Position numbers and translations under genes: made by a program. From positions 1 to 62,322 of the forward strand of contig JAFTSJ010000040.1 in assembly GCA_017467335.1 (NCBI GenBank): a stretch of 62,322 bases of DNA, in the 5' to 3' direction. Source of the stretch: Alphaproteobacteria bacterium (GTDB lineage Bacteria > Pseudomonadota > Alphaproteobacteria > CAAHEQ01 > UBA3637). Below are positions 1 to 62,322 of this stretch, one piece after another. A model generated the notes under the pieces. It did no database searches, was not told the origin of the DNA, and was given only the letters and a program-made list of their open reading frames with translations. Position 1 is the first letter of the stretch. Each line of letters starts with the position of its first letter.

Positions 1-400
1 TGACGTTGTAGTTATATCGGTTGGTGTGCCAGATATTGAGGTAGTCGTTGTCCCACTTGGTGTTCCAATAGGTGTTGTGGTTGTTGTACCATTTGGCGTA
101 CCGGTGGTTGACGTTGTAGTTATATTAGTTGGTGTGCCAGATATTGAGGTAGTCGTTGTCCCACTTGGTGTTCCAATAGGTGCTGTTGTCGTTGTACCAT
201 TTGGTGTCCCAGTCGTTGACGTTGTAGTTATATCGGTTGGTGTGCCAGATATTGAGGTAGTCGTTGTCCCACTTGGTGTTCCAATAGGTGTTGTCGTCGT
301 TGTACCATTTGGCGTACCAACAGGTGCTGTTGTTGTACCAGTTAATGTTCCAGTGACAGTTGTTGTACCGGTTAATGTTCCAGTGACAGTTGTTGTGCCA
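1..400. repeat. Hierarchical coding tandem repeat: 108-bp units (3 x 36 bp) plus 2 x 30-bp units
   Basis: TGACGTTGTAGTTATAT recurs at 1, 109 and 217 (period 108). GTTAATGTTCCAGTGACAGTTGTTGT recurs at 341 and 371 (period 30). Confidence 0.95.
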
Positions 401-588
401 CTTGATGTACCGGTTGCTATCGTTGTTCCTGTTATTTGAGGCGTTCCCATGCTTTCTACACCGGTTGCAAATAAAAATTGAGCAAAGGCAGGAACTTCTA
501 AACTTTCCGTTTCCGCTTTTGATTTTTGTGTAAATGCACAAAAAACAGAAATACTTAATATAGCACAAAACAACGACTTTTTGTTCAT
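1..588 (-). CDS. Secreted Thr/Gly/Pro-rich tandem-repeat surface protein (5' part only; runs off the left edge)
   Basis: Manual translation from ATG 588 gives MNKKSLFCAILSISVFCAFTQKSKAETE..., signal-peptide-like, followed by GTPxGTTTT repeats. The frame is open to base 1 and has an upstream AGAGGA RBS. It is absent from the ORF track because no stop codon falls inside the window. Confidence 0.85.
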   Translation of the reverse strand, partial: MNKKSLFCAILSISVFCAFTQKSKAETESLEVPAFAQFLFATGVESMGTPQITGTTIATGTSSGTTTVTGTLTGTTTVTGTLTGTTTAPVGTPNGTTTTTPIGTPSGTTTTSISGTPTDITTTSTTGTPNGTTTTAPIGTPSGTTTTSISGTPTNITTTSTTGTPNGTTTTTPIGTPSGTTTTSISGTPTDITTTS

Positions 589-638
589 TTTTATCCTCTT
601 ACAACGATTATTCGGAGCAGATACTCCCCCATCCGGGT

Positions 639-668
639 ATGATACTTGAAAATACCTTCAAATGTCAA
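639..668 (-). promoter_or_regulatory. Putative sigma70 promoter of the Thr-rich repeat gene
   Basis: Minus strand reads TTGACA (668-663), N18, TATCAT (644-639). Confidence 0.45.
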
Positions 669-735
669 GATGTTTTTCAATTGTGAAGGATTTTAATTTG
701 AGGTATTTTTTAACGACAAAATAAACAAAATTTTC

Positions 736-3700
736 CTATTGAAAAAGTTTTGAAAGTATCCCCGGTGCAATAGATGAAAGAGGATTAAAATCAATTTTCA
801 TCTCAGAAGGTGTTCCTTTAACTTCGTATTGTACACCCATTAACCCACCATGTTGTGTTCCACGAAATAACCCACCAATAAGCGGTATGCGACCCGGTAA
901 GGAATTAACGGCATAAGCCGGTATGACGGAACCGATAATTTTAATGGTGTGAGCGGATAGTTGGCCACTGAATGTAATACCGAGAGATGTTCCATATAAC
1001 ACCCCCTCTTTTAACGTAATATCAAAATGAGGCGACAATTCAAACGGAATTTGTCCTTGACTGAAATTTAATTCTTTTCCCCGAACAGCATCAATAATTC
1101 CTAAAATAGTGAGTGCTTGCGTGATAAAGCCGGGGTTTTTGAAATCTAAATTTTGAATGTGGATGTGTCCGTCTATCGTGCCGGTTTCATTTTGTTGGGC
1201 TGAAAGAGTTGCTTTTCCATGAGCAAATTCACCGGAAATGTTGAGTCGATTCAATAAATCCCCAACATCATTAACAACCCCTTCAATTTTATCGGTTGTC
1301 GGTATCAAGTTAAGTGAAACAGCTTGTGTACCTTGTGCAAAAAGAAATAACTGTTCCCATTTTGTTTGAGGTCTTTTAGCTTGTATTCTTACATTTTTAA
1401 GCGGGGCTTTTGCATTCAGCGTCATCGAATCAAGACTGATATCAATATCAAGGGGTAAAATCGGACCGAGCATATGATGATAATTTTGTGATTGCCCGGA
1501 TAATGAATTATTTTGCTTTTTAAAATAAGGCATATTTTTCAATTCTGTCATAAGCCATGATTTTCCTTTTAATGTCAAAGAAAAAATCTGTTTATCATTC
1601 CATGAAAACGAACCGGATAAATTGCTTCCCGGTGCTTGAATGCGAGATAATATAACCTTGTTTTGATTTTTTTCTGCGTTCAATGTCGCCGAAATATCTA
1701 AAACTTTTGAATCTGCCGAAATATCAATTTGTCCGGTAGATATATTGTTTTGAGGTGTTAATTGAATTTGTGCCGTTAAATGAGATGGTACGCCTTTGAC
1801 TTTGGTATAAGCGAGCGGGTATATCATCAATTCGGCTTGTGTTAAATTGCTGTTTATGCGGATAAGTGACGATTTATCCTTGTTTTTTTGATAAATAATA
1901 TCTCCTTGAATTGTACCGATAACATAATCCGATATATTTTGATAATATGTTTTTAAAAGAGAATCAGATACCTGTCCCGATAGGGTATAAATACTTTGAA
2001 TCGGTTTTTCTTTGGTTGGCTTAAAAAATTCTTCCCATTTGATTTTTAATGGAATATTTTGATAAGTTCCGTTTCCTTGAATAACCAATCCATGATTATT
2101 AACGGTTAAATTGAGTGTGCTGTTTGTTAACGTGTGTTTTTTATCTTCTGAATAAAAAGTACCGTTTTGAACAGAAGCTTTGACATCCACAATAACATCT
2201 TGCGGTGTTAATTTTTCCGTTAAGGGGAAAACAAGCGTTGCCTGACCGTTTGCTATGGCATTTGTTTGACGAGGATTGATATTGAAGCTAGACAGCAACT
2301 GTAATGGTTTTTCATCAATCAATGCTAATATTTCCTGTGTCGGACCGGTGACGTCCAGTTCAATTTTAGCCATTGATTGATTTGATTTTAGATTGGTTAG
2401 ATAAACATTACCGGTGTTTAAATGAATTTGACCAATTTGACCCGTACGAGCAAAAATTTCAACTTTATCCGGATAAAGCATTACTTTTCCAGCGGTTTTT
2501 AAAACCGGTTTCATCGGTTTTAAATAATCTACAGTTGTATCTTGAAAGTCAACATCTCCGATTAAATCGACAATATCACCGCCTTGAAAATAAAGTGAAA
2601 ATAATGCCTGCGTTGCTAATCCGGTTTTTAAATTTTGTTTAACCCATTCATGGGCATCCGGTCCTAAGTAAGACGGCCAAACAGAAGGAATTTCCTGCAT
2701 GGGAATATTATTCAGACGGGCATCAATCGTTGTTTTGGTTAAATTAAAATCCTGTTTGTCTAAAAAAGAGCCGATATGTGTTGTTTGAATATCAACATAT
2801 GCTGATAAACCTGATACAAGGGAAACTTTGGCTTTTTCAATTTTTAATGATTCTAAATTTTCAGCGAATGAACCATGAGCAACCAACTGTCGGACGGGAT
2901 AAATTGTGTTTAACGGTTCCGGTAATTGAACAGTACCTTGATTGGTTGTGGTAATGGTAAAATTTAATGATTTAAAGGCATTTCGCCAATGTTTGCGACC
3001 TTCGGCAATATCTAATGACCCGTTTATTTCTCCTCGTAAAGGAATTTTAATCCCTTCTAATAAAGGAATAACCCGTCCGGCCCGACTTAAATTTGCCTGA
3101 TTGAAAAAAATATCTAATTCTATTGTTTGTGTGCCAGAATGATATTGAGCCGTTCCTTTAAAAGACATTAAGTCATTTTGTATGCGAACAGCTGTATCAA
3201 TTTCTAAATCATATCGTCTTAATCGGCGTTTTTTTAATGAAAAATTTAATTGCGGAATAATAATATGTCGCCCGTTTTTTTCATCGGTAATATTGATGGA
3301 TGCTTTATTTAAGTCAATTCGTTTAAATGTCAGAATTTTTTTTGCAAACTGTCTTAAATCACGCACAACAAGGGCTTTTTCAGCAGATGGTGTTGCTTGT
3401 TTCGGCAAAGAAACAGTTGTTGAATTGTGGGAATCAATAATATTTGAATGTTGTCCTTGCAATAACAGTTCTGCATTTTTTGTCAGTGTTAATTGTAACA
3501 GAGCATGGTCAATTTGAACAGAAGGCGGAATGTAATTTAATGTTAATAATGATAATAATCCATATGATAGTTGAACGGACGGTAAATCTAAAATCAGAAC
3601 ATCGTTTTTTCCGTAGAGAACGAAATTGGTCGCCTGAATATGAAATAAACCGTTACGTGATAATTGAGCTGATAAGGTTACGGAATCAACATCAAAATGT

Positions 3701-3888
3701 AAACCGCTTTCGGTAGAAAAGATATGCGATTGAATTTGAGGCATTAAAAAAGCCAAATCCAGCGGTTTTTCTTTTAAATGCCAAAATAATAAACCAACCC
3801 CTATCATGAATAACGTTAAACCGATAACAGTCAACCGATATGTTATTTTGAAAACAATGCGTAAAAAGGTAAAGATTTTTTTGATCAT
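736..3888 (-). CDS. AsmA-like/YhdP (DUF3971-type) envelope protein
   Basis: About 1050 aa with an N-terminal TM anchor, a long beta-rich body and a C-terminal GVLYGTSLGIT...GSVIPAYAVNSLPGRIPLIGGLF...YEVKG motif typical of AsmA-like C-termini. Start at 3888 is preferred over the ORF-track 3963 because it overlaps the upstream stop (TAATG coupling). Confidence 0.8.
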   Translation of the reverse strand: MIKKIFTFLRIVFKITYRLTVIGLTLFMIGVGLLFWHLKEKPLDLAFLMPQIQSHIFSTESGLHFDVDSVTLSAQLSRNGLFHIQATNFVLYGKNDVLILDLPSVQLSYGLLSLLTLNYIPPSVQIDHALLQLTLTKNAELLLQGQHSNIIDSHNSTTVSLPKQATPSAEKALVVRDLRQFAKKILTFKRIDLNKASINITDEKNGRHIIIPQLNFSLKKRRLRRYDLEIDTAVRIQNDLMSFKGTAQYHSGTQTIELDIFFNQANLSRAGRVIPLLEGIKIPLRGEINGSLDIAEGRKHWRNAFKSLNFTITTTNQGTVQLPEPLNTIYPVRQLVAHGSFAENLESLKIEKAKVSLVSGLSAYVDIQTTHIGSFLDKQDFNLTKTTIDARLNNIPMQEIPSVWPSYLGPDAHEWVKQNLKTGLATQALFSLYFQGGDIVDLIGDVDFQDTTVDYLKPMKPVLKTAGKVMLYPDKVEIFARTGQIGQIHLNTGNVYLTNLKSNQSMAKIELDVTGPTQEILALIDEKPLQLLSSFNINPRQTNAIANGQATLVFPLTEKLTPQDVIVDVKASVQNGTFYSEDKKHTLTNSTLNLTVNNHGLVIQGNGTYQNIPLKIKWEEFFKPTKEKPIQSIYTLSGQVSDSLLKTYYQNISDYVIGTIQGDIIYQKNKDKSSLIRINSNLTQAELMIYPLAYTKVKGVPSHLTAQIQLTPQNNISTGQIDISADSKVLDISATLNAEKNQNKVILSRIQAPGSNLSGSFSWNDKQIFSLTLKGKSWLMTELKNMPYFKKQNNSLSGQSQNYHHMLGPILPLDIDISLDSMTLNAKAPLKNVRIQAKRPQTKWEQLFLFAQGTQAVSLNLIPTTDKIEGVVNDVGDLLNRLNISGEFAHGKATLSAQQNETGTIDGHIHIQNLDFKNPGFITQALTILGIIDAVRGKELNFSQGQIPFELSPHFDITLKEGVLYGTSLGITFSGQLSAHTIKIIGSVIPAYAVNSLPGRIPLIGGLFRGTQHGGLMGVQYEVKGTPSEMKIDFNPLSSIAPGILSKLFQ

Positions 3889-4883
3889 TATATGCCTCCG
3901 AACCGAAACAAATATAAGATGCCAATGCACAATAATCCAGCACCTAATGGGGCAGTTAACCAAGAAAAAATAACTTTGCCGACAATTTTAAATTTTAATC
4001 CGGCGATTCCTTTGGAAACGGCAACGCCGATAATGGCTCCGATAACGGCACAAGATAACGGAACGGGAACCAATGGGAAAGACGGCAATTTAAGAGCTGT
4101 TAATAAAAGTTTTAATTGAATGCTGGAAAATAAAAATAATGTTAATGCTGATGAAAAAACAGCAATAAATGCTTCAGCCGGAGATAAAGGAAACATCCCT
4201 GTACTGACGGTTTTTATAACCCGTCTGTCAGCAAAAATAAATCCGAATCCTATACCGATACAGGCGCCGAAAAATAAAACGGTTTTTGAAAATAACCCCA
4301 AATTCATGTATGGACCGACAAGACTGCCGATATTGTTTGCTCCGAATGAATAAGCACTAAATGCTCCGACACAAAGCAATCCGATACGAATAACATGATC
4401 TCGCCATAGGATATGAATGGGAAAACGTTCCAACATCTGTCGTAAGATATAAAATAATAGACCGGCAATGATACCGGAAATAATCGGTGTATAAATCCAT
4501 GCTAAAACGGTTTTTGATACCAAACCCAGCGGAATATCCGATTGATGAAACATATTCCACCCGATGTAAGCACCGGTTGTTGTTTGAGTTAACGAAGCCG
4601 GTACACCCAATTTACTTAATAAAAACATTGTTATTCCGGCACTGATACTCAATGCAAGTGCTTCTTGTAATCGGGTGATATGACCTAAGGCACTGACATT
4701 TTGGGTTGTTGCCGTTCCGCTGATTAACGCACCGAATATAACAAATAAACCGGCAATTGAAATACCAAACCAAAAAGGAAGCATTTTTGTTCCGATAGCC
4801 GGTCCGAACAAATTACTTAAATTGTTTCGACCCAAAGTCCATGCCAGAAAAAAAATAACGGTTACGGTTATAAATGTCATCAT
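3888..4883 (-). CDS. Inorganic phosphate transporter, PiT family
   Basis: Hydrophobic multi-TM protein with two PiT signature-like motifs (GRNNLSNLFG and GANNIGSLVG). Adjacent to a DUF47 gene. Confidence 0.85.
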   Translation of the reverse strand: MMTFITVTVIFFLAWTLGRNNLSNLFGPAIGTKMLPFWFGISIAGLFVIFGALISGTATTQNVSALGHITRLQEALALSISAGITMFLLSKLGVPASLTQTTTGAYIGWNMFHQSDIPLGLVSKTVLAWIYTPIISGIIAGLLFYILRQMLERFPIHILWRDHVIRIGLLCVGAFSAYSFGANNIGSLVGPYMNLGLFSKTVLFFGACIGIGFGFIFADRRVIKTVSTGMFPLSPAEAFIAVFSSALTLFLFSSIQLKLLLTALKLPSFPLVPVPLSCAVIGAIIGVAVSKGIAGLKFKIVGKVIFSWLTAPLGAGLLCIGILYLFRFGGI

Positions 4884-5551
4884 AAGGCGTGTTTCACAGC
4901 AACAATTTTTAAAACATCAGCAACATCTTCGGCAATATCAGATATTTTTTCAATATTGTAAATAAATTCTTTTAATTGTAACTTATGGGCCAAAGAAATA
5001 TTATTATTCGCATAAATCATTGTTTTTAATTGAAAAGCTTGTTCATCCACAATGTGTTCAAAATCATGTGTTCTTTGTGTAAATTCATCAACGTTATGCC
5101 CGCTGAAAAAAGATTTAACGCCACTGACCAAACTATCAACACAGGATAAATCATGATGTACCATTTCAAGAAGTAATTTTTTTAATTCATCCCATAACAG
5201 CGGTTGTTCAATCGAAACAATCAGCAAATTAGATTGATATTTATTGATGATTTTATCGCATCCTTCCAAAATTCTTAAAATATCGGAACGCATATCCGGT
5301 AAAATCATATAAGCATACAAATCATTTTCAACCTGACGGCGATAAGCATCATTTTGGGCTTCTAATTCAGAAATGCGATCCCGTAAAGAAATAAAGGTAT
5401 TATCTGCTTGTTTTTGTGTGTAAGTTTGAATGGCTTGTTCGTATAAAATACCGGCTTCAACAATATTCAACAAAAAAGACGTAATTTTGGCTTCCAATTC
5501 ACGTGTTCGTTTAAAAATATCCCACCCTAAAAATGTTTTATGTTTTGGCAT
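4880..5551 (-). CDS. DUF47/PhoU-like phosphate transport regulator
   Basis: Helical protein with ELEAQNDAYRR and IEKISDIAEDVAD motifs, upstream of PiT. Start at 5551 follows an AAAGGAG RBS. Confidence 0.85.
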   Translation of the reverse strand: MPKHKTFLGWDIFKRTRELEAKITSFLLNIVEAGILYEQAIQTYTQKQADNTFISLRDRISELEAQNDAYRRQVENDLYAYMILPDMRSDILRILEGCDKIINKYQSNLLIVSIEQPLLWDELKKLLLEMVHHDLSCVDSLVSGVKSFFSGHNVDEFTQRTHDFEHIVDEQAFQLKTMIYANNNISLAHKLQLKEFIYNIEKISDIAEDVADVLKIVAVKHAL

Positions 5552-5561
5552 ATCATCTCCT

Positions 5562-6681
5562 TTAATCAAGGTCTGTTGGTGTGGTATTTTTTTGTCCAGC
5601 AAGGGAAGCCCGCATAAAATCGTTCAATGCCCCATCTAACACACCGGTTGTATCTGATGTTTCATATCCGGTTCGTAAATCCTTTATCAACTGATACGGT
5701 TGTAAAACATAAGACCGAATCTGATTACCCCATCCGTTATCCCCTTTGGATAATTCAACAGCTCCTTGTGCTTGACGCCTTTTTTGCAATTCTAATTCAT
5801 ATAAGCGAGAACGTAACATACCCCATGCTTCATCTTTGTTTTGAAACTGCGAACGTCCTGTTTGACTTTGAACGACTATCCCTGTCGGAATATGTGTAAT
5901 CCGTACAGCACTTTCCGTCCGATTGATGTGTTGTCCGCCGGCACCGGAAGCTCGAAAAACATCGATACGACAATCAGCAGGATTGATTTCAATCTTGATT
6001 GAATCATCAACAACCGGATAAACCCAAACGGACGCAAAACTGGTATGACGGCGTGCATTTGAATCAAACGGTGAAATACGAACTAAACGATGAACACCGG
6101 ATTCGTATTTCAGCCAGCCATAAGCATTGATACCACTGATTTTTAATGTTGCTGATTTAATACCCGCTTCATCACCGATACCTTCTTCCAACAATGTGAC
6201 GGTAAATCCGTTTTTTTCCGCCCAACGCATGTACATACGGCGGAGCATATCAGCCCAGTCTTGTGATTCCGTTCCGCCGGCGCCGGCATGGATTTCCAAA
6301 AAGGCATCATTTGTGTCCCCTTCGGCTGATAATAAACTTTGAAGTAACGCTTCTTCAACTGTTGCATCCAAATCCGTGAAAATATGTTCACTTTCAGCCA
6401 ATAATTCGGATTCATTTTCAATTTCTGCCAATTCAATCATTTCAAACGTATCCGTTATTTGAGAAGAAAGTATTTGAAGTGATTCAATTTTGTTTGTCAA
6501 ATGAGTTCGCTCACTGACCAATTTTTGTGCTTTTTCCGGATTATTCCATAAATTTGCATCTGCAGTCAGTGCATCTAATTCATCTTTTCTGAGAAGGGCA
6601 TTATCCCAGTCAAAGACGCTCCTTCAACAGCCGTATGGCCGTTGTGTATTTGTCATTTAAAGCAAGTATTTCCGCCTTCAT
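5562..6681 (-). CDS. prfB: Peptide chain release factor 2 (programmed +1 frameshift)
   Basis: GGQ motif (GAGGQHIN) and SPF anticodon mimic are present. The N-terminal frame [23 protein letters not shown] from ATG 6681 joins the main frame at CTT-TGA-C. Confidence 0.97.
6609..6626 (-). promoter_or_regulatory. prfB +1 ribosomal frameshift site with internal Shine-Dalgarno
   Basis: Minus strand reads ...TTG AAG GAG CGT CTT TGA C TGG: canonical CTTTGAC preceded by an AAGGAG SD-like sequence. Confidence 0.95.
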
Positions 6682-6890
6682 TTTGTTTTTCCTTTAATTT
6701 TCACACTTAATCGAGAGCATTCTAGCACAAAATATTCTTTTTGTGTAGTCTTTTTCTGTAAAAGATAAAATTTTTATTTCAAGAAAGATTTTTCTTGCTG
6801 TTTTTTTTAATAGGAATGTTTTTTTTGCTGGTAAAAAATAAGTTTTTAAGTTATACTGAATAAAATTATTGTGCAATATAAGGATATGAC

Positions 6891-8099
6891 ATGAAAAAAT
6901 GGCAAAGAACACTCTTGGTTGGGTTTATTTGGGGTTTTATTTTTCTATGGTGGTTTATTCGTAATTTTTTTCTTGAAAATTGGCAGTTTGATTTCTTTTC
7001 GCTCGATGTCAACCCTGAAAAAGAAACAGTCGGGTGGTTGTTTTTGTTTGATGAATTTCGTAAGGGATGGGTTATTAAAGACAGAAGCACTGTTATTTTC
7101 TTTGTTGTTTTGATTTTGGCTCCGATCTTGTTTGTTTTCGGATGGCGTTTCTTCTTAAAAATCGAATGGTTGAAATTGCTTCGCCGGAATGTTAATCGGG
7201 TCATATATTTCTTGACAGGTGGTGAAAAAATTCAAAAAAAACAAACATCTGTTATTCCGTTGAATAAAAAAACATCGAAAACGACACGTCCTCGCCCGAT
7301 TGATAGTGCTGTTCGACCCGTTGTTAAAGAATCGGAATTGAAGGTGCCTGTTGATGAACCGATGGCAAGTGGTGGTACGCCTAAACCATCGCATTATGGC
7401 AGTCAGGATATGTTTGGAGCTGCTTCTGAACAGAAAAAATCATTTTCATCGTCCGATTCGCCGTTTAACAGAGGTTTTAATTTACCATCCATGAATCAAG
7501 GATTTTCAATCGCTCCGACAACCGAATCAAATTGGCAGGATAAAATGGATCCGTTCGGTGGGTCGATGGACGATATTTTGTTGTCAGATATTAAATTGCC
7601 TGAACGTAAAAAATTGGAAGAAAATATACCGGAATTATTTGATAATGCCGGTTATACCGTTTTGCAAAATGTTTTAATCGGCGGACGACCGATTGACTAT
7701 TTAGCTGTTGGGGAACAACGGATTGTTGTTGCTGTTGAAGATACGCAGGCCGGTGATTGGTTGGCTGATGAAGAACGTTTTAACGGTGAAGATCCATTGT
7801 GGTTTTCGGAAAGTTCTCATCGTGTTTCCCCGATTTTTCAGTTGTTGGAAACGGTTAAGGGATTTACGTCTCGTTTGTCGGAAAACGGATACACGGGGGC
7901 AGTTGTTCCGTTGTTTATTGAACGAGCCGGTATTATTATCAATGCCGAAGATATGTTAACAACTTGGAAAGATTTATCCGTTATTGTGTGTCGGACGGAA
8001 TTGGGGGGTCCTGATGAATTAAGCGGGGTTGCTGATTCGATTGTCGTAGCGGAAAAACCAAGTGAAACGGTTTTGGATCAAGTTCAAAAATCATTATAG
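6891..8099 (+). CDS. Membrane-anchored hypothetical protein with a possible C-terminal NERD/PD-(D/E)XK-like domain
   Basis: Two N-terminal TM segments, a low-complexity Ser/Pro linker, then GYTVLQNVLIGGRPIDYLAVG...WFSESSHRVSPIFQL, which resembles NERD-type folds. Confidence 0.6.
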   Translation: MKKWQRTLLVGFIWGFIFLWWFIRNFFLENWQFDFFSLDVNPEKETVGWLFLFDEFRKGWVIKDRSTVIFFVVLILAPILFVFGWRFFLKIEWLKLLRRNVNRVIYFLTGGEKIQKKQTSVIPLNKKTSKTTRPRPIDSAVRPVVKESELKVPVDEPMASGGTPKPSHYGSQDMFGAASEQKKSFSSSDSPFNRGFNLPSMNQGFSIAPTTESNWQDKMDPFGGSMDDILLSDIKLPERKKLEENIPELFDNAGYTVLQNVLIGGRPIDYLAVGEQRIVVAVEDTQAGDWLADEERFNGEDPLWFSESSHRVSPIFQLLETVKGFTSRLSENGYTGAVVPLFIERAGIIINAEDMLTTWKDLSVIVCRTELGGPDELSGVADSIVVAEKPSETVLDQVQKSL

Positions 8100-8110
8100 G
8101 GAGATGAAAA

Positions 8111-8566
8111 ATGGTTTTTACACCTGATTTTTGGGAAAAGAAATGTGAAGAATTAAATTACGAAGAAGATGTTGACCGTAAAAGATATTGGTTGTGGGTC
8201 GGTCAGGTTATTTTTTGGACAATTCTTTTAACGGGAGGGGCTTTTTTAGTGTCTTTTCCTTTGCAAAATTTTATAACAAATGGTGTTAACGTTCATACGG
8301 TTGATTTTTTGACTCGGTTTATTCAAAGTACGTTAGCAGATTTTCATTATCTGCTTCAAATGTATCAACAATGGTTTAACCGAATAACGCAGTTGGCAGA
8401 CAATACATATTGGTTTATTCCGTTAATTCCGTTTGTTGTTTTTGTTTCGGTTTTACATATCGGATTAAAAATCAATCCGTATAAAAAGATTTTTTATGCG
8501 AAAAAATCAAAATACGCCGTGTACTCACATAATACGGAAACATTGTATCAGACAAAGGAGCGATAA
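8111..8566 (+). CDS. Membrane protein homologous to the N-terminal anchor of the downstream VirD4
   Basis: RBS GGGAG. The stop abuts the virD4 ATG. The sequence aligns by eye with VirD4 residues ~35-115. Confidence 0.75.
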   Translation: MVFTPDFWEKKCEELNYEEDVDRKRYWLWVGQVIFWTILLTGGAFLVSFPLQNFITNGVNVHTVDFLTRFIQSTLADFHYLLQMYQQWFNRITQLADNTYWFIPLIPFVVFVSVLHIGLKINPYKKIFYAKKSKYAVYSHNTETLYQTKER

Positions 8567-10750
8567 ATGGCTTTTAAACGTGATAGTGCTTACGAAGATC
8601 AAGGAAAATTTCTTATCTGGTTATTCTGGACGTTTGCTGCATCTGTGTTAACGTTTTTTGTTTTGATGTGGTTGATGTTGCCTATTCAAGATTGGATTAG
8701 ACGGGGAATCAGTGTTGTTACATTAGAGGATTCTGTTCGTTTTTGGAAGAAAGCCATCCCGAATACGCGATATTTATTCGGAACGTACGGACGGTGGTTT
8801 TCCACTTTTTTATCTCAATCAAATCCCAACTGGATTATGTATTTGCCATTTACGCCATTTGTGATGTTTTGGGTTGTTTTGATTGTCGGTATTATTAAAA
8901 ACCCATACGAATATATGCCGAAAATTTTCGGAGGTGGTCGTATGGCGGAATATGCCGATGTTAAAAAGATGAAATTATTTGATGGCTTTTGTGTTGTTTT
9001 AGGGCGTTTCAAAGGTAAATTGATGAAAATGCCCGAAACGTTGTCTTGTTTGGTTGTTGCCCCTCCGGGAACCGGTAAAACGGTTGGTGTTGTTATTCCG
9101 ACTATTTTGGAATCGCCGGGGTTGAGTTTAATCGTTAACGACCCTAAGCCTGAATTGTGTTTTAATACAACAGCATATCGGGCAACTATCGGACCGGTTT
9201 TTGTGATTAACTGGGGTGAAAAAGACGATCCGGAAAAAGGGGTATATTATCCCAGTTGGAATCCGTTATCTGCTACATGTTTACCTCCATTGGGTTCTGA
9301 TCGTGAAAAGTACATTGACTCAATGGTGGCCGTTTTGGTTGAAGAACCCAAAGGGGGAGCTGATCCGCACTGGTCCAAAACGGGGCGAAATGCGATGTCG
9401 GGTTTCTTACAATTTATTTCCAGTAAGTGTGAACGGGCTCGTGCAAATGACTATTTCATCAATAAATTGATGGAAAACAGTTTTGATGCTGAAGATGCTG
9501 CTGTTTTGGCAACATATTATGAGGGTATGAAAGATCAAAGTGCCATTATGGCTTTACAGGCTCTGCAACAAGGGCAGTTAACCATTGATAATTATGCTCC
9601 GATTGGTACGTGGGATGGTTTGCCGACACAATGGCAAGGATGTGAACCGTGTATTGCCATGATTTTTGACTGGTTAACCGAATCACAGATGAAAATAGCT
9701 GCTGATATTAAACGGCGTTCGGATGAAGGGGATCAAATGGCTATGATGGCCGACCCAATGCGAGATTTGTTGGATGCAGCTGTTAAAGAGGCAGACAGAT
9801 ATGCGTATGCCCATCGTGCCGTTGTTGAATTAAACCAATTGTCCGGTACGCCGGATAAGGAACGGGGTTCTATTTTATCAACAGCATTATCCGGTATTAA
9901 CATTTTTAAAAACTCGGCTGTTCGTATGCGAACAAAGTTCAGTGATTTAACGTTCCGTGATTTACGTGGATTAAAGGATCCGATTACCGGTGAAATGAAA
10001 CCTGTTTCAGTTTATTTATCTGTTAATCAGGTTGATGCACGCAGTATGAACGTTATTACAGGTATTTTTGTTGAATTGATGAGTTCTTTCTTAATTTCCA
10101 ATCCGCCTAATTTTGTGGGTACGGATGGTTTGAAGTCGGGACCGTTTCCTGTCTTATTCGTTCTTGACGAGTTTCCTCAAATGCCTAAATTGGCCGCTGT
10201 GAAAGACGGTCCGGCGGTCGGTCGTGGTCAAAAGGTTGCCTATTTATTGATTGGGCAGGATTTAGGTCAGATTTCGGGACAATACGGTAAAGACGATTTG
10301 GAAACAATTATTACAACAACGGCTGCCAAGGTTATTTTGGCACAAAACAATGAACAAACGGCCGAACGGTTCAGCAAAATGATTGGTACAAAAACGATTG
10401 AAGTTGCCAGTTCATCTCGAACGGAAGGGGTTTCGCAACAAACAAATCCGTTTGCCGCTAACGTTTCCCGTTCATTACAAAGTTCCAATGTGGTTGGGGC
10501 TTCGGACATGATGAGTTTAAGTTACTTAAAACAATATGTATTATTCCAAGGCTTTTTAAATCGTCCGATTTTGGCTGATGCACCTCGTTGGTATTTAGAT
10601 AAAAAGATGAAAAAGAAATGTGCCATGGGTGCCTCTCCTTGGGTTCCGTACTGGGTTGTTGCTCAACGAGAAGATACGGATATTCAAGCATTAAAAACGT
10701 TAATGCAGGGTCAAATCGGCGAAATTGAAGAACAGGTTAAAGGAGTTTAG
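8567..10750 (+). CDS. virD4: Type IV secretion coupling protein, VirD4/TraG family
   Basis: N-terminal TMs, Walker A (VVAPPGTGKTVGVVIP), LIVNDPKPEL, WNPL, Walker B (FVLDEFPQM) and a GRGQKVAYLLIGQDLGQI...YG motif. Confidence 0.9.
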   Translation: MAFKRDSAYEDQGKFLIWLFWTFAASVLTFFVLMWLMLPIQDWIRRGISVVTLEDSVRFWKKAIPNTRYLFGTYGRWFSTFLSQSNPNWIMYLPFTPFVMFWVVLIVGIIKNPYEYMPKIFGGGRMAEYADVKKMKLFDGFCVVLGRFKGKLMKMPETLSCLVVAPPGTGKTVGVVIPTILESPGLSLIVNDPKPELCFNTTAYRATIGPVFVINWGEKDDPEKGVYYPSWNPLSATCLPPLGSDREKYIDSMVAVLVEEPKGGADPHWSKTGRNAMSGFLQFISSKCERARANDYFINKLMENSFDAEDAAVLATYYEGMKDQSAIMALQALQQGQLTIDNYAPIGTWDGLPTQWQGCEPCIAMIFDWLTESQMKIAADIKRRSDEGDQMAMMADPMRDLLDAAVKEADRYAYAHRAVVELNQLSGTPDKERGSILSTALSGINIFKNSAVRMRTKFSDLTFRDLRGLKDPITGEMKPVSVYLSVNQVDARSMNVITGIFVELMSSFLISNPPNFVGTDGLKSGPFPVLFVLDEFPQMPKLAAVKDGPAVGRGQKVAYLLIGQDLGQISGQYGKDDLETIITTTAAKVILAQNNEQTAERFSKMIGTKTIEVASSSRTEGVSQQTNPFAANVSRSLQSSNVVGASDMMSLSYLKQYVLFQGFLNRPILADAPRWYLDKKMKKKCAMGASPWVPYWVVAQREDTDIQALKTLMQGQIGEIEEQVKGV

Positions 10751-10755
10751 GAACA

Positions 10756-11769
10756 TTGACGGATAAAATTGATTTTTCACAATTGGTTCAAGCGGAAGAA
10801 GGTCTTGTTTCTTGGGAAGACTTGTTTCCGGAATATGCCGTTGGTGGGGAATCTTTTAAAAGCGGTCAATTACATTCGCCATCATTTCCATCGACCTCAA
10901 GTCAATCGGAACAATCGACTTTAACGCAAGATGAAAAAAACAAAACGGTAACGGCTCATCGGTTTCAAGAACAAATACCGGTTGTTGAAATGTCTTCGTT
11001 GCCGGATATCCCGTCAATCACGGAAGACGATATTACATGGGATGATGAAGATAATTTATTTCCGACAGAAAATACAGCGTTGACTTCTTTAAACACACAA
11101 GAAGATTCTGTTTTTTCGACAACGGGTCATACACCGGATAGTGCGTTAAGTGTTAATGAAGATTGGTTGGAACGGGCATTAGCAGACGTTGATAGTGAGT
11201 TAGCACAAAAACAAAAATCAATCAAAAATCAGGATTATTGGACACAACGATTTAATGAAATGAATTTTGCCGGTATGGATTTAATGGCGGTTAGTTATTT
11301 TGGGTCCTTTACATATGATTTATTCGAACAACACATGTTATTGAAACGGGTAACACGGGAATTTGTTCGGCTGTTGAGTTATAATTATGCGATGGATTTG
11401 CGTTCAGCCGGTGTTTCGGAAGAAGGTATCTTTTATATGAAGAAAGGTAAAATTCCTGAAAATTTTACGGTTCATTTGAAATATCCGTTGGAATATGGCG
11501 GTACAATTGATTTTAACAATATGGTTTTTATGCAAGATAAACCGTTTCATGATTTAATACATGCGTATCTTGATGAACAAATACAAACACCGACCGGTAT
11601 TTCATATCCGTCATTATTATATGTTCCGACTCCGGTTGGTAAAATTTATGTACCGTTTGGTATGTTTACGGGATCGGGTGGTAAAAACAAGCAAGACAGA
11701 AGCGTATATGCCGGATTTTCAAAGGCGGCTTTTGACAAAATAGCACTTAAAGCGATGCCGGGGAGGTAA
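10756..11769 (+). CDS. Hypothetical protein with acidic disordered N-terminus and degenerate HNH-like toxin domain
   Basis: The C-terminal MKKGKIPENFTVHLKYPLEYGGTIDFNNMVFMQDKPFHDLIH resembles the G.QVHHKLPL..GGTN.F.NLVL...PYH HNH toxin motif. TTG start. Confidence 0.6.
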   Translation: MTDKIDFSQLVQAEEGLVSWEDLFPEYAVGGESFKSGQLHSPSFPSTSSQSEQSTLTQDEKNKTVTAHRFQEQIPVVEMSSLPDIPSITEDDITWDDEDNLFPTENTALTSLNTQEDSVFSTTGHTPDSALSVNEDWLERALADVDSELAQKQKSIKNQDYWTQRFNEMNFAGMDLMAVSYFGSFTYDLFEQHMLLKRVTREFVRLLSYNYAMDLRSAGVSEEGIFYMKKGKIPENFTVHLKYPLEYGGTIDFNNMVFMQDKPFHDLIHAYLDEQIQTPTGISYPSLLYVPTPVGKIYVPFGMFTGSGGKNKQDRSVYAGFSKAAFDKIALKAMPGR

Positions 11770-11770
11770 T

Positions 11771-12217
11771 ATGAGGGCATTGGTACAGGTACTTAAAAAA
11801 GTTTATCAAGATTTTGCCGTTATTTATCCGCCGGCAGAAGCCGTTGAAGTATCGGATGTCTATGCAGCTTTGATTCAAAACGGATATGGTCGTCTTCCGG
11901 CAGATTACAGAACTTTTTTAATGATGACGGACGGGTTATTTTGGAATGGTTTAGAATTATTTTCAACACGGGAACACGAACGTAATAACGGAGCATTTTT
12001 TCATCGGGCTATTATACAATCACAGGCTTTATTTAGTAAAAATACACAATTGAACAAAAAAATTGTTTTAGGGATGGCACCGGAGGAGTTAATTGTTTAC
12101 GATACCGTTCGCAAAGAATATCAATTAGTGGATAGGTATTCATATACCATTTTTGTTAAATTTCCGTCATTTTCGGATATTTTATATTTCTATATCAGAA
12201 ATGTTGTTGAAAAATAA
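11771..12217 (+). CDS. SUKH/SMI1-KNR4 (YrhA-like) immunity-family protein
   Basis: Contains the YPPA...RLPADYRTFLMMTDGLFWNGLELF motif and lies directly downstream of the HNH-like gene. Confidence 0.7.
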   Translation: MRALVQVLKKVYQDFAVIYPPAEAVEVSDVYAALIQNGYGRLPADYRTFLMMTDGLFWNGLELFSTREHERNNGAFFHRAIIQSQALFSKNTQLNKKIVLGMAPEELIVYDTVRKEYQLVDRYSYTIFVKFPSFSDILYFYIRNVVEK

Positions 12218-12253
12218 ATGCGTTTGAAAGTAGAGAAAGTGTAGGAGAAGAAT

Positions 12254-12973
12254 ATGACAATCAGTGATATGAACACACCTGATGGTAACGGAAAAACAGC
12301 GTTAATGATTGCTTTGGAAAACAAGCAATTTGATAAAGCAAAAGAATTGTTACAACAAACAGATATTGATATTTATGCGACGGATAACGGTGGTCATACG
12401 GCTCTTTACTATGCTGTAAGCAGTGGTCATTTGGAGTTGACGGATATGTTGCTCGCCAAAGGTCTGGATATTCATGAAACAAGTGCTGTCGGGGACACAT
12501 TGTTGCATTGTGCTGTTAGAAGTGGTCATTTGGATATGGTTCATTATTTAATACAAACGCATCGATTAGATTTGAATGTGTTGAGTTTAACACACGGTAC
12601 ACCGTTATACTATGCGACCAGTCGGGATGAAATTGAAATAGCCCGTTATTTGTTGAATGCCGGAGCCGATGTCAGTATTGATTTACGAGGGGAAACACCG
12701 GCGATGGTTGCTTTGAAAAATAAACGCTTGGGATTTGCTCGAGAATTGGCTCGAGCAGGTAAGAAAAATGAGACATCAACCAATCATTCTGAAACAAAAC
12801 CGTCGGAAGACAAAACGCCTCAAAATCCGAAACAACCAGATATTCCTTCTCGGTTGGAAACAGCATCGGGTTATTCATTACATACAACGTTGGATAAGGC
12901 ACAAAGATTATGTGATAAACCATTGGATAAGGTTCTTGGACAACATTTGACAGGAATTGAAAAGATAAATTAA
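12254..12973 (+). CDS. Ankyrin-repeat protein
   Basis: About five ankyrin repeats (GKTALMIA, GHTALYYA, GDTLLHCA, GTPLYYA, GETPAMVA) and a disordered C-terminal tail. Confidence 0.9.
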   Translation: MTISDMNTPDGNGKTALMIALENKQFDKAKELLQQTDIDIYATDNGGHTALYYAVSSGHLELTDMLLAKGLDIHETSAVGDTLLHCAVRSGHLDMVHYLIQTHRLDLNVLSLTHGTPLYYATSRDEIEIARYLLNAGADVSIDLRGETPAMVALKNKRLGFARELARAGKKNETSTNHSETKPSEDKTPQNPKQPDIPSRLETASGYSLHTTLDKAQRLCDKPLDKVLGQHLTGIEKIN

Positions 12974-13008
12974 CCGAATGAATGTGTTTTTTGAGTTGTA
13001 TTATCAAG

Positions 13009-13048
13009 AAAAGCATCCCTTCTTTTATATTAAAAAAGAGGGGTGTTT
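13009..13048 (+). terminator. Putative intrinsic terminator after the virD4 operon
   Basis: Imperfect hairpin AAAAGCATCCCTTCTTTT / AAAAAAGAGGGTGTTTT. Confidence 0.5.
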
Positions 13049-13157
13049 TGTACCTGTTTTAGATGTATTTGCTTAAACAAAAGTGTAAATGCACTTGACT
13101 TTTGGGATTATATCGGCTATTTGTAAATATTATTGAGTATATATAAAGGAGGTTATC

Positions 13158-13577
13158 ATGACAATTATTACATTATCCCCCGACTATGTTCCGTCTGACA
13201 AAGAAGAATATATGTGTGATAAACATTTGGAATATTTCCGTCAGAAATTATTAGCATGGAAATCTGAATTGTTGAAAGAATCGGAATATACCCTTCAAGA
13301 TTTGAAAGAAAACAGTTTGCGTGCGGCTGATATGAATGACCGTGCCAGTAGCGAAACGGATCAATCTTTGGAATTAAGAACACGGGACAGAATGCGTAAA
13401 TTGATTAAAAAGATTGATGGGGCGTTGGCTCGTATTGCAGATGGCACGTATGGTTACTGTGAAGAAACAGGGGAACCGATTGGTTTAAAAAGATTGGAAG
13501 CCCGTCCGGTTGCCACGCTTTGTATTGAAGCACAGGAAAGACACGAACGCAAAGAAAAAACGCAGGCTGATGAATAA
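13158..13577 (+). CDS. dksA: RNA polymerase-binding protein DksA
   Basis: YMCDKHLEYFRQKL, coiled-coil tip DMNDRAS, and GYCEETGEPIGLKRLEARPVATLCIEAQ. Confidence 0.97.
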   Translation: MTIITLSPDYVPSDKEEYMCDKHLEYFRQKLLAWKSELLKESEYTLQDLKENSLRAADMNDRASSETDQSLELRTRDRMRKLIKKIDGALARIADGTYGYCEETGEPIGLKRLEARPVATLCIEAQERHERKEKTQADE

Positions 13578-14154
13578 TTTTTGGGGTTTGAAGCAGGGGT
13601 TTATTTTAGCATCCGGTTCCTTGCAACGCCGTCGGTTGTTGGAAAGTGTTCAGTTATTTCCATCAGAAATTATTTCTCCTGACATTGATGAAACTGAATT
13701 GAAAGATGAATTGCCGGCTCGGTATGTTCGGCGTGTTGCTATAGAAAAAGCACGAGCCGTTTATCAATCTCACGTTGGGCAGTGTGTTGTGGCGGCTGAT
13801 ACGATTTTAGCGGTTGGTCGGCGTATGATTCGAAAGGCTCAAAACGAAGCTGAAGCTCGAGCCCATTTGGAATTATTATCTGGTCGTACGCATCGGGTTA
13901 TTACCGGTTTGTGTATTATTGCACCGAACGGGAAAGAAATTGTTCGGGTTAAGGAAACACGGATTAAATTAAAAAGATTATCCGAAGATGATATACGGTT
14001 TATCTTACAAACAAAAGAATGGCAACATGTTGCTGGTTATAAAATCGAAGGCATTATCAGTGCATTTGTGCAACATATGAACGGTTCGTATGATAGTGTT
14101 GTTGGTATCCCGGTTTATGATGTTGTTCATATATTACGAGGAATTTTAAGGTAA
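13570..14154 (+). CDS. maf: Maf family nucleoside triphosphate pyrophosphatase
   Basis: ILASGSLQRR, PDIDET, AADT, LSGRTHRVITG and GSYDSVVGIP motifs. Start at 13570 overlaps the dksA stop. Confidence 0.9.
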   Translation: MNNFWGLKQGFILASGSLQRRRLLESVQLFPSEIISPDIDETELKDELPARYVRRVAIEKARAVYQSHVGQCVVAADTILAVGRRMIRKAQNEAEARAHLELLSGRTHRVITGLCIIAPNGKEIVRVKETRIKLKRLSEDDIRFILQTKEWQHVAGYKIEGIISAFVQHMNGSYDSVVGIPVYDVVHILRGILR

Positions 14155-15098
14155 TGCGTGCGTTATACCAAGCCGGATACGGACAACAAATATTAACGGT
14201 ATTGGATAGTCGTGATAATCCTGTTTTTTTTAACATTCAACGTGATAAAATGTTAAATTGGCAAGAGGTTATTCAAGGTAAAATTACACAATATAATGAA
14301 ACATTACGTGGATATTTTATTGAAACGTCAAAAAAATTACCTGTTTTTGTACCGACAATGAAAAAATTTTCACAAGGAGAAACCGTCTTTATTCAAATAA
14401 CCAAAGAAGCTCGTTTGGGTAAGGAAGCAACAGGGCGGATATGGGTACAAGATACCAAAGAAAGCATACCACCGATTGGGTGTGATTTATCATCAGATAT
14501 TGTTATTGAAACGGATGTTGATAACAAAACAGATTTGTTGCTTGAAGAAGCATTAAATCGGTGTGTTTTGTTTGCTGATGGAGCAGAATTACACATTGAA
14601 CGCACACAAAGTTGTTGGACAATTGATATCGATTCGGGAACATCGCATTTGACTTTGGCAGATATTAACAAACAGGCCTGTATTATTATTTATCAACAAA
14701 TCAGATTAAAAAACTTATCCGGTGTTATTTTGATTGATTTTGCCGGATATAAAGATTTTCAGGAACGACAAGATTTGTTTCATTCCATGAAAGAAACGTT
14801 TGTATCAGACAATCGTTCAACATTATACGGCTTTACAAAAACACGTTTATTTGAATTAAAACGCCAAAGGACAACGGCTTCATTAGAAGATTTGTTTTTA
14901 ATGCCGAATGGGAAAAAAAATCCCCATGGATTAGTACCGATTATTATGCGTCAAATTTTAAGTTCCGGTAATGGTAAATTGTTATTGAAAATACATCCGT
15001 CATTATTGGCTGTTTTGCCGAGCAATATTTACGCATATTGTTCGGTTGAAACGGATTTAAATGTCCCCGAAGATTATTATGAATTGAAAGGAAAATAA
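14154..15098 (+). CDS. Short ribonuclease E/G family protein
   Basis: S1-like GETVFIQITKEARLGK, TIDIDSG, IRLKNLSGVILIDF and GFTKTRLFELKRQR motifs, in the conserved maf-RNase-yacG context. Confidence 0.8.
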   Translation: MRALYQAGYGQQILTVLDSRDNPVFFNIQRDKMLNWQEVIQGKITQYNETLRGYFIETSKKLPVFVPTMKKFSQGETVFIQITKEARLGKEATGRIWVQDTKESIPPIGCDLSSDIVIETDVDNKTDLLLEEALNRCVLFADGAELHIERTQSCWTIDIDSGTSHLTLADINKQACIIIYQQIRLKNLSGVILIDFAGYKDFQERQDLFHSMKETFVSDNRSTLYGFTKTRLFELKRQRTTASLEDLFLMPNGKKNPHGLVPIIMRQILSSGNGKLLLKIHPSLLAVLPSNIYAYCSVETDLNVPEDYYELKGK

Positions 15099-15100
15099 AT

Positions 15101-15283
15101 ATGACCAGTCAAAGAATGTGTCCGATTTGCGGTAAGCCTGTTTCAGAAGAATATAAGCCTTTTTGTTCCAAAAAGTGTGCTGATATTGATTTAGGACGCT
15201 GGTTAAAGGGAAATTACGTTATTCACACGAACGAACGCCCCAAAGAAAGTGATTTTCAAAATGAAAATAATGAAGAAAAATAA
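15101..15283 (+). CDS. yacG: DNA gyrase inhibitor YacG
   Basis: CPICGK...PFCSKKCADIDLGRW zinc-binding motif. Confidence 0.95.
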   Translation: MTSQRMCPICGKPVSEEYKPFCSKKCADIDLGRWLKGNYVIHTNERPKESDFQNENNEEK

Positions 15284-15366
15284 TATATTATAAAAATATA
15301 TATTTTTTTTAAAAAAAGTGCTGGACTTTTTGTTTGAGTTCGTGTATAAAGATACATGTTCTCCCT

Positions 15367-15442
15367 GCCTGGGTAGCTCAGTTGGTAGAGCGAGAGACTG
15401 AAAATCTCTGTGTCGGCGGTTCGATTCCGTCCCCAGGCACCA
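15367..15442 (+). tRNA. tRNA-Phe (GAA)
   Basis: 76-nt cloverleaf GCCTGGGTAGCTCAGTTGGTAGAGC...CTGAAAA...GGTTCGATTCC...GCACCA with encoded CCA. Confidence 0.98.
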
Positions 15443-15452
15443 TGTATTAAAG

Positions 15453-15479
15453 CCGTCCTGTTTAGGACGGTTTTTTTTT
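15453..15479 (+). terminator. Intrinsic terminator after tRNA-Phe
   Basis: CCGTCCT-gttt-AGGACGG stem followed by T9. Confidence 0.9.
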
Positions 15480-15651
15480 GTTTTTTCAAAATATTGTCAA
15501 TATCAAAGAGAACGAAAAACCATATTTTAAAACTGATAAGGAACATCATGTGATAAAATATGTGTTGTTGTTCAAAACTGGTTTTATCCGAATAAAATAC
15601 CCCTTACGAATAAATAAGGGGGCATTTTTTTATGTGAAATTGACTTTTATT

Positions 15652-16107
15652 TTAATGCGGTCCATATTTATTATCATAAGGTTGTGATGGAAACAATGCG
15701 TATATATATGGATATATGATAAAACTACCTGGCACTAAATAACCAATGATGATATATATGACACTTTGGATATTTTGAAAAACAGATATGCCAAGATAAT
15801 CCATTCCGGCAAATATAAAGGCTAACACAATACCGAGCAAAAATGTATATAAACAGGCTTTCCAGACGAAAAAACCGCTTTTACCCATGTCGTGCAATCG
15901 TCGCACGGTCACGGAAATAAAAGCTAAAATATTTCCCAGTGCTAATAATGTTACTACGAAATCAAAAGATAACGCTTTTAACAACATACATATCAATAAT
16001 GTTCCCAATTGAGATATCCAAAATTCAAATCGGGTTGCTCGTCCCTGCCAATTTAAAATGTGTTTCCAATATGATAAATAAATATCTATGATTGATTGAT
16101 TTGTCAT
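15652..16107 (-). CDS. DUF805 family membrane protein
   Basis: W.GRATRFEFW and ISVTVRRLHDMGKSG motifs, with a C-terminal N.YGP motif. Confidence 0.9.
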   Translation of the reverse strand: MTNQSIIDIYLSYWKHILNWQGRATRFEFWISQLGTLLICMLLKALSFDFVVTLLALGNILAFISVTVRRLHDMGKSGFFVWKACLYTFLLGIVLAFIFAGMDYLGISVFQNIQSVIYIIIGYLVPGSFIIYPYIYALFPSQPYDNKYGPH

Positions 16108-16155
16108 GTGTTTACCCTGTTATGTGGTTTAAAATCTGATGCGAAAACAGATGCG

Positions 16156-17010
16156 TTATTTTCCCGAGGAAAATAAAATCTGATTGATTTTGTGGTGAAT
16201 GTCTGTATTATCTTGTTCTCCACGAAATAAATGGGCATGTTGTCCGTATGCGTGAACGGGTACGTCAACGCCTGTATGTCCTGTACGGGTATATTGACAA
16301 TCAGCTGTTAATCCACCTGTTTCGTGGTCAGCCAATACGATGAGTGTTGTGTTTGGGTGGTAATAAACAAAATCAGTTGCGTGCATAACGGCTAAATCAA
16401 AGTCGTATAATTCGGTTTTCATATCATTCAAATTGTTATGATGAGATGCCGTATCAATTTTAGCCCCTTCAAATAAGGCAAAAAAACCGTTCTTATCAGA
16501 TTTATTCGATAAGTATTGCAGTTTTGTGGGGACAATATCGGAAATTTTATCAACGGGAACAACTATATCCATTGTTTGAGTAGCTGATTGTTTGTATTGT
16601 TCAATTGTTTCTTTATCATGTCTGTTTGTCGTGTGAGCATAAAAGGCAGATGGTGTTGCACCGGTTGAATGGTCGGTTGAATAAATACCGACAGATAACC
16701 CATGTTGAATGGCTTTTTCAGCAAGTGTGACACAGTTTTCCTGATTCGGTAATTTTCCCAAAGAGAGATTGTTTGTTTTTGTTCCACAGGCATATGCTGT
16801 TGCCGAAGCAGCCGAATCGGTTGTTTCCGAATTGGCAGAACGTGTATGAATAGTTCCTTTAACGGGTAATGAGGGAATAAAAATCGGTTTGGTTTGTTGG
16901 GCACAAGCCAAATGATTAGTTCCCATGCCATCCCCAATCATTAAAATAACATTGTCTGCTTTTGAAACGAATGGTAATAGTAAAAAAAATAAGATTAAAA
17001 TCAATTTCAT
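16156..17010 (-). CDS. Compact secreted alkaline phosphatase
   Basis: Signal peptide plus ILMIGDGMG, TDSAASATA (catalytic Ser), EGAKIDTASH, ADHETGG and HTGVDVP motifs. Start at 17010 follows an AAGGAG RBS. Confidence 0.9.
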   Translation of the reverse strand: MKLILILFFLLLPFVSKADNVILMIGDGMGTNHLACAQQTKPIFIPSLPVKGTIHTRSANSETTDSAASATAYACGTKTNNLSLGKLPNQENCVTLAEKAIQHGLSVGIYSTDHSTGATPSAFYAHTTNRHDKETIEQYKQSATQTMDIVVPVDKISDIVPTKLQYLSNKSDKNGFFALFEGAKIDTASHHNNLNDMKTELYDFDLAVMHATDFVYYHPNTTLIVLADHETGGLTADCQYTRTGHTGVDVPVHAYGQHAHLFRGEQDNTDIHHKINQILFSSGK

Positions 17011-17123
17011 ATTATCTCCTTTTGATAGGAATAAAATAATAAATCTGATGAAAAAGGACAACAAAAAAGATTTAATGTGAATAATTATTTATTTGCGTTA
17101 ATTTATCGAACATTGACCATAAT

Positions 17124-17873
17124 TTATTTTCCGTTATTGCCCATTTTAGCACCGAATAACAACGGATTGATTTTTGTTGTCGGTAGATTGTGTAGATAAT
17201 CGCATTTGTCTCCGGCAGCATAATATAATGTCATGTTGTCAAAAAGGGAGTTTGTTTTGTTAAAATAGTCGCCGTTAACAGGGTTACATTTTGCAATGCG
17301 AGGTAAAATAGATTTATCTCTGCGAACGGGATTGACTGGATCGTAAATATAATTTTTACCTTTGTTTGTTAAGGCAATATAACTATGTTCTTCAAAATTA
17401 AAATCATTGTCGGTGTACCAACCGAGTTCACCACCGACATAACGAGTCGGAATGTTTTGACTTTGGAAATATGTTTGTGCCAGAATGGAAAATTCCGTAC
17501 AGGCACATTTTTTGTTGGATACGACATCTGACAATTTAATTTCTTCTTTAGACCTGTAAAATTTTGCATGCTCACTGCCGGTTGTAATAATATCGGGATA
17601 ATAAGCACGCATAACATTGTTAAAAGCACACATGTGACAGAAAACAGAAAAATCCAATCCTGTTTGATACGATTCGTACCATTCTTTTGTTGGCTTTGAT
17701 GTCATCAGCAGATGAGCATTTTTTTTGATTTTATCAAATAACGGTTCAAATTGTTCAATATCAATTGTCAGCAAAATATTAGAAGCACCCCTCGACGAAC
17801 CTCCGACCGGAAACAATATACCATTGTCGATTTTGTCTGAATACAAATGCCCTCCTGATAATTGTTTAAACAT
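17124..17873 (-). CDS. Hypothetical protein with transglutaminase/papain-like Cys-His-Asp triad
   Basis: ACTEFSILAQTYF...EEHSYIAL...YIYDP spacing. Start at 17873 follows a GGAG RBS. Confidence 0.6.
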   Translation of the reverse strand: MFKQLSGGHLYSDKIDNGILFPVGGSSRGASNILLTIDIEQFEPLFDKIKKNAHLLMTSKPTKEWYESYQTGLDFSVFCHMCAFNNVMRAYYPDIITTGSEHAKFYRSKEEIKLSDVVSNKKCACTEFSILAQTYFQSQNIPTRYVGGELGWYTDNDFNFEEHSYIALTNKGKNYIYDPVNPVRRDKSILPRIAKCNPVNGDYFNKTNSLFDNMTLYYAAGDKCDYLHNLPTTKINPLLFGAKMGNNGK

Positions 17874-17947
17874 TGTTTCTCCTTCCATGAACGTGTTTTT
17901 TTCAGTATAATGCAAATTGACATAAAAAGCAAGTTACTTAACCGTTA

Positions 17948-20710
17948 TCATTCCCAACGGTTGGATTGCTGTGTTTGTTGTCGTGTATTTGAATAGGCTT
18001 TGACGCGTGCCTTTAACAATAAATTGCGACCTTTGATTGTTCTTGTGTAAATAATATTGCAAAATCCGATACGGCGTTGCCAAATTTTTTTAAACAAAAG
18101 AACATTTTTTTTATTTAAACCGATAATAGAGGGAATGGCATAGTAATCTACCTGTTTTAAAAATCTCAAAACAGCATTTTTACGGACAAGTAAATATCGT
18201 GCATTTTCAATCGGATTTAAAAATTCAGAAAGAGATTGCATGAAAATATTATTGTCACGTAAAGATAATGTATCAGCAGAAATATAATATCCGTCTGTTG
18301 TTTTATGAACGACTAAGGATGACATTTTGGGATTTGTTGAAATAATATTCATTTCGAATAATGTTTCCAAAATAACAAGAGATATTTGTTTTAAAATACC
18401 ATCCGGTCTTCCTGTTCGGATAAGGCGTAACGTTGCCGGTAACATTAAGGCTGCAAATCCACCAATACCGAATGTGAGCATAGACATATTCCACCCAATC
18501 GGGGCACGACCAGATATGTTCTGTAGGAAAACATATGGAATTACGCACGCAGATGCCAGTCGTGCTGCAAAACCGTCAATGTATGTAAATGCTTTCGGAT
18601 GGAATATGGGTGTTTTCAATCCGATTTTTAGATGAGCCGTTCCCATACCGGTACCGTCAAACAATCCGCTTTCCCAAGCTTGTCGTGTGGTTTCACGAGA
18701 ATAAGATAACATTTTTTGAGTTAATTGTTTCAAATAATCTTGAACAGCTAAATTTTGATAAAACTTATCCAATTTATCAAATAAACACCGTTCAATACCG
18801 TTTTGAATCTGATACGGCTTGTAAAGTGTCGGGGCTTCATATCCATCAAATCGGCGTTTGACTTTGTTAAAGTCTGCTTCATCGTTTTCAAGGATATTCA
18901 TCGTTATCCAAGTAGCCATTCGGTCTACTATACTATATGTTTGGACACTGACTAAATGCCAAATATGAGATACTTTGAGTGGATTTCCTTTTTCAATTCG
19001 AATGGCTCTGCCTCTCATTTGATTAGATAACATATAGGAGGCAACCGTGCTGGATAAAATCAATGAATTGACAGCAGGAGCATCCCATCCTTCTCCCAAA
19101 AGAGCTTGTGTCCCGATAAGAATATTTAAATCTCCGCCATTGAATAAGCGCGTTATCAAATGCACAATTTTTGATTTGATGTTTTCAGCAGGTTTAACTT
19201 CTACATATTGGGGAAAGGTTGTTAATTTTTTAAATGCAATATCCGTTGTCGAAATGTTGACACTTTCCATCAGCGAAATCAATGCTTCTTTTTTACATTG
19301 AGGTAAAATAATGATTTTACCGGTCAAAACGCCCAAGAAAATGTTCGGTAGAGATAATTTTGCCAACTGCATGAAAATAGGAATAACACCTAATGTTTGT
19401 ATGGTGGATGTAAAAGCTTCCGATTTGATATAATCAGCCAAAACAACCAACCGTAATTTATCTTGTAATTGTTGACTTTCGGTTAGCACAATTTGGGAAA
19501 TAGCATCTAATTTACCCAAACTGCGAGCCATATTTTTCATCAGTTTCGGATTGCCTGTAAGATAAATTTTATGATGATATATCAAGTGATGTTTTTGAGC
19601 TTTTTGATGTAGTAACGTGATAAAATCATGTAAATTGGGAAAGCGATCCGCATAGTTAAAAATCAATTTATTCAATAAACATTCGGCTTGCATTAAATCA
19701 AATGTTGGTAAGGCTTTTTGTTGTGTATCGAATAATTTACAAAATGCTTTGGGAAGTGTAAATTGATGATAATTTAAATAAGATGCCAATGCAATGTAAA
19801 ATTTTGGATCATCAAATATGTTTTCAATATATTGTCGGGGATTTTTCCAAACGTCCAAATGAAAAACATGGACGGGCATATCCTTGTCTTCTAAAAAATC
19901 AGTATAAAACGATAGAGCATTGTCTTGATACAAATAATGACTCTGTTCTTCTTCTTTTCGTAACGGAGCAAAGTATATTAAGTCTTGATGAGGGCATAAA
20001 TCCCCATTTTTAACCAATTCGGGAATGCTGATACATTCATCAATTGGACCGCATAACTTTTCATATCGTTTCCATTCATTAAAATCCACATCATAAGGAG
20101 GCGTTGCCGTCAATGATAATGTTGTCGATGGTTTTAAATGTTCCATAATATAGTCTAATGCTTTCCACCATTCTTTTCGTAAATGATGGGCTTCATCGAA
20201 ACATAATAAATCAATATTTGCGTCTTTCAGTTTTTGAATGAGTGCTTGGGCTTTTTTGCTGTTAAGGCGAGCAAAAGCCTTTTCCGGTTGTTTGGTTTGT
20301 GGAAGTGTATCTGTTTCTTCTATATCTGAATTGGCAACGATATCCGCAGAAGAAACATCATTTTCTTCTTTGTGACCACATAAAGCGGCTAAAAGACCTT
20401 GATAAGTCGATATCGTAATCGTTTTGGGAGATAAAATATCCATTGAAATCAATTGAGAAGCGATTTGTGTATCAGTTAAAAAAAGTTGTTTCAGTCGCAA
20501 TTCCCATTGGTTTTTAATTGTAATGGTTGGTGCTAAAATTAAACATTTTTTACCGATACGCCGGATAACTTCTAATCCTAAAATGGTTTTACCGGCCCCC
20601 GGAGCAGCCACGATATGTAATTTTTCATCGGATAGATGTTTTTGTAAGCGATTGAGAACGTTTTGTTGATACGAACGCCATTTGCCATCAAATCTTAAAT
20701 GGTTAAACAT
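17948..20710 (-). CDS. SF2 DEAD/DEAH-box helicase family protein
   Basis: AAPGAGKT, DEAHH, LTATP, LGEGWDAP and QMRGRAIR motifs. The ORF track gives an alternative start at 20722. Confidence 0.9.
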   Translation of the reverse strand: MFNHLRFDGKWRSYQQNVLNRLQKHLSDEKLHIVAAPGAGKTILGLEVIRRIGKKCLILAPTITIKNQWELRLKQLFLTDTQIASQLISMDILSPKTITISTYQGLLAALCGHKEENDVSSADIVANSDIEETDTLPQTKQPEKAFARLNSKKAQALIQKLKDANIDLLCFDEAHHLRKEWWKALDYIMEHLKPSTTLSLTATPPYDVDFNEWKRYEKLCGPIDECISIPELVKNGDLCPHQDLIYFAPLRKEEEQSHYLYQDNALSFYTDFLEDKDMPVHVFHLDVWKNPRQYIENIFDDPKFYIALASYLNYHQFTLPKAFCKLFDTQQKALPTFDLMQAECLLNKLIFNYADRFPNLHDFITLLHQKAQKHHLIYHHKIYLTGNPKLMKNMARSLGKLDAISQIVLTESQQLQDKLRLVVLADYIKSEAFTSTIQTLGVIPIFMQLAKLSLPNIFLGVLTGKIIILPQCKKEALISLMESVNISTTDIAFKKLTTFPQYVEVKPAENIKSKIVHLITRLFNGGDLNILIGTQALLGEGWDAPAVNSLILSSTVASYMLSNQMRGRAIRIEKGNPLKVSHIWHLVSVQTYSIVDRMATWITMNILENDEADFNKVKRRFDGYEAPTLYKPYQIQNGIERCLFDKLDKFYQNLAVQDYLKQLTQKMLSYSRETTRQAWESGLFDGTGMGTAHLKIGLKTPIFHPKAFTYIDGFAARLASACVIPYVFLQNISGRAPIGWNMSMLTFGIGGFAALMLPATLRLIRTGRPDGILKQISLVILETLFEMNIISTNPKMSSLVVHKTTDGYYISADTLSLRDNNIFMQSLSEFLNPIENARYLLVRKNAVLRFLKQVDYYAIPSIIGLNKKNVLLFKKIWQRRIGFCNIIYTRTIKGRNLLLKARVKAYSNTRQQTQQSNRWE

Positions 20711-20763
20711 AGATACCCCCATATTTATATTTTTAATGCGATCATACCCCTAAAAATCAATTG

Positions 20764-21273
20764 TTATTTAATATGCCCCTTGTATTGTTGTTTTTGCCGA
20801 ATGGTTTGAATCGTTGTATCCTTTGCAACACGAACGGCAGGCATAGATTCTTTTTTTGAAATGGCTTGATATAAATATTTCGCAAGAGCCGTTTGACGAT
20901 TTGTTTCGTATAAATGTTCATAAGATGTTAAAAATTGCCAAACGGATGTTAATTTTAAATGAGCAGCTAACATGGCCGGTGTCATACCTTGTTTATTTTG
21001 AATAAACGGGTTCGGATTGAGACGAGATAAAAATGCAACATCTAACATGTCGTCTTGTTGCATATTTCCTTCGGCAATGGTGTTATGACCTCTTAATTGG
21101 TCACTTCGAACGGCAATATGTAATAATGTATCACCGTTGGCATCTTGACCGTTGATATCACAACCGGATTGTAATAAATCCTTGATAAACGCAACTTGCT
21201 GTCCGATTTGTTGAAACGGTAAGGATTCAATTTCTTTTAGTGCTTTTTCAATTCTGATATTTATTTTTCCCAT
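20764..21273 (-). CDS. Small ankyrin-repeat protein
   Basis: DINGQDANGDTLLHIAV and NKQGMTPAMLA motifs, with a basic C-terminus. Confidence 0.75.
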   Translation of the reverse strand: MGKINIRIEKALKEIESLPFQQIGQQVAFIKDLLQSGCDINGQDANGDTLLHIAVRSDQLRGHNTIAEGNMQQDDMLDVAFLSRLNPNPFIQNKQGMTPAMLAAHLKLTSVWQFLTSYEHLYETNRQTALAKYLYQAISKKESMPAVRVAKDTTIQTIRQKQQYKGHIK

Positions 21274-21446
21274 GATAAAACCTTTCTTTAAACATACAAT
21301 GGTGTTAATGTATCATAAATAAGTTATTTATTCAAGTTTTTTGATAAAAAACAACAAATAAAGGAAAAATTTATAGATTTGCCTTGTAATACTGTTAATA
21401 ATATATATAATACCAGTTAATCATAATAAATAGCAAGGTTAAGTAT

Positions 21447-22727
21447 ATGAAAAAATTAAAAAGCAAAGTTGTGTCTGAAATAGGCCGAGGTATGGTTGAA
21501 ATACTGGGTGTTTTGGGGGTTATCGGTGTTTTATCTATCGGGGGTATATATGGGTATCAATATGCTATGAATAAATATATAGCTAATAACATTATTCAAG
21601 ATGCGGCATTGGCAGATACACACCTATATTCTTTGCCGGATAAAGAACCGTTTCCATGGACAGAGATCAACAAAAATTTTCATACGGACAAAATAATTGA
21701 AATTCATCGGGATAATGAAGGCGATGGGTATGTTCGTGTCAAAGATATTGAAGAAGCGGTATGTAAACATATCTTAATGATGAATAATCCGCCTCGCATG
21801 ACACTTTTTAATACAGAAAGAGAACCTTTTACAAAATGTACTCAAGTAAATACAATTGTGTTTGCCTTTAACAGTATGCGGGCTCCCGGTGTTAATTGCG
21901 AAAGTGGTCTTGATTGTATCAAGATGAATATGTATTGTCAAAAAGATTATAAAGTTTGTCAAAATTGTCCGGAAGGGTATAAAGTAAATGCACAAGCTGA
22001 CGGATGTGATATTGTTTGTGATACAACAAGTCAAACAACCTGTCATTTAGACGGGACGTATTGGTGTTGTGATAAAAATTTATTGTGTGGTGATATCGTT
22101 GGTCTTTGTGAAGAATCAGACGGATATTGCGAATACAAAGTCAATCAACAACAAATCGATATTAAATCTGATTGTGCTTATATTTACAGTCAACAGGCAC
22201 AGACAATATATTCAGATTGTCAATACCGGTTTCAAAACACTGCCGGCGGGGCTACGTTTGAGCCGGTTAAAGATTGTGCCAAGGGACAATATTGTAATTT
22301 AACTTTTACGGATGATAAATGTCAGGACGGATTAAAAAATGAAAGTGTCGGTTTGATGTATGGGGTTTGTTCGGCACATGATCTGGCGTTAAGGACATGC
22401 CGACTGAAATCTGTTACGAATCCGATGAGTGTGAAAAAACGCTGTCCGAAAGGGCAATATTGTCGTTTGATCTATACAGATGAATTGTGTACAACGCCTA
22501 TTCCCGATAGTAACGGGGTACCGATGATGTACGGCGTTTGTTCTGATTTGTCAATGGCAACGAACAGTTGTCCGATTCAAAGTATTAGCAATGCCGTTAC
22601 ACCGATTAAAGAATGTCCACGGGCGAAATTTTGTCATTTAACGCATACGGATAAAGAATATACGACTCCTGTCGATAATTACGGAGCAGAAACGCTATTC
22701 GGTGTATGCAGAAAAAAGGATAAATAA
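21447..22727 (+). CDS. Pilin-like (class III signal peptide) protein with Cys-rich repeats
   Basis: EIG|RGMVEILGVLGVIGVLSIGGIYGY prepilin-type N-terminus with Glu at +5. About 30 Cys residues and three C-terminal ~56-aa C.KGQYC.L....C......MYGVC repeats. Confidence 0.85.
   Translation: MKKLKSKVVSEIGRGMVEILGVLGVIGVLSIGGIYGYQYAMNKYIANNIIQDAALADTHLYSLPDKEPFPWTEINKNFHTDKIIEIHRDNEGDGYVRVKDIEEAVCKHILMMNNPPRMTLFNTEREPFTKCTQVNTIVFAFNSMRAPGVNCESGLDCIKMNMYCQKDYKVCQNCPEGYKVNAQADGCDIVCDTTSQTTCHLDGTYWCCDKNLLCGDIVGLCEESDGYCEYKVNQQQIDIKSDCAYIYSQQAQTIYSDCQYRFQNTAGGATFEPVKDCAKGQYCNLTFTDDKCQDGLKNESVGLMYGVCSAHDLALRTCRLKSVTNPMSVKKRCPKGQYCRLIYTDELCTTPIPDSNGVPMMYGVCSDLSMATNSCPIQSISNAVTPIKECPRAKFCHLTHTDKEYTTPVDNYGAETLFGVCRKKDK
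22275..22724 (+). repeat. Three diverged 168-171 bp Cys-rich coding repeats
   Basis: The first Cys codon of each repeat is at 22275, 22443 and 22614. Confidence 0.85.
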
Positions 22728-22729
22728 AA

Positions 22730-22754
22730 GGGGGTGCCGGATATAGGCACCCCC
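22730..22754. terminator. Hairpin between convergent genes (probable bidirectional terminator)
   Basis: GGGGGTGCC-ggatata-GGCACCCCC flanked by A tracts. Confidence 0.75.
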
Positions 22755-22778
22755 CAAAAACGTGATTTTATTAAAATA

Positions 22779-23216
22779 TTATTGTGTATTTGTTTTTTTA
22801 GGGGCACAAATAGCGTGTTTACCGCTATCGGCTTTTCCGAATGAATTTAAGGTCCCACTGTTGGGATTGATGACCCGAGCAACTGTTGTACTGGTACCAA
22901 CTTCTGTCCATGCAAATACATTACCGGTATAAGCTCCGACAATATTCGGACATGCACCGGCACCTGTTCCACCCAGCCATCTTTTTTCTTCACTAATATA
23001 ACATAAATCAGTTAAATTTCCCAATTTCATTGATTGAGATTCGCACCAAGCAAATGCACTCCACCAATTCATACCGATTTTACTTAAGCAATATTTTGTA
23101 CCGTTTTTACCTTCAATAGGGTGACCGCCATCACAATCAGCCCAAGAAGATGTTGATATAATACAACCTAAAGTGATAACGATTGAAAAAAATAAAGATT
23201 TTGGTTTTATTAACAT
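22779..23216 (-). CDS. Small secreted Cys-containing protein, C-type-lectin/Lcl-like
   Basis: Signal peptide and CDGG...GKNG..YCLS...MNWWSAFAWC motif. Paralog of 61615-61980. Confidence 0.75.
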   Translation of the reverse strand: MLIKPKSLFFSIVITLGCIISTSSWADCDGGHPIEGKNGTKYCLSKIGMNWWSAFAWCESQSMKLGNLTDLCYISEEKRWLGGTGAGACPNIVGAYTGNVFAWTEVGTSTTVARVINPNSGTLNSFGKADSGKHAICAPKKTNTQ

Positions 23217-23475
23217 ATGTTTTTCCTTTATATCTATTGCGAATATATTATATTTATACTGTATTTAAAAAGAAATCAAATAAAAAAAACAAACAGATTG
23301 ATTTTAAAGTGTAGAAAATATTTTTTTGTTTTATTATATTGTTTATCATAAATATTTTATATAATACAGTCCAAAAAACAGCCGTTAATTTTTTGTAAAA
23401 TATCCGTAAAAAAACATTTAAGATTTTTTCAAATGGCGAAAATAAAAAGAGAACTAAATCAATTTGTTAACTTAA

Positions 23476-23505
23476 AAAAATGTGTCAAAAAAACGTCCCT
23501 TTTTT
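23476..23505. repeat. Left inverted repeat (IRL) of a putative invertible promoter
   Basis: AAAAATGTGTCAAAAAAACGTCCCTTTTTT, 29/30 identical to the reverse complement of 23617-23646. It has an internal dyad TGTC-A7-cgtccc-T7-GACA. Confidence 0.9.
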
Positions 23506-23509
23506 TGAC

Positions 23510-23538
23510 ATAATATTTTAGATTTATTTCATTGTCAA
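23510..23538 (-). promoter_or_regulatory. Sigma70 promoter inside the invertible segment, pointing left
   Basis: Minus strand reads TTGACA (23538-23533), N17, TATTAT (23515-23510). Confidence 0.8.
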
Positions 23539-23616
23539 CTAAAATTTGTAATTATTTGATTTTTCATGATTTTTTTGTTTTTGAAAAAGTGTAACCCTTA
23601 CCAAAAAAAAGCGTTC

Positions 23617-23646
23617 AAAAAAGGGACGTTTTTTTGACATATTTTT
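23617..23646. repeat. Right inverted repeat (IRR) of a putative invertible promoter
   Basis: AAAAAAGGGACGTTTTTTTGACATATTTTT, the reverse complement of IRL with one mismatch. The asymmetric core is inverted (GGGACG). Confidence 0.9.
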
Positions 23647-23691
23647 GAAAAATAACTGTCTGATTTTATTCATTTTTAAAATGGGGGTTCT

Positions 23692-25050
23692 ATGGAAATT
23701 TTAAACGCTTTTTTTAACGGATATTTTAAACAAAAAACAGCTGAAACAGGACGCAGTATGGTAGAAATGTTGGGCGTTTTGGCGGTTATTGGTGTTCTTT
23801 CAATCGGGGGTATTTACGGTTATACATTTGCGATGGATAAATATCTGGCAAATGAAACGTTAAATGAATTGAATACATTAGCTCACACACACGGTATGCA
23901 GATATATCAGATGATTGAAAAGGATGCTTTTCCATCTGACGATACCGTTTTAAGTGATGAAGATGCAAAAACCCGCTTAGGTTTTGATTACGAAGTTGCG
24001 GTATTCAGTGACCATTTTGAAATAGATGTTTTTGATGTGCCATATGCTATTTGTAATCAAATTCAACAAACGGCTTGGAATTTGCCATATGATGTTCAGG
24101 TTACAAATGCAACCACAGAAAAATGTGAAGCCGTTACGTATTTTTTTGATAACAATCTTTTCAGTCCTGATAATATGCAACAAGGCACGGGTGGTATCGG
24201 TAACAACAGTGATAATAATGATGGCCTTAATTGTGAAACAGGTTATTATGAAGAAGACGGTGAATGTTTTCCGGCACCGGTTATTTCTGCTCCCAGCCCT
24301 CAAGATTTTTCGACAGAATTAGTTATTGGTACCAAATATACCCATCAAATTCAAGCCAGTGTTACAGAAAATGCAGAACTTACTTATACGTTAAATAATG
24401 CACCGGCTACAATGCGTATTAGTAATACCGGTTTAATAACCTATAAACCAACATCAGATGATAATTCAAATGGCACGGTATCCGTTCAAATAACAGCTCC
24501 GCATGCACAGTCAGTCAGTGTTCAAGTGGGTTATGAAATAGCATTAGAAAGCCTGGGTGATTGTACTAATGTCACGATGTGTGATATTCAGCGAGATGGC
24601 ATGACTGTTAGTATTATTAAAGGTGGATTACAGGAATGTGGTCCGAATCAATTTTGTGCATATACAGGAACATTTTCTCCAACAACAGTTAATGACTGTG
24701 AAATCGGAAGTTTTAGAGGACCGGTTAGCGGAACATGTCAAACGGCTTCTCATGTAACGGAACTCGTTGGTTATCCCAAGGAATTTTTGGGAATATCTTT
24801 TATTTCTCAATGTTATGCTGGGGGTGGACGTTTGCCGTTTAAATCGGAATTGATAGCACAAGGGTTAAGTCCGGCTGATTATTGGTATGTGTCCGGTAAT
24901 ACATTTCAATTAGATGCAGAAATGGGTTCTTCAGATGTTAATCCGGTAGAATTTTTATATAATATTTATATGCCGTTTGACATGACCGCCGAACAAATGT
25001 TGAAGGCTTATAATACACGTAGTATTATTAAGTGTGTTTATGATGATTAA
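23692..25050 (+). CDS. Pilin-like (class III signal peptide) adhesin with Ig/cadherin-like domain and Cys-rich C-terminus
   Basis: ETG|RSMVEMLGVLAVIGVLSIGG N-terminus, an Ig-like LTYTLNNAPATMRISNTGLITYKP segment and a Cys-rich C-terminal region. RBS GGGGG. Confidence 0.85.
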   Translation: MEILNAFFNGYFKQKTAETGRSMVEMLGVLAVIGVLSIGGIYGYTFAMDKYLANETLNELNTLAHTHGMQIYQMIEKDAFPSDDTVLSDEDAKTRLGFDYEVAVFSDHFEIDVFDVPYAICNQIQQTAWNLPYDVQVTNATTEKCEAVTYFFDNNLFSPDNMQQGTGGIGNNSDNNDGLNCETGYYEEDGECFPAPVISAPSPQDFSTELVIGTKYTHQIQASVTENAELTYTLNNAPATMRISNTGLITYKPTSDDNSNGTVSVQITAPHAQSVSVQVGYEIALESLGDCTNVTMCDIQRDGMTVSIIKGGLQECGPNQFCAYTGTFSPTTVNDCEIGSFRGPVSGTCQTASHVTELVGYPKEFLGISFISQCYAGGGRLPFKSELIAQGLSPADYWYVSGNTFQLDAEMGSSDVNPVEFLYNIYMPFDMTAEQMLKAYNTRSIIKCVYDD

Positions 25051-25067
25051 ATGATACATGTTAATTC

Positions 25068-25096
25068 AAAACCACCGATGATGTATCGGTGGTTTT
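25068..25096. terminator. Bidirectional terminator between the pilin-like gene and rho
   Basis: AAAACCACCGAT-gatgt-ATCGGTGGTTTT perfect stem. Confidence 0.85.
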
Positions 25097-25119
25097 AACA
25101 TGCTTTATAACATAAAAAA

Positions 25120-26385
25120 TTATTGATTCATACTGTCAAAAAATTCATCATTTGTTTTGCTTTGACGTAATTTATCCATTAAAAATTCCATCGAATCCGT
25201 AACACCCATCGGCATTAAAATTCGCCGTAAAATCCACATTTTAGGCAGTTTTTTCTTATCAACCAATAATTCTTCATTACGTGTACCGGATTTAATGATG
25301 TCAATAGCCGGAAAGATACGTTTATCAGAAACTTTGCGATCTAAAATAATTTCAGAGTTACCCGTTCCTTTAAATTCTTCAAAAATAACTTCATCCATAC
25401 GGGATCCTGTTTCAATCAAGGCTGTTCCGAAAATTGTTAAAGAACCGCCTTCTTCTACATTACGAGCCGCCCCGAAAAAACGTTTCGGACGCTGTAAGGC
25501 GTTGGCATCAACACCCCCTGTTAAAACTTTTCCCGAACTGGGAATAACCGTATTATATGCCCGAGATAATCGTGTGATGGAATCTAACAAAATGATAACA
25601 TCTTTTTTATGTTCAACTAATCGTTTAGCTTTTTCAATAACCATTTCGGCAACTTGAACATGGCGTGAAGCCGGTTCGTCAAAGGTTGAACTGATAACTT
25701 CCCCTTTAATAGAACGAATCATATCCGTTACTTCTTCAGGTCGTTCATCAATTAACAACATAATTAAGTGAGCTTCCGGATGATTTTTTTCAATGGAATG
25801 AGCAATGTTTTTTAACATAACCGTTTTCCCCGTGCGAGGCGGTGCAACCACTAAACAGCGTTGACCTTTTCCTTGCGGACATACCAAGTCGATAATGCGA
25901 GGTGTTAAATCCTTCATGCTTTCCAAATTGCCATCCCCATATTCCATAACAATCGGTTTGTCCGGATAAAGTGGAGTTAAATCATCAAAATTGACACGGT
26001 AACGTAATTCTTCCGGATGACCAAAGTTAACCGTGTTAATTTTAGCTAACGAAAAATATCGTTCCCCGTTTTTGGGAGCATTTATTTCTCCTGAAATGGT
26101 GTCCCCTGTTCTTAATCCCCATTTCTTGATGTGGTGAGGAGCAACGTAAATATCATCTTGTCCGGCTAAATAATTAGCTTCGGGAGAACGTAAAAAACCG
26201 AACCCGTCCTGCATAACTTCTAAAACACCATCCCCAAACAAAGTTGTTTCGGATTCAGACAGTTTTTTTAAAATAGCGTACATTAAATCTTGTGTGCGAA
26301 GGGATGTGGCATTTTCAACACCCAAATCCTCGGCGTAAACCAGCAACTCTGCCGGTGTTTTCTTTTTTAAATCTTGTAATTGCAT
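25120..26385 (-). CDS. rho: Transcription termination factor Rho
   Basis: [31 protein letters not shown] and [12 protein letters not shown] motifs. Confidence 0.99.
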
Positions 26386-26590
26386 GTTATATCCTTAAAG
26401 TATGCAGAATTTGCACAATGCGTTACCAAATAATTCAAATTAAAACGCATGTGTCGGCAGGACGCCTACATGGTATATACTTTTTTTTTCGATTTTTGTC
26501 AATTGATTTTTCGTTTGGTTTATAAAAAAGAACTGGACTTCACCGTGAAATTGTGCCACATTAAAAAAGCACTGACGAAATGGAAATGTT

Positions 26591-27751
26591 ATGGATATTC
26601 AAGAATACCAAAATAAACGTATTTTTAAATCTTACAATATCCCCGTGTTAAAGGGGCGGGTTGCTTATACACCGGATGAAGCTGTTGAAATTGCCAATCA
26701 AATTGGTGGGAAAAGTTGGCAGTTGAAAGTTCAGATAAATAATGCCAGTCATCTTGACGGATTTTTTCAAGATGGTGTATTAAAACAGAAAAAAGGCATT
26801 CAGACGGCAAAATCACTTGATGAAGTGCGACAAATGGCAGACAATATGTTAGGACATGTTTTTGTCAGACCACAGGCTCATTGTCAAGAACAAGTTGTTC
26901 ATCGGATTTATGTCGAAGAAACAGCCAAAATCCATCGGTCTTTCGGTGTTTCCGTTCGATTGGATTTAATGCGTCAAACGTATGTATTTACGGTATCTTG
27001 TGCCGATAAAGTTCAAGAATTTGAAATTGCTCATATGCGTCCGACTTTATTGTTTTGGTATCGGGTTGTTCATGCTTTTAGGGTTAAAGGATTGGCTCAA
27101 ACAACGTTGGTTGCCATATTAAGACAAATGTATAAATTATTTCTGATATATGATGCTTTAGGGGTAGAAATCAATCCTTTAATTTTAACACCCAAAAACA
27201 AATGGGTTGTAGGGGAATGTCGCATTATTTTTGATAATGAAGCCATTGAACGTTACCCTGATATTATGGCTTTAAAGGAAACACCTGTCGGACAGGAACG
27301 GGAAGCTACAGCAGAAAAATATCATTTTAAATATACACCATTGAATGGCAATATTGCCTGTTTGGTCAATGGATCGGGTTTGGGAGCCGCAACGATTGAG
27401 TTATTGGAAATGCACCATGGCCGAGCAGCTTGCTTATTAGATGTTGGCACCGAACCAACAGGTGATTCTGTTTCCCGTGCATTCAAGTTGGCTTTGTCAG
27501 AGCCGAATGTCGAAGGTATTTTTATCAATATTTTCGGGGGATTAACCCGTTGTGATACAATTGCACAAGGGTTAATCGATGCGTCCAAAGAAATATCCGT
27601 TGGTATTCCTCTTGTTGTACGTATGGATGGTACAAATGCCAATGTCGGAGAACGATTAATTTTTGAAAGTCGTTTACCGTTTACCGTTATTAAACAACCC
27701 GAGCAGGCTGTTATGGCAATTGTTAATGCAGTAGAGGAATCGCAAGCATGA
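26591..27751 (+). CDS. sucC: Succinyl-CoA synthetase beta-like protein (divergent)
   Basis: MDIQEYQNK start and the EINPL, GNIACLVNGSGL, INIFGGLTRCD and VVRMDGTN motifs. The GGRGK loop is missing. Confidence 0.8.
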   Translation: MDIQEYQNKRIFKSYNIPVLKGRVAYTPDEAVEIANQIGGKSWQLKVQINNASHLDGFFQDGVLKQKKGIQTAKSLDEVRQMADNMLGHVFVRPQAHCQEQVVHRIYVEETAKIHRSFGVSVRLDLMRQTYVFTVSCADKVQEFEIAHMRPTLLFWYRVVHAFRVKGLAQTTLVAILRQMYKLFLIYDALGVEINPLILTPKNKWVVGECRIIFDNEAIERYPDIMALKETPVGQEREATAEKYHFKYTPLNGNIACLVNGSGLGAATIELLEMHHGRAACLLDVGTEPTGDSVSRAFKLALSEPNVEGIFINIFGGLTRCDTIAQGLIDASKEISVGIPLVVRMDGTNANVGERLIFESRLPFTVIKQPEQAVMAIVNAVEESQA

Positions 27752-28617
27752 TAAAATTTCCCGATCAAAAAACGCCGATTTTATGTCAAGGAATTACCGG
27801 TACCAGTGGGGCGGCTCATACAGAACGGGCTATTGCTTATGGCAGTCATGTTGTTGCCGGTATTTCTCGTGAGAAAAATTTAACGACTTTTTTGGATTTA
27901 CCTGTCTTTGCGACTGTTAAAGATGCCGTTCAATACACAAAACCGGATATTAGTGTTGTTTTTTCCAATCCATCCCGTGTTTATGCTGATACGGAAGAAG
28001 CTATTAAAGCTCGGATTCCCATGATTATTTGTACAACGACCCATGTTCCGTATCATGATATTATGAAGATGAAAGTGTTGGCACAAAAATATAAAGTTTG
28101 TTTAATCGGACCGGCTTCTCCGGGGATTGTCGTACCGGATGAGGTGTTAGTTGGAAATATGCCGGCTCATTTATTCCCTAAAGGGCATGTTGGTATTATT
28201 TCTCGTTCCAGTTCTTTATGTTATGAATTTGTCCAACAGTTACGAGATGAAAATTTAGGCGTATCAACATGTGTCGGTATCGGATCGGGGGCGATTTTGT
28301 GTACGTCTTTTGTCCCGATTATGAAAGCGATGTTAAATGACGATAAAACAAAATCGATTTTGATTATCGGAAAAATTAACAGTGAGTTTGAAGTAGAATT
28401 AGCAACATTTGTAAAGAAACAAAAAATAAAAAAACCGATTTTTATTTATTTGGCAGGAAAGCCGGATAAACGGATTAAACAATCTGTTTTAGGGGCAAGT
28501 ACACAAACATCAACCGAAATTGCCGACTACAAAAAACGCATTTGTGCCGAAGCCGGTATGATTGTCCTTGACCGATTCGATACAGTCGGGAAATGTGTTA
28601 AAGAACGATTAGGTTAG
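27748..28617 (+). CDS. sucD: Succinyl-CoA synthetase alpha-like protein (lacks the catalytic GHAGA His motif)
   Basis: QGITGTSG, IGPASPGI, GIISRS and STCVGIG motifs. Translationally coupled to sucC. Confidence 0.8.
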   Translation: MIKFPDQKTPILCQGITGTSGAAHTERAIAYGSHVVAGISREKNLTTFLDLPVFATVKDAVQYTKPDISVVFSNPSRVYADTEEAIKARIPMIICTTTHVPYHDIMKMKVLAQKYKVCLIGPASPGIVVPDEVLVGNMPAHLFPKGHVGIISRSSSLCYEFVQQLRDENLGVSTCVGIGSGAILCTSFVPIMKAMLNDDKTKSILIIGKINSEFEVELATFVKKQKIKKPIFIYLAGKPDKRIKQSVLGASTQTSTEIADYKKRICAEAGMIVLDRFDTVGKCVKERLG

Positions 28618-29297
28618 AACGAGCGGGGCAATCGCATTTTGTAATAATCGCTTCCGCTGATATCAACCCATACGATACGATAACCTTCGTCTTCATGAAC
28701 TTTAATTAAATTGCCGTTTGATAAATGAATAACAAACATTTCAATTTGATCTTCGTGTGCATGGGCGACAATATCCGTTACCGTTGCTCCGATAGCATGA
28801 CGACCATACAGACAAGAAACGTCATAAGGGGTACGACCCCAAAACAATTCTTTGATTTTTTTCGTACTTATATCAATAACTTCATCATATTCAACCGTGT
28901 TAAAATGCAACTGAAAACTCCACGCCTTGCCGAAATCAAATTCTAATTGATGTTCGCCTATTTCAAAAATAACAGGAAAAGTTGCCCATGGAATAAAATT
29001 CATAATACGGTGGTCTTGTGTTGACAAAGCATTACATTCTTCTTCATAAAAACGGATAAGACGGTTGCGTTGTTCATCTTCAACACAAGATGTTAAAAAG
29101 CCTCCGTTTAATATACGATGAAGGGGTTGACCGATTAACAACGGTTTTGCTTTTTTTAAAAATTCTTCAGCTTCTTTTTTGGGGTTTTCCATTTCTTCAA
29201 ACGGTGGTGTTTCAAAACTTACTCTGGGTTTTTTAGGTAAATCTATTTCCTCGTCAAAAAACTTTTTCCGCCGTTTTAATGATTTTCTTTCTGTCAT
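28614..29297 (-). CDS. Hypothetical protein
   Basis: 227-aa ORF with a GGGGA RBS and no recognised motif. Confidence 0.65.
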   Translation of the reverse strand: MTERKSLKRRKKFFDEEIDLPKKPRVSFETPPFEEMENPKKEAEEFLKKAKPLLIGQPLHRILNGGFLTSCVEDEQRNRLIRFYEEECNALSTQDHRIMNFIPWATFPVIFEIGEHQLEFDFGKAWSFQLHFNTVEYDEVIDISTKKIKELFWGRTPYDVSCLYGRHAIGATVTDIVAHAHEDQIEMFVIHLSNGNLIKVHEDEGYRIVWVDISGSDYYKMRLPRSF

Positions 29298-29306
29298 GTT
29301 GTCCCC

Positions 29307-30350
29307 TTATTGTTTAATTTCTTGTTCTAAAATAAATGATTGCAATCGGTTTTTATGTTTTTCCCAAAAATCATCGTTCGGCTGATTTTGAATAAAAGCA
29401 AGTAATTCTTTTAATATTGGTATAAATTTTTGTTGATTAGGCCATTTGCTGAATACACCGCTGAAATGCCAATCAAAATAAAAACGTGCTAATTCTTCTG
29501 ACCCACCGATTTTTTTTATTTCCTGATAAGAAATACGTGGAAGGCGAACGGTTGAATCATAATATCGGGGTCGATTATGGGTAATAGATGCTCCATGCGA
29601 ACGTTTATAATACAAAACTTGTGGAATAATAATGCCTTTGGCACCGCTGGCCAGCGTGGTGGCAAAAAAAACTTCATCTTCAAATACAAGATGGGGAATA
29701 AATTGAATTTGTTTATCTTGTAAATATTTTAACCTATAAATTTGTTTTGAAGATGTTGCCGGATAATACGGTAAAACGTAATGTGGAATTTGATTCCCTT
29801 GAAAAGGTGTGATTTGATGTTGCATCAATTCTCGGGGCAACAAACTATAATAACCGACTTTTTCTTCAGACGGTATGCCAATGTGATTGACCGGTTTAAT
29901 ATAAAAGGAAACAATATCCGGTTCAATTTGTGTTGCGTTTTTGCTTCTTAAAATAGCAGTTTTCATTTTTTCTATTGCCGAAACATCAATAAAATCATCT
30001 GCATCAACAAACCAAACGTATTTTCCTTTGGCAATTTTCATTGCGTTGTTGCGTGCAATGGAAAGACCTTGATTTTTTTGGTCAATAACCGTTATTTTAG
30101 AGTTGTTTTTTGCATATTTTTGAATAACATACAGCGAATTATCCGTTGAGCCGTCATTGACGATAATCACTTCAAAATCTTGCAGAGAAGATTTTAAAAC
30201 CGATTCAATAGTGGTTGATATATAGGATTCATAATTATATACGGATATGATAACGCTGATAAAGGGTTGATATAAAATACGAACGGCACTCCAAAAGGTT
30301 AAGGCAGTTATTACACAATAAATCAATATAAAAACAAGTGCTTTTTTCAT
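29307..30350 (-). CDS. Glycosyltransferase family 2 with N-terminal TM
   Basis: ISVIISVYN, IIVNDGSTD, NQGLSIARN, FVDADD and FED motifs. Confidence 0.92.
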   Translation of the reverse strand: MKKALVFILIYCVITALTFWSAVRILYQPFISVIISVYNYESYISTTIESVLKSSLQDFEVIIVNDGSTDNSLYVIQKYAKNNSKITVIDQKNQGLSIARNNAMKIAKGKYVWFVDADDFIDVSAIEKMKTAILRSKNATQIEPDIVSFYIKPVNHIGIPSEEKVGYYSLLPRELMQHQITPFQGNQIPHYVLPYYPATSSKQIYRLKYLQDKQIQFIPHLVFEDEVFFATTLASGAKGIIIPQVLYYKRSHGASITHNRPRYYDSTVRLPRISYQEIKKIGGSEELARFYFDWHFSGVFSKWPNQQKFIPILKELLAFIQNQPNDDFWEKHKNRLQSFILEQEIKQ

Positions 30351-30459
30351 ATGGTTTTTATATGTAAAAATCGTATTCTTGTCAATGAATTTTTTTATCG
30401 AAAGAATGGGTTGTTTTTTTGTTATCTCATCTTACTTAACAATAAAATAGGAGATGTAT

Positions 30460-31203
30460 ATGAACCAATATTCTAATCAAGAAATAATTTGTCCTTTAAT
30501 CGGAGATAAAGCCCCTTCTTTTGTTGCTCAAACAACGCAAGGAGAAATTCATTTTCCGGAAGATTTTAAAGGAAAATGGACTATTTTATTCAGTCATCCG
30601 ACAGATTTCACGCCCGTTTGCACAACCGAGTTTATTTATTTTTCTGAAATGATGCAGGATTTTGATAGTTTAAATACAAAACTCATCGGTTTATCTGTCG
30701 ATAGTTTAGCCAGTCATTTGGCATGGTTGCATGCTATTCAAAAAGATGTTGTGTTTCAAGGGATGAAGCATGTTAAAATTGAATTTCCGCTTGTTGCCGA
30801 TTTAACGGGACAAATTGCCCGTCAATACTGCATGTTGCATATGTCAGCCCATCAAACAAAAACAGTTCGAGCCGTCTTTTTTATTGATCCGCAAAGTATT
30901 ATTCGAACAATTTTATATTATCCGTCATCGTTAGGACGTAATTTTGATGAATTAAAACGTATCTTAATCGGGTTGCAATTGCATGATGAACTGGGTATTT
31001 CAACGCCTGCCAATTGGCAACCCGGTGATGAAGTTATCGAATCCAATCCGGAATGTATGGCGGACTTGGAAAAGCGTTTAAGCGAAAATACATCCGATAA
31101 CGGTGCTTGGTTTTTATCGTTAAAAGAATTGCCTATCGAAGAAATCGAAACGATTCTGCAAAAACAACGAAAATCGACACCGAAAAAGGGAAAACGTACT
31201 TGA
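30460..31203 (+). CDS. Peroxiredoxin (Prx6/1-Cys-like)
   Basis: LFSHPTDFTPVCTTEF, RAVFFIDP and TPANWQPG motifs. Start at 30460 follows an AGGAG RBS. Confidence 0.92.
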   Translation: MNQYSNQEIICPLIGDKAPSFVAQTTQGEIHFPEDFKGKWTILFSHPTDFTPVCTTEFIYFSEMMQDFDSLNTKLIGLSVDSLASHLAWLHAIQKDVVFQGMKHVKIEFPLVADLTGQIARQYCMLHMSAHQTKTVRAVFFIDPQSIIRTILYYPSSLGRNFDELKRILIGLQLHDELGISTPANWQPGDEVIESNPECMADLEKRLSENTSDNGAWFLSLKELPIEEIETILQKQRKSTPKKGKRT

Positions 31204-31208
31204 TTTTT

Positions 31209-31535
31209 TTAATGATACATGGTTTTGGGTAAACGAACACCTGTATTTTCCAGTTGCAAAATTTTCATGATTTTTTTAGGGGGAACAGATAAAATGCCGG
31301 TGTTTTCTTCAATTATCTTATCAAACAGATAATAAGCAACATCTTGATTGCCCAATAAATCATTAAGCGGTTTTTTCATATGTTCAAATACATATTCCTG
31401 CCATTCATCTTGTGGAATCGATTTTAACGGACAGTGTAAATCATGGGCTAAATTTTGACGTAATTCATATAACCGATTGATAAGAGCTTGTTCAATAAAA
31501 TCATATCGATTGAGTTTTTGTTGTGATGTAATCAT
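31209..31535 (-). CDS. Hypothetical protein
   Basis: 108-aa ORF with an AAGGAG RBS. Confidence 0.6.
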   Translation of the reverse strand: MITSQQKLNRYDFIEQALINRLYELRQNLAHDLHCPLKSIPQDEWQEYVFEHMKKPLNDLLGNQDVAYYLFDKIIEENTGILSVPPKKIMKILQLENTGVRLPKTMYH

Positions 31536-31672
31536 TTTTTATTCTCCTTTTTTGTATATATCGTACATATATTGTCATTATAATACAAAATCAAGAGTGA
31601 TAGTACATTTTTGTCCCCTAAAAATGTACGTTCCATACAAAAACAAACCAACGGATTGATTTTCAAAATAAA

Positions 31673-33088
31673 TTATTTTTTAAATTTGTTGAAAAACGGA
31701 TTTGACCCACCCATAACCTGATTGAAGTCCGGCATAGCGTTACCTCCCATCAAGTTATTCATTTTTTTCATCATACCAAACATACCGAAAGGTCCCATTT
31801 TTTTCAATTGTTTCATAACGGTTGCCATTTGTTCATATTGTTTTAATAAACGATTGACATCGCTGACTTGCACGCCGGCACCGTTTGCAATGCGTTGTTT
31901 GCGAGAGGCTTTTAAAATATCGGGATGACGCCGTTCGTACGGTGTCATAGATAAAATAATGGCTTCTTGACGTTTTATAACTTTGTTGTCAATATTCGCA
32001 TTATCAATCTGACTTTGCATTTTAGATAGCCCCGGTATCATTTTCATAATCCCTTTAATATCGCCTAAATTGTTAATTTGACGCATTTGAGCCAACATGT
32101 CATTTAAATCAAAATGTCCGCTCATCATTCGTTCGGCAGTTTTTTGAGCTTCTTCTTGATTGATTTTTTCCATTGCTGTTTCAACCAAACCGACAACATC
32201 ACCCATACCCAAGATTCGGTCGGCAATTCGTTTGGCATCAAAAACTTCCAGTGCATCTGTTTTTTCTCCGACACCTAAAAATTGAATAGGCATACCGGTA
32301 ACAGTTTTCATAGATAAAGCTGCTCCGCCTCGAGAATCACCGTCAATACGGGTTAAAATCGTACCCGTAACGGTAATCTTTTCATTAAATTGTTGAGCAA
32401 CATTAAGAGCATCTTGACCGATTAACGCATCAATGACTAATAAAATTTCAGTCGGATTCGTTAAATCACGAATGATTTTGACTTCTTCCATCATGTCATC
32501 GTCAATGTGTAATCGACCTGCCGTATCAAGAATAAGAACATCATATAACCCTTCTTTGGCAGATGATAAAGCCCTCTTTGTAATGTCAACCGGTTTTTGA
32601 TTTTGTACAATCGGTAAAACATCAAAACTGTTTTTTGTTCCTAATTCAAGTAATTGTTCTTGGGCGGCCGGACGATAAATATCTAATGAAGCCGTTAAAA
32701 CTTTTTTACCGTCTTTTTGAAGCCGTTTTGCCAGTTTGGCAGTCGATGTGGTTTTACCGGACCCTTGTAAGCCAACCATCAAAATAACATTTTGTTTTTT
32801 GGGAAACAATGATAACGGTTTGGGTTCACCTAACAAAGTAACCAATTCATCATGAACGATTTTAATGACTTGTTGTGCCGGTGAGATAGATTTAATAACC
32901 TGTTCTCCAACGGCTTTGGCTTTGACGTTTGCAATAAATGTTTTAACAACAGGTAAAGCGACATCTGCTTCAAGCAAAGCAATTTTAATTTCACGCATGG
33001 TTTCATCAACGGCACTTTCCGTTAAAACACCTCGTCTTGTTAATTTATCAAATACTGAATTTAATCGTTCGGATAATCCGGTAAACAT
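31673..33088 (-). CDS. ffh: Signal recognition particle protein Ffh
   Basis: GLQGSGKTT, DTAGR, TRIDGDSRGGAALS motifs and a Met-rich M domain. Confidence 0.99.
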   Translation of the reverse strand: MFTGLSERLNSVFDKLTRRGVLTESAVDETMREIKIALLEADVALPVVKTFIANVKAKAVGEQVIKSISPAQQVIKIVHDELVTLLGEPKPLSLFPKKQNVILMVGLQGSGKTTSTAKLAKRLQKDGKKVLTASLDIYRPAAQEQLLELGTKNSFDVLPIVQNQKPVDITKRALSSAKEGLYDVLILDTAGRLHIDDDMMEEVKIIRDLTNPTEILLVIDALIGQDALNVAQQFNEKITVTGTILTRIDGDSRGGAALSMKTVTGMPIQFLGVGEKTDALEVFDAKRIADRILGMGDVVGLVETAMEKINQEEAQKTAERMMSGHFDLNDMLAQMRQINNLGDIKGIMKMIPGLSKMQSQIDNANIDNKVIKRQEAIILSMTPYERRHPDILKASRKQRIANGAGVQVSDVNRLLKQYEQMATVMKQLKKMGPFGMFGMMKKMNNLMGGNAMPDFNQVMGGSNPFFNKFKK

Positions 33089-33226
33089 TCTTTTCCTCCG
33101 TAAAAAATTGATTGACTGATTATAACGTTACCGTTTATAAAAGTCAATAAGGACACGTCAATCGTTTTTTGGAGGAACAGTTGATTGTTTTGTTAATAAA
33201 AAATTAAAAAATGATTCAAAAAACGC

Positions 33227-33255
33227 TTGACAAATGATTCAATAAAATGTAGTAT
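33227..33255 (+). promoter_or_regulatory. Sigma70 promoter for tRNA-Trp/secE/nusG
   Basis: TTGACA-N17-TAGTAT. Confidence 0.6.
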
Positions 33256-33321
33256 GGTTTGACCTTGTTCAGATAAGGTGTTTTGAAAAGATATCAAAAC
33301 ATAATTTGATTGATTGTAAAT

Positions 33322-33397
33322 AGGGGTGTAGCTCAACTGGTAGAGCGTCGGTCTCCAAAACCGAAGGTCGCGGGTTCGATCCCTGCCGCCCCTGCCA
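33322..33397 (+). tRNA. tRNA-Trp (CCA)
   Basis: 76-nt cloverleaf AGGGGTGTAGCTCAACTGGTAGAGC...CTCCAAA...GGTTCGATCC...GCCA in the canonical position before secE. Confidence 0.98.
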
Positions 33398-33413
33398 ACA
33401 AAAAGAGGAAAAT

Positions 33414-33605
33414 ATGAAGTGGTCGCTGGCACAATATGTTCGTGAATTTAAACAAGAAGTCAGTAAAATTACATGGCCGACTCGTTCTGATGCTATGCGT
33501 GGAACGATAACGGTTATTATTATGAGTATTGTTTTGGCTTTGTTTTTATTTGTTGTTAATTCGTTTTTTGCTGCCACGATAGAATATATATTGGAAAAAT
33601 TTTAA
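33414..33605 (+). CDS. secE: Preprotein translocase subunit SecE
   Basis: EVSKITWPTR motif and a single TM. Confidence 0.95.
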   Translation: MKWSLAQYVREFKQEVSKITWPTRSDAMRGTITVIIMSIVLALFLFVVNSFFAATIEYILEKF

Positions 33606-33616
33606 GGGGTTGAAGA

Positions 33617-34147
33617 ATGGCTATTCGCTGGTACATTGTTCATGTTTATTCGGGGTTTGAAAATAAAATCGCTGAATTTATTAAAGAACAAGCCGAAAAG
33701 AAAGGTTTTTCGCATTTAATTGAAGATGTTATGGTTCCGACTGAAAATGTCGTGTCAGTGCGTAATGGTAACAAGGTTGAATCGGCTCGTAAATTTTTTC
33801 CGGGATATGTTTTAGTTAAAATGGAAATGACGCCTGAAACATGGCATTTGGTTAGCAGTACACCCAAAGTAACAGGCTTTTTGGGTGGTAAGAAACCTGT
33901 TCCGATGACGCAAAGTGAAGCGGATCGGATTTTACATCAAGTAAAAGAAGGTGTTGAAAAACCGAAATCGGCTATCGTTTATGAAGTCGGGGATCAAATT
34001 GTTGTTTGTGATGGTCCGTTTGCATCGTTTAATGGTGTTGTTGAAGATGTTGATGCTGAAAAAGAACGCTTGAAAGTGTCTGTTTCGATTTTTGGACGTC
34101 AAACGCCACTTGATTTGAATTATACGCAGGTTAAAAAAGCTAAATAA
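33617..34147 (+). CDS. nusG: Transcription termination/antitermination factor NusG
   Basis: WYIVHVYSGFE, FFPGYVLV and KOW VSIFGRQTP motifs. Confidence 0.99.
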   Translation: MAIRWYIVHVYSGFENKIAEFIKEQAEKKGFSHLIEDVMVPTENVVSVRNGNKVESARKFFPGYVLVKMEMTPETWHLVSSTPKVTGFLGGKKPVPMTQSEADRILHQVKEGVEKPKSAIVYEVGDQIVVCDGPFASFNGVVEDVDAEKERLKVSVSIFGRQTPLDLNYTQVKKAK

Positions 34148-34260
34148 GGTTTAAAAGGGAAATAGAATCAGTCCGTATTTCCTTTTTGTTGTGGTAGATA
34201 AGCCATTATCCGACCACGAAACTTCAAAAAACAGGATTGAATAATAAATGAGGTTAAAAA

Positions 34261-34689
34261 ATGGCAAAAAAAGTAATTGGCTTTATCAAACTTCAAATTG
34301 AAGCCGGTAAAGCAAATCCATCGCCACCGGTTGGACCTGCTTTGGGTCAACGGGGCTTAAATATTATGGAATTTTGTAAAGCATTTAATGCAAAAACACA
34401 AAAAATGGAGCCGGGTACACCGATTCCTGTTATTATTACGGCTTACGCAGACCGTACGTTTTCTTTTGTTACAAAATTACCGCCGGTCAGTTATTTAATT
34501 AAGAAGGCAGCCGGTGTTAAAAGTGCATCAAAAGAACCGGGTCGTAAAAAAGTTGCAAAAATTACAAAAGAACAAGTAAAAGCAATTGCAACTGAAAAAA
34601 TGCCTGACTTAAACTGTCACACAGTTGAGGCTGCTATGGAAATGGTTGCCGGTCAAGCACGTTCTATGGGTATTGAAGTAGCGGAGTAA
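34261..34689 (+). CDS. rplK: 50S ribosomal protein L11
   Basis: [18 protein letters not shown] motif. Confidence 0.99.
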
Positions 34690-34693
34690 GAAA

Positions 34694-35383
34694 ATGAAAT
34701 ACGGAAAAAGATTAAAAAAAGCTTACGAAACTGTTGATGCCTCAAAAGTCTATGACATTGATGAAGCAATTAAATTGATTAAAGAAAACGCCAAAGCAAA
34801 ATTTGACGAAACGGTTGATATTGCTGTTTCTTTGGGTGTTGATCCTCGCCAATCCGATCAAATGGTTCGTGGGGCTGTATCATTGCCTGCCGGAACGGGT
34901 AAAACGTTAACTGTTGCCGTTTTTGCAAAAGGACCAAAAGCAGAAGAAGCTAAAAATGCCGGAGCCGATATTGTCGGTGATGAAGATTTAATGAACGACA
35001 TTTTGGCTGGTAAAATCAATTTCCAACGATTGATTGCAACACCTGATATGATGGGCGTTGTTGGTCGTTTGGGTAAGATTTTGGGTCCGAAAGGTTTAAT
35101 GCCGAATCCAAAACTCGGAACGGTTACAATGGATGTAACAGAAGCTGTTAAGGCATCAAAAGCCGGTCAGGTTCAATTCCGTGTTGATGCCGGTGGTATT
35201 GTTCACGCCGGTATCGGTAAGGTCAGTTTTGATGATGCTAAAATCAAAGAAAATGCGATTGCTTTCGTGAAAGCATTAGCGGCTTTAAAACCGGCTTCAT
35301 CAAAAGGTGTTTACTTGAAACAGGTTGCTTTAAGCACGACACAAGGTGTTGGTGTTAAAGTTGCTGTTCCCAGTGTTGCCTAA
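34694..35383 (+). CDS. rplA: 50S ribosomal protein L1
   Basis: KFDETVD and [15 protein letters not shown] motifs. Confidence 0.99.
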
Positions 35384-35419
35384 AAAGTTTACTTGCCACC
35401 CTTAACGGGGTGGCAAACC

Positions 35420-35630
35420 CCTGTCCAAGACTGTTGGTTTTAATCACGGGATTAAATGAAAGAAAAGCATTTCGCCATCACAGACAGAAAATAAATCAGT
35501 TGTTCCGATAGGAAAAAATGATGTTTCTGGGCAGGAAAAGAGTGGGTCTTCGGAAAAAACAACATGTCAGACCGAAACCTGTGTAGAAACCGGAAAGATA
35601 AGTATTTATTTTTCCTTTAACGGAGAGAAA
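35420..35630 (+). promoter_or_regulatory. Probable L10 leader (autoregulatory RNA) upstream of rplJ
   Basis: CCTGTCCAAGACTGTTGG...TTAA start motif in the long rplA-rplJ spacer, preceded by a TTGCCACCC/GGGGTGGCAA hairpin. Boundaries are approximate. Confidence 0.5.
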
Positions 35631-35633
35631 ATC

Positions 35634-36122
35634 GTGAAACGTGAAGAAAAACAACAAGTTATCTCTGAAATGAAAGACGTTTTTAATTCGTCTTCTCTTG
35701 TTGTTGTTGCCATTAACAAAGGTATTTCAATGGCTGAAACAACAGAGTTGCGTAAAAATGTTTTAAATGACGGTGCTAACTATCGTGTCGTTAAAAACCG
35801 TTTGGCTAAGTTGGCTCTCGTCGGTACACCTTGCGAAGCAATGGCAGACTTGTTAGTCGGTCCGACCGCTTTGGCTTATTCAGAAGATGAAATTTCTGCT
35901 GCCAAAGCAGTTTGTAAATTAGCAAAAGCAAGTGATAAGTATGAAATTGCCGGTGGTATTATGAACGGTAAATTCATTGATACAAAAACAGTCAATGAAA
36001 TCGCTTCTTTGCCATCTTTGGACGAATTGCGTGGCAAACTTATCGGCTTGTTGCAAGCACCTGGCGGCCAATTGGCTCGTGTTACAAAGGCTTATTCTGA
36101 AAAAGAACAAGCTGCGGCTTAA
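35634..36122 (+). CDS. rplJ: 50S ribosomal protein L10
   Basis: [18 protein letters not shown] and [11 protein letters not shown] motifs. GTG start. Confidence 0.98.
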
Positions 36123-36175
36123 TTTTTATAAACGGGGAATGTTTCCCCAAACATGTTAAAACTATGGAGAAAAAA

Positions 36176-36541
36176 ATGACTGATTTAAACAAAATCGTAG
36201 AAGAATTATCGGCATTGACAATTATGGAAGCTGCCGAATTATCTAAAATGTTAGAAGAAAAATGGGGCGTTTCTGCTGCTGCTCCGGTTGTTGCCGGTGT
36301 TGCTGCCGGTGCTGCTGCCGCTGAAGAAAAAACAGAATTTGATGTTATCTTGGTTGAAGGCGGTGCTAACAAAATCAATGCTATTAAAGAAGTTCGTACA
36401 ATTACAGGTTTAGGCTTGAAAGAAGCAAAAGACTTGGTTGAAGGTGCTCCGAAAGAATTGAAAAAAGGCGTTTCAAAAGAAGAAGCTGAAAAAATTAAAA
36501 AACAATTAGAAGCAGCCGGCGCTAAAGTCGAATTGAAATAA
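36176..36541 (+). CDS. rplL: 50S ribosomal protein L7/L12
   Basis: [10 protein letters not shown] and [12 protein letters not shown] motifs. Start at 36176 follows a GGAGA RBS. Confidence 0.99.
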
Positions 36542-36669
36542 TTTTATTTCAAAAAACGTCAATCGGGTCGCATCAATTTGGTGAAAATTGGTGACGACCC
36601 TATTGAAGTCATATAAAGGACCGGTCCTTTCAACCGGAAAAGAATTTATTTTTTATGGGGAAAACAAAT

Positions 36670-39600
36670 ATGATTAAATCCGAAACCAATCGCAGAAGAG
36701 TTCGCAAAAACTTCGGTAAAATTGACGCCGCTGTCGAAATGCCGAATTTGATTGACGTTCAGACAAGTTCATACAAAGAGTTCTTGCAATGGGGCGTTCC
36801 GGTTGAAAAAAGACAAGATACCGGTTTACAGGAAGTATTTAAATCCGTGTTTCCGATACATGATTTTGCCGGACGTGGTGATTTGGAATTTATCAAATAC
36901 GAATTAGATGCACCGAAATTTGATGTTGATGAATGTTTAAAACGCAGTTTAACATACGCTGCTCCCGTACGGGCAACGTTGCGTTTGGTTGTTTGGGATG
37001 TTGATGCCACAACTGGTACACGTTCCATTCGGGATATTAAAGAACAAGATGTTTATATGGGTGACCTCCCGTTGATGACGGAAAAGGGGACATTTATTGT
37101 AAACGGTACGGAACGTGTTGTTGTTTCGCAAATGCACCGCTCCCCTGGTGTATTTTTTGACCATGATAACGGTGAAACACATTCGTCCGGTAAATATTTG
37201 TTCAGTGCTCGAATCATTCCGTATCGTGGTTCATGGATTGATTTTGAATTTGATGCGAAAGATTTATTATATGTTCGGATTGACCGTCGTCGTAAATTGC
37301 CTGTTTCATCATTATTATATGTTTTGGACAATGCAGATACGCAAGAACGTCGTGCTGCTGCCAAAGAAGATGGGTTAACTTTGGCTTCCAATGAAGTTGA
37401 AGGGATGAGCAAAGAAGAAATTTTAAATTACTTCTATGAAACGGTTACATTTACGAAGGATAAAAAAGGTTGGAAAACAGCGTTTGTTCCGGCTCAAATG
37501 AAAGGTGTTAAATTAGCACACGATTTAATCAATGCCAAAACCGGTAAAGTTGTCGCCGAAGCCGGTGAAAAATTAAACATGGGTAAAGCCAACAAATTAT
37601 TGCGTGATGGGTTGGAAGAATTTCGTGTTTTACCGGAAGAATTATTGGGTCGTTATGTTGCAATCGATTTTGTTGATGAAAAAACCGGTGAAGTTGTTAT
37701 GGAAGCCGGGGATGAAATCACGGAAGATGATTTGGCAAAATTGGCTGAATTAAAAGTTAAAGAATTACCGTTATTGCACATTGATTATGTTAATGTCGGA
37801 CCGTATATTCGCAATACATTAGTTGCCGATAAAAACACAACTCGGGAAGAATCATTGATTGATATTTACAAAATCATGCGTCCGGGTGAATTACCGGTTG
37901 TTGAAACAGCTGATGCTTTATTCCAAAGTTTGTTCTTTGATTTAGAACGGTATGATTTGTCCGCAGTCGGTCGTGTTAAGATGAATGCCCGTTTGGGATT
38001 TGATTCAAATTTAGTTCCGGATTCCGTTCGTGTTTTACGGAAAGAAGATATTTTAAAAATCTTAAAAACATTGGTTGAAATTAAAGACGGTAAAGGTCAA
38101 GTCGATGATATTGATAACTTAGGCAACCGCCGTGTTCGTGCTGTCGGTGAATTGATGGAAAACCAATATCGTTTGGGATTGCTTCGTATGGAACGGATGA
38201 TTCGTGAAAAAATGACATCAAGTGAAATTGATTCCATCATGCCCTACGATTTGATTAACGCTAAACCGTTATCAGCGGCTGTCCGTGAATTTTTTGCTTC
38301 ATCGCAATTATCTCAATTTATGGATCAAAACAATCCGTTGTCTGAAATTACGCATAAACGCCGTTTATCAGCATTAGGACCGGGTGGGTTAACTCGTGAC
38401 AGAGCCGGTATGGAAGTTCGTGACGTTCATCCGACACATTATGGTCGTATTTGTCCGATTGAATCTCCGGAAGGTCAAAACATTGGGTTGATTAACTCAT
38501 TATCAACATTTGCTAAAGTTGATAAGTATGGCTTTATTGAAACACCTTATCGCAAGATTGTTGATGGTAAAGTTTCTGAAGAAGTTGTTTATTTATCAGC
38601 CATGGAAGAAGCTTCTCACACTATTGCACAGGCAAACGCCAAGTTAAATGAAAAAGGTGAATTTGTTGAAGATTTGGTAACGGCACGTCATGCAGGCGAA
38701 GTTGTTTTAGTTAAACCCGAAGAAATCGATTTAATTGACGTTTCTCCGAAACAGGTTGTTTCCGTTGCTGCTTCATTGATTCCATTCTTGGAAAATGATG
38801 ACGCTAATCGTGCATTGATGGGATCAAACATGCAACGTCAAGGTGTTCCTTTGTTGCACAATGAAGCTCCGTTGGTTGGTACAGGTATGGAAGCATCCGT
38901 TGCAAAAGATTCAAAAGCTGCCGTTGCTGCACGCCGTGCCGGAATTGTAACACAGGTTGATTCTTCTCGTATTGTTATTCGGGCTACGGATGAATTAAGC
39001 ACAACACAATCTGACGTTGATATTTATACATTGGATAAATTCCAACGATCCAATACAGGTACGTGTATGAATCAAGAACCATTGGTACATACCGGAGATA
39101 AAGTTGTTAAAGGCGAAATTATCGCTGACGGTCCATGTACGGAATTAGGTGAGTTGGCCTTAGGTCGTAACGTATTGGTTGCTTTTATGCCTTGGAATGG
39201 GTACAACTATGAAGACTCTATTTTAATTTCAGAACGCATCGCTTCCGATGATGTTTATACATCTATTCACTTGGAAGAATTTGAAGTTGTTGCTCGTGAT
39301 ACGAAATTGGGTCAAGAAGAAATTACACGAGATATACCGAATGTCGGGGAAGAAGGCTTAAAGAATTTGGATGAAACCGGTATTATTTATATTGGGGCCG
39401 AAGTTAAAGCCGGTGACATTTTGGTTGGTAAAGTGACACCGAAAGGTGAAACGGTTATGACACCGGAAGAAAAGTTATTACGGACTATTTTCGGTGAAAA
39501 AGCTGCTGATGTTCGTGATTCTTCATTGCGTGTTCCGCCGGGGGTATTTGGTACGGTTATTGACGTTCGTATTTTTACACGCCGTGGTATTGAAAAAGAT

Positions 39601-40848
39601 GAACGTGCTTTGGCTATTGAACAAGCTGAAATCAATCGTTTAGCTAAAGACCGTGATGATGAAAAAGCCATCATTCAAGGTAGTTTCTACAATCGTATTC
39701 GTGGATTATTGGTCGGTCAAACTGTTGCTAAAGCCGAAGGTTTTGAAACAGGAACGATTTTAACACAAGAAGATGTTGATTCAATTGCCGGATATAATTT
39801 GCGTAAAGTCAGCGTTAAAGATGATGCGGTTATGACGCAGATTGAAGAATTGATTGCCACATTGATTCGGGCTGAAAAAGATTTACAAGAAAACTTTGAA
39901 AACCGTGTTGAAAAATTACAACGGGGCGATGAAATGATGGCCGGTGAATTGAAAAAGGTCAAAGTCTTTATTGCAACAAAACGTAAATTGCAACCGGGTG
40001 ATAAAATGTCCGGTCGTCACGGAAACAAAGGGGTTGTATCCCGTGTTTTACCGGTTGAAGACATGCCTTATACAGAAGATGGTACACCGATGGATATTGT
40101 TTTAAATCCGTTAGGGGTTCCTTCTCGTATGAATGTTGGTCAGATTTTGGAAACACACTTGGGCTATGCTTGTCGTGAATTAGGCCGACAAATCGGTGTT
40201 GTTGTTGACCAAGTTAAGGCACAACAATCAACAGTTGCTGATTTACGAGAAAAGTTAAAAGATGTTTATGGTGACCGAGAATATAGCCGTCATATCGCCG
40301 ATATGGATGATACGCAAGTTTTGGCAATGAGTGAAAATCTGAAAAAAGGTGTTCCTATTGCAACGCCGGTCTTTGACGGGGCACACCAAGACGATATTAA
40401 CGCTATGTTGAAAAAGGCGGGATTGAGTGAATCAGGTCAGGTAACTTTATACGATGGTTTGACAGGTGAACCGTTTGACAGAAAAGTTACTATCGGTTAT
40501 ATGTACATGTTAAAATTGCACCACTTGGTTGACGAAAAAATTCACGCTCGTTCAATTGGACCTTACAGTTTGGTTACACAACAACCACTCGGTGGTAAAG
40601 CCCAGTTCGGGGGTCAAAGATTTGGTGAAATGGAAGTTTGGGCATTGGAAGCATATGGAGCTGCCTACACCTTGCAAGAAATGTTGACCATCAAATCCGA
40701 TGACGTTTCTGGTCGTATTAAGGCTTATGAAACAATTATTCGGGGTGATAACAACTTTGAAGCAGGTATTCCGGAATCGTTCAACGTGTTGGTCAAAGAA
40801 ATCCGTTCTTTGGGTCTTGACATTGAATTGAACCAAAACGAAAAATAA
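36670..40848 (+). CDS. rpoB: RNA polymerase beta subunit
   Basis: [21 protein letters not shown] and [15 protein letters not shown] motifs. Alternative start at 36655. Confidence 0.99.
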
Positions 40849-40907
40849 TTTCATCGGGAAAGGATTTATTCCTTTCCCTCAACGCCATATAAAAATGAGG
40901 TTACATA

Positions 40908-43900
40908 ATGAATGAATTGATTACTACTTTTGGACAAGTTGCATCACCGCAAACGTTTGACGATATTCGCATTTCCATTGCTTCACCGGAACGGATTCGT
41001 GAATGGTCTTTTGGGGAAGTTACTCGTCCGGAAACAATTAACTATCGTACGTTTAAACCGGAAAAAGACGGGTTGTTCTGTGCTAAAATTTTTGGTCCGG
41101 TCAAAGATTACGAATGTTTGTGCGGTAAGTATAAACGTATGAAATATCGTGGGATTACTTGCGAAAAGTGTGGTGTTGAAGTCACATTGTCAAAAGTTCG
41201 CCGTGAACGGATGGGACATATTGAATTGGCTTGTCCCGTTACGCATATTTGGTTTTTGAAATCATTACCCAGTCGCATCGGTACATTGCTTGATATGATG
41301 TTAAAAAGTTTGGAAGCCGTTTTATATTTTGAAAAATATATTGTTATTGAGCCGGGTTTGACAAATTTAAAACAACATGAATTGTTGTCGGAAGAACAAT
41401 ATCAAACGGCTTTGGAAGAATACGGCGAAGATGCTTTCCGAGTCGGTATTGGGGCAGAAGCCATTAAAGAAATGCTTTCTCAAATTGATTTAGGGGCAGA
41501 AGCAGCTCGTTTACGTGCTGATTTAATCAGTACAACATCTGATATGAAACGCAAAAAAATCGTTAAAAAATTAAAGTTAGTTGAAGCGTTTTTAGAATCA
41601 GGTTCTCGTCCGGAATGGATGGTGTTAGATGTATTGCCGGTTATTCCGCCTGAATTACGTCCGCTTGTTCCGTTAGATGGCGGTCGTTTTGCCACATCTG
41701 ATTTGAATGATTTATACCGCCGTGTTATTAACCGTAATAATCGTTTAAAACGGTTGTTGGAATTGCGGGCTCCGGAAATTATCATTCGTAATGAAAAACG
41801 TATGTTACAAGAAGCGGTTGATGCTTTGTTTGATAACGGTCGCCGTGGTCGGGCTGTTGCCGGTACAAATAAACGTCCGTTAAAATCCTTGGCTGATATG
41901 CTTAAAGGTAAACAAGGTCGTTTCCGTCAAAACTTGCTTGGTAAACGTGTTGACTATTCCGGTCGTTCCGTTATTACGGTTGGTCCTGAATTGATGTTAC
42001 ATCAATGCGGTTTGCCGAAACGGATGGCTTTGGAATTATTTAAACCGTTTATTTATTCTAAATTAGAACAACGTGGTTTGGCAACAACGATTAAAGCTGC
42101 TAAAAAAATGGTTGAAAAGGAAAGACCGGAAGTTTGGGATATTTTATCCGAAGTTATCCGTGAACATCCTGTTTTGTTAAACCGTGCGCCGACATTGCAC
42201 CGTTTGGGGATTCAAGCGTTTGAACCGGTTTTGATTGAAGGTAAGGCTATTCAATTACATCCGTTGGTTTGTACAGCATTTAACGCTGACTTTGACGGTG
42301 ACCAGATGGCTGTCCACGTTCCGTTGTCAACGGAAGCTCAATTAGAAGCTCGTGTTTTAATGATGTCAACCAATAATATTTTATCTCCGGCCAGCGGTAA
42401 ACCGATTATTGTGCCGACACAAGATATTATTTTGGGTTTGTACTATTTGTCCATGGAACGTGATGGGGAACCGGGTGAAGGTATGGTATTTGCCGGTCCG
42501 CAAGAAATTGAACATGCTTTATTTGAAAAAGTTGTTACATTGCATTCGAAAATTAAAGTTCGTTTGACAATTATGGATGATGACGGTCAAAAACGGACTA
42601 AGTTGGTTTCAACAACACCGGGACGTGTGACATTGGCCTCTATTTTGCCGGACAACAGCAAAATTCCGTTTAGTTTGATGAACCGTTTAATCCGGAAAAA
42701 AGAAGTTTCGGAAATTATTGATGCCGTTTATCGTTTCTGCGGTCAAAAAGAAACATGTATTTTTGCAGACAGAGTAATGGGATTAGGTTATCGTCAAGCT
42801 GCGTTAGCCGGTATTTCATTTGGTAAAGATGACATGATTATTCCGGAAGCTAAAAAAACATTATTGGCTGAAACAAAAGCCAAGACGGCTGAATACGAAC
42901 GCCAATATCAAGATGGTTTGATTACTCGATTGGAAAAATACAATAAAGTTGTTGACGCTTGGGCTAAATGTACGGATGATATTTCCGATGCCATGATGAA
43001 AGAAATTTCCAAAGCCGAAGTTGGTAAACCGATTAACTCTGTTTACATGATGGCACATTCAGGGGCTCGTGGTTCTGCAACACAGATGCGTCAGTTAGCC
43101 GGTATGCGTGGCTTGATGGCTAAACCGAATGGCGAAATTATTGAAACACCGATTACGTCTAACTTTAAAGAAGGGTTGACGGTTATGGAATACTTTAACT
43201 CGACACACGGGGCTCGTAAAGGTTTGGCGGATACGGCTTTGAAAACGGCTAACTCCGGTTACTTGACACGGCGTTTGGTTGATGTTGCACAAGATGCCAT
43301 TATTACGATGGAAGATTGTGGTACGGACCAAGGTATTACCATTCAGCCGATTATTGAAGGAGGCGATGTTATTGCTTCTACCGGTGAACGTATTTTAGGT
43401 CGTACGGTTGCAGAAGACATTATTGATCCGGAAACAAACGAAATTATTGTACCGAAAAACAAGCTGATTGACGAATATGACGTTGAAAAAATTGATGCTG
43501 TTGGCGTTGAATCCGTTAAAATTCGTTCGGTTTTAACATGTGAAGCAGAAAATGGTATTTGCTGTGCTTGTTATGGTCGTGATTTGGCTCGTGGAACACC
43601 GGTCAATTTAGGTGAAGTTGTCGGTATTATTGCGGCACAATCCATTGGGGAACCGGGGACACAGTTGACCATGCGTACTTTCCACGTTGGGGGTACGGCC
43701 CAAAAAGGGGCAGAACAATCCAGTATTGACGTTGGATTCGATGCCAAAGTTAAATTGGTCGGCTGTAATGTTATTGCCGATTCCAAAGGAGATAACATCG
43801 TCTTATCCCGTAACTGTGAAGTATCCTTGTTGGATGCCAATAACCGTGAAAAAGCCCGTCATAAGGTACCATATGGGGCTAAATTGATGGTTCAAGATGG

Positions 43901-45035
43901 CGATAAGGTTACAAAAGGGGCTCGTATTGCCGAATGGGATCCTTATACAATGCCGATTATCGTTGATAAAAACGGTAAAGTTAAGTATGAAGATTTGGTT
44001 GAAGGCGAAACAGTTCGAGAAATGGTTGATGAAGCAACCGGTTTAACATCAAAAGTGATTACACGTCCGGTATCATCCAAAGTTGAACGCCGTCCGCATT
44101 TAGCCTTATTAGATGGTAAAGGTAAAATCTTTAAGTTTGGTAACGGTATGGAAGCTCGCTACTACTTGCCGGTTGACGCTGTTGTTGCCGTTGAAAACGG
44201 TCAAGATGTTCAAATTGGGGATGTATTGGCTCGTTTACCACGTGAAAGTTCTAAAACACGGGATATTACCGGTGGGTTGCCTCGTGTTGCTGAATTGTTT
44301 GAAGCTCGTTGTCCGAAAGATCCGGCGATTATTTCCGAAATTGACGGACAAATTGAATATGGTGTTGACTTTAAAACAAAACGCCGGATTGTTGTTAAGT
44401 CTATGGACGGTGAAACATCTCGTGAATATTTAATCCCGAGAGGACGTACAGTTGCCGTTCACGAAGGCGATTATGTTCGTAAAGGGGATATGATTGTTGA
44501 AGGGGCTTTGGATCCGCATGATATTTTACGAGTAATGGGTGTTGAAGCACTGGCACACTATCTTGTAAAGGAAGTTCAAGCTGTGTATCGTTTGCAAGGT
44601 GTTAAAATCAATGATAAACACATTGAAGTTATTGTCCGTCAAATGATGCAGAAGTTAGAAGTAACGGACGCTGGTGATACAACGTTATTGGTTGGTGAAC
44701 AGGTTGATAAAGATACGGTTATTGCTGAAAATCTAAAAGCTTTGAAATCAGGCGGACGGGAAGCAACGGTTACACCTGTTCTCTTAGGTATCACAAAGGC
44801 CAGTTTGCAAACAACGTCCTTTATTTCAGCAGCATCCTTCCAAGAAACAACTCGTGTCTTAACGGAAGCAGCAACAGAAGGCAAACGGGACAAATTGGTT
44901 GGTTTGAAAGAAAACGTCATTGTCGGTCGTTTAATTCCGGCAGGTACGGGTGCTCAAATGCAACGGTTGCGTCAAATTGCGGCTAACCGTGATAAAGAAG
45001 TTTTGGAAGCCCAAAATAAAGAAACGGTTGCTTAA
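40908..45035 (+). CDS. rpoC: RNA polymerase beta-prime subunit
   Basis: NADFDGDQM catalytic motif, N-terminal zinc finger and SAASFQETT motif. Confidence 0.99.
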
Positions 45036-45055
45036 CATCTGTTTTAGTTAACAGG

Positions 45056-45110
45056 AAGCGAGATTTTGTTTTTTTCGTGTCATCACGGGGGATCAAAATC
45101 TCGCTTTTTT
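45056..45110 (+). terminator. Long hairpin terminator after rpoC
   Basis: AAGCGAGATTTTG...CAAAATCTCGCTT followed by a T tract. Confidence 0.8.
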
Positions 45111-45317
45111 CATATCATGCGTTATGAAGGTGATATCTTTTTTATTCTCATATAAAAACAATAAAACACTCTTTAAATATGGGTATCGTCTTAAAAAATG
45201 TTTGTCATAATGGTTTGTATGATATTTGCAGATTGCTATGATTGAGCAAAATACAATATAGAAAATGAAAGGAAATGGATAACAATTTGTTTTATAAAAA
45301 CACATTGTTAAAAATAA

Positions 45318-45346
45318 TTGACAAACTTCCTGAAAAAGTATAAAAT
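45318..45346 (+). promoter_or_regulatory. Sigma70 promoter of the 45387 gene
   Basis: TTGACA-N17-TAAAAT. Confidence 0.55.
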
Positions 45347-45386
45347 AAAAAAACATAGATTGTTAGGGTATTGAAAGGAGTTGTTA

Positions 45387-46079
45387 ATGACAGGCAAAAA
45401 AGAATTGAGGGTTCAAGATTTATTTGATATACACCCGCTGGGTAATAAAAATGGCAATATGTGGAGTATTACATTAAAAAATAAGGCATATTCAGCATTG
45501 TCGCAAGAACAAAAATCGGTTGTTCGCAGTCAATTATGTTCTGTTAAATTATATGCCGGTAACCAAGTTTATCAAGATGGGTCTAATGATGTAAAGGGAT
45601 TTGATATAGCTCGCCGCCGGACGGGTGGTATCAGATACATCGGAACAAAAGAATTGTGTGATGATTTATTGCAAAAAATGGCAGAATCTCTAACAGATAC
45701 AAAATCAAACCGTGATTTGGTTAGTGAATTGTTCGTATCACGCCCGATTATTGGTTTTGGCGGACCGGTTAAAACATATACACTGAATAACAAAGCATAT
45801 GAATTGTTTTCTGATATGGACAAACAAAAGATTCGGGAAAGTTTGTGGGACATGGGTTTACCAATGCACGCAGGCGGTCGGTCATTGCCGGAACAATTGA
45901 GTGAAAAAGATTTTGATAAAGCTCGTAAACGTTTGGGTGGTTTATGGTTTTCAGGGGAACAAGGTATGTTGGAAGAAGCCGTCCAAAATATTCGACAAGT
46001 CTTATCAGGGGACAAAGCACGGGTTTTGGATTCTGTTACATTAAACATTCAACGGACACTTGCTGCTAAAACAAAATAA
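45387..46079 (+). CDS. Hypothetical protein with a two-fold internal repeat
   Basis: AAGGAG RBS and its own terminator. TLKNKAY...FDIARRRTGG is repeated as TLNNKAY...FDKARKRLGG. Confidence 0.75.
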   Translation: MTGKKELRVQDLFDIHPLGNKNGNMWSITLKNKAYSALSQEQKSVVRSQLCSVKLYAGNQVYQDGSNDVKGFDIARRRTGGIRYIGTKELCDDLLQKMAESLTDTKSNRDLVSELFVSRPIIGFGGPVKTYTLNNKAYELFSDMDKQKIRESLWDMGLPMHAGGRSLPEQLSEKDFDKARKRLGGLWFSGEQGMLEEAVQNIRQVLSGDKARVLDSVTLNIQRTLAAKTK

Positions 46080-46101
46080 TGTCTTCTTTGTTTTTTTATC
46101 T

Positions 46102-46131
46102 AACGGCTTATCAATCAGATAAGCCGTTTTT
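46102..46131 (+). terminator. Intrinsic terminator
   Basis: AACGGCTTATC-aatca-GATAAGCCGTT-TTT. Confidence 0.85.
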
Positions 46132-46446
46132 ATAATCGTTTGATATTATCTGATAAGATGAAACAATCTTATTAGAACATAATATGTTTGTATCATTTTG
46201 GTAATTTTTTTCTCATTCGCAAACAGATGATAAAATAAGACAAAATCCACCAAACAATTGTTTCAATTCGCATAGCGTTTTTTTATGTTCTTAATATATG
46301 TTGTTGTTTGATTGATATATAGAACCATTTGCAGTCCGATGATAAAATCTATGGAATAAATAAGATGACTATCAATAGCAATTAAAAATGCTTTTAAGAT
46401 ATTGTTAAAATAGAATTGTATGTCATTTTATCCTTTTTATTTTATG

Positions 46447-47304
46447 CTAATTAAAAACGATATCTGCCAGTAACCCACCGCATATACCACATATTAACAA
46501 TAATAAAACGGTTTTAAATAATAATTTGATATCTGCTCCTGACTTATAAAAAACAAGTAATCCGACACCGGCATTACTGAATAATCCGGCCATCATGACA
46601 GATAAAGGAATAACCGATTCCACATATAACCGAGTAAGTGTAACCGGTACGGCACAATTGGGAATTAATCCCAAACAAGCAGATAATAAAATACCCCAAA
46701 ACGTGTTGTGTTTTGTTAAATCAGCAATCATTTGTTCTCCGGTTAATTCAAAAATACAATTCAAAATAAATGAAATTAAAAGAATAAATATCATAATTCG
46801 AACAGTATGAAAGATGGCTGATTTCAAAATACCGTGATGATGACACAGACATTTATCATGATGGCACAAGGTGTGTATTTTAAATGTTGGAGTTGTTTTA
46901 AAAAATTGGTCAATAATTAACCCGATACCAATGGCAAATATCATTTGAAATAATAAAATAGCACATATCATGCCACCATTGATATTGGCAACAATTAACA
47001 TCGGTAACATTTCATCCGCTGTTGCTAAATAAACCGAAATCAATGTACCATATGAAATCAATTTTGTAATATATAGATTGCTGACAGTGGCAGCCAAGCC
47101 ACAACCACTGACCGGTGTTAAGATGGCTCCATACAATGGGCCGTAAGGATTGACCCTACAAATAATTTTACGAATCCTTGATTGAGCATTATGTTCAATG
47201 TATTCAAGAATTAAATATGTTAAAAACAAATATGGAATCAATTTAATTGAATCCATAAAAGTATGTATCCCTAAATGAGATAATACAGCGAATGAAAATG
47301 ACAT
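46447..47304 (-). CDS. Putative metal (Mn/As) transporter membrane protein
   Basis: LIPYLFLTYLILEYIEH, His/Cys-rich HTLCHHDKCLCHHH loop, GLIPNCA and AGLFSNAGVGLLV motifs. Confidence 0.75.
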   Translation of the reverse strand: MSFSFAVLSHLGIHTFMDSIKLIPYLFLTYLILEYIEHNAQSRIRKIICRVNPYGPLYGAILTPVSGCGLAATVSNLYITKLISYGTLISVYLATADEMLPMLIVANINGGMICAILLFQMIFAIGIGLIIDQFFKTTPTFKIHTLCHHDKCLCHHHGILKSAIFHTVRIMIFILLISFILNCIFELTGEQMIADLTKHNTFWGILLSACLGLIPNCAVPVTLTRLYVESVIPLSVMMAGLFSNAGVGLLVFYKSGADIKLLFKTVLLLLICGICGGLLADIVFN

Positions 47305-47455
47305 TTTATTTTCCTTATTTTGGGCTGACAATACCACAAAATTTGTAAAAAATACAATATTTTTTATTTATTTGCGTAAAAAAAGCATCTTGTTTCTAAT
47401 TTTTTAAGAATTTTTATCATAAATATATATGATATAGCGATGAAAGGGTGTTTAA

Positions 47456-48112
47456 ATGATATACGGATATATACGAATCAGTACCGATAAACAACAAGTG
47501 GATAATCAATTTTATGAAATCAAGCAATACGCTGAAAAACATCAAATTATTATAGACAGATGGGTAGAAGAAACCATCAGTTCAAGACAAGATTTAAATC
47601 GGCGAAAATTGGGTCCTTTACTTCGTAATTTACGCAGAGGAGATGTATTGATTACGTGTGAATTATCTCGGTTAGGACGTAATTTATTACAGGTTATGAG
47701 CATATTACATCATTGTATGTGTCGGGAATGTCAGGTATGGACCATCAAAGAAAATTACAGATTGGGGGCTGATATTCAATCAAAGGTATTGGCTTTTGCA
47801 TTTGGATTATCGGCAGAAATTGAACGTAATTTAATTTCACAAAGAACAAAGGAAGCCTTGGCTCGATTAAAAGCAGAAGGACAAAAATTAGGACGGCCGA
47901 CCGGTCGTCAGAACAGAGAAACAAAATTAAATGCACAAGTTACATTGATTCAAAGAATGTTAAAAAGTCGTGTTACAAAAGCACAAATTGCACAAGCTTG
48001 TAATGTTAGTCCATCCACATTGTATCGTTTTCTGAATGCGAAACAATTTGGCGATATGATGGCTGAATATTTAGCAGAAACGGATGAAGCTTATCAGATG
48101 TTAGATGAATAA
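47456..48112 (+). CDS. Serine recombinase, Mpi-like (multiple-promoter invertase) family
   Basis: MIYGYIRISTDKQ (catalytic Ser), ELSRLGRNL, VWTIKENYRLGADIQSKVLAFAFGLSAEIERNLISQRTKEALAR and a C-terminal HTH (VSPSTLYRFL). No adjacent transposase or element ends were seen. Confidence 0.88.
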   Translation: MIYGYIRISTDKQQVDNQFYEIKQYAEKHQIIIDRWVEETISSRQDLNRRKLGPLLRNLRRGDVLITCELSRLGRNLLQVMSILHHCMCRECQVWTIKENYRLGADIQSKVLAFAFGLSAEIERNLISQRTKEALARLKAEGQKLGRPTGRQNRETKLNAQVTLIQRMLKSRVTKAQIAQACNVSPSTLYRFLNAKQFGDMMAEYLAETDEAYQMLDE

Positions 48113-49452
48113 GGATTGTTTTCTTTTAATTGAGAACGTAAAAAACATAAGACACGGTCATTTATAATAATATCTTGCATTTTAAGCGGACGTTTTAAAC
48201 GCATATCTTGGAATATACGAGTTCGGCTGAGAGCAACATATAATTGTCCGTGTGCAAATGTTCCACGGGACAAGTCAATCATGACACGGTCAAGGGTTTT
48301 CCCTTGGGCTTTATGAATAGTTAAGGCATATCCGACTTGTAACGGAAATTGAGTAAATGTTCCATTGAGTTTTTCAATAACTTCATCTGTTTCTTTCCGA
48401 TATTCATACACATAACTTTCCCATGTTTCCCGTTTAACGGCAACGATTCGATTGCTATGAGCCGAATGAACCCAAATACAATCTTCCTGACAATCATGTA
48501 CGATACCGGTTGAACCGTTAATCCAATACGGCGGATTATTTTTGTTAAAAATAATTTGTGTTCCTGTTTTAATTTTTAACAAGACGGGAGCTGGTGTTTC
48601 GGTTTGTTTTTGAAAACTGCCCGTTGATTGGGATTCGTATAAAAATAATTGTCCGTTTAATTTGTTTAACCGTTCTTCATTGATACGTTCGGCCGTTTCT
48701 TTGTATGGTGTAATGGTTATGGCATTTTGTGTATCTGTTTCATCAACTTGTGTATTAAAAAAAGAAACGGTTTTATCTAAATGACGATGATGTCTTAAAT
48801 TGATAAGATGATTGACCAATTCAACATCTTGTTGACGATAAACAGTTGTAAAAAACACTGTTTCAAAACAACCGTTTTTATAGGCTTTCGAATCGAAAAA
48901 ATACGCTTCTTCATGACCGTATTTTGCTCGAAAAATAGGATAAGTTGATGATTTTATAACAGGGGGTAATTGACACAAATCACCAATCAGCAATATTTGT
49001 ATGCCCCCAAACGGTAAAATGGATTGACGGGCTTTTTGTGCTAAAATATGAATGGCATCTAAAATATCAGGACGAATCATGGATGCTTCATCAATAATCA
49101 ATACATCCGTTTTTTTCAAAATATTGGCTGTTTTACGTTTTAATTCCAATTCTTCAGGGATAAAAAAATCTTTTAAAGGTAGTTGAAATAACGAATGTAA
49201 AGTAACTCCGCCGATATGCAATGCTGCCAAAGCTGTTGGGCATGTAATACGAATTTTCTTTTGACTATGCGTTTTTAAATGGCGGATAAAAGTCGATTTA
49301 CCTGTTCCTGCTTGTCCTTGAACGAAATAATTATTAGATGTTGTTTCTATTTTATGAAACAAATCAGCTTGAACGGCGTCTAATGCAAATTCCGGCAGAA
49401 CCTGATTTAAATTTTGATGATAAAAAGAATCATGCATGTTTTGTTTGTTCAT
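48094..49452 (-). CDS. PIF1/RecD-like SF1B helicase
   Basis: GQAGTGKST, DEASM, GDLCQLPPV, TIHKAQGKTL and GQLYVALSR motifs. Confidence 0.92.
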   Translation of the reverse strand: MNKQNMHDSFYHQNLNQVLPEFALDAVQADLFHKIETTSNNYFVQGQAGTGKSTFIRHLKTHSQKKIRITCPTALAALHIGGVTLHSLFQLPLKDFFIPEELELKRKTANILKKTDVLIIDEASMIRPDILDAIHILAQKARQSILPFGGIQILLIGDLCQLPPVIKSSTYPIFRAKYGHEEAYFFDSKAYKNGCFETVFFTTVYRQQDVELVNHLINLRHHRHLDKTVSFFNTQVDETDTQNAITITPYKETAERINEERLNKLNGQLFLYESQSTGSFQKQTETPAPVLLKIKTGTQIIFNKNNPPYWINGSTGIVHDCQEDCIWVHSAHSNRIVAVKRETWESYVYEYRKETDEVIEKLNGTFTQFPLQVGYALTIHKAQGKTLDRVMIDLSRGTFAHGQLYVALSRTRIFQDMRLKRPLKMQDIIINDRVLCFLRSQLKENNPYSSNI

Positions 49453-49516
49453 AAGAAAAGCATATCTGTTTTTTACAAAAACGTCAAAGGTTTTTCATCC
49501 GTTTTTTGTTGCATAT

Positions 49517-49545
49517 AAAAAAACCACCTGAACGGTGGTTTTTTT
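49517..49545. terminator. Terminator downstream of rpmB
   Basis: A7-CCACC-tgaac-GGTGG-T7. Confidence 0.8.
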
Positions 49546-49558
49546 ACATTTGTGTTTA

Positions 49559-49852
49559 TTATAAACCTTTTTTAGCTTTGGCACCGGCAATACGGTTACG
49601 CAATTCCTTTGATTCAGGTGTTAATTTTGAAACCGGTGTGTTTAATAAGTATAAATCTAAACCACCGTTCTTTTCAATTGTACGTAAACCGTGTGATGTA
49701 ATGCGAACATTAACTTGTTGACCCAAAATTTCGCTGTAAATAGCAACGTTTTGCAAGTTCGGCATAAAACGACGACGTGTTTTACGATTTGATTTACTTA
49801 CATTATTTCCTGTTTGAACACCTTTCCCCGTGACGAGGCACTTCTTTGTCAT
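49559..49852 (-). CDS. rpmB: 50S ribosomal protein L28
   Basis: CLVTGKG..GNNVSKSNRKTRRRFMPNLQ and GGLD motifs. Confidence 0.98.
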   Translation of the reverse strand: MTKKCLVTGKGVQTGNNVSKSNRKTRRRFMPNLQNVAIYSEILGQQVNVRITSHGLRTIEKNGGLDLYLLNTPVSKLTPESKELRNRIAGAKAKKGL

Positions 49853-50009
49853 GGTATAATCCCTTTCTAAAAAAAATAAAACTGAAACCCTTTTACACGA
49901 TTTTATTTAAAAAGTCAAGTGTTTTTTATATGTTGTTCTTTTTTATTTTCACCGTTTAAAGAAAAATATCGGATGTGAAAAGTATTTATTATATCATTAT
50001 ACCTGATTT

Positions 50010-50456
50010 TTATTCAGAATCATAATTCATGCGAGGCGGTAAATGACGCAGTCGTACCAAATACGGTTTGTATAATCGGTCTTTACCCAAAATATGTCCT
50101 AAAAACCAAGCACTTAAAAAATGGGCTGTTTTACGTACGATGTAGCGATATTCTTCCAATGTTTTAGCACGGTTGTATGTTTGTCGCAGTTCAGATATAT
50201 TTTGAATAAATTGTTGATGTGATAACGCATGCGATTCTAACCCCGGATAAGAAATGCGTTCCATTAAATCTTCTTCATGCGGAAAGTGTGTGCGGGCATA
50301 TTCATAACATTGTTCAAAAATATTATCAAAGCACATGAAGTCATCTTTTTGAGCGGCTTCTTGTGCTTTGTTAACAACTTTCATAAATGCTTGATGTTCA
50401 TCATCAATCGGCGGATATTGTAAATCCATCTGTTTACGCCATGTTATTTGATTCAT
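50010..50456 (-). CDS. Bacteriohemerythrin
   Basis: IDDEH, HFPHEE.LM, YPGLESHALSH and HILGKD iron-ligand motifs. Confidence 0.9.
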   Translation of the reverse strand: MNQITWRKQMDLQYPPIDDEHQAFMKVVNKAQEAAQKDDFMCFDNIFEQCYEYARTHFPHEEDLMERISYPGLESHALSHQQFIQNISELRQTYNRAKTLEEYRYIVRKTAHFLSAWFLGHILGKDRLYKPYLVRLRHLPPRMNYDSE

Positions 50457-50491
50457 ATTTCTGCCTTTCATGCTGGGCAGAAAATATCAAC

Positions 50492-51595
50492 CTAAACATT
50501 AAAGAGGAAATGAACAACATCGCCGTCTTGCATAACGTAGGTTTTACCTTCCTGCCGTAATTTGCCGTTTTCACGAGAACCGGATTCGCCATTATAAGTC
50601 ACGTAATCCGTATAGGAAATAACTTCGGCTCGAATAAAACCCCGTTCAAAATCAGTATGAATAATACCGGCGGCTTGCGGTGCAGTTGTATTTGATTGCA
50701 TTGTCCAAGCATGGGTTTCTTTCGGTCCGGAAGTAAAAAATGTTTCCAATCCCAATAAACGATACCCTGCTTTTATAATGCGGTTCAAACCTGTTTCTGT
50801 CAAGCCTAACGTATCCAAAAATTCACGTTGTTCATCTAAATCTGTTAATTGGGCAACCTCTGCTTCAATGGCTGCTGAAATGACAACGCTGGAATTGCCT
50901 TGTTCTTGTGCCATTTTTTCCACTTGTGCCGAAAATTCATTACCGGTTGAGGCACTACCTTCATCTACATTACAAACGTATAATACAGGTTTGCCTGTTA
51001 ATAAAAATAACTGGTTAAATAATTTTAATTTGTCTGATTCTGTCGGGCGAGCCAGACGAGCTGGTTTTCCGTTTCGGAGCAATTCCAATACCGGTTGCAT
51101 AACTTCCAACCATTGTTTCGATTCTTTATCACCGGTTTGTGCTTTTTTTTGAATGGGAACAATGCGTTTTTCCATGCTTTCCAAGTCTGCTAACATCAAT
51201 TCTGTTTCAACTGTTTCAGCATCACGAATGGGATTGATTGATCCTTCCACATGCACGATGTTCGAATCATCAAAACATCTTAATACATGTATAATGGCAT
51301 CTACTTCTCGGATGTTTGCCAAAAATTGATTACCTAATCCTTCACCTCGAGAAGCCCCTCGAACCAAACCCGCAATATCGACAAATTCCAATTGTGTCGG
51401 GACAACTTTTTGAGCGTTATCTATTTTTTGTAGGACATCAAGACGTGCATCCGGTACGGCAACACGACCGACATTCGGTTCAATTGTGCAGAACGGATAA
51501 TTTGCAGCCTGTGCCTGAACGGTTGATGTTAAAGCATTAAAAAGCGTTGATTTACCCACATTCGGTAAGCCGACAATGCCACAATTAAATCCCAT
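50492..51595 (-). CDS. ychF: Ribosome-binding ATPase YchF
   Basis: [28 protein letters not shown] and YVMQDGDV motifs. Confidence 0.99.
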
Positions 51596-51635
51596 AATAA
51601 TATCCTTTCTTTCTATTTATTTTTTTTCTTTTGTT

Positions 51636-52571
51636 TTAAAATTCACGACCACAGCCGGATTGACGTTCTTCCCCGATAATACGAGGACCTTTTTTACGGA
51701 CAGGTTTTATTTTGGATAAAACACTTGTAATGCTTGTTCGTTTTTTTGCGAATCCGAACAGGCTGTAATCAGCACAACGTTTTAAGGGGTCTTTATGATA
51801 AGAACACGTTTCGGAAGAAGAAAGTTTTTCCACCGGCAACGGTAAAGGCATATATCGATTTTGATTTGTTTTGCTTTTAAATATTTTACTGATTTTTTGA
51901 TTGAGTTGCCCTTGTAATAAAGCATTTTTATTGCTGGTTAGTTGATGGGTGTGTTGTTCAATTTTTTTTAATATATTAAAAACAAACGACCCAATAAACC
52001 ATACGATGAAACCAATCATTATAAAATCAAAAACGTTATTAAACGGTTGATTGTTGCGATGTTTATTTTTTTGTTTTTTCACCTTATCGGGTTGATGAGT
52101 GGGAGCTGTCTGTAAAAAATTTTGTGCTGTTTTTACGGCTTCAACAAATCCTGTACTGAAATCCCGCCGAGTTGCATACTCAATCAATTGTTGCATAATG
52201 ACATCCCGCCGATTTTTTTGCAGGAAACGATTCTTTTTGGGGCCTATGACGGCAATTCGTTTTGTTTGACGTGCTAATCCGATAAATAAGGTGTTGTCTA
52301 TTTCATTTTGAGGAATGCCCCATCTTGTCATTAAATCTGAAAAATAAGCATCTCCTTCTCCTCTGTCTGAATGGAGGGTAACAATCAAAATACGAGGATT
52401 GGTTTGATGTCGAATCATTTGCTGAATTTTAAATTCATCAGCCCCTGATATTAAATCTGCTTCATCAATAATCGGGGGTGTATAAGCAGGAATGTCAACA
52501 GCATGTGAAATTTTAGCACTTGATAAGAAAACAAAAAGTCCTAAACAAATATAATGGATGTATTTTTTCAT
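51636..52571 (-). CDS. TPM-domain membrane protein
   Basis: Signal peptide, IIDEADLIS...ILIVTL TPM-like domain, a TM helix and a C-terminal SGCGREF tail. Confidence 0.7.
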   Translation of the reverse strand: MKKYIHYICLGLFVFLSSAKISHAVDIPAYTPPIIDEADLISGADEFKIQQMIRHQTNPRILIVTLHSDRGEGDAYFSDLMTRWGIPQNEIDNTLFIGLARQTKRIAVIGPKKNRFLQKNRRDVIMQQLIEYATRRDFSTGFVEAVKTAQNFLQTAPTHQPDKVKKQKNKHRNNQPFNNVFDFIMIGFIVWFIGSFVFNILKKIEQHTHQLTSNKNALLQGQLNQKISKIFKSKTNQNRYMPLPLPVEKLSSSETCSYHKDPLKRCADYSLFGFAKKRTSITSVLSKIKPVRKKGPRIIGEERQSGCGREF

Positions 52572-52588
52572 GTTGACCTCTCGACATG

Positions 52589-53143
52589 TTATTTTATTTT
52601 ATTCATAAAACAACTGCCGTCTTTTGTCAATAATGTTGGAAGTTCTATGGCTGTTTTTGTGATTAAGTCATCTAAAATATTTCGGTCTGTTGTTGAAAAT
52701 TTAGATAAAACCCAGTCAATAACTTGTTCTTTGACAGCCGGTTTTGAAACGCCGATTCGAACACGTGTATATCCGTTTCCGATATGTGAATCGATACTTT
52801 TTATCCCATTGTGTCCACCGGACCCACCACCTGTTTTAACTTTTATTTTTCCAACCGGTAAATCCATATCATCATGAAAAACAATTACTTTTTCCGGCGG
52901 TATTTTAAAAAAACGACAAATGGCTCCAACCGATTCGCCTGATAAATTCATATACGTCATCGGCTTTAAAATCATGACTTTTTCTTGTTGAACGGTTCCG
53001 TCAGCGTAAACGCCTTTAAATTTAGATTTAAAACCGGAAAAATGATGGCGGCGAACAATTTCGTCCACCGCCATAAATCCGACATTGTGGCGGGTTTCGG
53101 CATATTCGGTTCCCGGATTTCCTAGACCAACCAACAAAAACAT
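52589..53143 (-). CDS. pth: Peptidyl-tRNA hydrolase
   Basis: GLGNPG, TRHNVGF, KPMTYMNLSG and GGHNGIKS motifs. Confidence 0.99.
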   Translation of the reverse strand: MFLLVGLGNPGTEYAETRHNVGFMAVDEIVRRHHFSGFKSKFKGVYADGTVQQEKVMILKPMTYMNLSGESVGAICRFFKIPPEKVIVFHDDMDLPVGKIKVKTGGGSGGHNGIKSIDSHIGNGYTRVRIGVSKPAVKEQVIDWVLSKFSTTDRNILDDLITKTAIELPTLLTKDGSCFMNKIK

Positions 53144-53145
53144 GA

Positions 53146-53745
53146 TTATTTGGCTTCTGTTGTAGCAGCGTCAGATGAATCAGACATTTGAGAAGCAACA
53201 ATTGTTGCAACTGTGAAATCTTCGGTTGCTGCTAATTTGACACCGGCCGGTAATTCAATTGAGAAAGCCGTAATGGATGTACCCATTTCAACTTTTGATA
53301 AATCGATAACAAATGCTTCCGGAATGTTATCGGCTTTACATTTGGCTTCCAATGTTCTATGAACAACGTTCAAGATACCGCCTAATTTAATGCCCGGACA
53401 TGTTGCTTCGTTTTCGAAACGAACAGGAATATCCAATGTTAATTCGGCATCTTTTGAAATACGCAGAAAATCGACATGCATCGGACGAGAAGAAACCGGA
53501 TGTTTTTGAATGTCTTGACACAAAACATGGTTGTTTTGACCGTCAACAACGATATTGAATTGACGTGTCCATAAACCTTTTTTAGCCATTTCAGCAACAA
53601 TAACTTTTTCTTCCAAAGCGATGATTAACGGTTCTTTTTTATCTCCGTAAATAACGGCAGGAACGAACCCTTCACGACGTTTAGCGCGAGAGGCCCCCTT
53701 ACCAGCTTTTTCACGTTTGACTGCGTTTAATTGAGAAACTTGCAT
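53146..53745 (-). CDS. rplY: 50S ribosomal protein L25/CTC
   Basis: GKGASRAKRREGFVPAVIYG and HVDFLR motifs. Start at 53745. Confidence 0.97.
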   Translation of the reverse strand: MQVSQLNAVKREKAGKGASRAKRREGFVPAVIYGDKKEPLIIALEEKVIVAEMAKKGLWTRQFNIVVDGQNNHVLCQDIQKHPVSSRPMHVDFLRISKDAELTLDIPVRFENEATCPGIKLGGILNVVHRTLEAKCKADNIPEAFVIDLSKVEMGTSITAFSIELPAGVKLAATEDFTVATIVASQMSDSSDAATTEAK

Positions 53746-53876
53746 AATAATTTCCTTATAAAAAAATAAAAAAAACAAAGAAAAATCCTCCAGGGGTGAA
53801 TTAATCTTTGACTTTTGCCTTTACAAAAGTGCATATCTTATACACTTTTTTTTGTGTAATTGCAAGTAAAATTTAC

Positions 53877-54527
53877 TTAATCGGTATTTTTTGCCACCAT
53901 TTGTTCAATGAGGGCTTTTATCGGGGCATATGAACGGCGGTGATAGGGTGTTATACCATGTTGAGCAAGGGCTTGAATATGTTCTTTTGTGCCATAACCG
54001 GCATTTCTGTCCCATCCGTAGTGGGGATAAATTTGTGCCAGTTCGCACATGATTCTATCCCGTGTTACTTTGGCAAGAATTGAAGCTGTTGCGACAGATA
54101 ATGACAAATGGTCCCCTTTAATGACACATTGACAGGGTACAGGCCAATCTTTGGGAAGGCGATTCCCGTCAATTAACGCATGTGTCGGCTTGATATGAAA
54201 TGTTTGACAGGCATTTTCCATGGCTCGTTTCATAGCCAAAAAAGTGGCTTGTAAAATATTTAGCGAATCAATTTCTTCTGCTGAGGCATAGCCAATGCCA
54301 TAGATACAAGATGATCGTTTGATTTCTTCAAATAATCGTTCTCTTTTCAGACCGGATAATTTTTTAGAATCGTCAATTTGTTGTTTTAGCGAAACGGGAA
54401 TATCCTGATTTTGCCAACAAGCACAAGCAGCAACAACCGGCCCGCACCATGGACCTCGACCGGCTTCGTCAAACCCGAAAACGGTAGCATTGTTTCCTAA
54501 ACGTGACTCGATAGCAAAATCAGGCAT
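53877..54527 (-). CDS. rnhB: Ribonuclease HII
   Basis: GFDEAGRGPWCGPV, DDSKKLS, IKGD and ASILAKVTRD motifs. Confidence 0.98.
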   Translation of the reverse strand: MPDFAIESRLGNNATVFGFDEAGRGPWCGPVVAACACWQNQDIPVSLKQQIDDSKKLSGLKRERLFEEIKRSSCIYGIGYASAEEIDSLNILQATFLAMKRAMENACQTFHIKPTHALIDGNRLPKDWPVPCQCVIKGDHLSLSVATASILAKVTRDRIMCELAQIYPHYGWDRNAGYGTKEHIQALAQHGITPYHRRSYAPIKALIEQMVAKNTD

Positions 54528-54536
54528 ATTTTTATC

Positions 54537-56345
54537 CTATTCTTGAGGAAATGCAAAGGACTCATCATCTGTTAATTGATCACTATCAGACATTTCTATC
54601 AAATCAGATACATTATCGTCAGAAAAAGAAATATCTTCCATTGATGAGTCGGATGCCTTCATCCCTTCGAAAAAACCAACAAAAAACAATGTAATAAATG
54701 AGTATCGGTCTTCTTTTATCAGTTGTTGACCTTCATTTAAAATAGGTTGTAATAATTTTTCTTTGAGAACTTTATCATAACCGATTTGTTGTAAAACAGT
54801 CGCTAATTGTTCTAAACGAATGGTATGTACTTTGCCGTTTTCTTCGGTAATAGACGCTGTATCAGGATTGACGAACGTTATTTTATATTTTTGATTGTTT
54901 TGTCCTGATACGGTGATATTTCCGGCAATATAACGATCATTCGGACGAACGTTTATTTTTTCACTTTGAGCCAAAATCGTACCATCAGCTCCAATGAGTT
55001 TGAAATCTTTTAAAATGATTTCCTGAGGCATGGATAAAGTCGGATCTTGTCCGTATGTCATACCGATAACCATGTAATCTTTTGTCGTTTCGGCCTTTGC
55101 TAAACTTTCTTGTAGTTTAGATAGGTGAGGAATATTGATTTCTTCGGTTACTGATAACATCGGTTTTGCCGATTGAGGATAACGCACATCTATTTGAATA
55201 CCGTTTTGTGCTGCTTTAAATTCCAAAATAGGTTTTTCATCCGGATTGTAAAGAGTCAAATTTGTTTCATCAGATACTTTTAACAAAGCCGGTTGAATCT
55301 TCCCTTGCAAGGAAAGATCCTTTGTTCCATGAGGTGTTAAAAAGAGTAATTCATTTAATGACGTGTTTTTGAGTACCGGAAATAATTTTTCAAAATCATT
55401 ATCTTTGCTGACCTGAACACCCGTTTCTATTAAGGAAGCAATATCGTCAAATTGGATACTTCCTTTAAAAATATCTTTATCTTGTTTATTAGGAACATTC
55501 AGTGAAACAGTTTGGTTGTCATCACTGATTGTTAAAACAACTTTGTTGGGTGTATAGTGTGTTTGTAAAACATTAAAAGCTTCTTCACCGATTAAATCAG
55601 ATGGAACAGTAAAATTTTTTGCTTTATGTTGTAAATCTGTTACAGTTATTGATGTTGTTTTGGTAAACCGAGGGAAATTAAAGGCTCCGTCCCATTTCAC
55701 GGTTACTGTATCATCACCACCTTTTATTTGTTCAATAGATAAACAACGTAACGCTGCTACCGTACGGTCAATGTCATCATTGATGAAGAAAACTTCATAT
55801 AGCTTATCATCTTGACAAAGAAGGCGTCCATCCATTAACACGCCCCCATCCGAAACATGGGCAGAAAATTTACCATCCGCAAAGGCTGTTATTGTCATAT
55901 CTTCAATTCCTTCAATCGGACCGTCCAAAATATTATTTTTGTATGTGATTGAATAATGTTCAATATTTGAAACAATTATATTGGCTTTACCTTCTTTTTT
56001 ACCTTTTTCATAGGGAATTTCTATACGGGATTTATCGTAGTAAACAGTTTCGGTTCCGTTTTTGATACCGTTTAAATAGGTGACTTTGCGTCTTAATGTT
56101 CCATTATCAAGATATTGTTTTTCTTCCCCGTTTTTTATACCGTTTACGTATGTTGCTTCCAGTTGTAATTGTCCGTTCGGATGATATTCTTTGTGATAAC
56201 CGTTTTTCTTAAAAAAGGAACGTTGTGTTTCGGATTTTAAGACTCCATTCGGATAATACGTTTTAATCGGCATATCTCCATAGATAAGAGCTGCTGCCCC
56301 TCCTAAAACAGCCAAAGCAACAGTTGCAAATAAAATTTTTTTCAT
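54537..56345 (-). CDS. Exported protein with MORN-variant (YwqK-like) repeats
   Basis: N-terminal TM/signal segment and YYPNG, YHPNG and YLDNG repeats. Start at 56345 follows a GGGAG RBS. Confidence 0.75.
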   Translation of the reverse strand: MKKILFATVALAVLGGAAALIYGDMPIKTYYPNGVLKSETQRSFFKKNGYHKEYHPNGQLQLEATYVNGIKNGEEKQYLDNGTLRRKVTYLNGIKNGTETVYYDKSRIEIPYEKGKKEGKANIIVSNIEHYSITYKNNILDGPIEGIEDMTITAFADGKFSAHVSDGGVLMDGRLLCQDDKLYEVFFINDDIDRTVAALRCLSIEQIKGGDDTVTVKWDGAFNFPRFTKTTSITVTDLQHKAKNFTVPSDLIGEEAFNVLQTHYTPNKVVLTISDDNQTVSLNVPNKQDKDIFKGSIQFDDIASLIETGVQVSKDNDFEKLFPVLKNTSLNELLFLTPHGTKDLSLQGKIQPALLKVSDETNLTLYNPDEKPILEFKAAQNGIQIDVRYPQSAKPMLSVTEEINIPHLSKLQESLAKAETTKDYMVIGMTYGQDPTLSMPQEIILKDFKLIGADGTILAQSEKINVRPNDRYIAGNITVSGQNNQKYKITFVNPDTASITEENGKVHTIRLEQLATVLQQIGYDKVLKEKLLQPILNEGQQLIKEDRYSFITLFFVGFFEGMKASDSSMEDISFSDDNVSDLIEMSDSDQLTDDESFAFPQE

Positions 56346-56428
56346 ATTTTTTCTCCCGTCAATATTAAACATGACGTGATTATATGAAAATTTGTATGTT
56401 CCGTCAATCAATTTATCCGTACTTTATG

Positions 56429-57349
56429 TCAGATAATATTTTTTTTCTTTAAAAAGACCCAAATACCGATGCAACACAATAATCCGGTGCCTGCCATTAT
56501 AAAAGCAAGGCCGGTATGATACAAATGATGTATATTTTGAAAATAAAACAACAAAATGCGTAAAATGATAAAAAATCCCGTTACATTGAATAGTATTGTT
56601 CGGCGAGCTGTAACGGCGAAAAAAAGTAATATACCTAAAAAAGCCAAAGACAATAAAAATCCCTGATAAGGTTTATTCATGGCAATATCACCTAGAAAAA
56701 CAATCGGAAAATACAAAAAAATTGACCAGTGATATAAACTGACGGCAAATTTATCCGTAAAGAAATGAGACAGATAAATCAAGCAGATTAAAATACCGCC
56801 TAATAACGTTGTTGCAAACAAAGGACTTTGTTCAAAAAACAATAACAATAGTTCCAATTTCATGTAGCCGATAACACCCCCGAAAAACAATGGAATCCAC
56901 AAAAAAGCCAATAATCGGTGTTTGCTTAACAAAACGATACCAAACGACAAAAATAACCATAAAAACAAACCGGTTGAACCGTTAACAGGTAAGTTAAATA
57001 TCTGTGCGACAAGACCAATACCGCCTCCAATCATGAAAAAGGCAACGCATAAAGCAACTTCGGCTATTTTTTGTTTTTCTTTTTTGATAGCCAAAGCCGA
57101 AAATATTAAACTACTGAATAAAAGAAGCGTTGCTACGCCCAATTTAATACTTTCGGGGATTGTGTGCCAAAACGATCCGATTAAAGACCCGATGCCTAAA
57201 ATTAACAAAAAAATACCTAACCAAACAAAACTAAAAAAAACAAATGGTTTGCGAGCCATGTGTTCTTGTTCTAAAATTTGTTCTCGTTGTGCCATGGAAA
57301 TAATATTTTTATTGACCCAACGGCGTGTTTTTTTATCTAAACTAATCAT
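56429..57349 (-). CDS. DUF2157-like membrane protein
   Basis: RWVNKNIIS..QREQIL N-terminus, LVAQIFNL motif and multiple TMs. Confidence 0.75.
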   Translation of the reverse strand: MISLDKKTRRWVNKNIISMAQREQILEQEHMARKPFVFFSFVWLGIFLLILGIGSLIGSFWHTIPESIKLGVATLLLFSSLIFSALAIKKEKQKIAEVALCVAFFMIGGGIGLVAQIFNLPVNGSTGLFLWLFLSFGIVLLSKHRLLAFLWIPLFFGGVIGYMKLELLLLFFEQSPLFATTLLGGILICLIYLSHFFTDKFAVSLYHWSIFLYFPIVFLGDIAMNKPYQGFLLSLAFLGILLFFAVTARRTILFNVTGFFIILRILLFYFQNIHHLYHTGLAFIMAGTGLLCCIGIWVFLKKKNII

Positions 57350-57420
57350 ATTTCCTCCTAACTGCTATTATGGTATCAGATAGGAAAGAGAAGTGTCGAA
57401 CTCAATAATTGTAATAAAAT

Positions 57421-57714
57421 TTATTGAAAAATAACTTTGACAGACGGATCGCCCATATTTAAAATACGCAACGCCGATTCGGAAAGTTGGTCTAAATCAA
57501 GTGATTTTGGAGAAAGAGCATTGACTTTGGCTTGTAATAATTCTTTGGTTGAAGCACTTTCCTGTTTAATTTTATCGGCATAAGCAATTTCTTCCCGAAT
57601 TTGAATCATTCGGCGAATACCGTGATTACCTTGTACTGCGTGAAAGATAAAATAGGCGGTCATCAACACACAAATAAAAGGGATAAGCCATGCTCGTGAA
57701 AAAAACATCATCAA
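57421..57714 (-). CDS. ftsB: Septum formation initiator FtsB/DivIC
   Basis: YFIFHAVQGNHG, a coiled coil and a LDLDQLSE motif. Confidence 0.8.
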   Translation of the reverse strand: MMMFFSRAWLIPFICVLMTAYFIFHAVQGNHGIRRMIQIREEIAYADKIKQESASTKELLQAKVNALSPKSLDLDQLSESALRILNMGDPSVKVIFQ

Positions 57715-57750
57715 TCCTCTCTTAAATCAAAAGACATGTTTAACTTTTTT

Positions 57751-57918
57751 TTATCGAAATGTCAAGGCTGGAGGTGTTTGATTTTCTGACAGGTCGATAA
57801 CGATGGTGTGTTTTTCCTTATGGTGGAAACAACTTCTTAATGTGAAGCCTAACCAAATTCCCAATATAACAGCCCCAAAGAAAACCAAACGGGCAAAATA
57901 CAAACGATATAAATCCAT
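57751..57918 (-). CDS. Small single-TM membrane protein (55 aa), below the ORF-track cutoff
   Basis: Translates as MDLYRLYFARLVFFGAVILGIWLGFTLRSCFHHKEKHTIVIDLSENQTPPALTFR, with an AAAGGT RBS, co-oriented with ftsB. Confidence 0.55.
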   Translation of the reverse strand: MDLYRLYFARLVFFGAVILGIWLGFTLRSCFHHKEKHTIVIDLSENQTPPALTFR

Positions 57919-58066
57919 TTTGAATACCTTTATAGTTACTGGTTTAAAGGATAATCAAAAATTGATTTATGTTCAACGTTTTTTTAAGTCAAAAAGAAAA
58001 AAACATACAATTTTATTTGTTTTTTCAAGGAGTAAGCAAAAAATTGAAAAAAAATTTGTTTTAGAT

Positions 58067-58095
58067 GTTGCGAAATACGATGTTATGCCCTATAT
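58067..58095 (+). promoter_or_regulatory. Putative RpoH (sigma32)-type promoter of dnaK
   Basis: GTTGCG-N16-CCTATAT, similar to the alphaproteobacterial CTTG...CCTATAT heat-shock consensus. No CIRCE element was seen. Confidence 0.45.
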
Positions 58096-58136
58096 AACAT
58101 CAAACAATCGTTTTTTTTAATTAAAGGAGAAAAATT

Positions 58137-60032
58137 ATGGCAAAAATTTTAGGAATTGATTTAGGTACAACAAATTCATGTATGTGTATCATGGATGGTA
58201 AAGATGCCAAGGTTTTGGAAAACCGTGAAGGGGCAAGAACAACACCGTCCATGGTTGCATTTACCAGCAAAGGGGAACGTTTGGTCGGACAGCCGGCAAA
58301 ACGTCAAGCTGTTACCAATCCGGCAGGCACATTATTTTCAATTAAACGGTTAATCGGTCGCCGATATGATGATAAAATGGTTGAACGAGATAAAGGTTTA
58401 ATGCCGTATAAAATCGTTGCCGGAGATAACGGTGATGCTTGGGTTGAAGTTTCTGATAAAAAATATGCTCCCAGTCAAATTTCGGCATATGTTTTGCAAA
58501 AATTAAAGGAAGATGCTGAAAGTTATTTAGGCGAAAAAATCACACAAGCCATTATTACTGTTCCGGCTTACTTTGATGATTCGCAACGTCAGGCAACAAA
58601 AGATGCCGGTAAGATTGCCGGTTTGGAAGTTTTGCGTATTATCAATGAACCGACAGCTGCTGCGTTGGCATACGGTATGGATAGCAAAAAGTCCGGAACC
58701 ATTGCTGTTTATGACTTGGGTGGTGGTACATTTGACGTTTCCATTTTGGAAATCGGCGATGGCGTTTTTGAAGTTAAATCCACAAACGGTGATACGTTCT
58801 TGGGTGGGGAAGATTTTGATGCTCGTATTATGGATTATTTAGCGGATGAATTTAAAAAAGAAAACGGTATCGATTTACGTCAAGACAGAATGGCTTTGCA
58901 ACGTTTGAAAGAAGCAGCCGAAAAAGCTAAAATCGAATTATCTTCGGCAACACAAACAGATATTAACTTACCGTTTATTACGGCTGATGCAACCGGTCCA
59001 AAACATTTAAACGTTTCTTTGACTCGTGCTAAATTGGAAAGTTTGGTTGAAGATTTGTTGGCTCGCACAAAAGGGCCGATGGAAAAAGCCTTAAAAGATG
59101 CCGGTTTATCCAAAGGAGAAATTGATGAAGTTATTTTAGTCGGTGGTATGACTCGTATGCCGAAAGTTCAAGAAATCGTTCATGATTTCTTTGGAAAAGA
59201 ACCACATAAAGGCGTGAACCCTGATGAAGTTGTTGCCATGGGGGCTGCTATTCAAGGGGGCGTCTTAAAAGGGGATGTTAAAGACGTTTTATTGCTTGAC
59301 GTGACACCATTATCACTCGGTATTGAAACATTAGGTGGTGTTTTCACACGGTTGATTGAAAGAAATACAACTATTCCGACAAAGAAAAGTCAGGTTTTCT
59401 CAACAGCAGAAGATGGTCAAACAGCTGTAACCATTCGTGTTTTCCAAGGGGAACGTGAAATGGCTCGTGATAACAAATTGTTAGGTCAATTTGATTTAAT
59501 CGGTATTCCGCCGGCACCTCGTGGTATGCCTCAAATTGAAGTGACTTTTGATATTGATGCCAATGGCATTGTTAATGTTTCAGCCAAAGATAAGGCAACC
59601 GGTAAAGAACAAAATATTCGTATTCAAGCCTCCGGTGGTTTAAAAGACGAAGATATTGAAAAAATGGTTAAAGAAGCCGAACAACATGCTGAAGAAGATA
59701 AAAAATTAAAAGAAGCAATTGAAGCACGCAATCATGCTGATGCTTTAATTCATGAAACGGAAAAACAATTGAAGGAAAATGGCGATAAAATCGGAGCCGG
59801 TGAAAAAGAAACAATTGAAAAAGCCGTTCAGGAATTAAAAGATGTGTTAGATAGCAATGATGCCGAAAAAATCAAAGATAAAACAAATGCTTTGACACAG
59901 GCTTCTTTGAAATTAGGGGAAGCAATGTATAAACAATCGACACAAGCCAATGAACAAGCTGATACAACGGCAGATGCAAAACCGGCTGATGACACGGTTG
60001 TTGATGCTGATTTTGAAGAGGTTAAAAAATAA
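58137..60032 (+). CDS. dnaK: Chaperone DnaK
   Basis: [21 protein letters not shown] and GGMTRMPKV motifs. Confidence 0.99.
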
Positions 60033-60124
60033 TCTCTAATGGGTAAAATTGAGGAGGGTCTTTTCCAATGGCATATATCTATATGTTAGGGAAAGACCTT
60101 TCTGCGTAAAACAAGGAAAAAAAC

Positions 60125-61270
60125 GTGGCACAAAAAGATTATTATGAAATACTCGGTGTCAGTAAAGATGCGACTGCCTCTGAAATTAAACGGGCATTCC
60201 GTTCGAAAGCAAAAGAATGTCATCCGGATATTCATCCCGGAGATGCTGCTGCCGAAGTACAATTTAAAGCAATCAATGAAGCATATGAAGTATTAAAAGA
60301 CGATCAAAAACGGGCTGCTTATGATCGATATGGTCATGATGCGTTTACAAGTAATATGGGTGGAAACGGTGGATTCGGTGGTGGTGCCGGATTTGGCGGA
60401 TTTGATTTTACCGGAAGCGGTTTTGAAAATATTTTTGAAGAAATGTTTGCCGGATTTGGCGGTCGCCGTAGTCAGCCTCGGGAAGCCAATTTACGGGGAG
60501 CTGATGTTCGTCATGATGTTTCCATAACGTTACAAGAAGCTTATGAAGGTTTAAAGAAACCGATTGTTGTTGAAACAAGTGTTGCGTGTGAAGCTTGTAA
60601 CGGTAAGGGAGGTAAAAAAGTTGAAACCTGTTCAACGTGTGGCGGTATGGGGCGGATTCGGCAACGTCAAGGTTTTTTTGTCGTTGATACGGATTGTCCG
60701 GATTGTCACGGAACGGGTAAAATGGTTAAAGAACCGTGTTCTGAATGTCGTGGACGAGGAAGTATTCGTAAAAAACGAACGCTTGAAATTTCTATTCCGA
60801 AAGGGGTTGATACCGGTGTACGCATGCGTTTATCAGGTGAAGGTGATGCCGGTTTATTTGGTGGTCCCAATGGTGATTTATATGTTTTCTTAACGGTTAA
60901 AAAGCATAGTATTTTTGATAGAGAAGGGGCTGATTTATATTGTGAAATGCCTGTTCCGATGACAACGGCTGCATTGGGTGGTAGCGTTAAAATACCGACC
61001 ATGAGCGGTACACCTGAAACATACGACATTAAAGCCGGTATGCAATCGGGCACTCAAGTTAAATTGCGTGGGAAGGGTATGCCGAAATTACGTAGTGATT
61101 CATATGGTGATTTATATGTGACATTCCGTGTTGAAACGCCAACTAAACTGAACGCCAAACAAAAAGAATTGTTACGTCAATTTGCTGAAGAAAGTGGTGA
61201 AGACAATCAAGAAGCGTGTTCTGATTTTCTTTGTCAGATTAAAAAGATTTGGGAAGATTTTACATCTTAA
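60125..61270 (+). CDS. dnaJ: Chaperone DnaJ
   Basis: J domain with HPD, G/F-rich region and four CxxCxGxG motifs. GTG start. Confidence 0.99.
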   Translation: MAQKDYYEILGVSKDATASEIKRAFRSKAKECHPDIHPGDAAAEVQFKAINEAYEVLKDDQKRAAYDRYGHDAFTSNMGGNGGFGGGAGFGGFDFTGSGFENIFEEMFAGFGGRRSQPREANLRGADVRHDVSITLQEAYEGLKKPIVVETSVACEACNGKGGKKVETCSTCGGMGRIRQRQGFFVVDTDCPDCHGTGKMVKEPCSECRGRGSIRKKRTLEISIPKGVDTGVRMRLSGEGDAGLFGGPNGDLYVFLTVKKHSIFDREGADLYCEMPVPMTTAALGGSVKIPTMSGTPETYDIKAGMQSGTQVKLRGKGMPKLRSDSYGDLYVTFRVETPTKLNAKQKELLRQFAEESGEDNQEACSDFLCQIKKIWEDFTS

Positions 61271-61290
61271 TTCAATAGAAATAATTTCAG

Positions 61291-61325
61291 ACGCTGATAA
61301 CGAATAATGTTGTCAGCGTTTTTTT
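61291..61325 (+). terminator. Intrinsic terminator after dnaJ
   Basis: ACGCTGATAAC-loop-GTTGTCAGCGT-T6. Confidence 0.85.
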
Positions 61326-61368
61326 ATAATTTGTTCAAGTGGGTTGATGACAGAATAAGAGGAAATAC

Positions 61369-61505
61369 GTCACCCTGAACTTGGTTCAGGGTCTTTTAAC
61401 GATAAAGCACCTTGCCACAACCCCGTGAGATGCTGAAACAAGTTCAGCATGACGGTAGAGGATAGTGTTCAGCATGACAGTAGGGGGTTGTGTTCAGCAG
61501 GACGG
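61369..61505. repeat. REP-like palindromic element with tandem 25-bp tail duplications
   Basis: GTCACCCTGAACTTGGTTCAGGGTCT (61369-61394) is inverted relative to AGATGCTGAAACAAGTTCAGCATGAC (61428-61453). GTTCAGCA(T/G)GAC occurs at 61442, 61467 and 61492. Confidence 0.75.
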
Positions 61506-61554
61506 AAAAGGTATCACAATAATATAAATGCCTCATTCAAAATTTTGTATTTAT

Positions 61555-61582
61555 AAAAAATCCGCCTGTAAAAGGCGGATTT
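61555..61582 (-). terminator. Terminator of the lectin-like gene
   Basis: AAATCCGCC-loop-GGCGGATTT, with a U tract on the minus strand. Confidence 0.8.
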
Positions 61583-61614
61583 AAACTTTCATAAGTCGTA
61601 TTATAAAAGCGGGG

Positions 61615-61980
61615 TTAATAACACAGGACGTAGTAACTGTTGGTTCGAGTGAGCATGTGCACACGACCAGTATCAAGAGTAACGCCATAGGCGGAGCTAT
61701 CCCCTGACGCTATCGCTGTCCACGCATATTTATCTATGCTAATTTGTATATTTGTACACCCACTTGACCAACTTTGATTATTACAGGCTTGAGCCAATGT
61801 TGCCAATGGTCGTTCATTGGCTTTACACCACGCAAACGCACTCCACCAGTTCATTTTTTGGTTACTGATACAATAAACGTGTCCATTTTTACCCGGTTTT
61901 TCCGTACCACCATCGCATTTGGCATATGCCATGCTCGGTAATGCCACTGTTAATGCTAATATCAATAATAATTTTTTCAT
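61615..61980 (-). CDS. Small secreted C-type-lectin/Lcl-like protein
   Basis: Signal peptide, CDGG...GKNG..YCIS...MNWWSAFAWC motif and a C-terminal AWT...AYGVTLDTG...YYVLCY. Paralog of 22779-23216. Confidence 0.8.
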   Translation of the reverse strand: MKKLLLILALTVALPSMAYAKCDGGTEKPGKNGHVYCISNQKMNWWSAFAWCKANERPLATLAQACNNQSWSSGCTNIQISIDKYAWTAIASGDSSAYGVTLDTGRVHMLTRTNSYYVLCY

Positions 61981-62018
61981 TTTTTCCTCCGTTTATTTTT
62001 GGTTGTTTATATTTTGAT

Positions 62019-62321
62019 TTATTCCACTATCGGACATTCTTCTAAATCACCTAAATTGTACTCCATGTCTAAACACACGCCCCAAAGCGGATTATTGCCT
62101 TTGGCGTCCGCCTTATCGGTACATCCTTTCGATTTAAACGCTAAATAACAATATTGTTGTTTCGGGCAATCTGTTTGAACAGACAACATCTTTTCCCAAT
62201 CCGGTATGTCCATTTTGCACGAAGCAGTGGTACTATCCATATCTGTACAAGCCCCGAAAATCTGACCGGTCTGATTGGCACTTATGCCACCCGAACATGT
62301 TTCAGAACCAAACGATAACGC
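62019..62321 (-). CDS. C-terminal part of a Cys-rich repeat protein (probable pilin-like paralog; 5' end off the window)
   Basis: The frame is open to the edge: ...TCSGGISANQTGQIFGAC...DCPKQQYCYLAFKSKGC...PLWGVC..., the same repeat pattern as in 21447-22727. Confidence 0.75.
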   Translation of the reverse strand, partial: ALSFGSETCSGGISANQTGQIFGACTDMDSTTASCKMDIPDWEKMLSVQTDCPKQQYCYLAFKSKGCTDKADAKGNNPLWGVCLDMEYNLGDLEECPIVE

Positions 62322-62322
62322 A

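Follow-up and report, generated by a model that had tools for sequence, protein, structure and literature searches.

The 62,322-nucleotide stretch of alphaproteobacterial DNA analyzed here (the window; contig JAFTSJ010000040.1 of assembly GCA_017467335.1) probably holds one member, together with one candidate enzyme, of a genome-wide phase-variation regulon. Its switch belongs to a family of near-identical promoter cassettes that lie in front of pilin-like genes, and members of this family are exactly inverted, or joined to new partners, in other assemblies. A sequence-only reading of the window had proposed a global surface-switching network of this kind. The proposal is supported by the genome scan, by inversion between natural assemblies, by the Mpi-family score of the window's recombinase and by the lack of a tyrosine invertase.

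The invertible cassette and its neighbors

The whole switch spans 157 bp (23483-23639) and consists of two 28-bp sites enclosing a promoter. Its perfect 23-nt inverted arms, TGTCAAAAAAACGTCCCTTTTTT, lie at 23483-23505 on the plus strand and 23617-23639 on the minus strand, separated by 111 bp. The left recombination site (23483-23510) is a full 11-6-11 dyad, TGTCAAAAAAA-CGTCCC-TTTTTTTGACA, whose columns are invariant across 15 aligned cassettes, while the right site (23612-23639) pairs a perfect outer arm with a degenerate inner arm (T6GAAC). The two sites bound an invertible interior (23511-23611), and the homologous interior on contig C8 of the source genome, G000, is exactly inverted in other assemblies. 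The top sigma-70-like match of the region falls inside this segment on the minus strand, reading from 23538 to 23510. This predicted sigma-70-type promoter, TTGACA-N17-TATTAT, matches at 11 of 12 positions and its −10 element abuts the site; both hexamers are invariant among the aligned cassettes and the spacer is variable. A short segment bounded by inverted repeats, with an internal promoter and a gene start immediately outside, is the arrangement of an inverton. The promoter with flanking inverted repeats that the sequence-only reading had placed 5' of a pilin-like gene is thus present, and the fragment named there, 23450-23691, includes the entire switch. The promoter reads leftward and not toward the pilin-like gene at 23692, which puts the switch in the OFF state in the window and in all four assemblies examined.

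Both flanks of the cassette are conserved. The upstream flank (U-flank, 23405-23482) is shared by 15 aligned loci and, read outward, contains a weak hairpin with a T-run behind it. The hairpin shows one compensatory change and a pairability of 87.5%, which is no higher than in shuffled sequences. On the gene side, a conserved 52-nt leader (G-flank, 23640-23691, plus strand) with a putative GGGGG ribosome-binding site precedes about 25 paralogous genes, whose ATG lies at +53.

The switch target is a 452-aa pilin-like surface protein (23692-25050, plus strand) whose leader reads KQKTAETG before RSMVEMLGVLAVIGVLS. Position −1 is Gly and position +5 is Glu, and a hydrophobic helix follows (G, then RSMVE, then LGVLAVIGVLS). 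The protein has a weak Big_9 match in Pfam, no match to a pilin model in Pfam (N_methyl included) or NCBIfam, and no sequence match in the PDB. A second pilin-like gene (21447-22727, plus strand) encodes a Cys-rich 426-aa paralog of the switch-linked family with the N-terminus GRGMVEILGVLGVIGVLSIGGIYGY. It is devoid of an upstream switch, with no site within 170 bp, and has no Pfam or NCBIfam match. Both belong to a set of about 35 pilin-like N-termini in the genome, which also encodes one prepilin peptidase (53 bits) and three T2SSE ATPases.

The window also contains two of the genome's nine small secreted paralogs, neither of which has a Pfam match. The AF2 model of the 121-aa protein (61615-61980, minus strand; eight paralogs) has a pLDDT of 85, and its top Foldseek matches are all CTLDs (E 1.8e-4, with TM scores of only 0.45-0.51), among them the Bd2740 C-terminal domain, flavocetin, NKp80 and MBP-C. 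Judged by this model, the family is predicted to adopt a C-type-lectin-like fold. A divergent 145-aa member (22779-23216, minus strand) shares 31% identity with the 121-aa protein. It is found 267 bp past the U-flank, in the direction in which the promoter currently points. The 3' end of a Cys-rich gene (62019-62321, minus strand) stops 38 bp before the 121-aa gene, and a matching conserved C-terminus is found 38 bp 5' of the lectin-like genes on C31 and C43 and 760 bp 5' of that on C24. Most lectin-like genes stand in second place after a Cys-rich gene, and they are not themselves switch targets. The paralogous surface families seen in the sequence-only reading are both real, and the role of switch target holds for the pilin-like family and not for the lectin-like one.

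Exact inversion and exchange within a genome-wide site family

A whole-genome scan for inverted-repeat pairs, the check proposed with the sequence-only reading, is strongly positive. The 1.32-Mb source genome contains 67 copies of the 23-nt arm, 63 of them free of mismatches, whereas the reversed 23-mer has no copy in the genome; this number is far above chance. There are 24 complete 157-bp cassettes, and half-cassettes occur at contig ends (32 of the 92 ends lie within 700 bp of a site); the scan yields 26 to about 40 cassettes. With about one third of contig ends at cassettes, the poor assembly of these genomes is explained. Logan k=31 contigs also end at sites. Nearly all cassettes lie directly 5' of paralogous pilin-like genes, and no site in the genome adjoins a recombinase gene. 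In a census of orientation, 31-34 U-side junctions and 22-23 gene-side junctions are of the OFF type, and ON-type junctions are found on C39, C45, C46 and C8. The majority of cassettes are OFF in the consensus.

Comparison between assemblies captures the cassettes in other states. In ERZ28018951 and ERZ28019339 the C8 cassette reads as the exact reverse complement (157/157), and its downstream flank is identical (800/800). C46 is ON in ERZ28018951, and the partner joined across its site to the 656-aa gene on this contig is a different one in each of three assemblies. The sites therefore undergo both exact inversion and exchange between loci. Both orientations, with breakpoints in the repeats, are found for the cassette family and a single one for the window locus: of seven loci followed across assemblies, the window locus and four others keep one state, OFF throughout.

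Related species keep the form of the site, A7-SG-NN-CS-T7. Cores across species read CGTCCC, CGTACC, CGATCC, GGATCC, CGATCG and TGTTCC; position 2 is always G and position 5 always C, and the central dinucleotide is free. Variation limited to the central 2 bp is what the 2-bp crossover of a serine recombinase predicts. The dinucleotide is TC at most G000 loci and TA at two, and TA at most loci of the sister species G042. The genome G014 has 16 sites and at least five complete cassettes, four of them shown next to pilin-like genes; one cassette is ON and two are OFF.

Candidate recombinases and competing explanations

The window's candidate trans-acting invertase is a Mpi-family small serine recombinase (47456-48112, plus strand). 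It scores 300.9 bits against NF009949 ("master DNA invertase Mpi family"), covering profile positions 1-197 of 203, where the curated equivalog cut-off is 272 bits. An N-terminal Resolvase domain with the nucleophilic Ser (PF00239, E 1.9e-31) is followed by a C-terminal HTH (HTH_7, PF02796, E 3.5e-6), as in the Mpi family. The protein aligns over its full length with the Gin invertase 4m6f, its best solved homolog (E 4e-13), so that YIRISTDKQ pairs with GYVRVSTNDQ of Gin, and SRLGR with DRLGR. The gene is stand-alone with no nearby site, confirming the stand-alone Mpi-like serine invertase of the sequence-only reading, and has syntenic orthologs in three congeners. PGAP already labels such proteins "Mpi family" in Alphaproteobacteria MAGs; the novelty is the regulon, not the protein family.

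The recombinase inventory of the genome comprises four Mpi-family paralogs, one decayed fragment, one large serine recombinase, XerC and XerD, the last two being its only tyrosine recombinases. An Mpi-family enzyme probably performs the inversion. Mpi-family genes are widespread in the host's bacterial family (61 of 80 genomes), and among 14 control genomes only B. thetaiotaomicron exceeds the NF009949 cut-off. All seven cassette-rich genomes have such a gene, a result expected by chance about 15% of the time because so many genomes of the family have one anyway.

With four paralogs present, the window's copy is one candidate among several, and it may be the acting enzyme or one of those that act. 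The other three score 275.4 (C28), 272.2 (C18) and 265.3 bits (C38, just under the cut-off), the recognition helices of all four are similar, and no paralog clade tracks cassette-rich genomes cleanly. It is conceivable, if somewhat improbable, that the cassettes are flipped by the C28/C18 type or the C38 type and that the window's gene serves another, unseen target. The C28/C18 type exceeds the Mpi cut-off, is present in two copies and has a 100% identical counterpart in the cassette-rich congener G042; a member of its clade occurs in G007, which has 24 sites, while G048 has an ortholog of the window's copy and no matching sites. G014, however, has cassettes without any member of the C28 or C38 clades. 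Its recombinases are one small serine enzyme (Mpi-like, stand-alone), one large serine enzyme and two Xer-like genes, and the small serine enzyme falls in a major clade whose only G000 member is the window's gene. Moreover, the window's copy has the top Mpi-model score and is syntenic in the genus, and no second class of perfect inverted repeats (at least 17 bp) was found as an alternative target.

That the housekeeping enzymes XerC and XerD turn the switches is very unlikely. XerC-like and XerD-like genes are present, and 11-bp inverted arms around an asymmetric 6-bp core give the 11-6-11 layout of dif-type and lox-type core sites. In a tyrosine system, however, the 6-8-bp overlap region is expected to drift as a whole, while here only the central 2 bp are free; the palindromic GGATCC cores of G014 abolish the asymmetry that such a system needs; and G000, G014 and G042 contain no further tyrosine invertase. 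Xer action at dif requires FtsK and cell division. The cassette sites lack both the freely varying overlap and the dedicated tyrosine recombinase of a dif/lox-type core site.

It is equally improbable that the cassettes represent MITE-like or relic repeats that have ceased to switch, with differences in orientation and partner between assemblies reflecting rare RecA-mediated events or assembly errors: they are indeed short, multi-copy elements with terminal inverted repeats at which assemblies break, and most of the compared loci are in one state, but their context is never random (the U-flank is present at every cassette locus, the leader and gene family at all but one), the 23-bp arms are invariant in 63 copies beside variable bases, breakpoints coincide exactly with sites, junctions are internal to k=141 contigs with flanking locus-specific bases less than 141 bp apart, and the design is maintained with diverged sites and in both orientations in other genera. 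Insertion into unrelated contexts with target-site duplications, as for a MITE, is not seen, and the C8 comparison shows no such duplication.

A model of the switch and its relation to known systems

Inversion by a Mpi-family enzyme suggests the following model. Each cassette is ordered as U-flank, 28-bp site, interior of about 100 bp with the sigma-70 promoter, inverted 28-bp site, 52-nt leader and pilin-like Cys-rich gene. A Mpi-family small serine recombinase, encoded elsewhere, would act in trans, with a dimer bound to the TGTC-A7 arms of each site. After synapsis of both sites, a staggered 2-bp cut would be made in the middle of the core (CG-TC-CC), and rotation and rejoining would leave the promoter flipped. 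In the ON state transcription would begin in the site's A-tract and pass through the leader into the pilin-like gene, while in the OFF state it would be directed into the upstream flank, so that downstream expression would depend on cassette orientation. With most cassettes OFF, a given cell probably exposes only a small number of the 25 to 35 or so variants, presumably on a fiber that resembles a type IV pilus.

More tentatively, the dispersed identical sites might form a genome-wide recombination network, in addition to local switches, in which recombination between loci by the invertase moves promoters and gene partners, flips multi-kb chromosome segments and creates divergent promoter-sharing gene pairs that act as a toggle. 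The central dinucleotide would set compatibility groups, and strict inversion selectivity would prevent deletions. If so, this selectivity guards a 1.3-Mb genome with about 70 sites against deletions, and a changed dinucleotide could re-wire the entire regulon during speciation. The sites, with constant arms and a species-specific central dinucleotide, are a regular natural set suited to the study of serine-recombinase site selectivity.

The closest parallel is B. fragilis Mpi (Ssr2), which inverts 13 unlinked regions, seven of them polysaccharide promoters (PMC4747536). Both systems combine a stand-alone NF009949 small serine recombinase with unlinked targets, here putative ones, and both place many short inverted-repeat-flanked promoters, most of them OFF, before surface-structure genes of a gut commensal. 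They differ in that the present host is an alphaproteobacterium whose targets are pilin-like Cys-rich proteins rather than capsule operons, and in density: the present genome packs 26 to about 40 switches into 1.3 Mb, whereas B. fragilis has 13 in a much larger genome. Near-identical cassettes with A7/T7-armed 28-bp sites, four paralogous invertases and evidence of inter-locus exchange also set the present system apart. Coyne et al. reportedly described in 2003 a Mpi target consensus in B. fragilis, something like ARACGTWCGT, to which AAACGTCCCT and AAACGTACCT of the cassettes would be similar, a resemblance that serves as a lead only.

The Hin/Gin/Cin/Pin invertases (hix/gix sites) are of the same enzyme class and use dyad sites with A-tract half-sites and a central 2-bp crossover; the gix center, GA/TC, is similar to the TC center of the cassette sites. 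Each of these enzymes, however, adjoins a single segment of about 1-4 kb, whereas here the segment is 157 bp, the sites number in the dozens and the candidate enzyme is unlinked. They also need an enhancer and Fis, and no enhancer was identified here. Clostridioides difficile RecV controls, in trans, several short switches of about 150 bp located 5' of surface and motility genes, for example flagellar genes (PMC5386303). RecV differs in belonging to the tyrosine recombinases; its targets are few, their repeats are not identical, and some of its switches act post-initiation.

The targets resemble modular type IV pilins (Streptococcus sanguinis PilB and PilC; the type IVb minor pilins TcpB and CofB) in joining a pilin-type leader and a hydrophobic helix to a large additional module, and the genome carries a prepilin peptidase as well as T2SSE ATPases. 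They are distinguished by family size (about 35 genes), Cys-rich repeats, the lack of an N_methyl match and control by DNA inversion, and their incorporation into a pilus is putative.

To our knowledge, the design of a master invertase with many invertible promoters has been worked out experimentally mainly in Bacteroidales so far. The regulon proposed here would extend it to an uncultured, reduced-genome alphaproteobacterial lineage of animal guts, at a far higher switch density and with another output, namely many related Cys-rich adhesin-like proteins that are pilin-anchored. A related enzyme family and the same strategy in a second phylum could reflect either independent origin or horizontal transfer. 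The strategy of surface variation is already known; here it is found in a new lineage and at unusual density.

The window cassette and its promoter

Two perfect 23-nt arms, TGTCAAAAAAACGTCCCTTTTTT, lie in inverted orientation on the two strands at 23483-23639. The left site, from 23483, is a full dyad of two arms around a core (11-6-11), TGTCAAAAAAA-CGTCCC-TTTTTTTGACA, while the right site, at 23612-23639, carries the core inverted, GGGACG, and has a slightly degenerate inner arm (T6GAAC). The best promoter-like match of the region, TTGACA-17-TATTAT (11/12), is found within this segment on the minus strand, from 23538 to 23510, so that the assembled switch is directed not at the pilin-like gene at 23692-25050 (the OFF state) but at a 145-aa gene at 22779-23216. 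The promoter that a sequence-only reading had placed between recombinase-type inverted repeats in front of a pilin-like gene is borne out in its arrangement, in the OFF orientation, and we infer its activity. A split promoter formed by the site itself was rejected, as the segment contains the −35 and −10 hexamers alike, and no −10 element follows the outer-arm TTGACA.

The inner arm of the promoter-distal site is degenerate in the same way in nearly all cassettes of the genome, and the flipped cassette at C8:318-474 has two perfect dyads. This degeneracy may tune the rate or the bias of inversion. Directly upstream of the pilin-like genes of the window, genes for a ResIII/DEAD helicase-like protein (924 aa) and an ankyrin-repeat protein (169 aa) lie at 17948-21273.

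A genome-wide family of invertible cassettes

The genome (G000), to which the window belongs as contig C27, spans 1.32 Mb in 46 contigs and is 93% complete. A scan of the whole genome for such inverted repeats, as the sequence-only reading had proposed, returned 63 mismatch-free copies of the 23-mer, with none for the reversed control pattern, and mostly pilin-like genes downstream. These copies make up 24 complete cassettes of 156-158 bp together with half-cassettes at contig ends, and 32 of the 92 contig ends lie 700 bp or less from a site. Homology runs past the repeats into a conserved flank of ~80 bp on the upstream side (U-flank) and, on the other, a leader of 52 nt that includes a G-rich ribosome-binding site, with genes starting at +53 of the leader with M[EK]ILN.F.NGYFKQK..ETGRSMVE[IM]LGVLA. 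Across 15 aligned cassettes the bases of the two sites and of the two promoter hexamers never change; variation falls in the promoter spacer, the distal interior and the flanks. A reading of the cassettes as MITEs was rejected. A search for further short-range perfect inverted repeats of at least 17 bp, as possible targets of other recombinase paralogs, turned up only an inverted duplication of pilin genes on C5.

The U-flank contains a weak conserved hairpin followed by a T-run, read outward, at 23405-23440 in the window and at the corresponding position of other cassettes. Pairing is possible in 87.5% of cells, and the window's copy supplies one compensatory change; RNAalifold did not pick the hairpin and its pair counts are not above those of shuffles. 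It could possibly stop OFF-state transcripts.

The orientation of the cassettes was scored by which end of the interior meets which flank. OFF-type junctions number 31-34 at the U-flank side and 22-23 at the gene side. ON-type junctions, with the promoter facing the gene, are found at C39:6982-7138, C45:3276, C46:364/11215 and C8:318-474, the last of which precedes a different gene, encoding a Cys-rich protein of 435 aa with a signal peptide. Two other assemblies encode this protein without a difference; in them the downstream sequence is identical at 800 of 800 positions, and the 157-bp element reads as the perfect reverse complement (157/157). Cassette inversion occurs. At the window's locus and at four others, every assembly compared shows the OFF orientation. 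Logan k=31 contigs end at the 28-bp sites, and flank and interior cannot be phased from them; at the C8 locus a unique 2-nt flank makes one 31-mer diagnostic of orientation.

The gene for a 656-aa pilin-like protein at C46:573-2543 has three different partners across its site in three assemblies (loci L109 and L110): a divergent pilin-like gene in G000, the U-flank at the end of contig C41 in ERZ28019339, and the C18-locus gene with its interior in ERZ28018951, where the promoter then faces the 656-aa gene. These changes point to recombination between different loci, leading to large inversions and to promoter sharing by divergent genes. On contig C46 itself, gene flanks lie on both sides of the cassette at 364-520 and U-flanks on both sides of the cassette at 11080-11237, 10.5 kb away, the reciprocal pattern expected of a large inversion between two loci. 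Alternatively, the 95-bp identical U-flanks at the C46 end could be a graph fold-back due to mixed orientations.

The targets of these switches are chiefly pilin-like. The sequence-only reading had seen a paralogous family of pilin-like and lectin-like surface genes; both groups stand, with ~35 pilin-like N-termini and nine lectin-like small proteins, but the lectin-like genes are not themselves switch targets. Roughly 25 of the pilin-like N-termini lie behind cassettes. In their leader, Gly occupies −1 and Glu +5, ahead of a hydrophobic helix, and pilin models gave no match to these N-termini. The genome encodes a prepilin peptidase and three T2SSE ATPases, and the pilin-like products would be displayed on a pilus. 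The lectin-like proteins have a predicted C-type-lectin-like fold. On C27 (61615-62321 of the window), C31 and C43 a strongly conserved Cys-rich gene end precedes their genes by 38 bp, a spacing that makes them probably co-transcribed partners of the Cys-rich genes on these contigs. On C24 the distance from this gene end down to the lectin-like gene is 760 bp, and on C26 the contig stops at the gene. In its relation to the switches the window's 145-aa gene is the exception among the lectin-like genes, as it stands on the OFF-facing side of a cassette.

These lectin-like and Cys-rich gene ends on C27, C31, C43, C24 and C26 form another assembly-breaking repeat. At C5:44378-45739, two pilin-like genes form an inverted duplication in which they face each other; perfect repeats of 71 and 50 nt lie in their 5' ends, they share a palindromic terminator-like element in the middle, and A7/T7 sites are absent. 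They may be structural pilin genes.

Candidate recombinases

No recombinase gene of G000 adjoins a site, so the acting enzyme, whichever it is, must work in trans. The stand-alone Mpi-like serine invertase that the sequence-only reading had reported elsewhere in the window is confirmed at 47456-48112. Its 218-aa product has a Resolvase domain and HTH_7, aligns with the Gin invertase over its full length, and reaches 300.9 bits against NF009949 ('master DNA invertase Mpi family serine-type recombinase'; cut-off 272 bits); it is a candidate for catalysing the inversion. Three further full-length paralogs lie at C28:636-1253 (275 bits), C18:55560-56300 (272 bits, 98% like the C28 copy) and C38:32357-33016 (265 bits). 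Beyond these, C4 carries a decayed recombinase fragment and the genome encodes one large serine recombinase; its only tyrosine recombinases are XerD-like and XerC-like. The 3' ends of the window recombinase gene and of a PIF1-type helicase gene convergent with it (48094-49452, minus strand) share 19 bp (48094-48112), and the GC content falls to 0.31 at 46-48 kb.

The window recombinase has syntenic orthologs in the relatives G042 (85% identity), G047 and G048 (74%), with the same PIF1-type helicase and an ArsP-type permease as neighbours. At the protein level the C28/C18 type matches a gene of another species, G042, at 100%, and its two copies share a gene-sized segment of 636 bp (95% DNA identity) set among unrelated housekeeping genes, which suggests recent movement by transfer of the gene alone. 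In the tree, the sole copy of a relative of another genus (G014) falls in a major clade where the window's gene is the only G000 paralog, in a part without resolution. The recognition helices are alike in all paralog types, and Mpi genes show no significant association with cassette-rich genomes. Tree, synteny and helix alignment together lean weakly towards the window's copy, which may tentatively be taken, at somewhat below an even chance, as the acting enzyme or one of them.

Site variation and relation to known invertases

Mpi-family genes, one to seven each, are present in 61 of 80 genomes of the same bacterial family; among 14 control genomes only Bacteroides thetaiotaomicron exceeds the NF009949 cut-off. 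Strict sites, with A7-N6-T7 arms, number 39 in G000 (core CGTCCC), 44 in G042 (CGTACC), 24 in G007 and 6 in G006 (both CGATCC, GGATCC and CGATCG), 16 in G014 (GGATCC, CGATCC) and 6 in G026 (TGTTCC). All the cores of these genomes carry G at position 2 and C at position 5; C, G or T occurs at positions 1 and 6, and the dinucleotide in the centre is TC, TA, AT or TT. From the established mechanism of serine recombinases, this pattern would fit a site that is bound by a dimer and crossed over with a 2-bp stagger. That XerCD turns the switches is rejected, since the 6-8 bp overlap of a tyrosine recombinase is expected to drift as a whole, whereas G2 and C5 are fixed here.

G000 also contains a second site class at contig ends, C16:31241-31381 and C36:64854-64994, with the core CGTACC (central TA, not TC) that predominates in the sister species G042 and a promoter variant of its own, TTGACA-N17-TATCAT. 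These sites may be a separate compatibility group.

G014, which is 97% complete, has 163-bp cassettes of the same design. A pilin-like gene (MKKHIPTNESGRSMVEMLG...) adjoins four of the five fetched; L102 is ON, and L099 and L100 are OFF. Its one small serine recombinase is stand-alone and Mpi-like, between glycosyltransferase and UvrD-type helicase genes; G014 also encodes two Xer-like proteins and a single large serine recombinase. This pairing of a single small serine recombinase with cassettes is the nearest approach of the data to an enzyme-site link.

The exact G000 23-mer also occurs in a MAG assigned to another genus (RGIG6380, G076), but only on contigs of 1.6 and 2.2 kb (L027, L028); the bin has 7% contamination and the contigs are very short. 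They are possibly mis-binned DNA from a relative of the G000 organism. A related MAG came from sheep rectum, and the sequencing runs containing window sequence are gut metagenomes, in one case from goat. JGI metagenome scans with the site plus leader and with the site alone gave no matches.

A full-text literature search found Mpi and inverton work for Bacteroidales, Clostridioides, Akkermansia and in broad surveys, and no description of this system in gut Alphaproteobacteria; PGAP annotations of Alphaproteobacteria MAGs already apply the 'Mpi family' label to proteins of this sort. A mechanism of this type is known. What is new is its lineage, its target family, its density (~one switch per 33-50 kb), how uniform its sites are, and the exchange between loci.

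Follow-up and report, generated by a model that had tools for sequence, protein, structure and literature searches.

A probable invertible promoter upstream of a pilin-like gene family in an uncultured gut alphaproteobacterium

A short intergenic region in front of a pilin-like gene is likely to be an inverton, an invertible promoter that places a pilin-like surface protein under phase variation. The region lies in a 62-kb chromosomal contig (62,322 nucleotides, 37% G+C, hereafter the window) of an alphaproteobacterium whose relatives are Alphaproteobacteria metagenome-assembled genomes (MAGs) from animal guts. It carries a consensus-like promoter between two inverted dyad sites, belongs to a multi-copy family, one member of which was found precisely flipped, and shares the window with the gene for a serine recombinase of the Mpi master-invertase family. 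Very probably, this is a Bacteroides-style DNA flip-switch operating in a different phylum. An inverton served by a master serine invertase is of a well-known kind, and the member described here is new.

Results and Discussion

Structure of the switch

The left arm of the repeat (IRL, 23476-23505, AAAAATGTGTCAAAAAAACGTCCCTTTTTT) and the reverse complement of the right arm (IRR, 23617-23646) are identical at 29 of 30 positions, the single mismatch opposing G at 23482 to the complement of T at 23640, and a gap of 111 bp (23506-23616) separates the two; both values of the original prediction were reproduced on re-measurement. The repeat is perfect over 23 nt (23483-23505 / 23617-23639), and this 23-nt word occurs twice in the window, where 0.01 matches are expected and none of 100 shuffles reached two. 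When the required identity is lowered (79%), the inverted repeat grows to 61 nt (23445-23505 / 23617-23677). A recurring (T)AAA(A)TCA block is found about 20 nt from each site, in the flanks 23445-23475 and 23647-23677. It might be an accessory binding site.

Each site had been described as a dyad around an asymmetric 6-bp core (left CGTCCC, right GGGACG), and this holds, the left dyad being perfect and the right one departing from the dyad pattern at 3 positions (Table 1). The cores are mutually inverted, and the order of elements is …AAAAAAATG TGTCAAAAAAA CGTCCC TTTTTTTGACA (middle) GCGTTCAAAAAA GGGACG TTTTTTTGACA TATTTTTG…. In the 28-bp site, a central TC/GA dinucleotide can be seen to separate two 13-bp half-sites of the form TGTCAAAAAAA(C/G)G, and half-sites around a central dinucleotide are the layout of serine-invertase sites. 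An orthologue in another species (protein P0001, locus L028) has the same layout; its left core GGTACG and right core CGTACC are unlike those of the window and yet exact reverse complements of each other. Such concerted change points to a crossover region in which the partner sites have to match, a need that the spacer of an operator does not have.

Table 1. Features of the switch, its neighbouring genes and the candidate recombinase (window coordinates; strand. where none applies)
Feature	Coordinates	Strand	Remarks
Paralogous pilin-like gene, 426 aa	21447..22727	+	short leader; no switch upstream
Divergent gene, 145-aa secreted-looking protein	22779..23216	-	promoter currently faces this gene; ~287-nt leader
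Left outer flank	23445..23475	.	weaker inverted repeat of 23647-23677; conserved among copies
Left putative recombination site (IRL)	23483..23510	.	perfect 28-bp dyad TGTC-A7-CGTCCC-T7-GACA
Putative invertible middle	23506..23616	-	111 bp; promoter-bearing; OFF relative to the gene at 23692
Predicted sigma70-type promoter	23510..23538	-	TTGACA (23538-23533), 17-nt spacer, TATTAT (23515-23510); points left
Right putative recombination site (IRR)	23612..23639	.	imperfect dyad (C)GTTC-A6-GGGACG-T7-GACA; degenerate inner arm
Conserved 5' UTR	23640..23691	+	Shine-Dalgarno-like GGGGG at 23683-23687; conserved at the DNA level among copies
Predicted controlled gene, 452-aa pilin-like protein	23692..25050	+	leader, Glu at +5, variable C-terminal part
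Stand-alone serine recombinase, Mpi master-invertase family, 218 aa	47456..48112	+	Resolvase and HTH_7 domains; NF009949

The promoter between the cores, TTGACA-N17-TATTAT, points away from the gene at 23692 as originally predicted; it matches at 11 of 12 positions and is the top promoter-like site in 23100-23800, with a predicted leftward start near 23503 in the current orientation. All 10 aligned copies, the divergent L028 subclass among them, have the same -35 block (TTGTCAACTAAAA). When 23506-23616 is mirrored in silico, the -10 hexamer comes to lie at 23607-23612 on the plus strand and the computed start at about 23619-23620, some 72 nt upstream of the ATG at 23692, in good agreement with the roughly 70 nt claimed for the inverted state. 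Only in the ON state would the 5' UTR that follows be part of a transcript; where the window reads GGGGG, L028 has GGAGG.

A role at the RNA level was also considered, in which a read-through transcript would fold either into a pair of hairpins whose loops are complementary or into a long-range stem of 23 bp, and the fold would act as a terminator, attenuator or processing signal. Each repeat can indeed fold into an 11-bp A:U-rich hairpin with a 6-nt loop, the two loops are complementary, and a Rho-independent terminator-like site was flagged at 23605-23635. That terminator was rejected for its weak T-tail and a pairing that is not conserved in L028, no convincing rightward promoter was found upstream of IRL, and an RNA function leaves unexplained both the exact inversion described below and the conserved consensus promoter within the segment. 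We give this reading hardly any credence.

The pilin-like gene and its neighbourhood

The 452-aa protein encoded downstream of the switch begins with a 20-aa leader (MEILNAFFNGYFKQKTAETG) followed by G/RSMVEMLGVLAVIGVLS, with Glu at +5, a type IV prepilin-like N-terminus; its C-terminal part is variable and has a weak match to Big_9. With its first 75 residues as query, 698 relatives were retrieved at E<=1e-3, almost all of them unnamed. The 426-aa paralogue is 34% identical to P0002 over the full length of the paralogue, and no recombination site was found in front of it at 3 or fewer mismatches. The divergent 145-aa protein had no match in Pfam or NCBIfam, but it carries a MNWWSA..C motif that also occurs in C-terminal modules of pilin-like family members and is 39% identical over 28 aa to two repeats of P0020.

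The housekeeping genes of the window include rho, sucCD, rpoB, ffh, dnaKJ and ribosomal protein genes. Among them are found genes for a VirD4/TraG-type coupling protein (8567-10750), two ankyrin-repeat proteins (12254-12973 and 20764-21273) and a 924-aa ResIII/DEAD helicase (17948-20722) whose long C-terminal part is unannotated. The contig ends within another gene of the pilin-like family (62019-62321, minus strand), of which only the C-terminal 100 aa are present (P0263, P0003-like).

Inversion at a sister locus

Evidence for inversion comes from a sister locus of which two assembled versions are available. In the first (L031), flanks and 23-nt sites are as in the window and the middle is reversed, with TTGACA-N17-TATTAT facing the gene (ON); the window middle matches it at 106 of 111 positions as reverse complement. 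In the second (L035, sample ERZ28018951), the middle has the usual orientation (OFF). The L031 middle equals the reverse complement of the L035 middle exactly (111/111), the downstream flanks differ by 1 mismatch in 548 nt (99.8% identity), and over the 23-nt repeat the sites of the sister locus are identical to the window sites. The inner arms (T7-GACA versus T6-GAAC) swapped sides along with the middle, which places the exchange inside the 23-nt repeat. Judged from the sequences, a precise inversion free of substitutions between near-identical strains is what site-specific inversion produces.

An assembly artefact was considered as the origin of the flipped version and judged unlikely, since L031 belongs to a 73-kb contig assembled at k=141 (sample ERZ28019339) that crosses both junctions, and any word of about 32 nt or longer that spans the repeat fixes the orientation. 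In principle, L031 and L035 could also differ through a rare inversion that became fixed between strains.

Comparison of orientation among related assemblies, which had been proposed as a check, recovered both states: 9 of the 10 oriented contigs are OFF and one is ON, the sole ON copy being L031, which precedes a truncated 85-aa gene. Both assemblies that span the window locus, the window itself and L033, are OFF and identical (4359 of 4359 positions), although they may not be independent; the claim that this locus was assembled as OFF therefore stands. Both orientations were seen at the sister locus and only OFF at the window locus. As to the ON/OFF inversion switch originally proposed, it is supported for the element family by the flipped sister locus and by the Mpi-family invertase encoded in the window, while inversion was not seen at the window locus itself. 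Logan contigs from eight runs gave no strand-change joints, but their k=31 unitigs cannot bridge the 23-30-nt repeat together with a locus-specific flank, and Logan contig depth at the switch is swamped by other paralogues. A search for RNA runs found none.

The alternative of a fixed regulatory region has to be weighed at this point. The dyads would then be operators of a dimeric repressor or activator, or looping sites, bracketing a leftward promoter of the 145-aa gene, no inversion would take place here, and L031 would represent a rare evolutionary inversion. Each site is a palindrome of the type bound by dimeric regulators, a gene does sit downstream of the leftward promoter in the window, the window locus is known in one orientation and nine of ten oriented contigs agree with it. 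However, operators would have no need of 6-bp cores that are reverse-complementary in both subclasses though differing between them, and a sister locus flipped with no change in 111 bp between strains differing at 1 in 548 nt. Two further observations presented below, namely leftward neighbours that are not conserved among copies and an Mpi-family invertase in the window, also speak against a fixed region, and we regard it as unlikely.

A multi-copy cassette in front of family genes

The switch forms part of a longer repeated unit. In the four gut metagenome runs that best represent the region, the summed depth of the contigs increases roughly 170-fold across 23432-23858, from about 12 to about 2000, and unique contigs stop at 23500-23504 and resume at 23733; the same pattern of depth and breaks was obtained in four further runs. 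The repeated unit thus runs from the left flank through the two sites and the middle that they enclose to the 5' UTR and the first ~55 codons, a cassette of about 420 bp including about 45 bp of left flank.

Eleven assembled contigs span or partly span a copy of the switch. Copies with matching flanks, 5' UTR and leader codons were found at L002, L005, L027, L029, L032 and L036; these contigs encode proteins (P0002-P0004 and P0121-P0127) that have the common leader and differing C-terminal domains. The window middle aligns in the forward direction to seven other copies at 103-107 of 111 positions. L036 lies at the opposite end of the 85-kb contig that carries L033, so that the strain of the window has at least two switch copies; L035 comes from the same sample as this contig. 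A scan of the genome contigs with the exact pattern returned two true copies (L002 and L005); its seven other matches were rejected as unrelated hairpins with A/T stems, the searched core being common to all matches by construction. The same scan of the metagenome contigs gave 17 single matches, none of them related.

Four matches in Parabacteroides and Odoribacter MAGs (L001, L003, L004 and L007) are hairpins of the form GC-stem-A7-CGTCCC-T7-stem; they occur twice in each of two Bacteroidales MAGs and were found only through the searched 20-mer that they contain. They may be due to chance or represent a local type of terminator.

The leftward neighbour is a different one at every other copy: a tRNA, an Amidase_2 gene or another ORF in convergent orientation, or an HTH gene at a distance of about 450 bp. 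The suggestion that the switch toggles between the pilin-like gene and the divergent gene, originally called lectin-like, was weak and is rejected as a general mechanism. At the window locus, the promoter in its OFF state may add to transcription of the 145-aa gene.

Several assemblies are interrupted right at a site: of those covering this locus or a sister locus, L030 begins with GGGACG and L034 with the A-run of IRR, while the start of L035 falls just inside IRL and L005 ends within the distal site. Pilin-like family genes of related MAGs are also often 'partial' at contig ends, as expected if the cassette breaks assemblies.

One copy has lost the switch. On L038/L039 (L038:640-760, L039:1-90) the left flank is fused to the right flank (…GCAAAATCAA/CACATTTTTAAAAAATAACTGTCTG…), the whole switch of about 175 bp being gone with no target duplication at the junction; the missing stretch is asymmetric, beginning 20 nt outside IRL and ending inside IRR. 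The gene behind this junction is a frameshifted 91-aa remnant, and joint loss of switch and reading frame fits a switch that holds the only promoter of the gene. The same junction recurs as a loose end in runs X1 and X6.

These features bear on whether the element between the outer ends of the 23-nt repeats (23483-23639) might be a MITE-like mobile cassette with an outward promoter that has spread in front of family genes. It does have terminal inverted repeats, a length of 157 bp and many copies, and the L038/L039 copy could be taken for an empty site. Against mobility, conservation extends past both repeats, into about 45 bp of flank on one side and the 5' UTR with 55 codons on the other, the position of the element is fixed relative to the ATG, and the scanned genome and metagenome contigs held no copy away from a family gene. 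The junction in L038, asymmetric and free of a target-site duplication, also speaks against mobility, and the frameshifted remnant behind it suggests decay rather than an ancestral state. A mobile cassette is therefore very improbable, and we retain the invertible promoter as the preferred reading.

Some contigs hint at rearrangements beyond simple inversion, namely the switch-deleted copy just described and half-switches that pass into unrelated DNA at the core or beside it. The latter occur in runs X3, X5, X6 and X7 (window positions 23498 and 23628-23631), with joints such as …CCGTTTCAACGAAACGTCC/TTTTTTTGACATAAT… and GGGACG/GTCTGAGTGTTAGT…, and may reflect partner sites that are solitary or variant, rearrangements on a larger scale, or DNA of other organisms. 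Contigs of X1-X3 join 23563 through 28-39 other letters back to 23474, a step back of 90, which suggests that at some locus of the family the left site and the promoter half are partly arranged in tandem. Upstream of one sister switch (L027:5380-5600) lies an array of repeats of about 25-40 bp that contain GTCATGCTGAAC.

A candidate invertase of the Mpi family

The window encodes a 218-aa protein with a Resolvase domain (1.9e-31) and an HTH_7 domain. It scores 300.9 bits against the NCBIfam model NF009949 ('master DNA invertase Mpi family serine-type recombinase'; curated equivalog cut-off 272) over model positions 1-197 of 203. Its nearest solved relatives are the DNA-invertase entries 4m6f (best) and 3uj3, and the nucleophilic serine is conserved (YIRIST aligned with YVRVST). 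The gene, a solitary one flanked by genes for a permease and a PIF1-like helicase, lies 24 kb from the switch and is the only site-specific recombinase gene among the scanned window ORFs of at least 150 aa; no tyrosine recombinase of the Phage_integrase type was found among these ORFs. Homologues at 60-84% identity are common in related Alphaproteobacteria MAGs, and some of them are named as Mpi family by NCBI. By analogy, this enzyme is most likely the invertase acting in trans on the switch.

Proposed mechanism

In the mechanism that we propose, a serine invertase, most likely the Mpi-family enzyme, would synapse the two 28-bp dyad sites, whose A-tract half-sites are arranged about an asymmetric centre, in inverted orientation and 129 bp apart from centre to centre. 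It would cut each site at its centre and rejoin the ends after strand rotation, flipping the 111-bp middle; by analogy, staggered cuts at the central 2 bp followed by a 180-degree rotation would yield inversion of the DNA between inverted sites. The only strong promoter would, in the OFF state assembled here, fire leftward and so away from the pilin-like gene; once inverted (ON), it would fire rightward from about 23619, through a leader of about 72 nt and the conserved 5' UTR, into the pilin-like gene. The predicted ON junctions read GTTAACTTAAAAAAATG, the 23-nt repeat and GAACGC on the left, and TATTATGTCAAAAAAAGGGACGTTTTTTTGACATAT on the right. We infer that the window copy flips through the action of this recombinase, with a cut in the centre of each dyad, and that no other promoter drives the gene.

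The same switch, 5' UTR and about 55 codons precede several sister genes, so a single trans-acting invertase could vary the whole family of surface proteins, as Mpi does for the capsules of Bacteroides. More tentatively, the data can be read as a genome-wide system of two layers, which we consider possible although doubtful. In the first layer, many pilin-like adhesin genes would stand behind the same strongly OFF-biased 111-bp inverton, under one master serine invertase; in the second, the cassette of about 420 bp would double as a homology tract for swapping the variable 3' parts of the genes.

Comparison with known systems

Master-invertase-run invertible promoters are a hallmark of Bacteroides gut adaptation, and Mpi (FinA, Ssr2) of Bacteroides fragilis is the closest parallel in several respects. 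Both enzymes are small stand-alone serine recombinases of the same NCBIfam equivalog family, encoded away from their targets, and in both cases many dispersed short promoter segments with one shared inverted repeat lie upstream of surface-structure genes of a gut symbiont. In contrast, the host is here a member of the Alphaproteobacteria and not of the Bacteroidota, the predicted targets are type IV pilin-like proteins instead of polysaccharide operons, the segment, of only 111 bp, has a promoter of the sigma70 TTGACA/TATAAT type, the site is an A7/T7 dyad with core CGTCCC, and the switch lies inside a larger repeated cassette with the 5' UTR and the first ~55 codons. The centre-to-centre distance of 129 bp is shorter than is known for Mpi or Hin substrates, and this counts against the inverton reading. 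Against ARACGTWCGT, which we take to be the consensus of the Mpi/fin repeat, AAACGTCCCT would match at 8 of 10 positions and AAACGTACCT of L028 at 9 of 10. In B. fragilis, mpi/finA inverts many dispersed promoters, those of polysaccharide and other fin regions, and its deletion locks all of them (10.1101/2022.10.31.514637; PMC3090145). The fin/Mpi repeats are described as hin-like, at least in the title of Patrick et al. 2003 as cited in PMC3090145.

Invertases of the Hin/Gin/Cin/Pin group, with their hix and gix sites, are likewise serine recombinases, the best solved relative of the enzyme found here being the DNA-invertase 4m6f, and they act on inverted dyad sites made of two half-sites about an asymmetric centre. 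The A-tract half-site TCAAAAA presumably resembles the hix half-site. In those systems, however, the invertase gene lies in or next to a segment of about 1-4 kb with a Fis-dependent enhancer, whereas the present segment has 111 bp and no ORF, and the nearest recombinase, 24 kb off, probably serves many loci; no enhancer was identified.

A gene family of surface proteins, each with its own small adjacent invertible promoter, recalls mpl (P35) of Mycoplasma penetrans, and one recombinase with several short switches of about 150-200 bp recalls RecV of Clostridioides difficile (flgB, cwpV). The mpl and RecV switches use tyrosine recombinases; the present system differs from the fimS/RecV type in that the scanned ORFs of the window, those of 150 aa or more, include no such enzyme.

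Significance

A search of the literature found no paper describing an Mpi-type inverton in Alphaproteobacteria or upstream of pilin-like genes, and to our knowledge neither on/off switching of this kind nor cassette shuffling has been described in the phylum. The switch gives a handle on a protein family with hundreds of members and no annotation, and it explains why assemblies of these MAGs break at pilin-like genes. It also calls for caution in reading orientation from a consensus assembly, which represents the majority state only. If the tentative two-layer reading were true, surface variation would combine on/off switching with the shuffling of cassettes. The design, an Mpi-family enzyme with a shared dyad site and many dispersed promoters, is here placed on unannotated pilin-like, probably adhesive, proteins of a small-genome, uncultured gut alphaproteobacterium unrelated to Bacteroides, and this bet-hedging arrangement would thus be shared or transferred across gut phyla.

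Follow-up and report, generated by a model that had tools for sequence, protein, structure and literature searches.

An Mpi-family DNA invertase of a gut alphaproteobacterium and the dispersed promoter cassettes that are its candidate targets

About 40 near-identical promoter cassettes bounded by inverted repeats are present in the small genome of a gut alphaproteobacterium, next to genes for large pilin-like proteins, and their central segment is found in both orientations. We propose, with a probability of roughly 0.6, that an active, resident recombinase of the Mpi family, alone or together with its paralogs, flips these cassettes in trans and that the pilin-like genes would be switched in this manner. 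This recombinase is encoded in the 62,322-nucleotide stretch of DNA analysed here (hereafter, the window), which is contig C27 of genome G000 (1.32 Mb, 36% GC, 46 contigs, estimated to be 93% complete). Judging from its genomic context, the window invertase probably helps to switch pilin-like surface genes on and off.

The invertase gene and the promoter cassettes

The ORF at 47456..48112 on the plus strand extends from an ATG to a stop codon and codes for a small serine DNA invertase of 218 residues. Its product is composed of a resolvase catalytic domain (PF00239, residues 2-143, 1.9e-31) and a C-terminal resolvase HTH (PF02796, HTH_7, residues 157-195), and it is closed by a short acidic tail (48040-48112). 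An earlier note on this DNA had recognized a close match to Mpi-family invertases in a quoted peptide, which corresponds to residues 94-137. The HMM check proposed there bears out the assignment, with a score of 300.9 bits against the NCBIfam model of the master DNA invertase Mpi family (NF009949, profile positions 1-197 of 203). Since this score exceeds the curated equivalog cut-off of 272 bits, the predicted protein is a genuine Mpi-family DNA invertase. The annotation is not new, as NCBI already labels such proteins of alphaproteobacterial MAGs as belonging to the Mpi family. The closest solved structures are those of Gin (4m6f, 3uj3), followed by the Tn3 and gamma-delta resolvases. The window protein aligns with Gin from end to end, its Ser9 falling on the Ser9 nucleophile of Gin, and Arg7, Ser9, Arg72 and Arg75 are invariant in an alignment of 16 Mpi-family members.

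Two other sequence features were seen in the family. The catalytic-pocket motif D-R-L-G-R of Gin, Hin and the resolvases corresponds to E-L-S-R-L-G-R at 47660-47680; its Asp is replaced by Ser here, as in 16 of 16 aligned Mpi-family proteins, and a Glu two residues upstream of that Ser is invariant among them. An acidic C-terminal tail with a D/E-x-[LIM]-F motif is found both in the invertases of group OG-A, to which the window protein belongs (see below), and in a separate clade of the genus (G010_C5, G014_C29, G015_C1, G017_C16 and G001_C26). Each of the seven genomes richest in cassette hits has one tail-bearing invertase, an association confounded by relatedness.

The neighbours of the invertase gene are an arsenic-efflux-like gene (arsP), a PIF1-like helicase gene, rpmB, a hemerythrin gene, ychF and rpoBC. 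The 3' ends of the invertase gene and of the convergent helicase gene overlap by 19 bp (48094-48112), and this pair is kept in three other species. The cluster mates of rpoC at 90% identity or more are labelled Alphaproteobacteria, as is a genome of the same genus, in agreement with the host named in the earlier note. ORF searches and a Pfam/NCBIfam scan of the neighbours revealed no transposase or mobile-element genes near the invertase gene. There is no res-like repeat array within approximately 2.5 kb of it and no convincing inverted repeat flanking it within +/-2.5 kb, and the closest cassette is 24 kb away. The earlier description of the gene as solitary, with no transposase, res sites or invertible segment, is thus accurate for the surrounding 2.5 kb but not for the genome, which harbours four Mpi paralogs. 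Elsewhere in this neighbourhood, a gene directly 3' of rpoC (45381-46079) codes for a 232-residue protein with no family hit, 78% conserved in the related genome G009; this gene is followed by an intergenic region with a 21-23-nt direct repeat with a spacing of 112 nt (46214/46326).

The cassette of the window (23484-23638) is 155 bp long, with two exact 22-nt arms enclosing 111 bp. In the repeat search, the left arm, GTCAAAAAAACGTCCCTTTTTT, was located at 23484..23505 on the plus strand and its exact reverse complement, the right arm, at 23617..23638 on the minus strand. Positions 23491-23500, in which the earlier note had seen an inverted repeat, do read AAACGTCCCT and lie within the left arm. 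The note had compared them with ARACGTWCGT, which it gave as the putative core of the Bacteroides fragilis Mpi target repeats. The 8/10 match carries no weight as evidence: at 8/10 or better the window holds 184 matches, compared with 193 +/- 12 expected from shuffled sequences. The string ARACGTWCGT was not found in the literature searched. In five Mpi-carrying Bacteroidota genomes, neither the IR-pair nor the extended-core patterns were enriched, the extended-core test being imperfect on account of added flanking bases.

Together with adjacent bases, the left arm forms a dyad-symmetric 28-bp site, TGTCAAAAAAA-CGTCCC-TTTTTTTGACA, which is the presumed crossover site. The hix and gix crossover sites of Hin and Gin consist of two inverted half-sites with A/T tracts and a short asymmetric centre. 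By analogy, the 28-bp site appears to be laid out in the same way, with half-sites of about 13 bp around an asymmetric centre.

The 111-bp segment between the arms (23506..23616, minus strand) contains a sigma-70 promoter. The promoter scan detected TTGACA-N17-TATTAT on the minus strand, with the -35 element at 23538-23533, the -10 element at 23515-23510 and 11 of 12 positions matching the sigma-70 consensus. This promoter is currently directed away from the type IV pilin-like gene at 23692..25050 (plus strand), which corresponds to the OFF state for that gene; inversion of the segment would switch it on. The gene codes for 452 residues and was assigned from its translation by motif only, the leader MEILNAFFNGYFKQKTAETG being followed by RSMVEMLGVLAVIGVL. 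On the other side of the cassette, the flank alignment places a terminator at 23408..23438 (minus strand), which is here a weak hairpin followed by a T-run. Beyond it, 290 nt further along and downstream of the promoter as now oriented, a gene for a 145-residue secreted Cys-rich protein (22779..23216, minus strand) points outward, in one of only 7 loci with an outward gene on this side. Because the promoter faces a weak terminator and then an outward-facing gene, the window switch may toggle between two genes, with the Cys-rich protein as its second output.

Across the 1.32 Mb of G000, the 22-mer has 63 exact copies, and its reversed control has none; this number greatly exceeds chance. They make up 24 complete cassettes and about 16 halves at contig ends, hence the estimate of approximately 40 cassettes. 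Copies of the full dyad TCAAAAAAA-N6-TTTTTTTGA number 40 in G000 and 50 in G009. In an alignment of 19 copies, conservation reaches 100% in the repeat arms, 95% in the interior and 83-91% in the flanks. Contig ends are found within 800 bp of a repeat in 34 of 92 cases, with 8% expected; the G000 assembly is thus fragmented because contigs break at the switch repeats.

The two flanks of the cassettes are of different types. Flank A comprises a 5'UTR, a Shine-Dalgarno sequence and a paralogous gene start (MEILNAFFNGYFKQK...G followed by RSMVEML...), and it recurs at 23 cassettes at least. The A-flank genes code for large proteins of 450-1000 residues that begin much like type IV prepilins: their N-terminal signal combines a Gly at -1 and a Glu at +5 with a hydrophobic helix. 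These proteins have no Pfam or NCBIfam hits, and we call them type IV pilin-like from the motif alone. Genes for a prepilin peptidase and for three ATPases of the PilB/T2SSE type are present in G000. Flank B usually has the form CCGTTTGG-loop-CCAAACGG-T7, which is a strong unidirectional terminator. In 27 of 34 cases, the neighbour on the B side is a gene running towards the cassette, and therefore the terminator would shield housekeeping genes from transcription in the OFF state.

Some pilin-like loci and repeats of G000 depart from this scheme. The sites at C16:31243 and C36:64856 carry the core of the G009 type, CGTACC, instead of CGTCCC; both are located at contig ends, and their interior is diverged (85-86% identity). 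At C5:44378-45739, two short genes for pilin-like proteins of 153 and 158 residues (MKRTNESGRSMVEML...) form a near-perfect, tail-to-tail inverted duplication with exact arms of 50-71 nt and no switch cassette. These genes may be major-pilin paralogs.

The candidate enzyme among the Mpi paralogs

Four full Mpi-family genes are found in G000, on contigs C27 (the window gene), C28, C18 and C38, in addition to a degenerate Mpi copy of 133 residues and one large serine recombinase. All four are more than 20 kb from any cassette, and therefore the enzyme that flips the cassettes would act in trans, whichever paralog it is. Mpi genes are present in 18 of 18 sampled genomes of the same genus, with one to six per genome. 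In a tree of 54 Mpi paralogs of the genus, three lineages are represented in G000. OG-A (SH-aLRT 99) comprises the window gene, G009_C10 (84% aa identity) and both G012_C2 and G005_C13 (74%). OG-B contains G000_C38 and G009_C70 and is limited to these two genomes. OG-C includes G000_C28, whose product is identical to that of G009_C77, as well as near-identical members in G005, G012, G016 and G000_C18. The OG-C loci are C28:657-1244 and C18:55689-56273 in G000, C77 in G009, C11 in G005, C9 in G012 and C193 in G016. The C18 copy, in which no start codon could be recognised, may be a pseudogene or rearranged at its 5' end.

Seven relatives (G009, G005, G012, G010, G014, G015 and G016; loci L107-L133) have their own multi-copy repeat family before pilin-like genes. 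Among these families of the genus, the half-sites are conserved and the 6-nt cores differ (CGTCCC, CGTACC, CGTTCC, CGGTCG, ACGTACG), being uniform within a genome and different between genomes. The cores of the genus follow the pattern AAACGT[C/A/T]C[C/G]T; that of G010, AAACGTACGT, would match the putative B. fragilis core ARACGTWCGT at 10/10 positions. The four genomes with the half-site TCAAAAAAACG, namely G000, G009, G005 and G012, have species-specific cores among CGTCCC, CGTACC, CGTTCC and CGGTCG. In 8 of the 11 elements sampled from relatives, a sigma-70-like promoter lies inside inverted repeats that adjoin a pilin-like gene and points away from it; the remaining three have no promoter hit, or no pilin-like start within reach.

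Cassettes with the TCAAAAAAACG half-site are found in exactly the four genomes that carry OG-A, a pattern confounded by relatedness, and in G012 and G005 only about 6 kb separate the OG-A ortholog from a cassette with a pilin-like gene. The half-site profile fits OG-A, and it would fit OG-C almost as well. On balance, we favour the participation of the window paralog in flipping these cassettes, and, given the arrangement of sites and genes, it may plausibly act in trans on the repeat at 23491.

A less likely alternative, which nonetheless deserves consideration, is that the cassettes are flipped by another Mpi paralog, either OG-B (C38) or OG-C (C28/C18), the window invertase being redundant or having another target. 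OG-B is restricted to G000 and G009, which are also the only genomes with 40-50 full-dyad sites, and OG-C extends to every one of the four genomes that have the A7-CG half-site and also to G016, both distributions being confounded by relatedness; in addition, two G000 sites have the different core CGTACC. However, a search for exact arms of at least 16 nt identified no second multi-copy inverted-repeat family in G000 that the window enzyme, or equally the other paralogs, might use, and the retention of OG-A in synteny in four species argues for function. Furthermore, OG-C is nearly invariant across species whose repeats differ. Its DNA identity between species amounts to 94-99%, compared with 80% for OG-A and OG-B between G000 and G009 and 69% for OG-A between G000 and G012, which suggests that OG-C has recently been exchanged within the genus.

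With the window paralog as the favoured enzyme, the proposed mechanism is as follows. Dimers of the invertase would bind the two repeats and then synapse. Ser9 would cleave at the central dinucleotide, and rotation of the subunits followed by religation would flip the 111-bp segment. In the ON state, the internal TTGACA-N17-TATTAT promoter would read into the pilin-like surface-protein gene, and in the OFF state it would read into the terminator. The window cassette would be one such trans target, at present OFF for its pilin-like gene.

Orientation of the cassettes and origin of the invertase

Every junction was oriented according to its type of flank and to the end of the interior adjoining that flank. 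In the OFF arrangement, the promoter-proximal end is at flank B (35 junctions) and the distal end at flank A (21-23 junctions). The ON arrangement, with the promoter-proximal end at flank A, was found at 2 junctions (C39:7116 and C46:365), and the complementary B-distal type at 3. In one case, the C8 cassette, the promoter faces an unrelated gene. Alignment of the flanks of paralogous copies places the orientation breakpoints inside the repeats. Moreover, the junctions fit within a single assembly k-mer, and therefore chimeric scaffolding cannot create them. Among paralogous copies, the same segment is present in both orientations relative to homologous flanks, which is the hallmark of an inverton; relative to these fixed flanks, the segment has thus inverted between its repeats. 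We infer that cassette inversion is ongoing. All three other assemblies of the window locus have the same orientation as the window, and the C39 ON locus had no match in the look-up of other assemblies. Public runs were examined as Logan contigs (k=31), which end exactly at 30-bp repeats, and a search for RNA runs found none.

Contig C46 has an unusual arrangement of two cassettes. That at 365-519 lies between two A flanks, and that at 11081-11236, at a distance of 10.6 kb, between two B flanks. The configuration fits an inversion of the intervening 10.6-kb segment, which includes the genes pgk and gap, and which would have arisen by recombination between two different switches.

Could the 155-bp elements be MITE- or REP-like dispersed repeats with terminal inverted repeats, which do not invert and are unrelated to the invertase? 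Their high copy number, their terminal inverted repeats, the near identity of their copies and the frequent assembly breaks next to them (34/92 contig ends) are compatible with such elements, as is the absence of same-locus orientation polymorphism in the three other assemblies of the window locus. Nevertheless, the conserved unit reaches into both flanks, namely the gene start and the terminator, and therefore the whole switch was duplicated together with the gene family. The interior occurs in both orientations relative to the flanks, with breakpoints within the repeats, and a near-consensus promoter is conserved inside the elements. They are located immediately upstream of a pilin-like gene, also in relatives with different repeats, and are associated with no transposase. 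We consider this reading very improbable and rejected it based on flank conservation and the presence of both orientations.

The history of the window gene was also considered. The order arsP-inv-pif1 is found in four species (G000, G009, G012 and G005), and the divergence of the window gene equals that of the neighbouring genes, with 80% DNA identity to the closest species. The closest database relatives of the window protein (62-84% identity) are unlabelled or alphaproteobacterial; among named genomes, identities are 58-74% in Alphaproteobacteria and 56-61% in Bacteroidota. In a quick tree of 98 rows, a very long branch separates the whole Mpi family from Gin, Cin and TnpR (28-31% identity), and the resolvase branch does not include the window protein. 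On one side of the tree, a single group (SH-aLRT 90) unites 34 Bacteroidota sequences and a small number of Firmicutes, Spirochaete and Cloacimonadota bins. The position of the window protein is among alphaproteobacterial lineages, the deep nodes being weak, and an AU test did not reject the joining of OG-A to the Bacteroidota group (p = 0.75). In evenly sampled genomes, the family is present in 10 of 301 Alphaproteobacteria, mostly with genomes of 0.9-2.0 Mb, and in 5 of 251 Bacteroidota. The window sequence occurs in samples of gut metagenomes, including goat.

In our view, the window gene is therefore a resident of the chromosome, passed on vertically, in a gut alphaproteobacterium with a reduced genome. 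Its recent horizontal acquisition from gut Bacteroidota on a mobile element is extremely improbable and was rejected: the approximately 60% identity with Bacteroidota Mpi proteins, a local drop in GC content to 31% at 46-48 kb, the patchy distribution in Alphaproteobacteria and the sister relation of OG-A to the Bacteroidota clade that the AU test leaves possible are outweighed by a gene order next to rpoBC, rpmB and ychF that four species have conserved, by a DNA divergence equal to that of the neighbours, by the alphaproteobacterial affiliation of all relatives closer than Bacteroidota, by the absence of mobile-element genes nearby and by an equally patchy distribution in Bacteroidota. Synteny and divergence contradict a recent transfer. 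The earlier note had suggested acquisition from gut Bacteroidetes or from a shared pool; a recent or recognisable event of the first kind is not supported, the closest relatives being alphaproteobacterial; a shared pool is plausible. Old horizontal spread via a shared pool would be in keeping with the identity of about 60% across phyla and the patchiness in both.

Relation to known systems

Most of what is established on global promoter inversion by a trans-acting enzyme comes from Bacteroides, whose capsule loci are controlled by Mpi. The Mpi protein of B. fragilis is summarized in PMC4747536 and PMC4611039 (citing Coyne et al. 2003) as a serine invertase of 13 dispersed regions, including 7 capsular-polysaccharide promoters. 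Like that system, the one described here involves a small serine recombinase of the NF009949 family with a C-terminal HTH, a gene located apart from its presumed targets, dispersed promoters flanked by inverted repeats of one shared sequence, and controlled products that are surface structures of a gut symbiont. It differs in its host, an alphaproteobacterium with a 1.3-Mb genome, in the number of targets (approximately 40 versus 13) and of Mpi genes (four paralogs versus one), and in the pairing of enzyme and sites, which here is a candidate one. Furthermore, the genes concerned are type IV pilin-like genes rather than polysaccharide operons, the promoters are of the sigma-70 type rather than the Bacteroides -7/-33 type, and a terminator is built into the OFF side.

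Promoter switches of Mycoplasma are driven by tyrosine recombinases. In the mpl (P35) family of Mycoplasma penetrans, each of 38 lipoprotein genes has its own invertible promoter, as outlined in PMC10502178 (citing Horino et al. 2003). The resemblance lies in one small invertible promoter per gene, some 40 surface-protein genes, a reduced genome in a host-associated bacterium and combinatorial ON/OFF variation of the surface. Nevertheless, the candidate enzymes are serine recombinases of the Mpi type in our case, the products are pilin-like proteins instead of lipoproteins, and the two systems have no sequence relation. By analogy, the architecture would work most like that of the mpl system, which points to convergence.

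Hin, Gin and Cin belong to the same superfamily and have the same order of domains, and their crossover sites also consist of inverted half-sites with A/T tracts and a short asymmetric centre. However, the identity with these proteins is only 29-31%, with a very long branch between, and they adjoin a single invertible segment, unlike the window gene. A local invertase of the Hin/Gin type was ruled out, since there is no adjacent inverted segment within +/-2.5 kb. The resolvases of Tn3, gamma-delta and Tn1721 likewise combine a resolvase catalytic domain with HTH_7, but the window protein shares only about 28% identity with them and lies outside their branch. A Tn3-type resolvase was ruled out in the absence of a transposase and of a three-subsite res site.

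We found no description of such a system in gut Alphaproteobacteria in the literature searched. Extending the proposal to the genus is more tentative, and we give it slightly less than even odds. Gut alphaproteobacteria with genomes of 1.3-1.8 Mb would then possess about 40 switches with one promoter per gene, i.e. approximately 30 per Mb, served by a few trans-acting Mpi-type invertases of which that of the window would be the resident enzyme. The switches would generate combinatorial variation of large type IV pilin-like proteins, using the same half-sites with species-specific cores (CGTCCC, CGTACC, CGTTCC or CGGTCG), and recombination between switches would invert segments of the chromosome.

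If so, the enzyme family known from Bacteroides would operate in an unrelated, uncultured, genome-reduced gut lineage, with pilin-like adhesins as its output and roughly ten times the switch density of Bacteroides. The switches would also explain why these MAGs assemble poorly, as contigs break there. Such bacteria might provide a natural model of how serine invertases choose their sites when half-sites are identical and crossover cores are species-specific, of how several paralogs share one family of sites, and of how small bacterial genomes may generate surface diversity.
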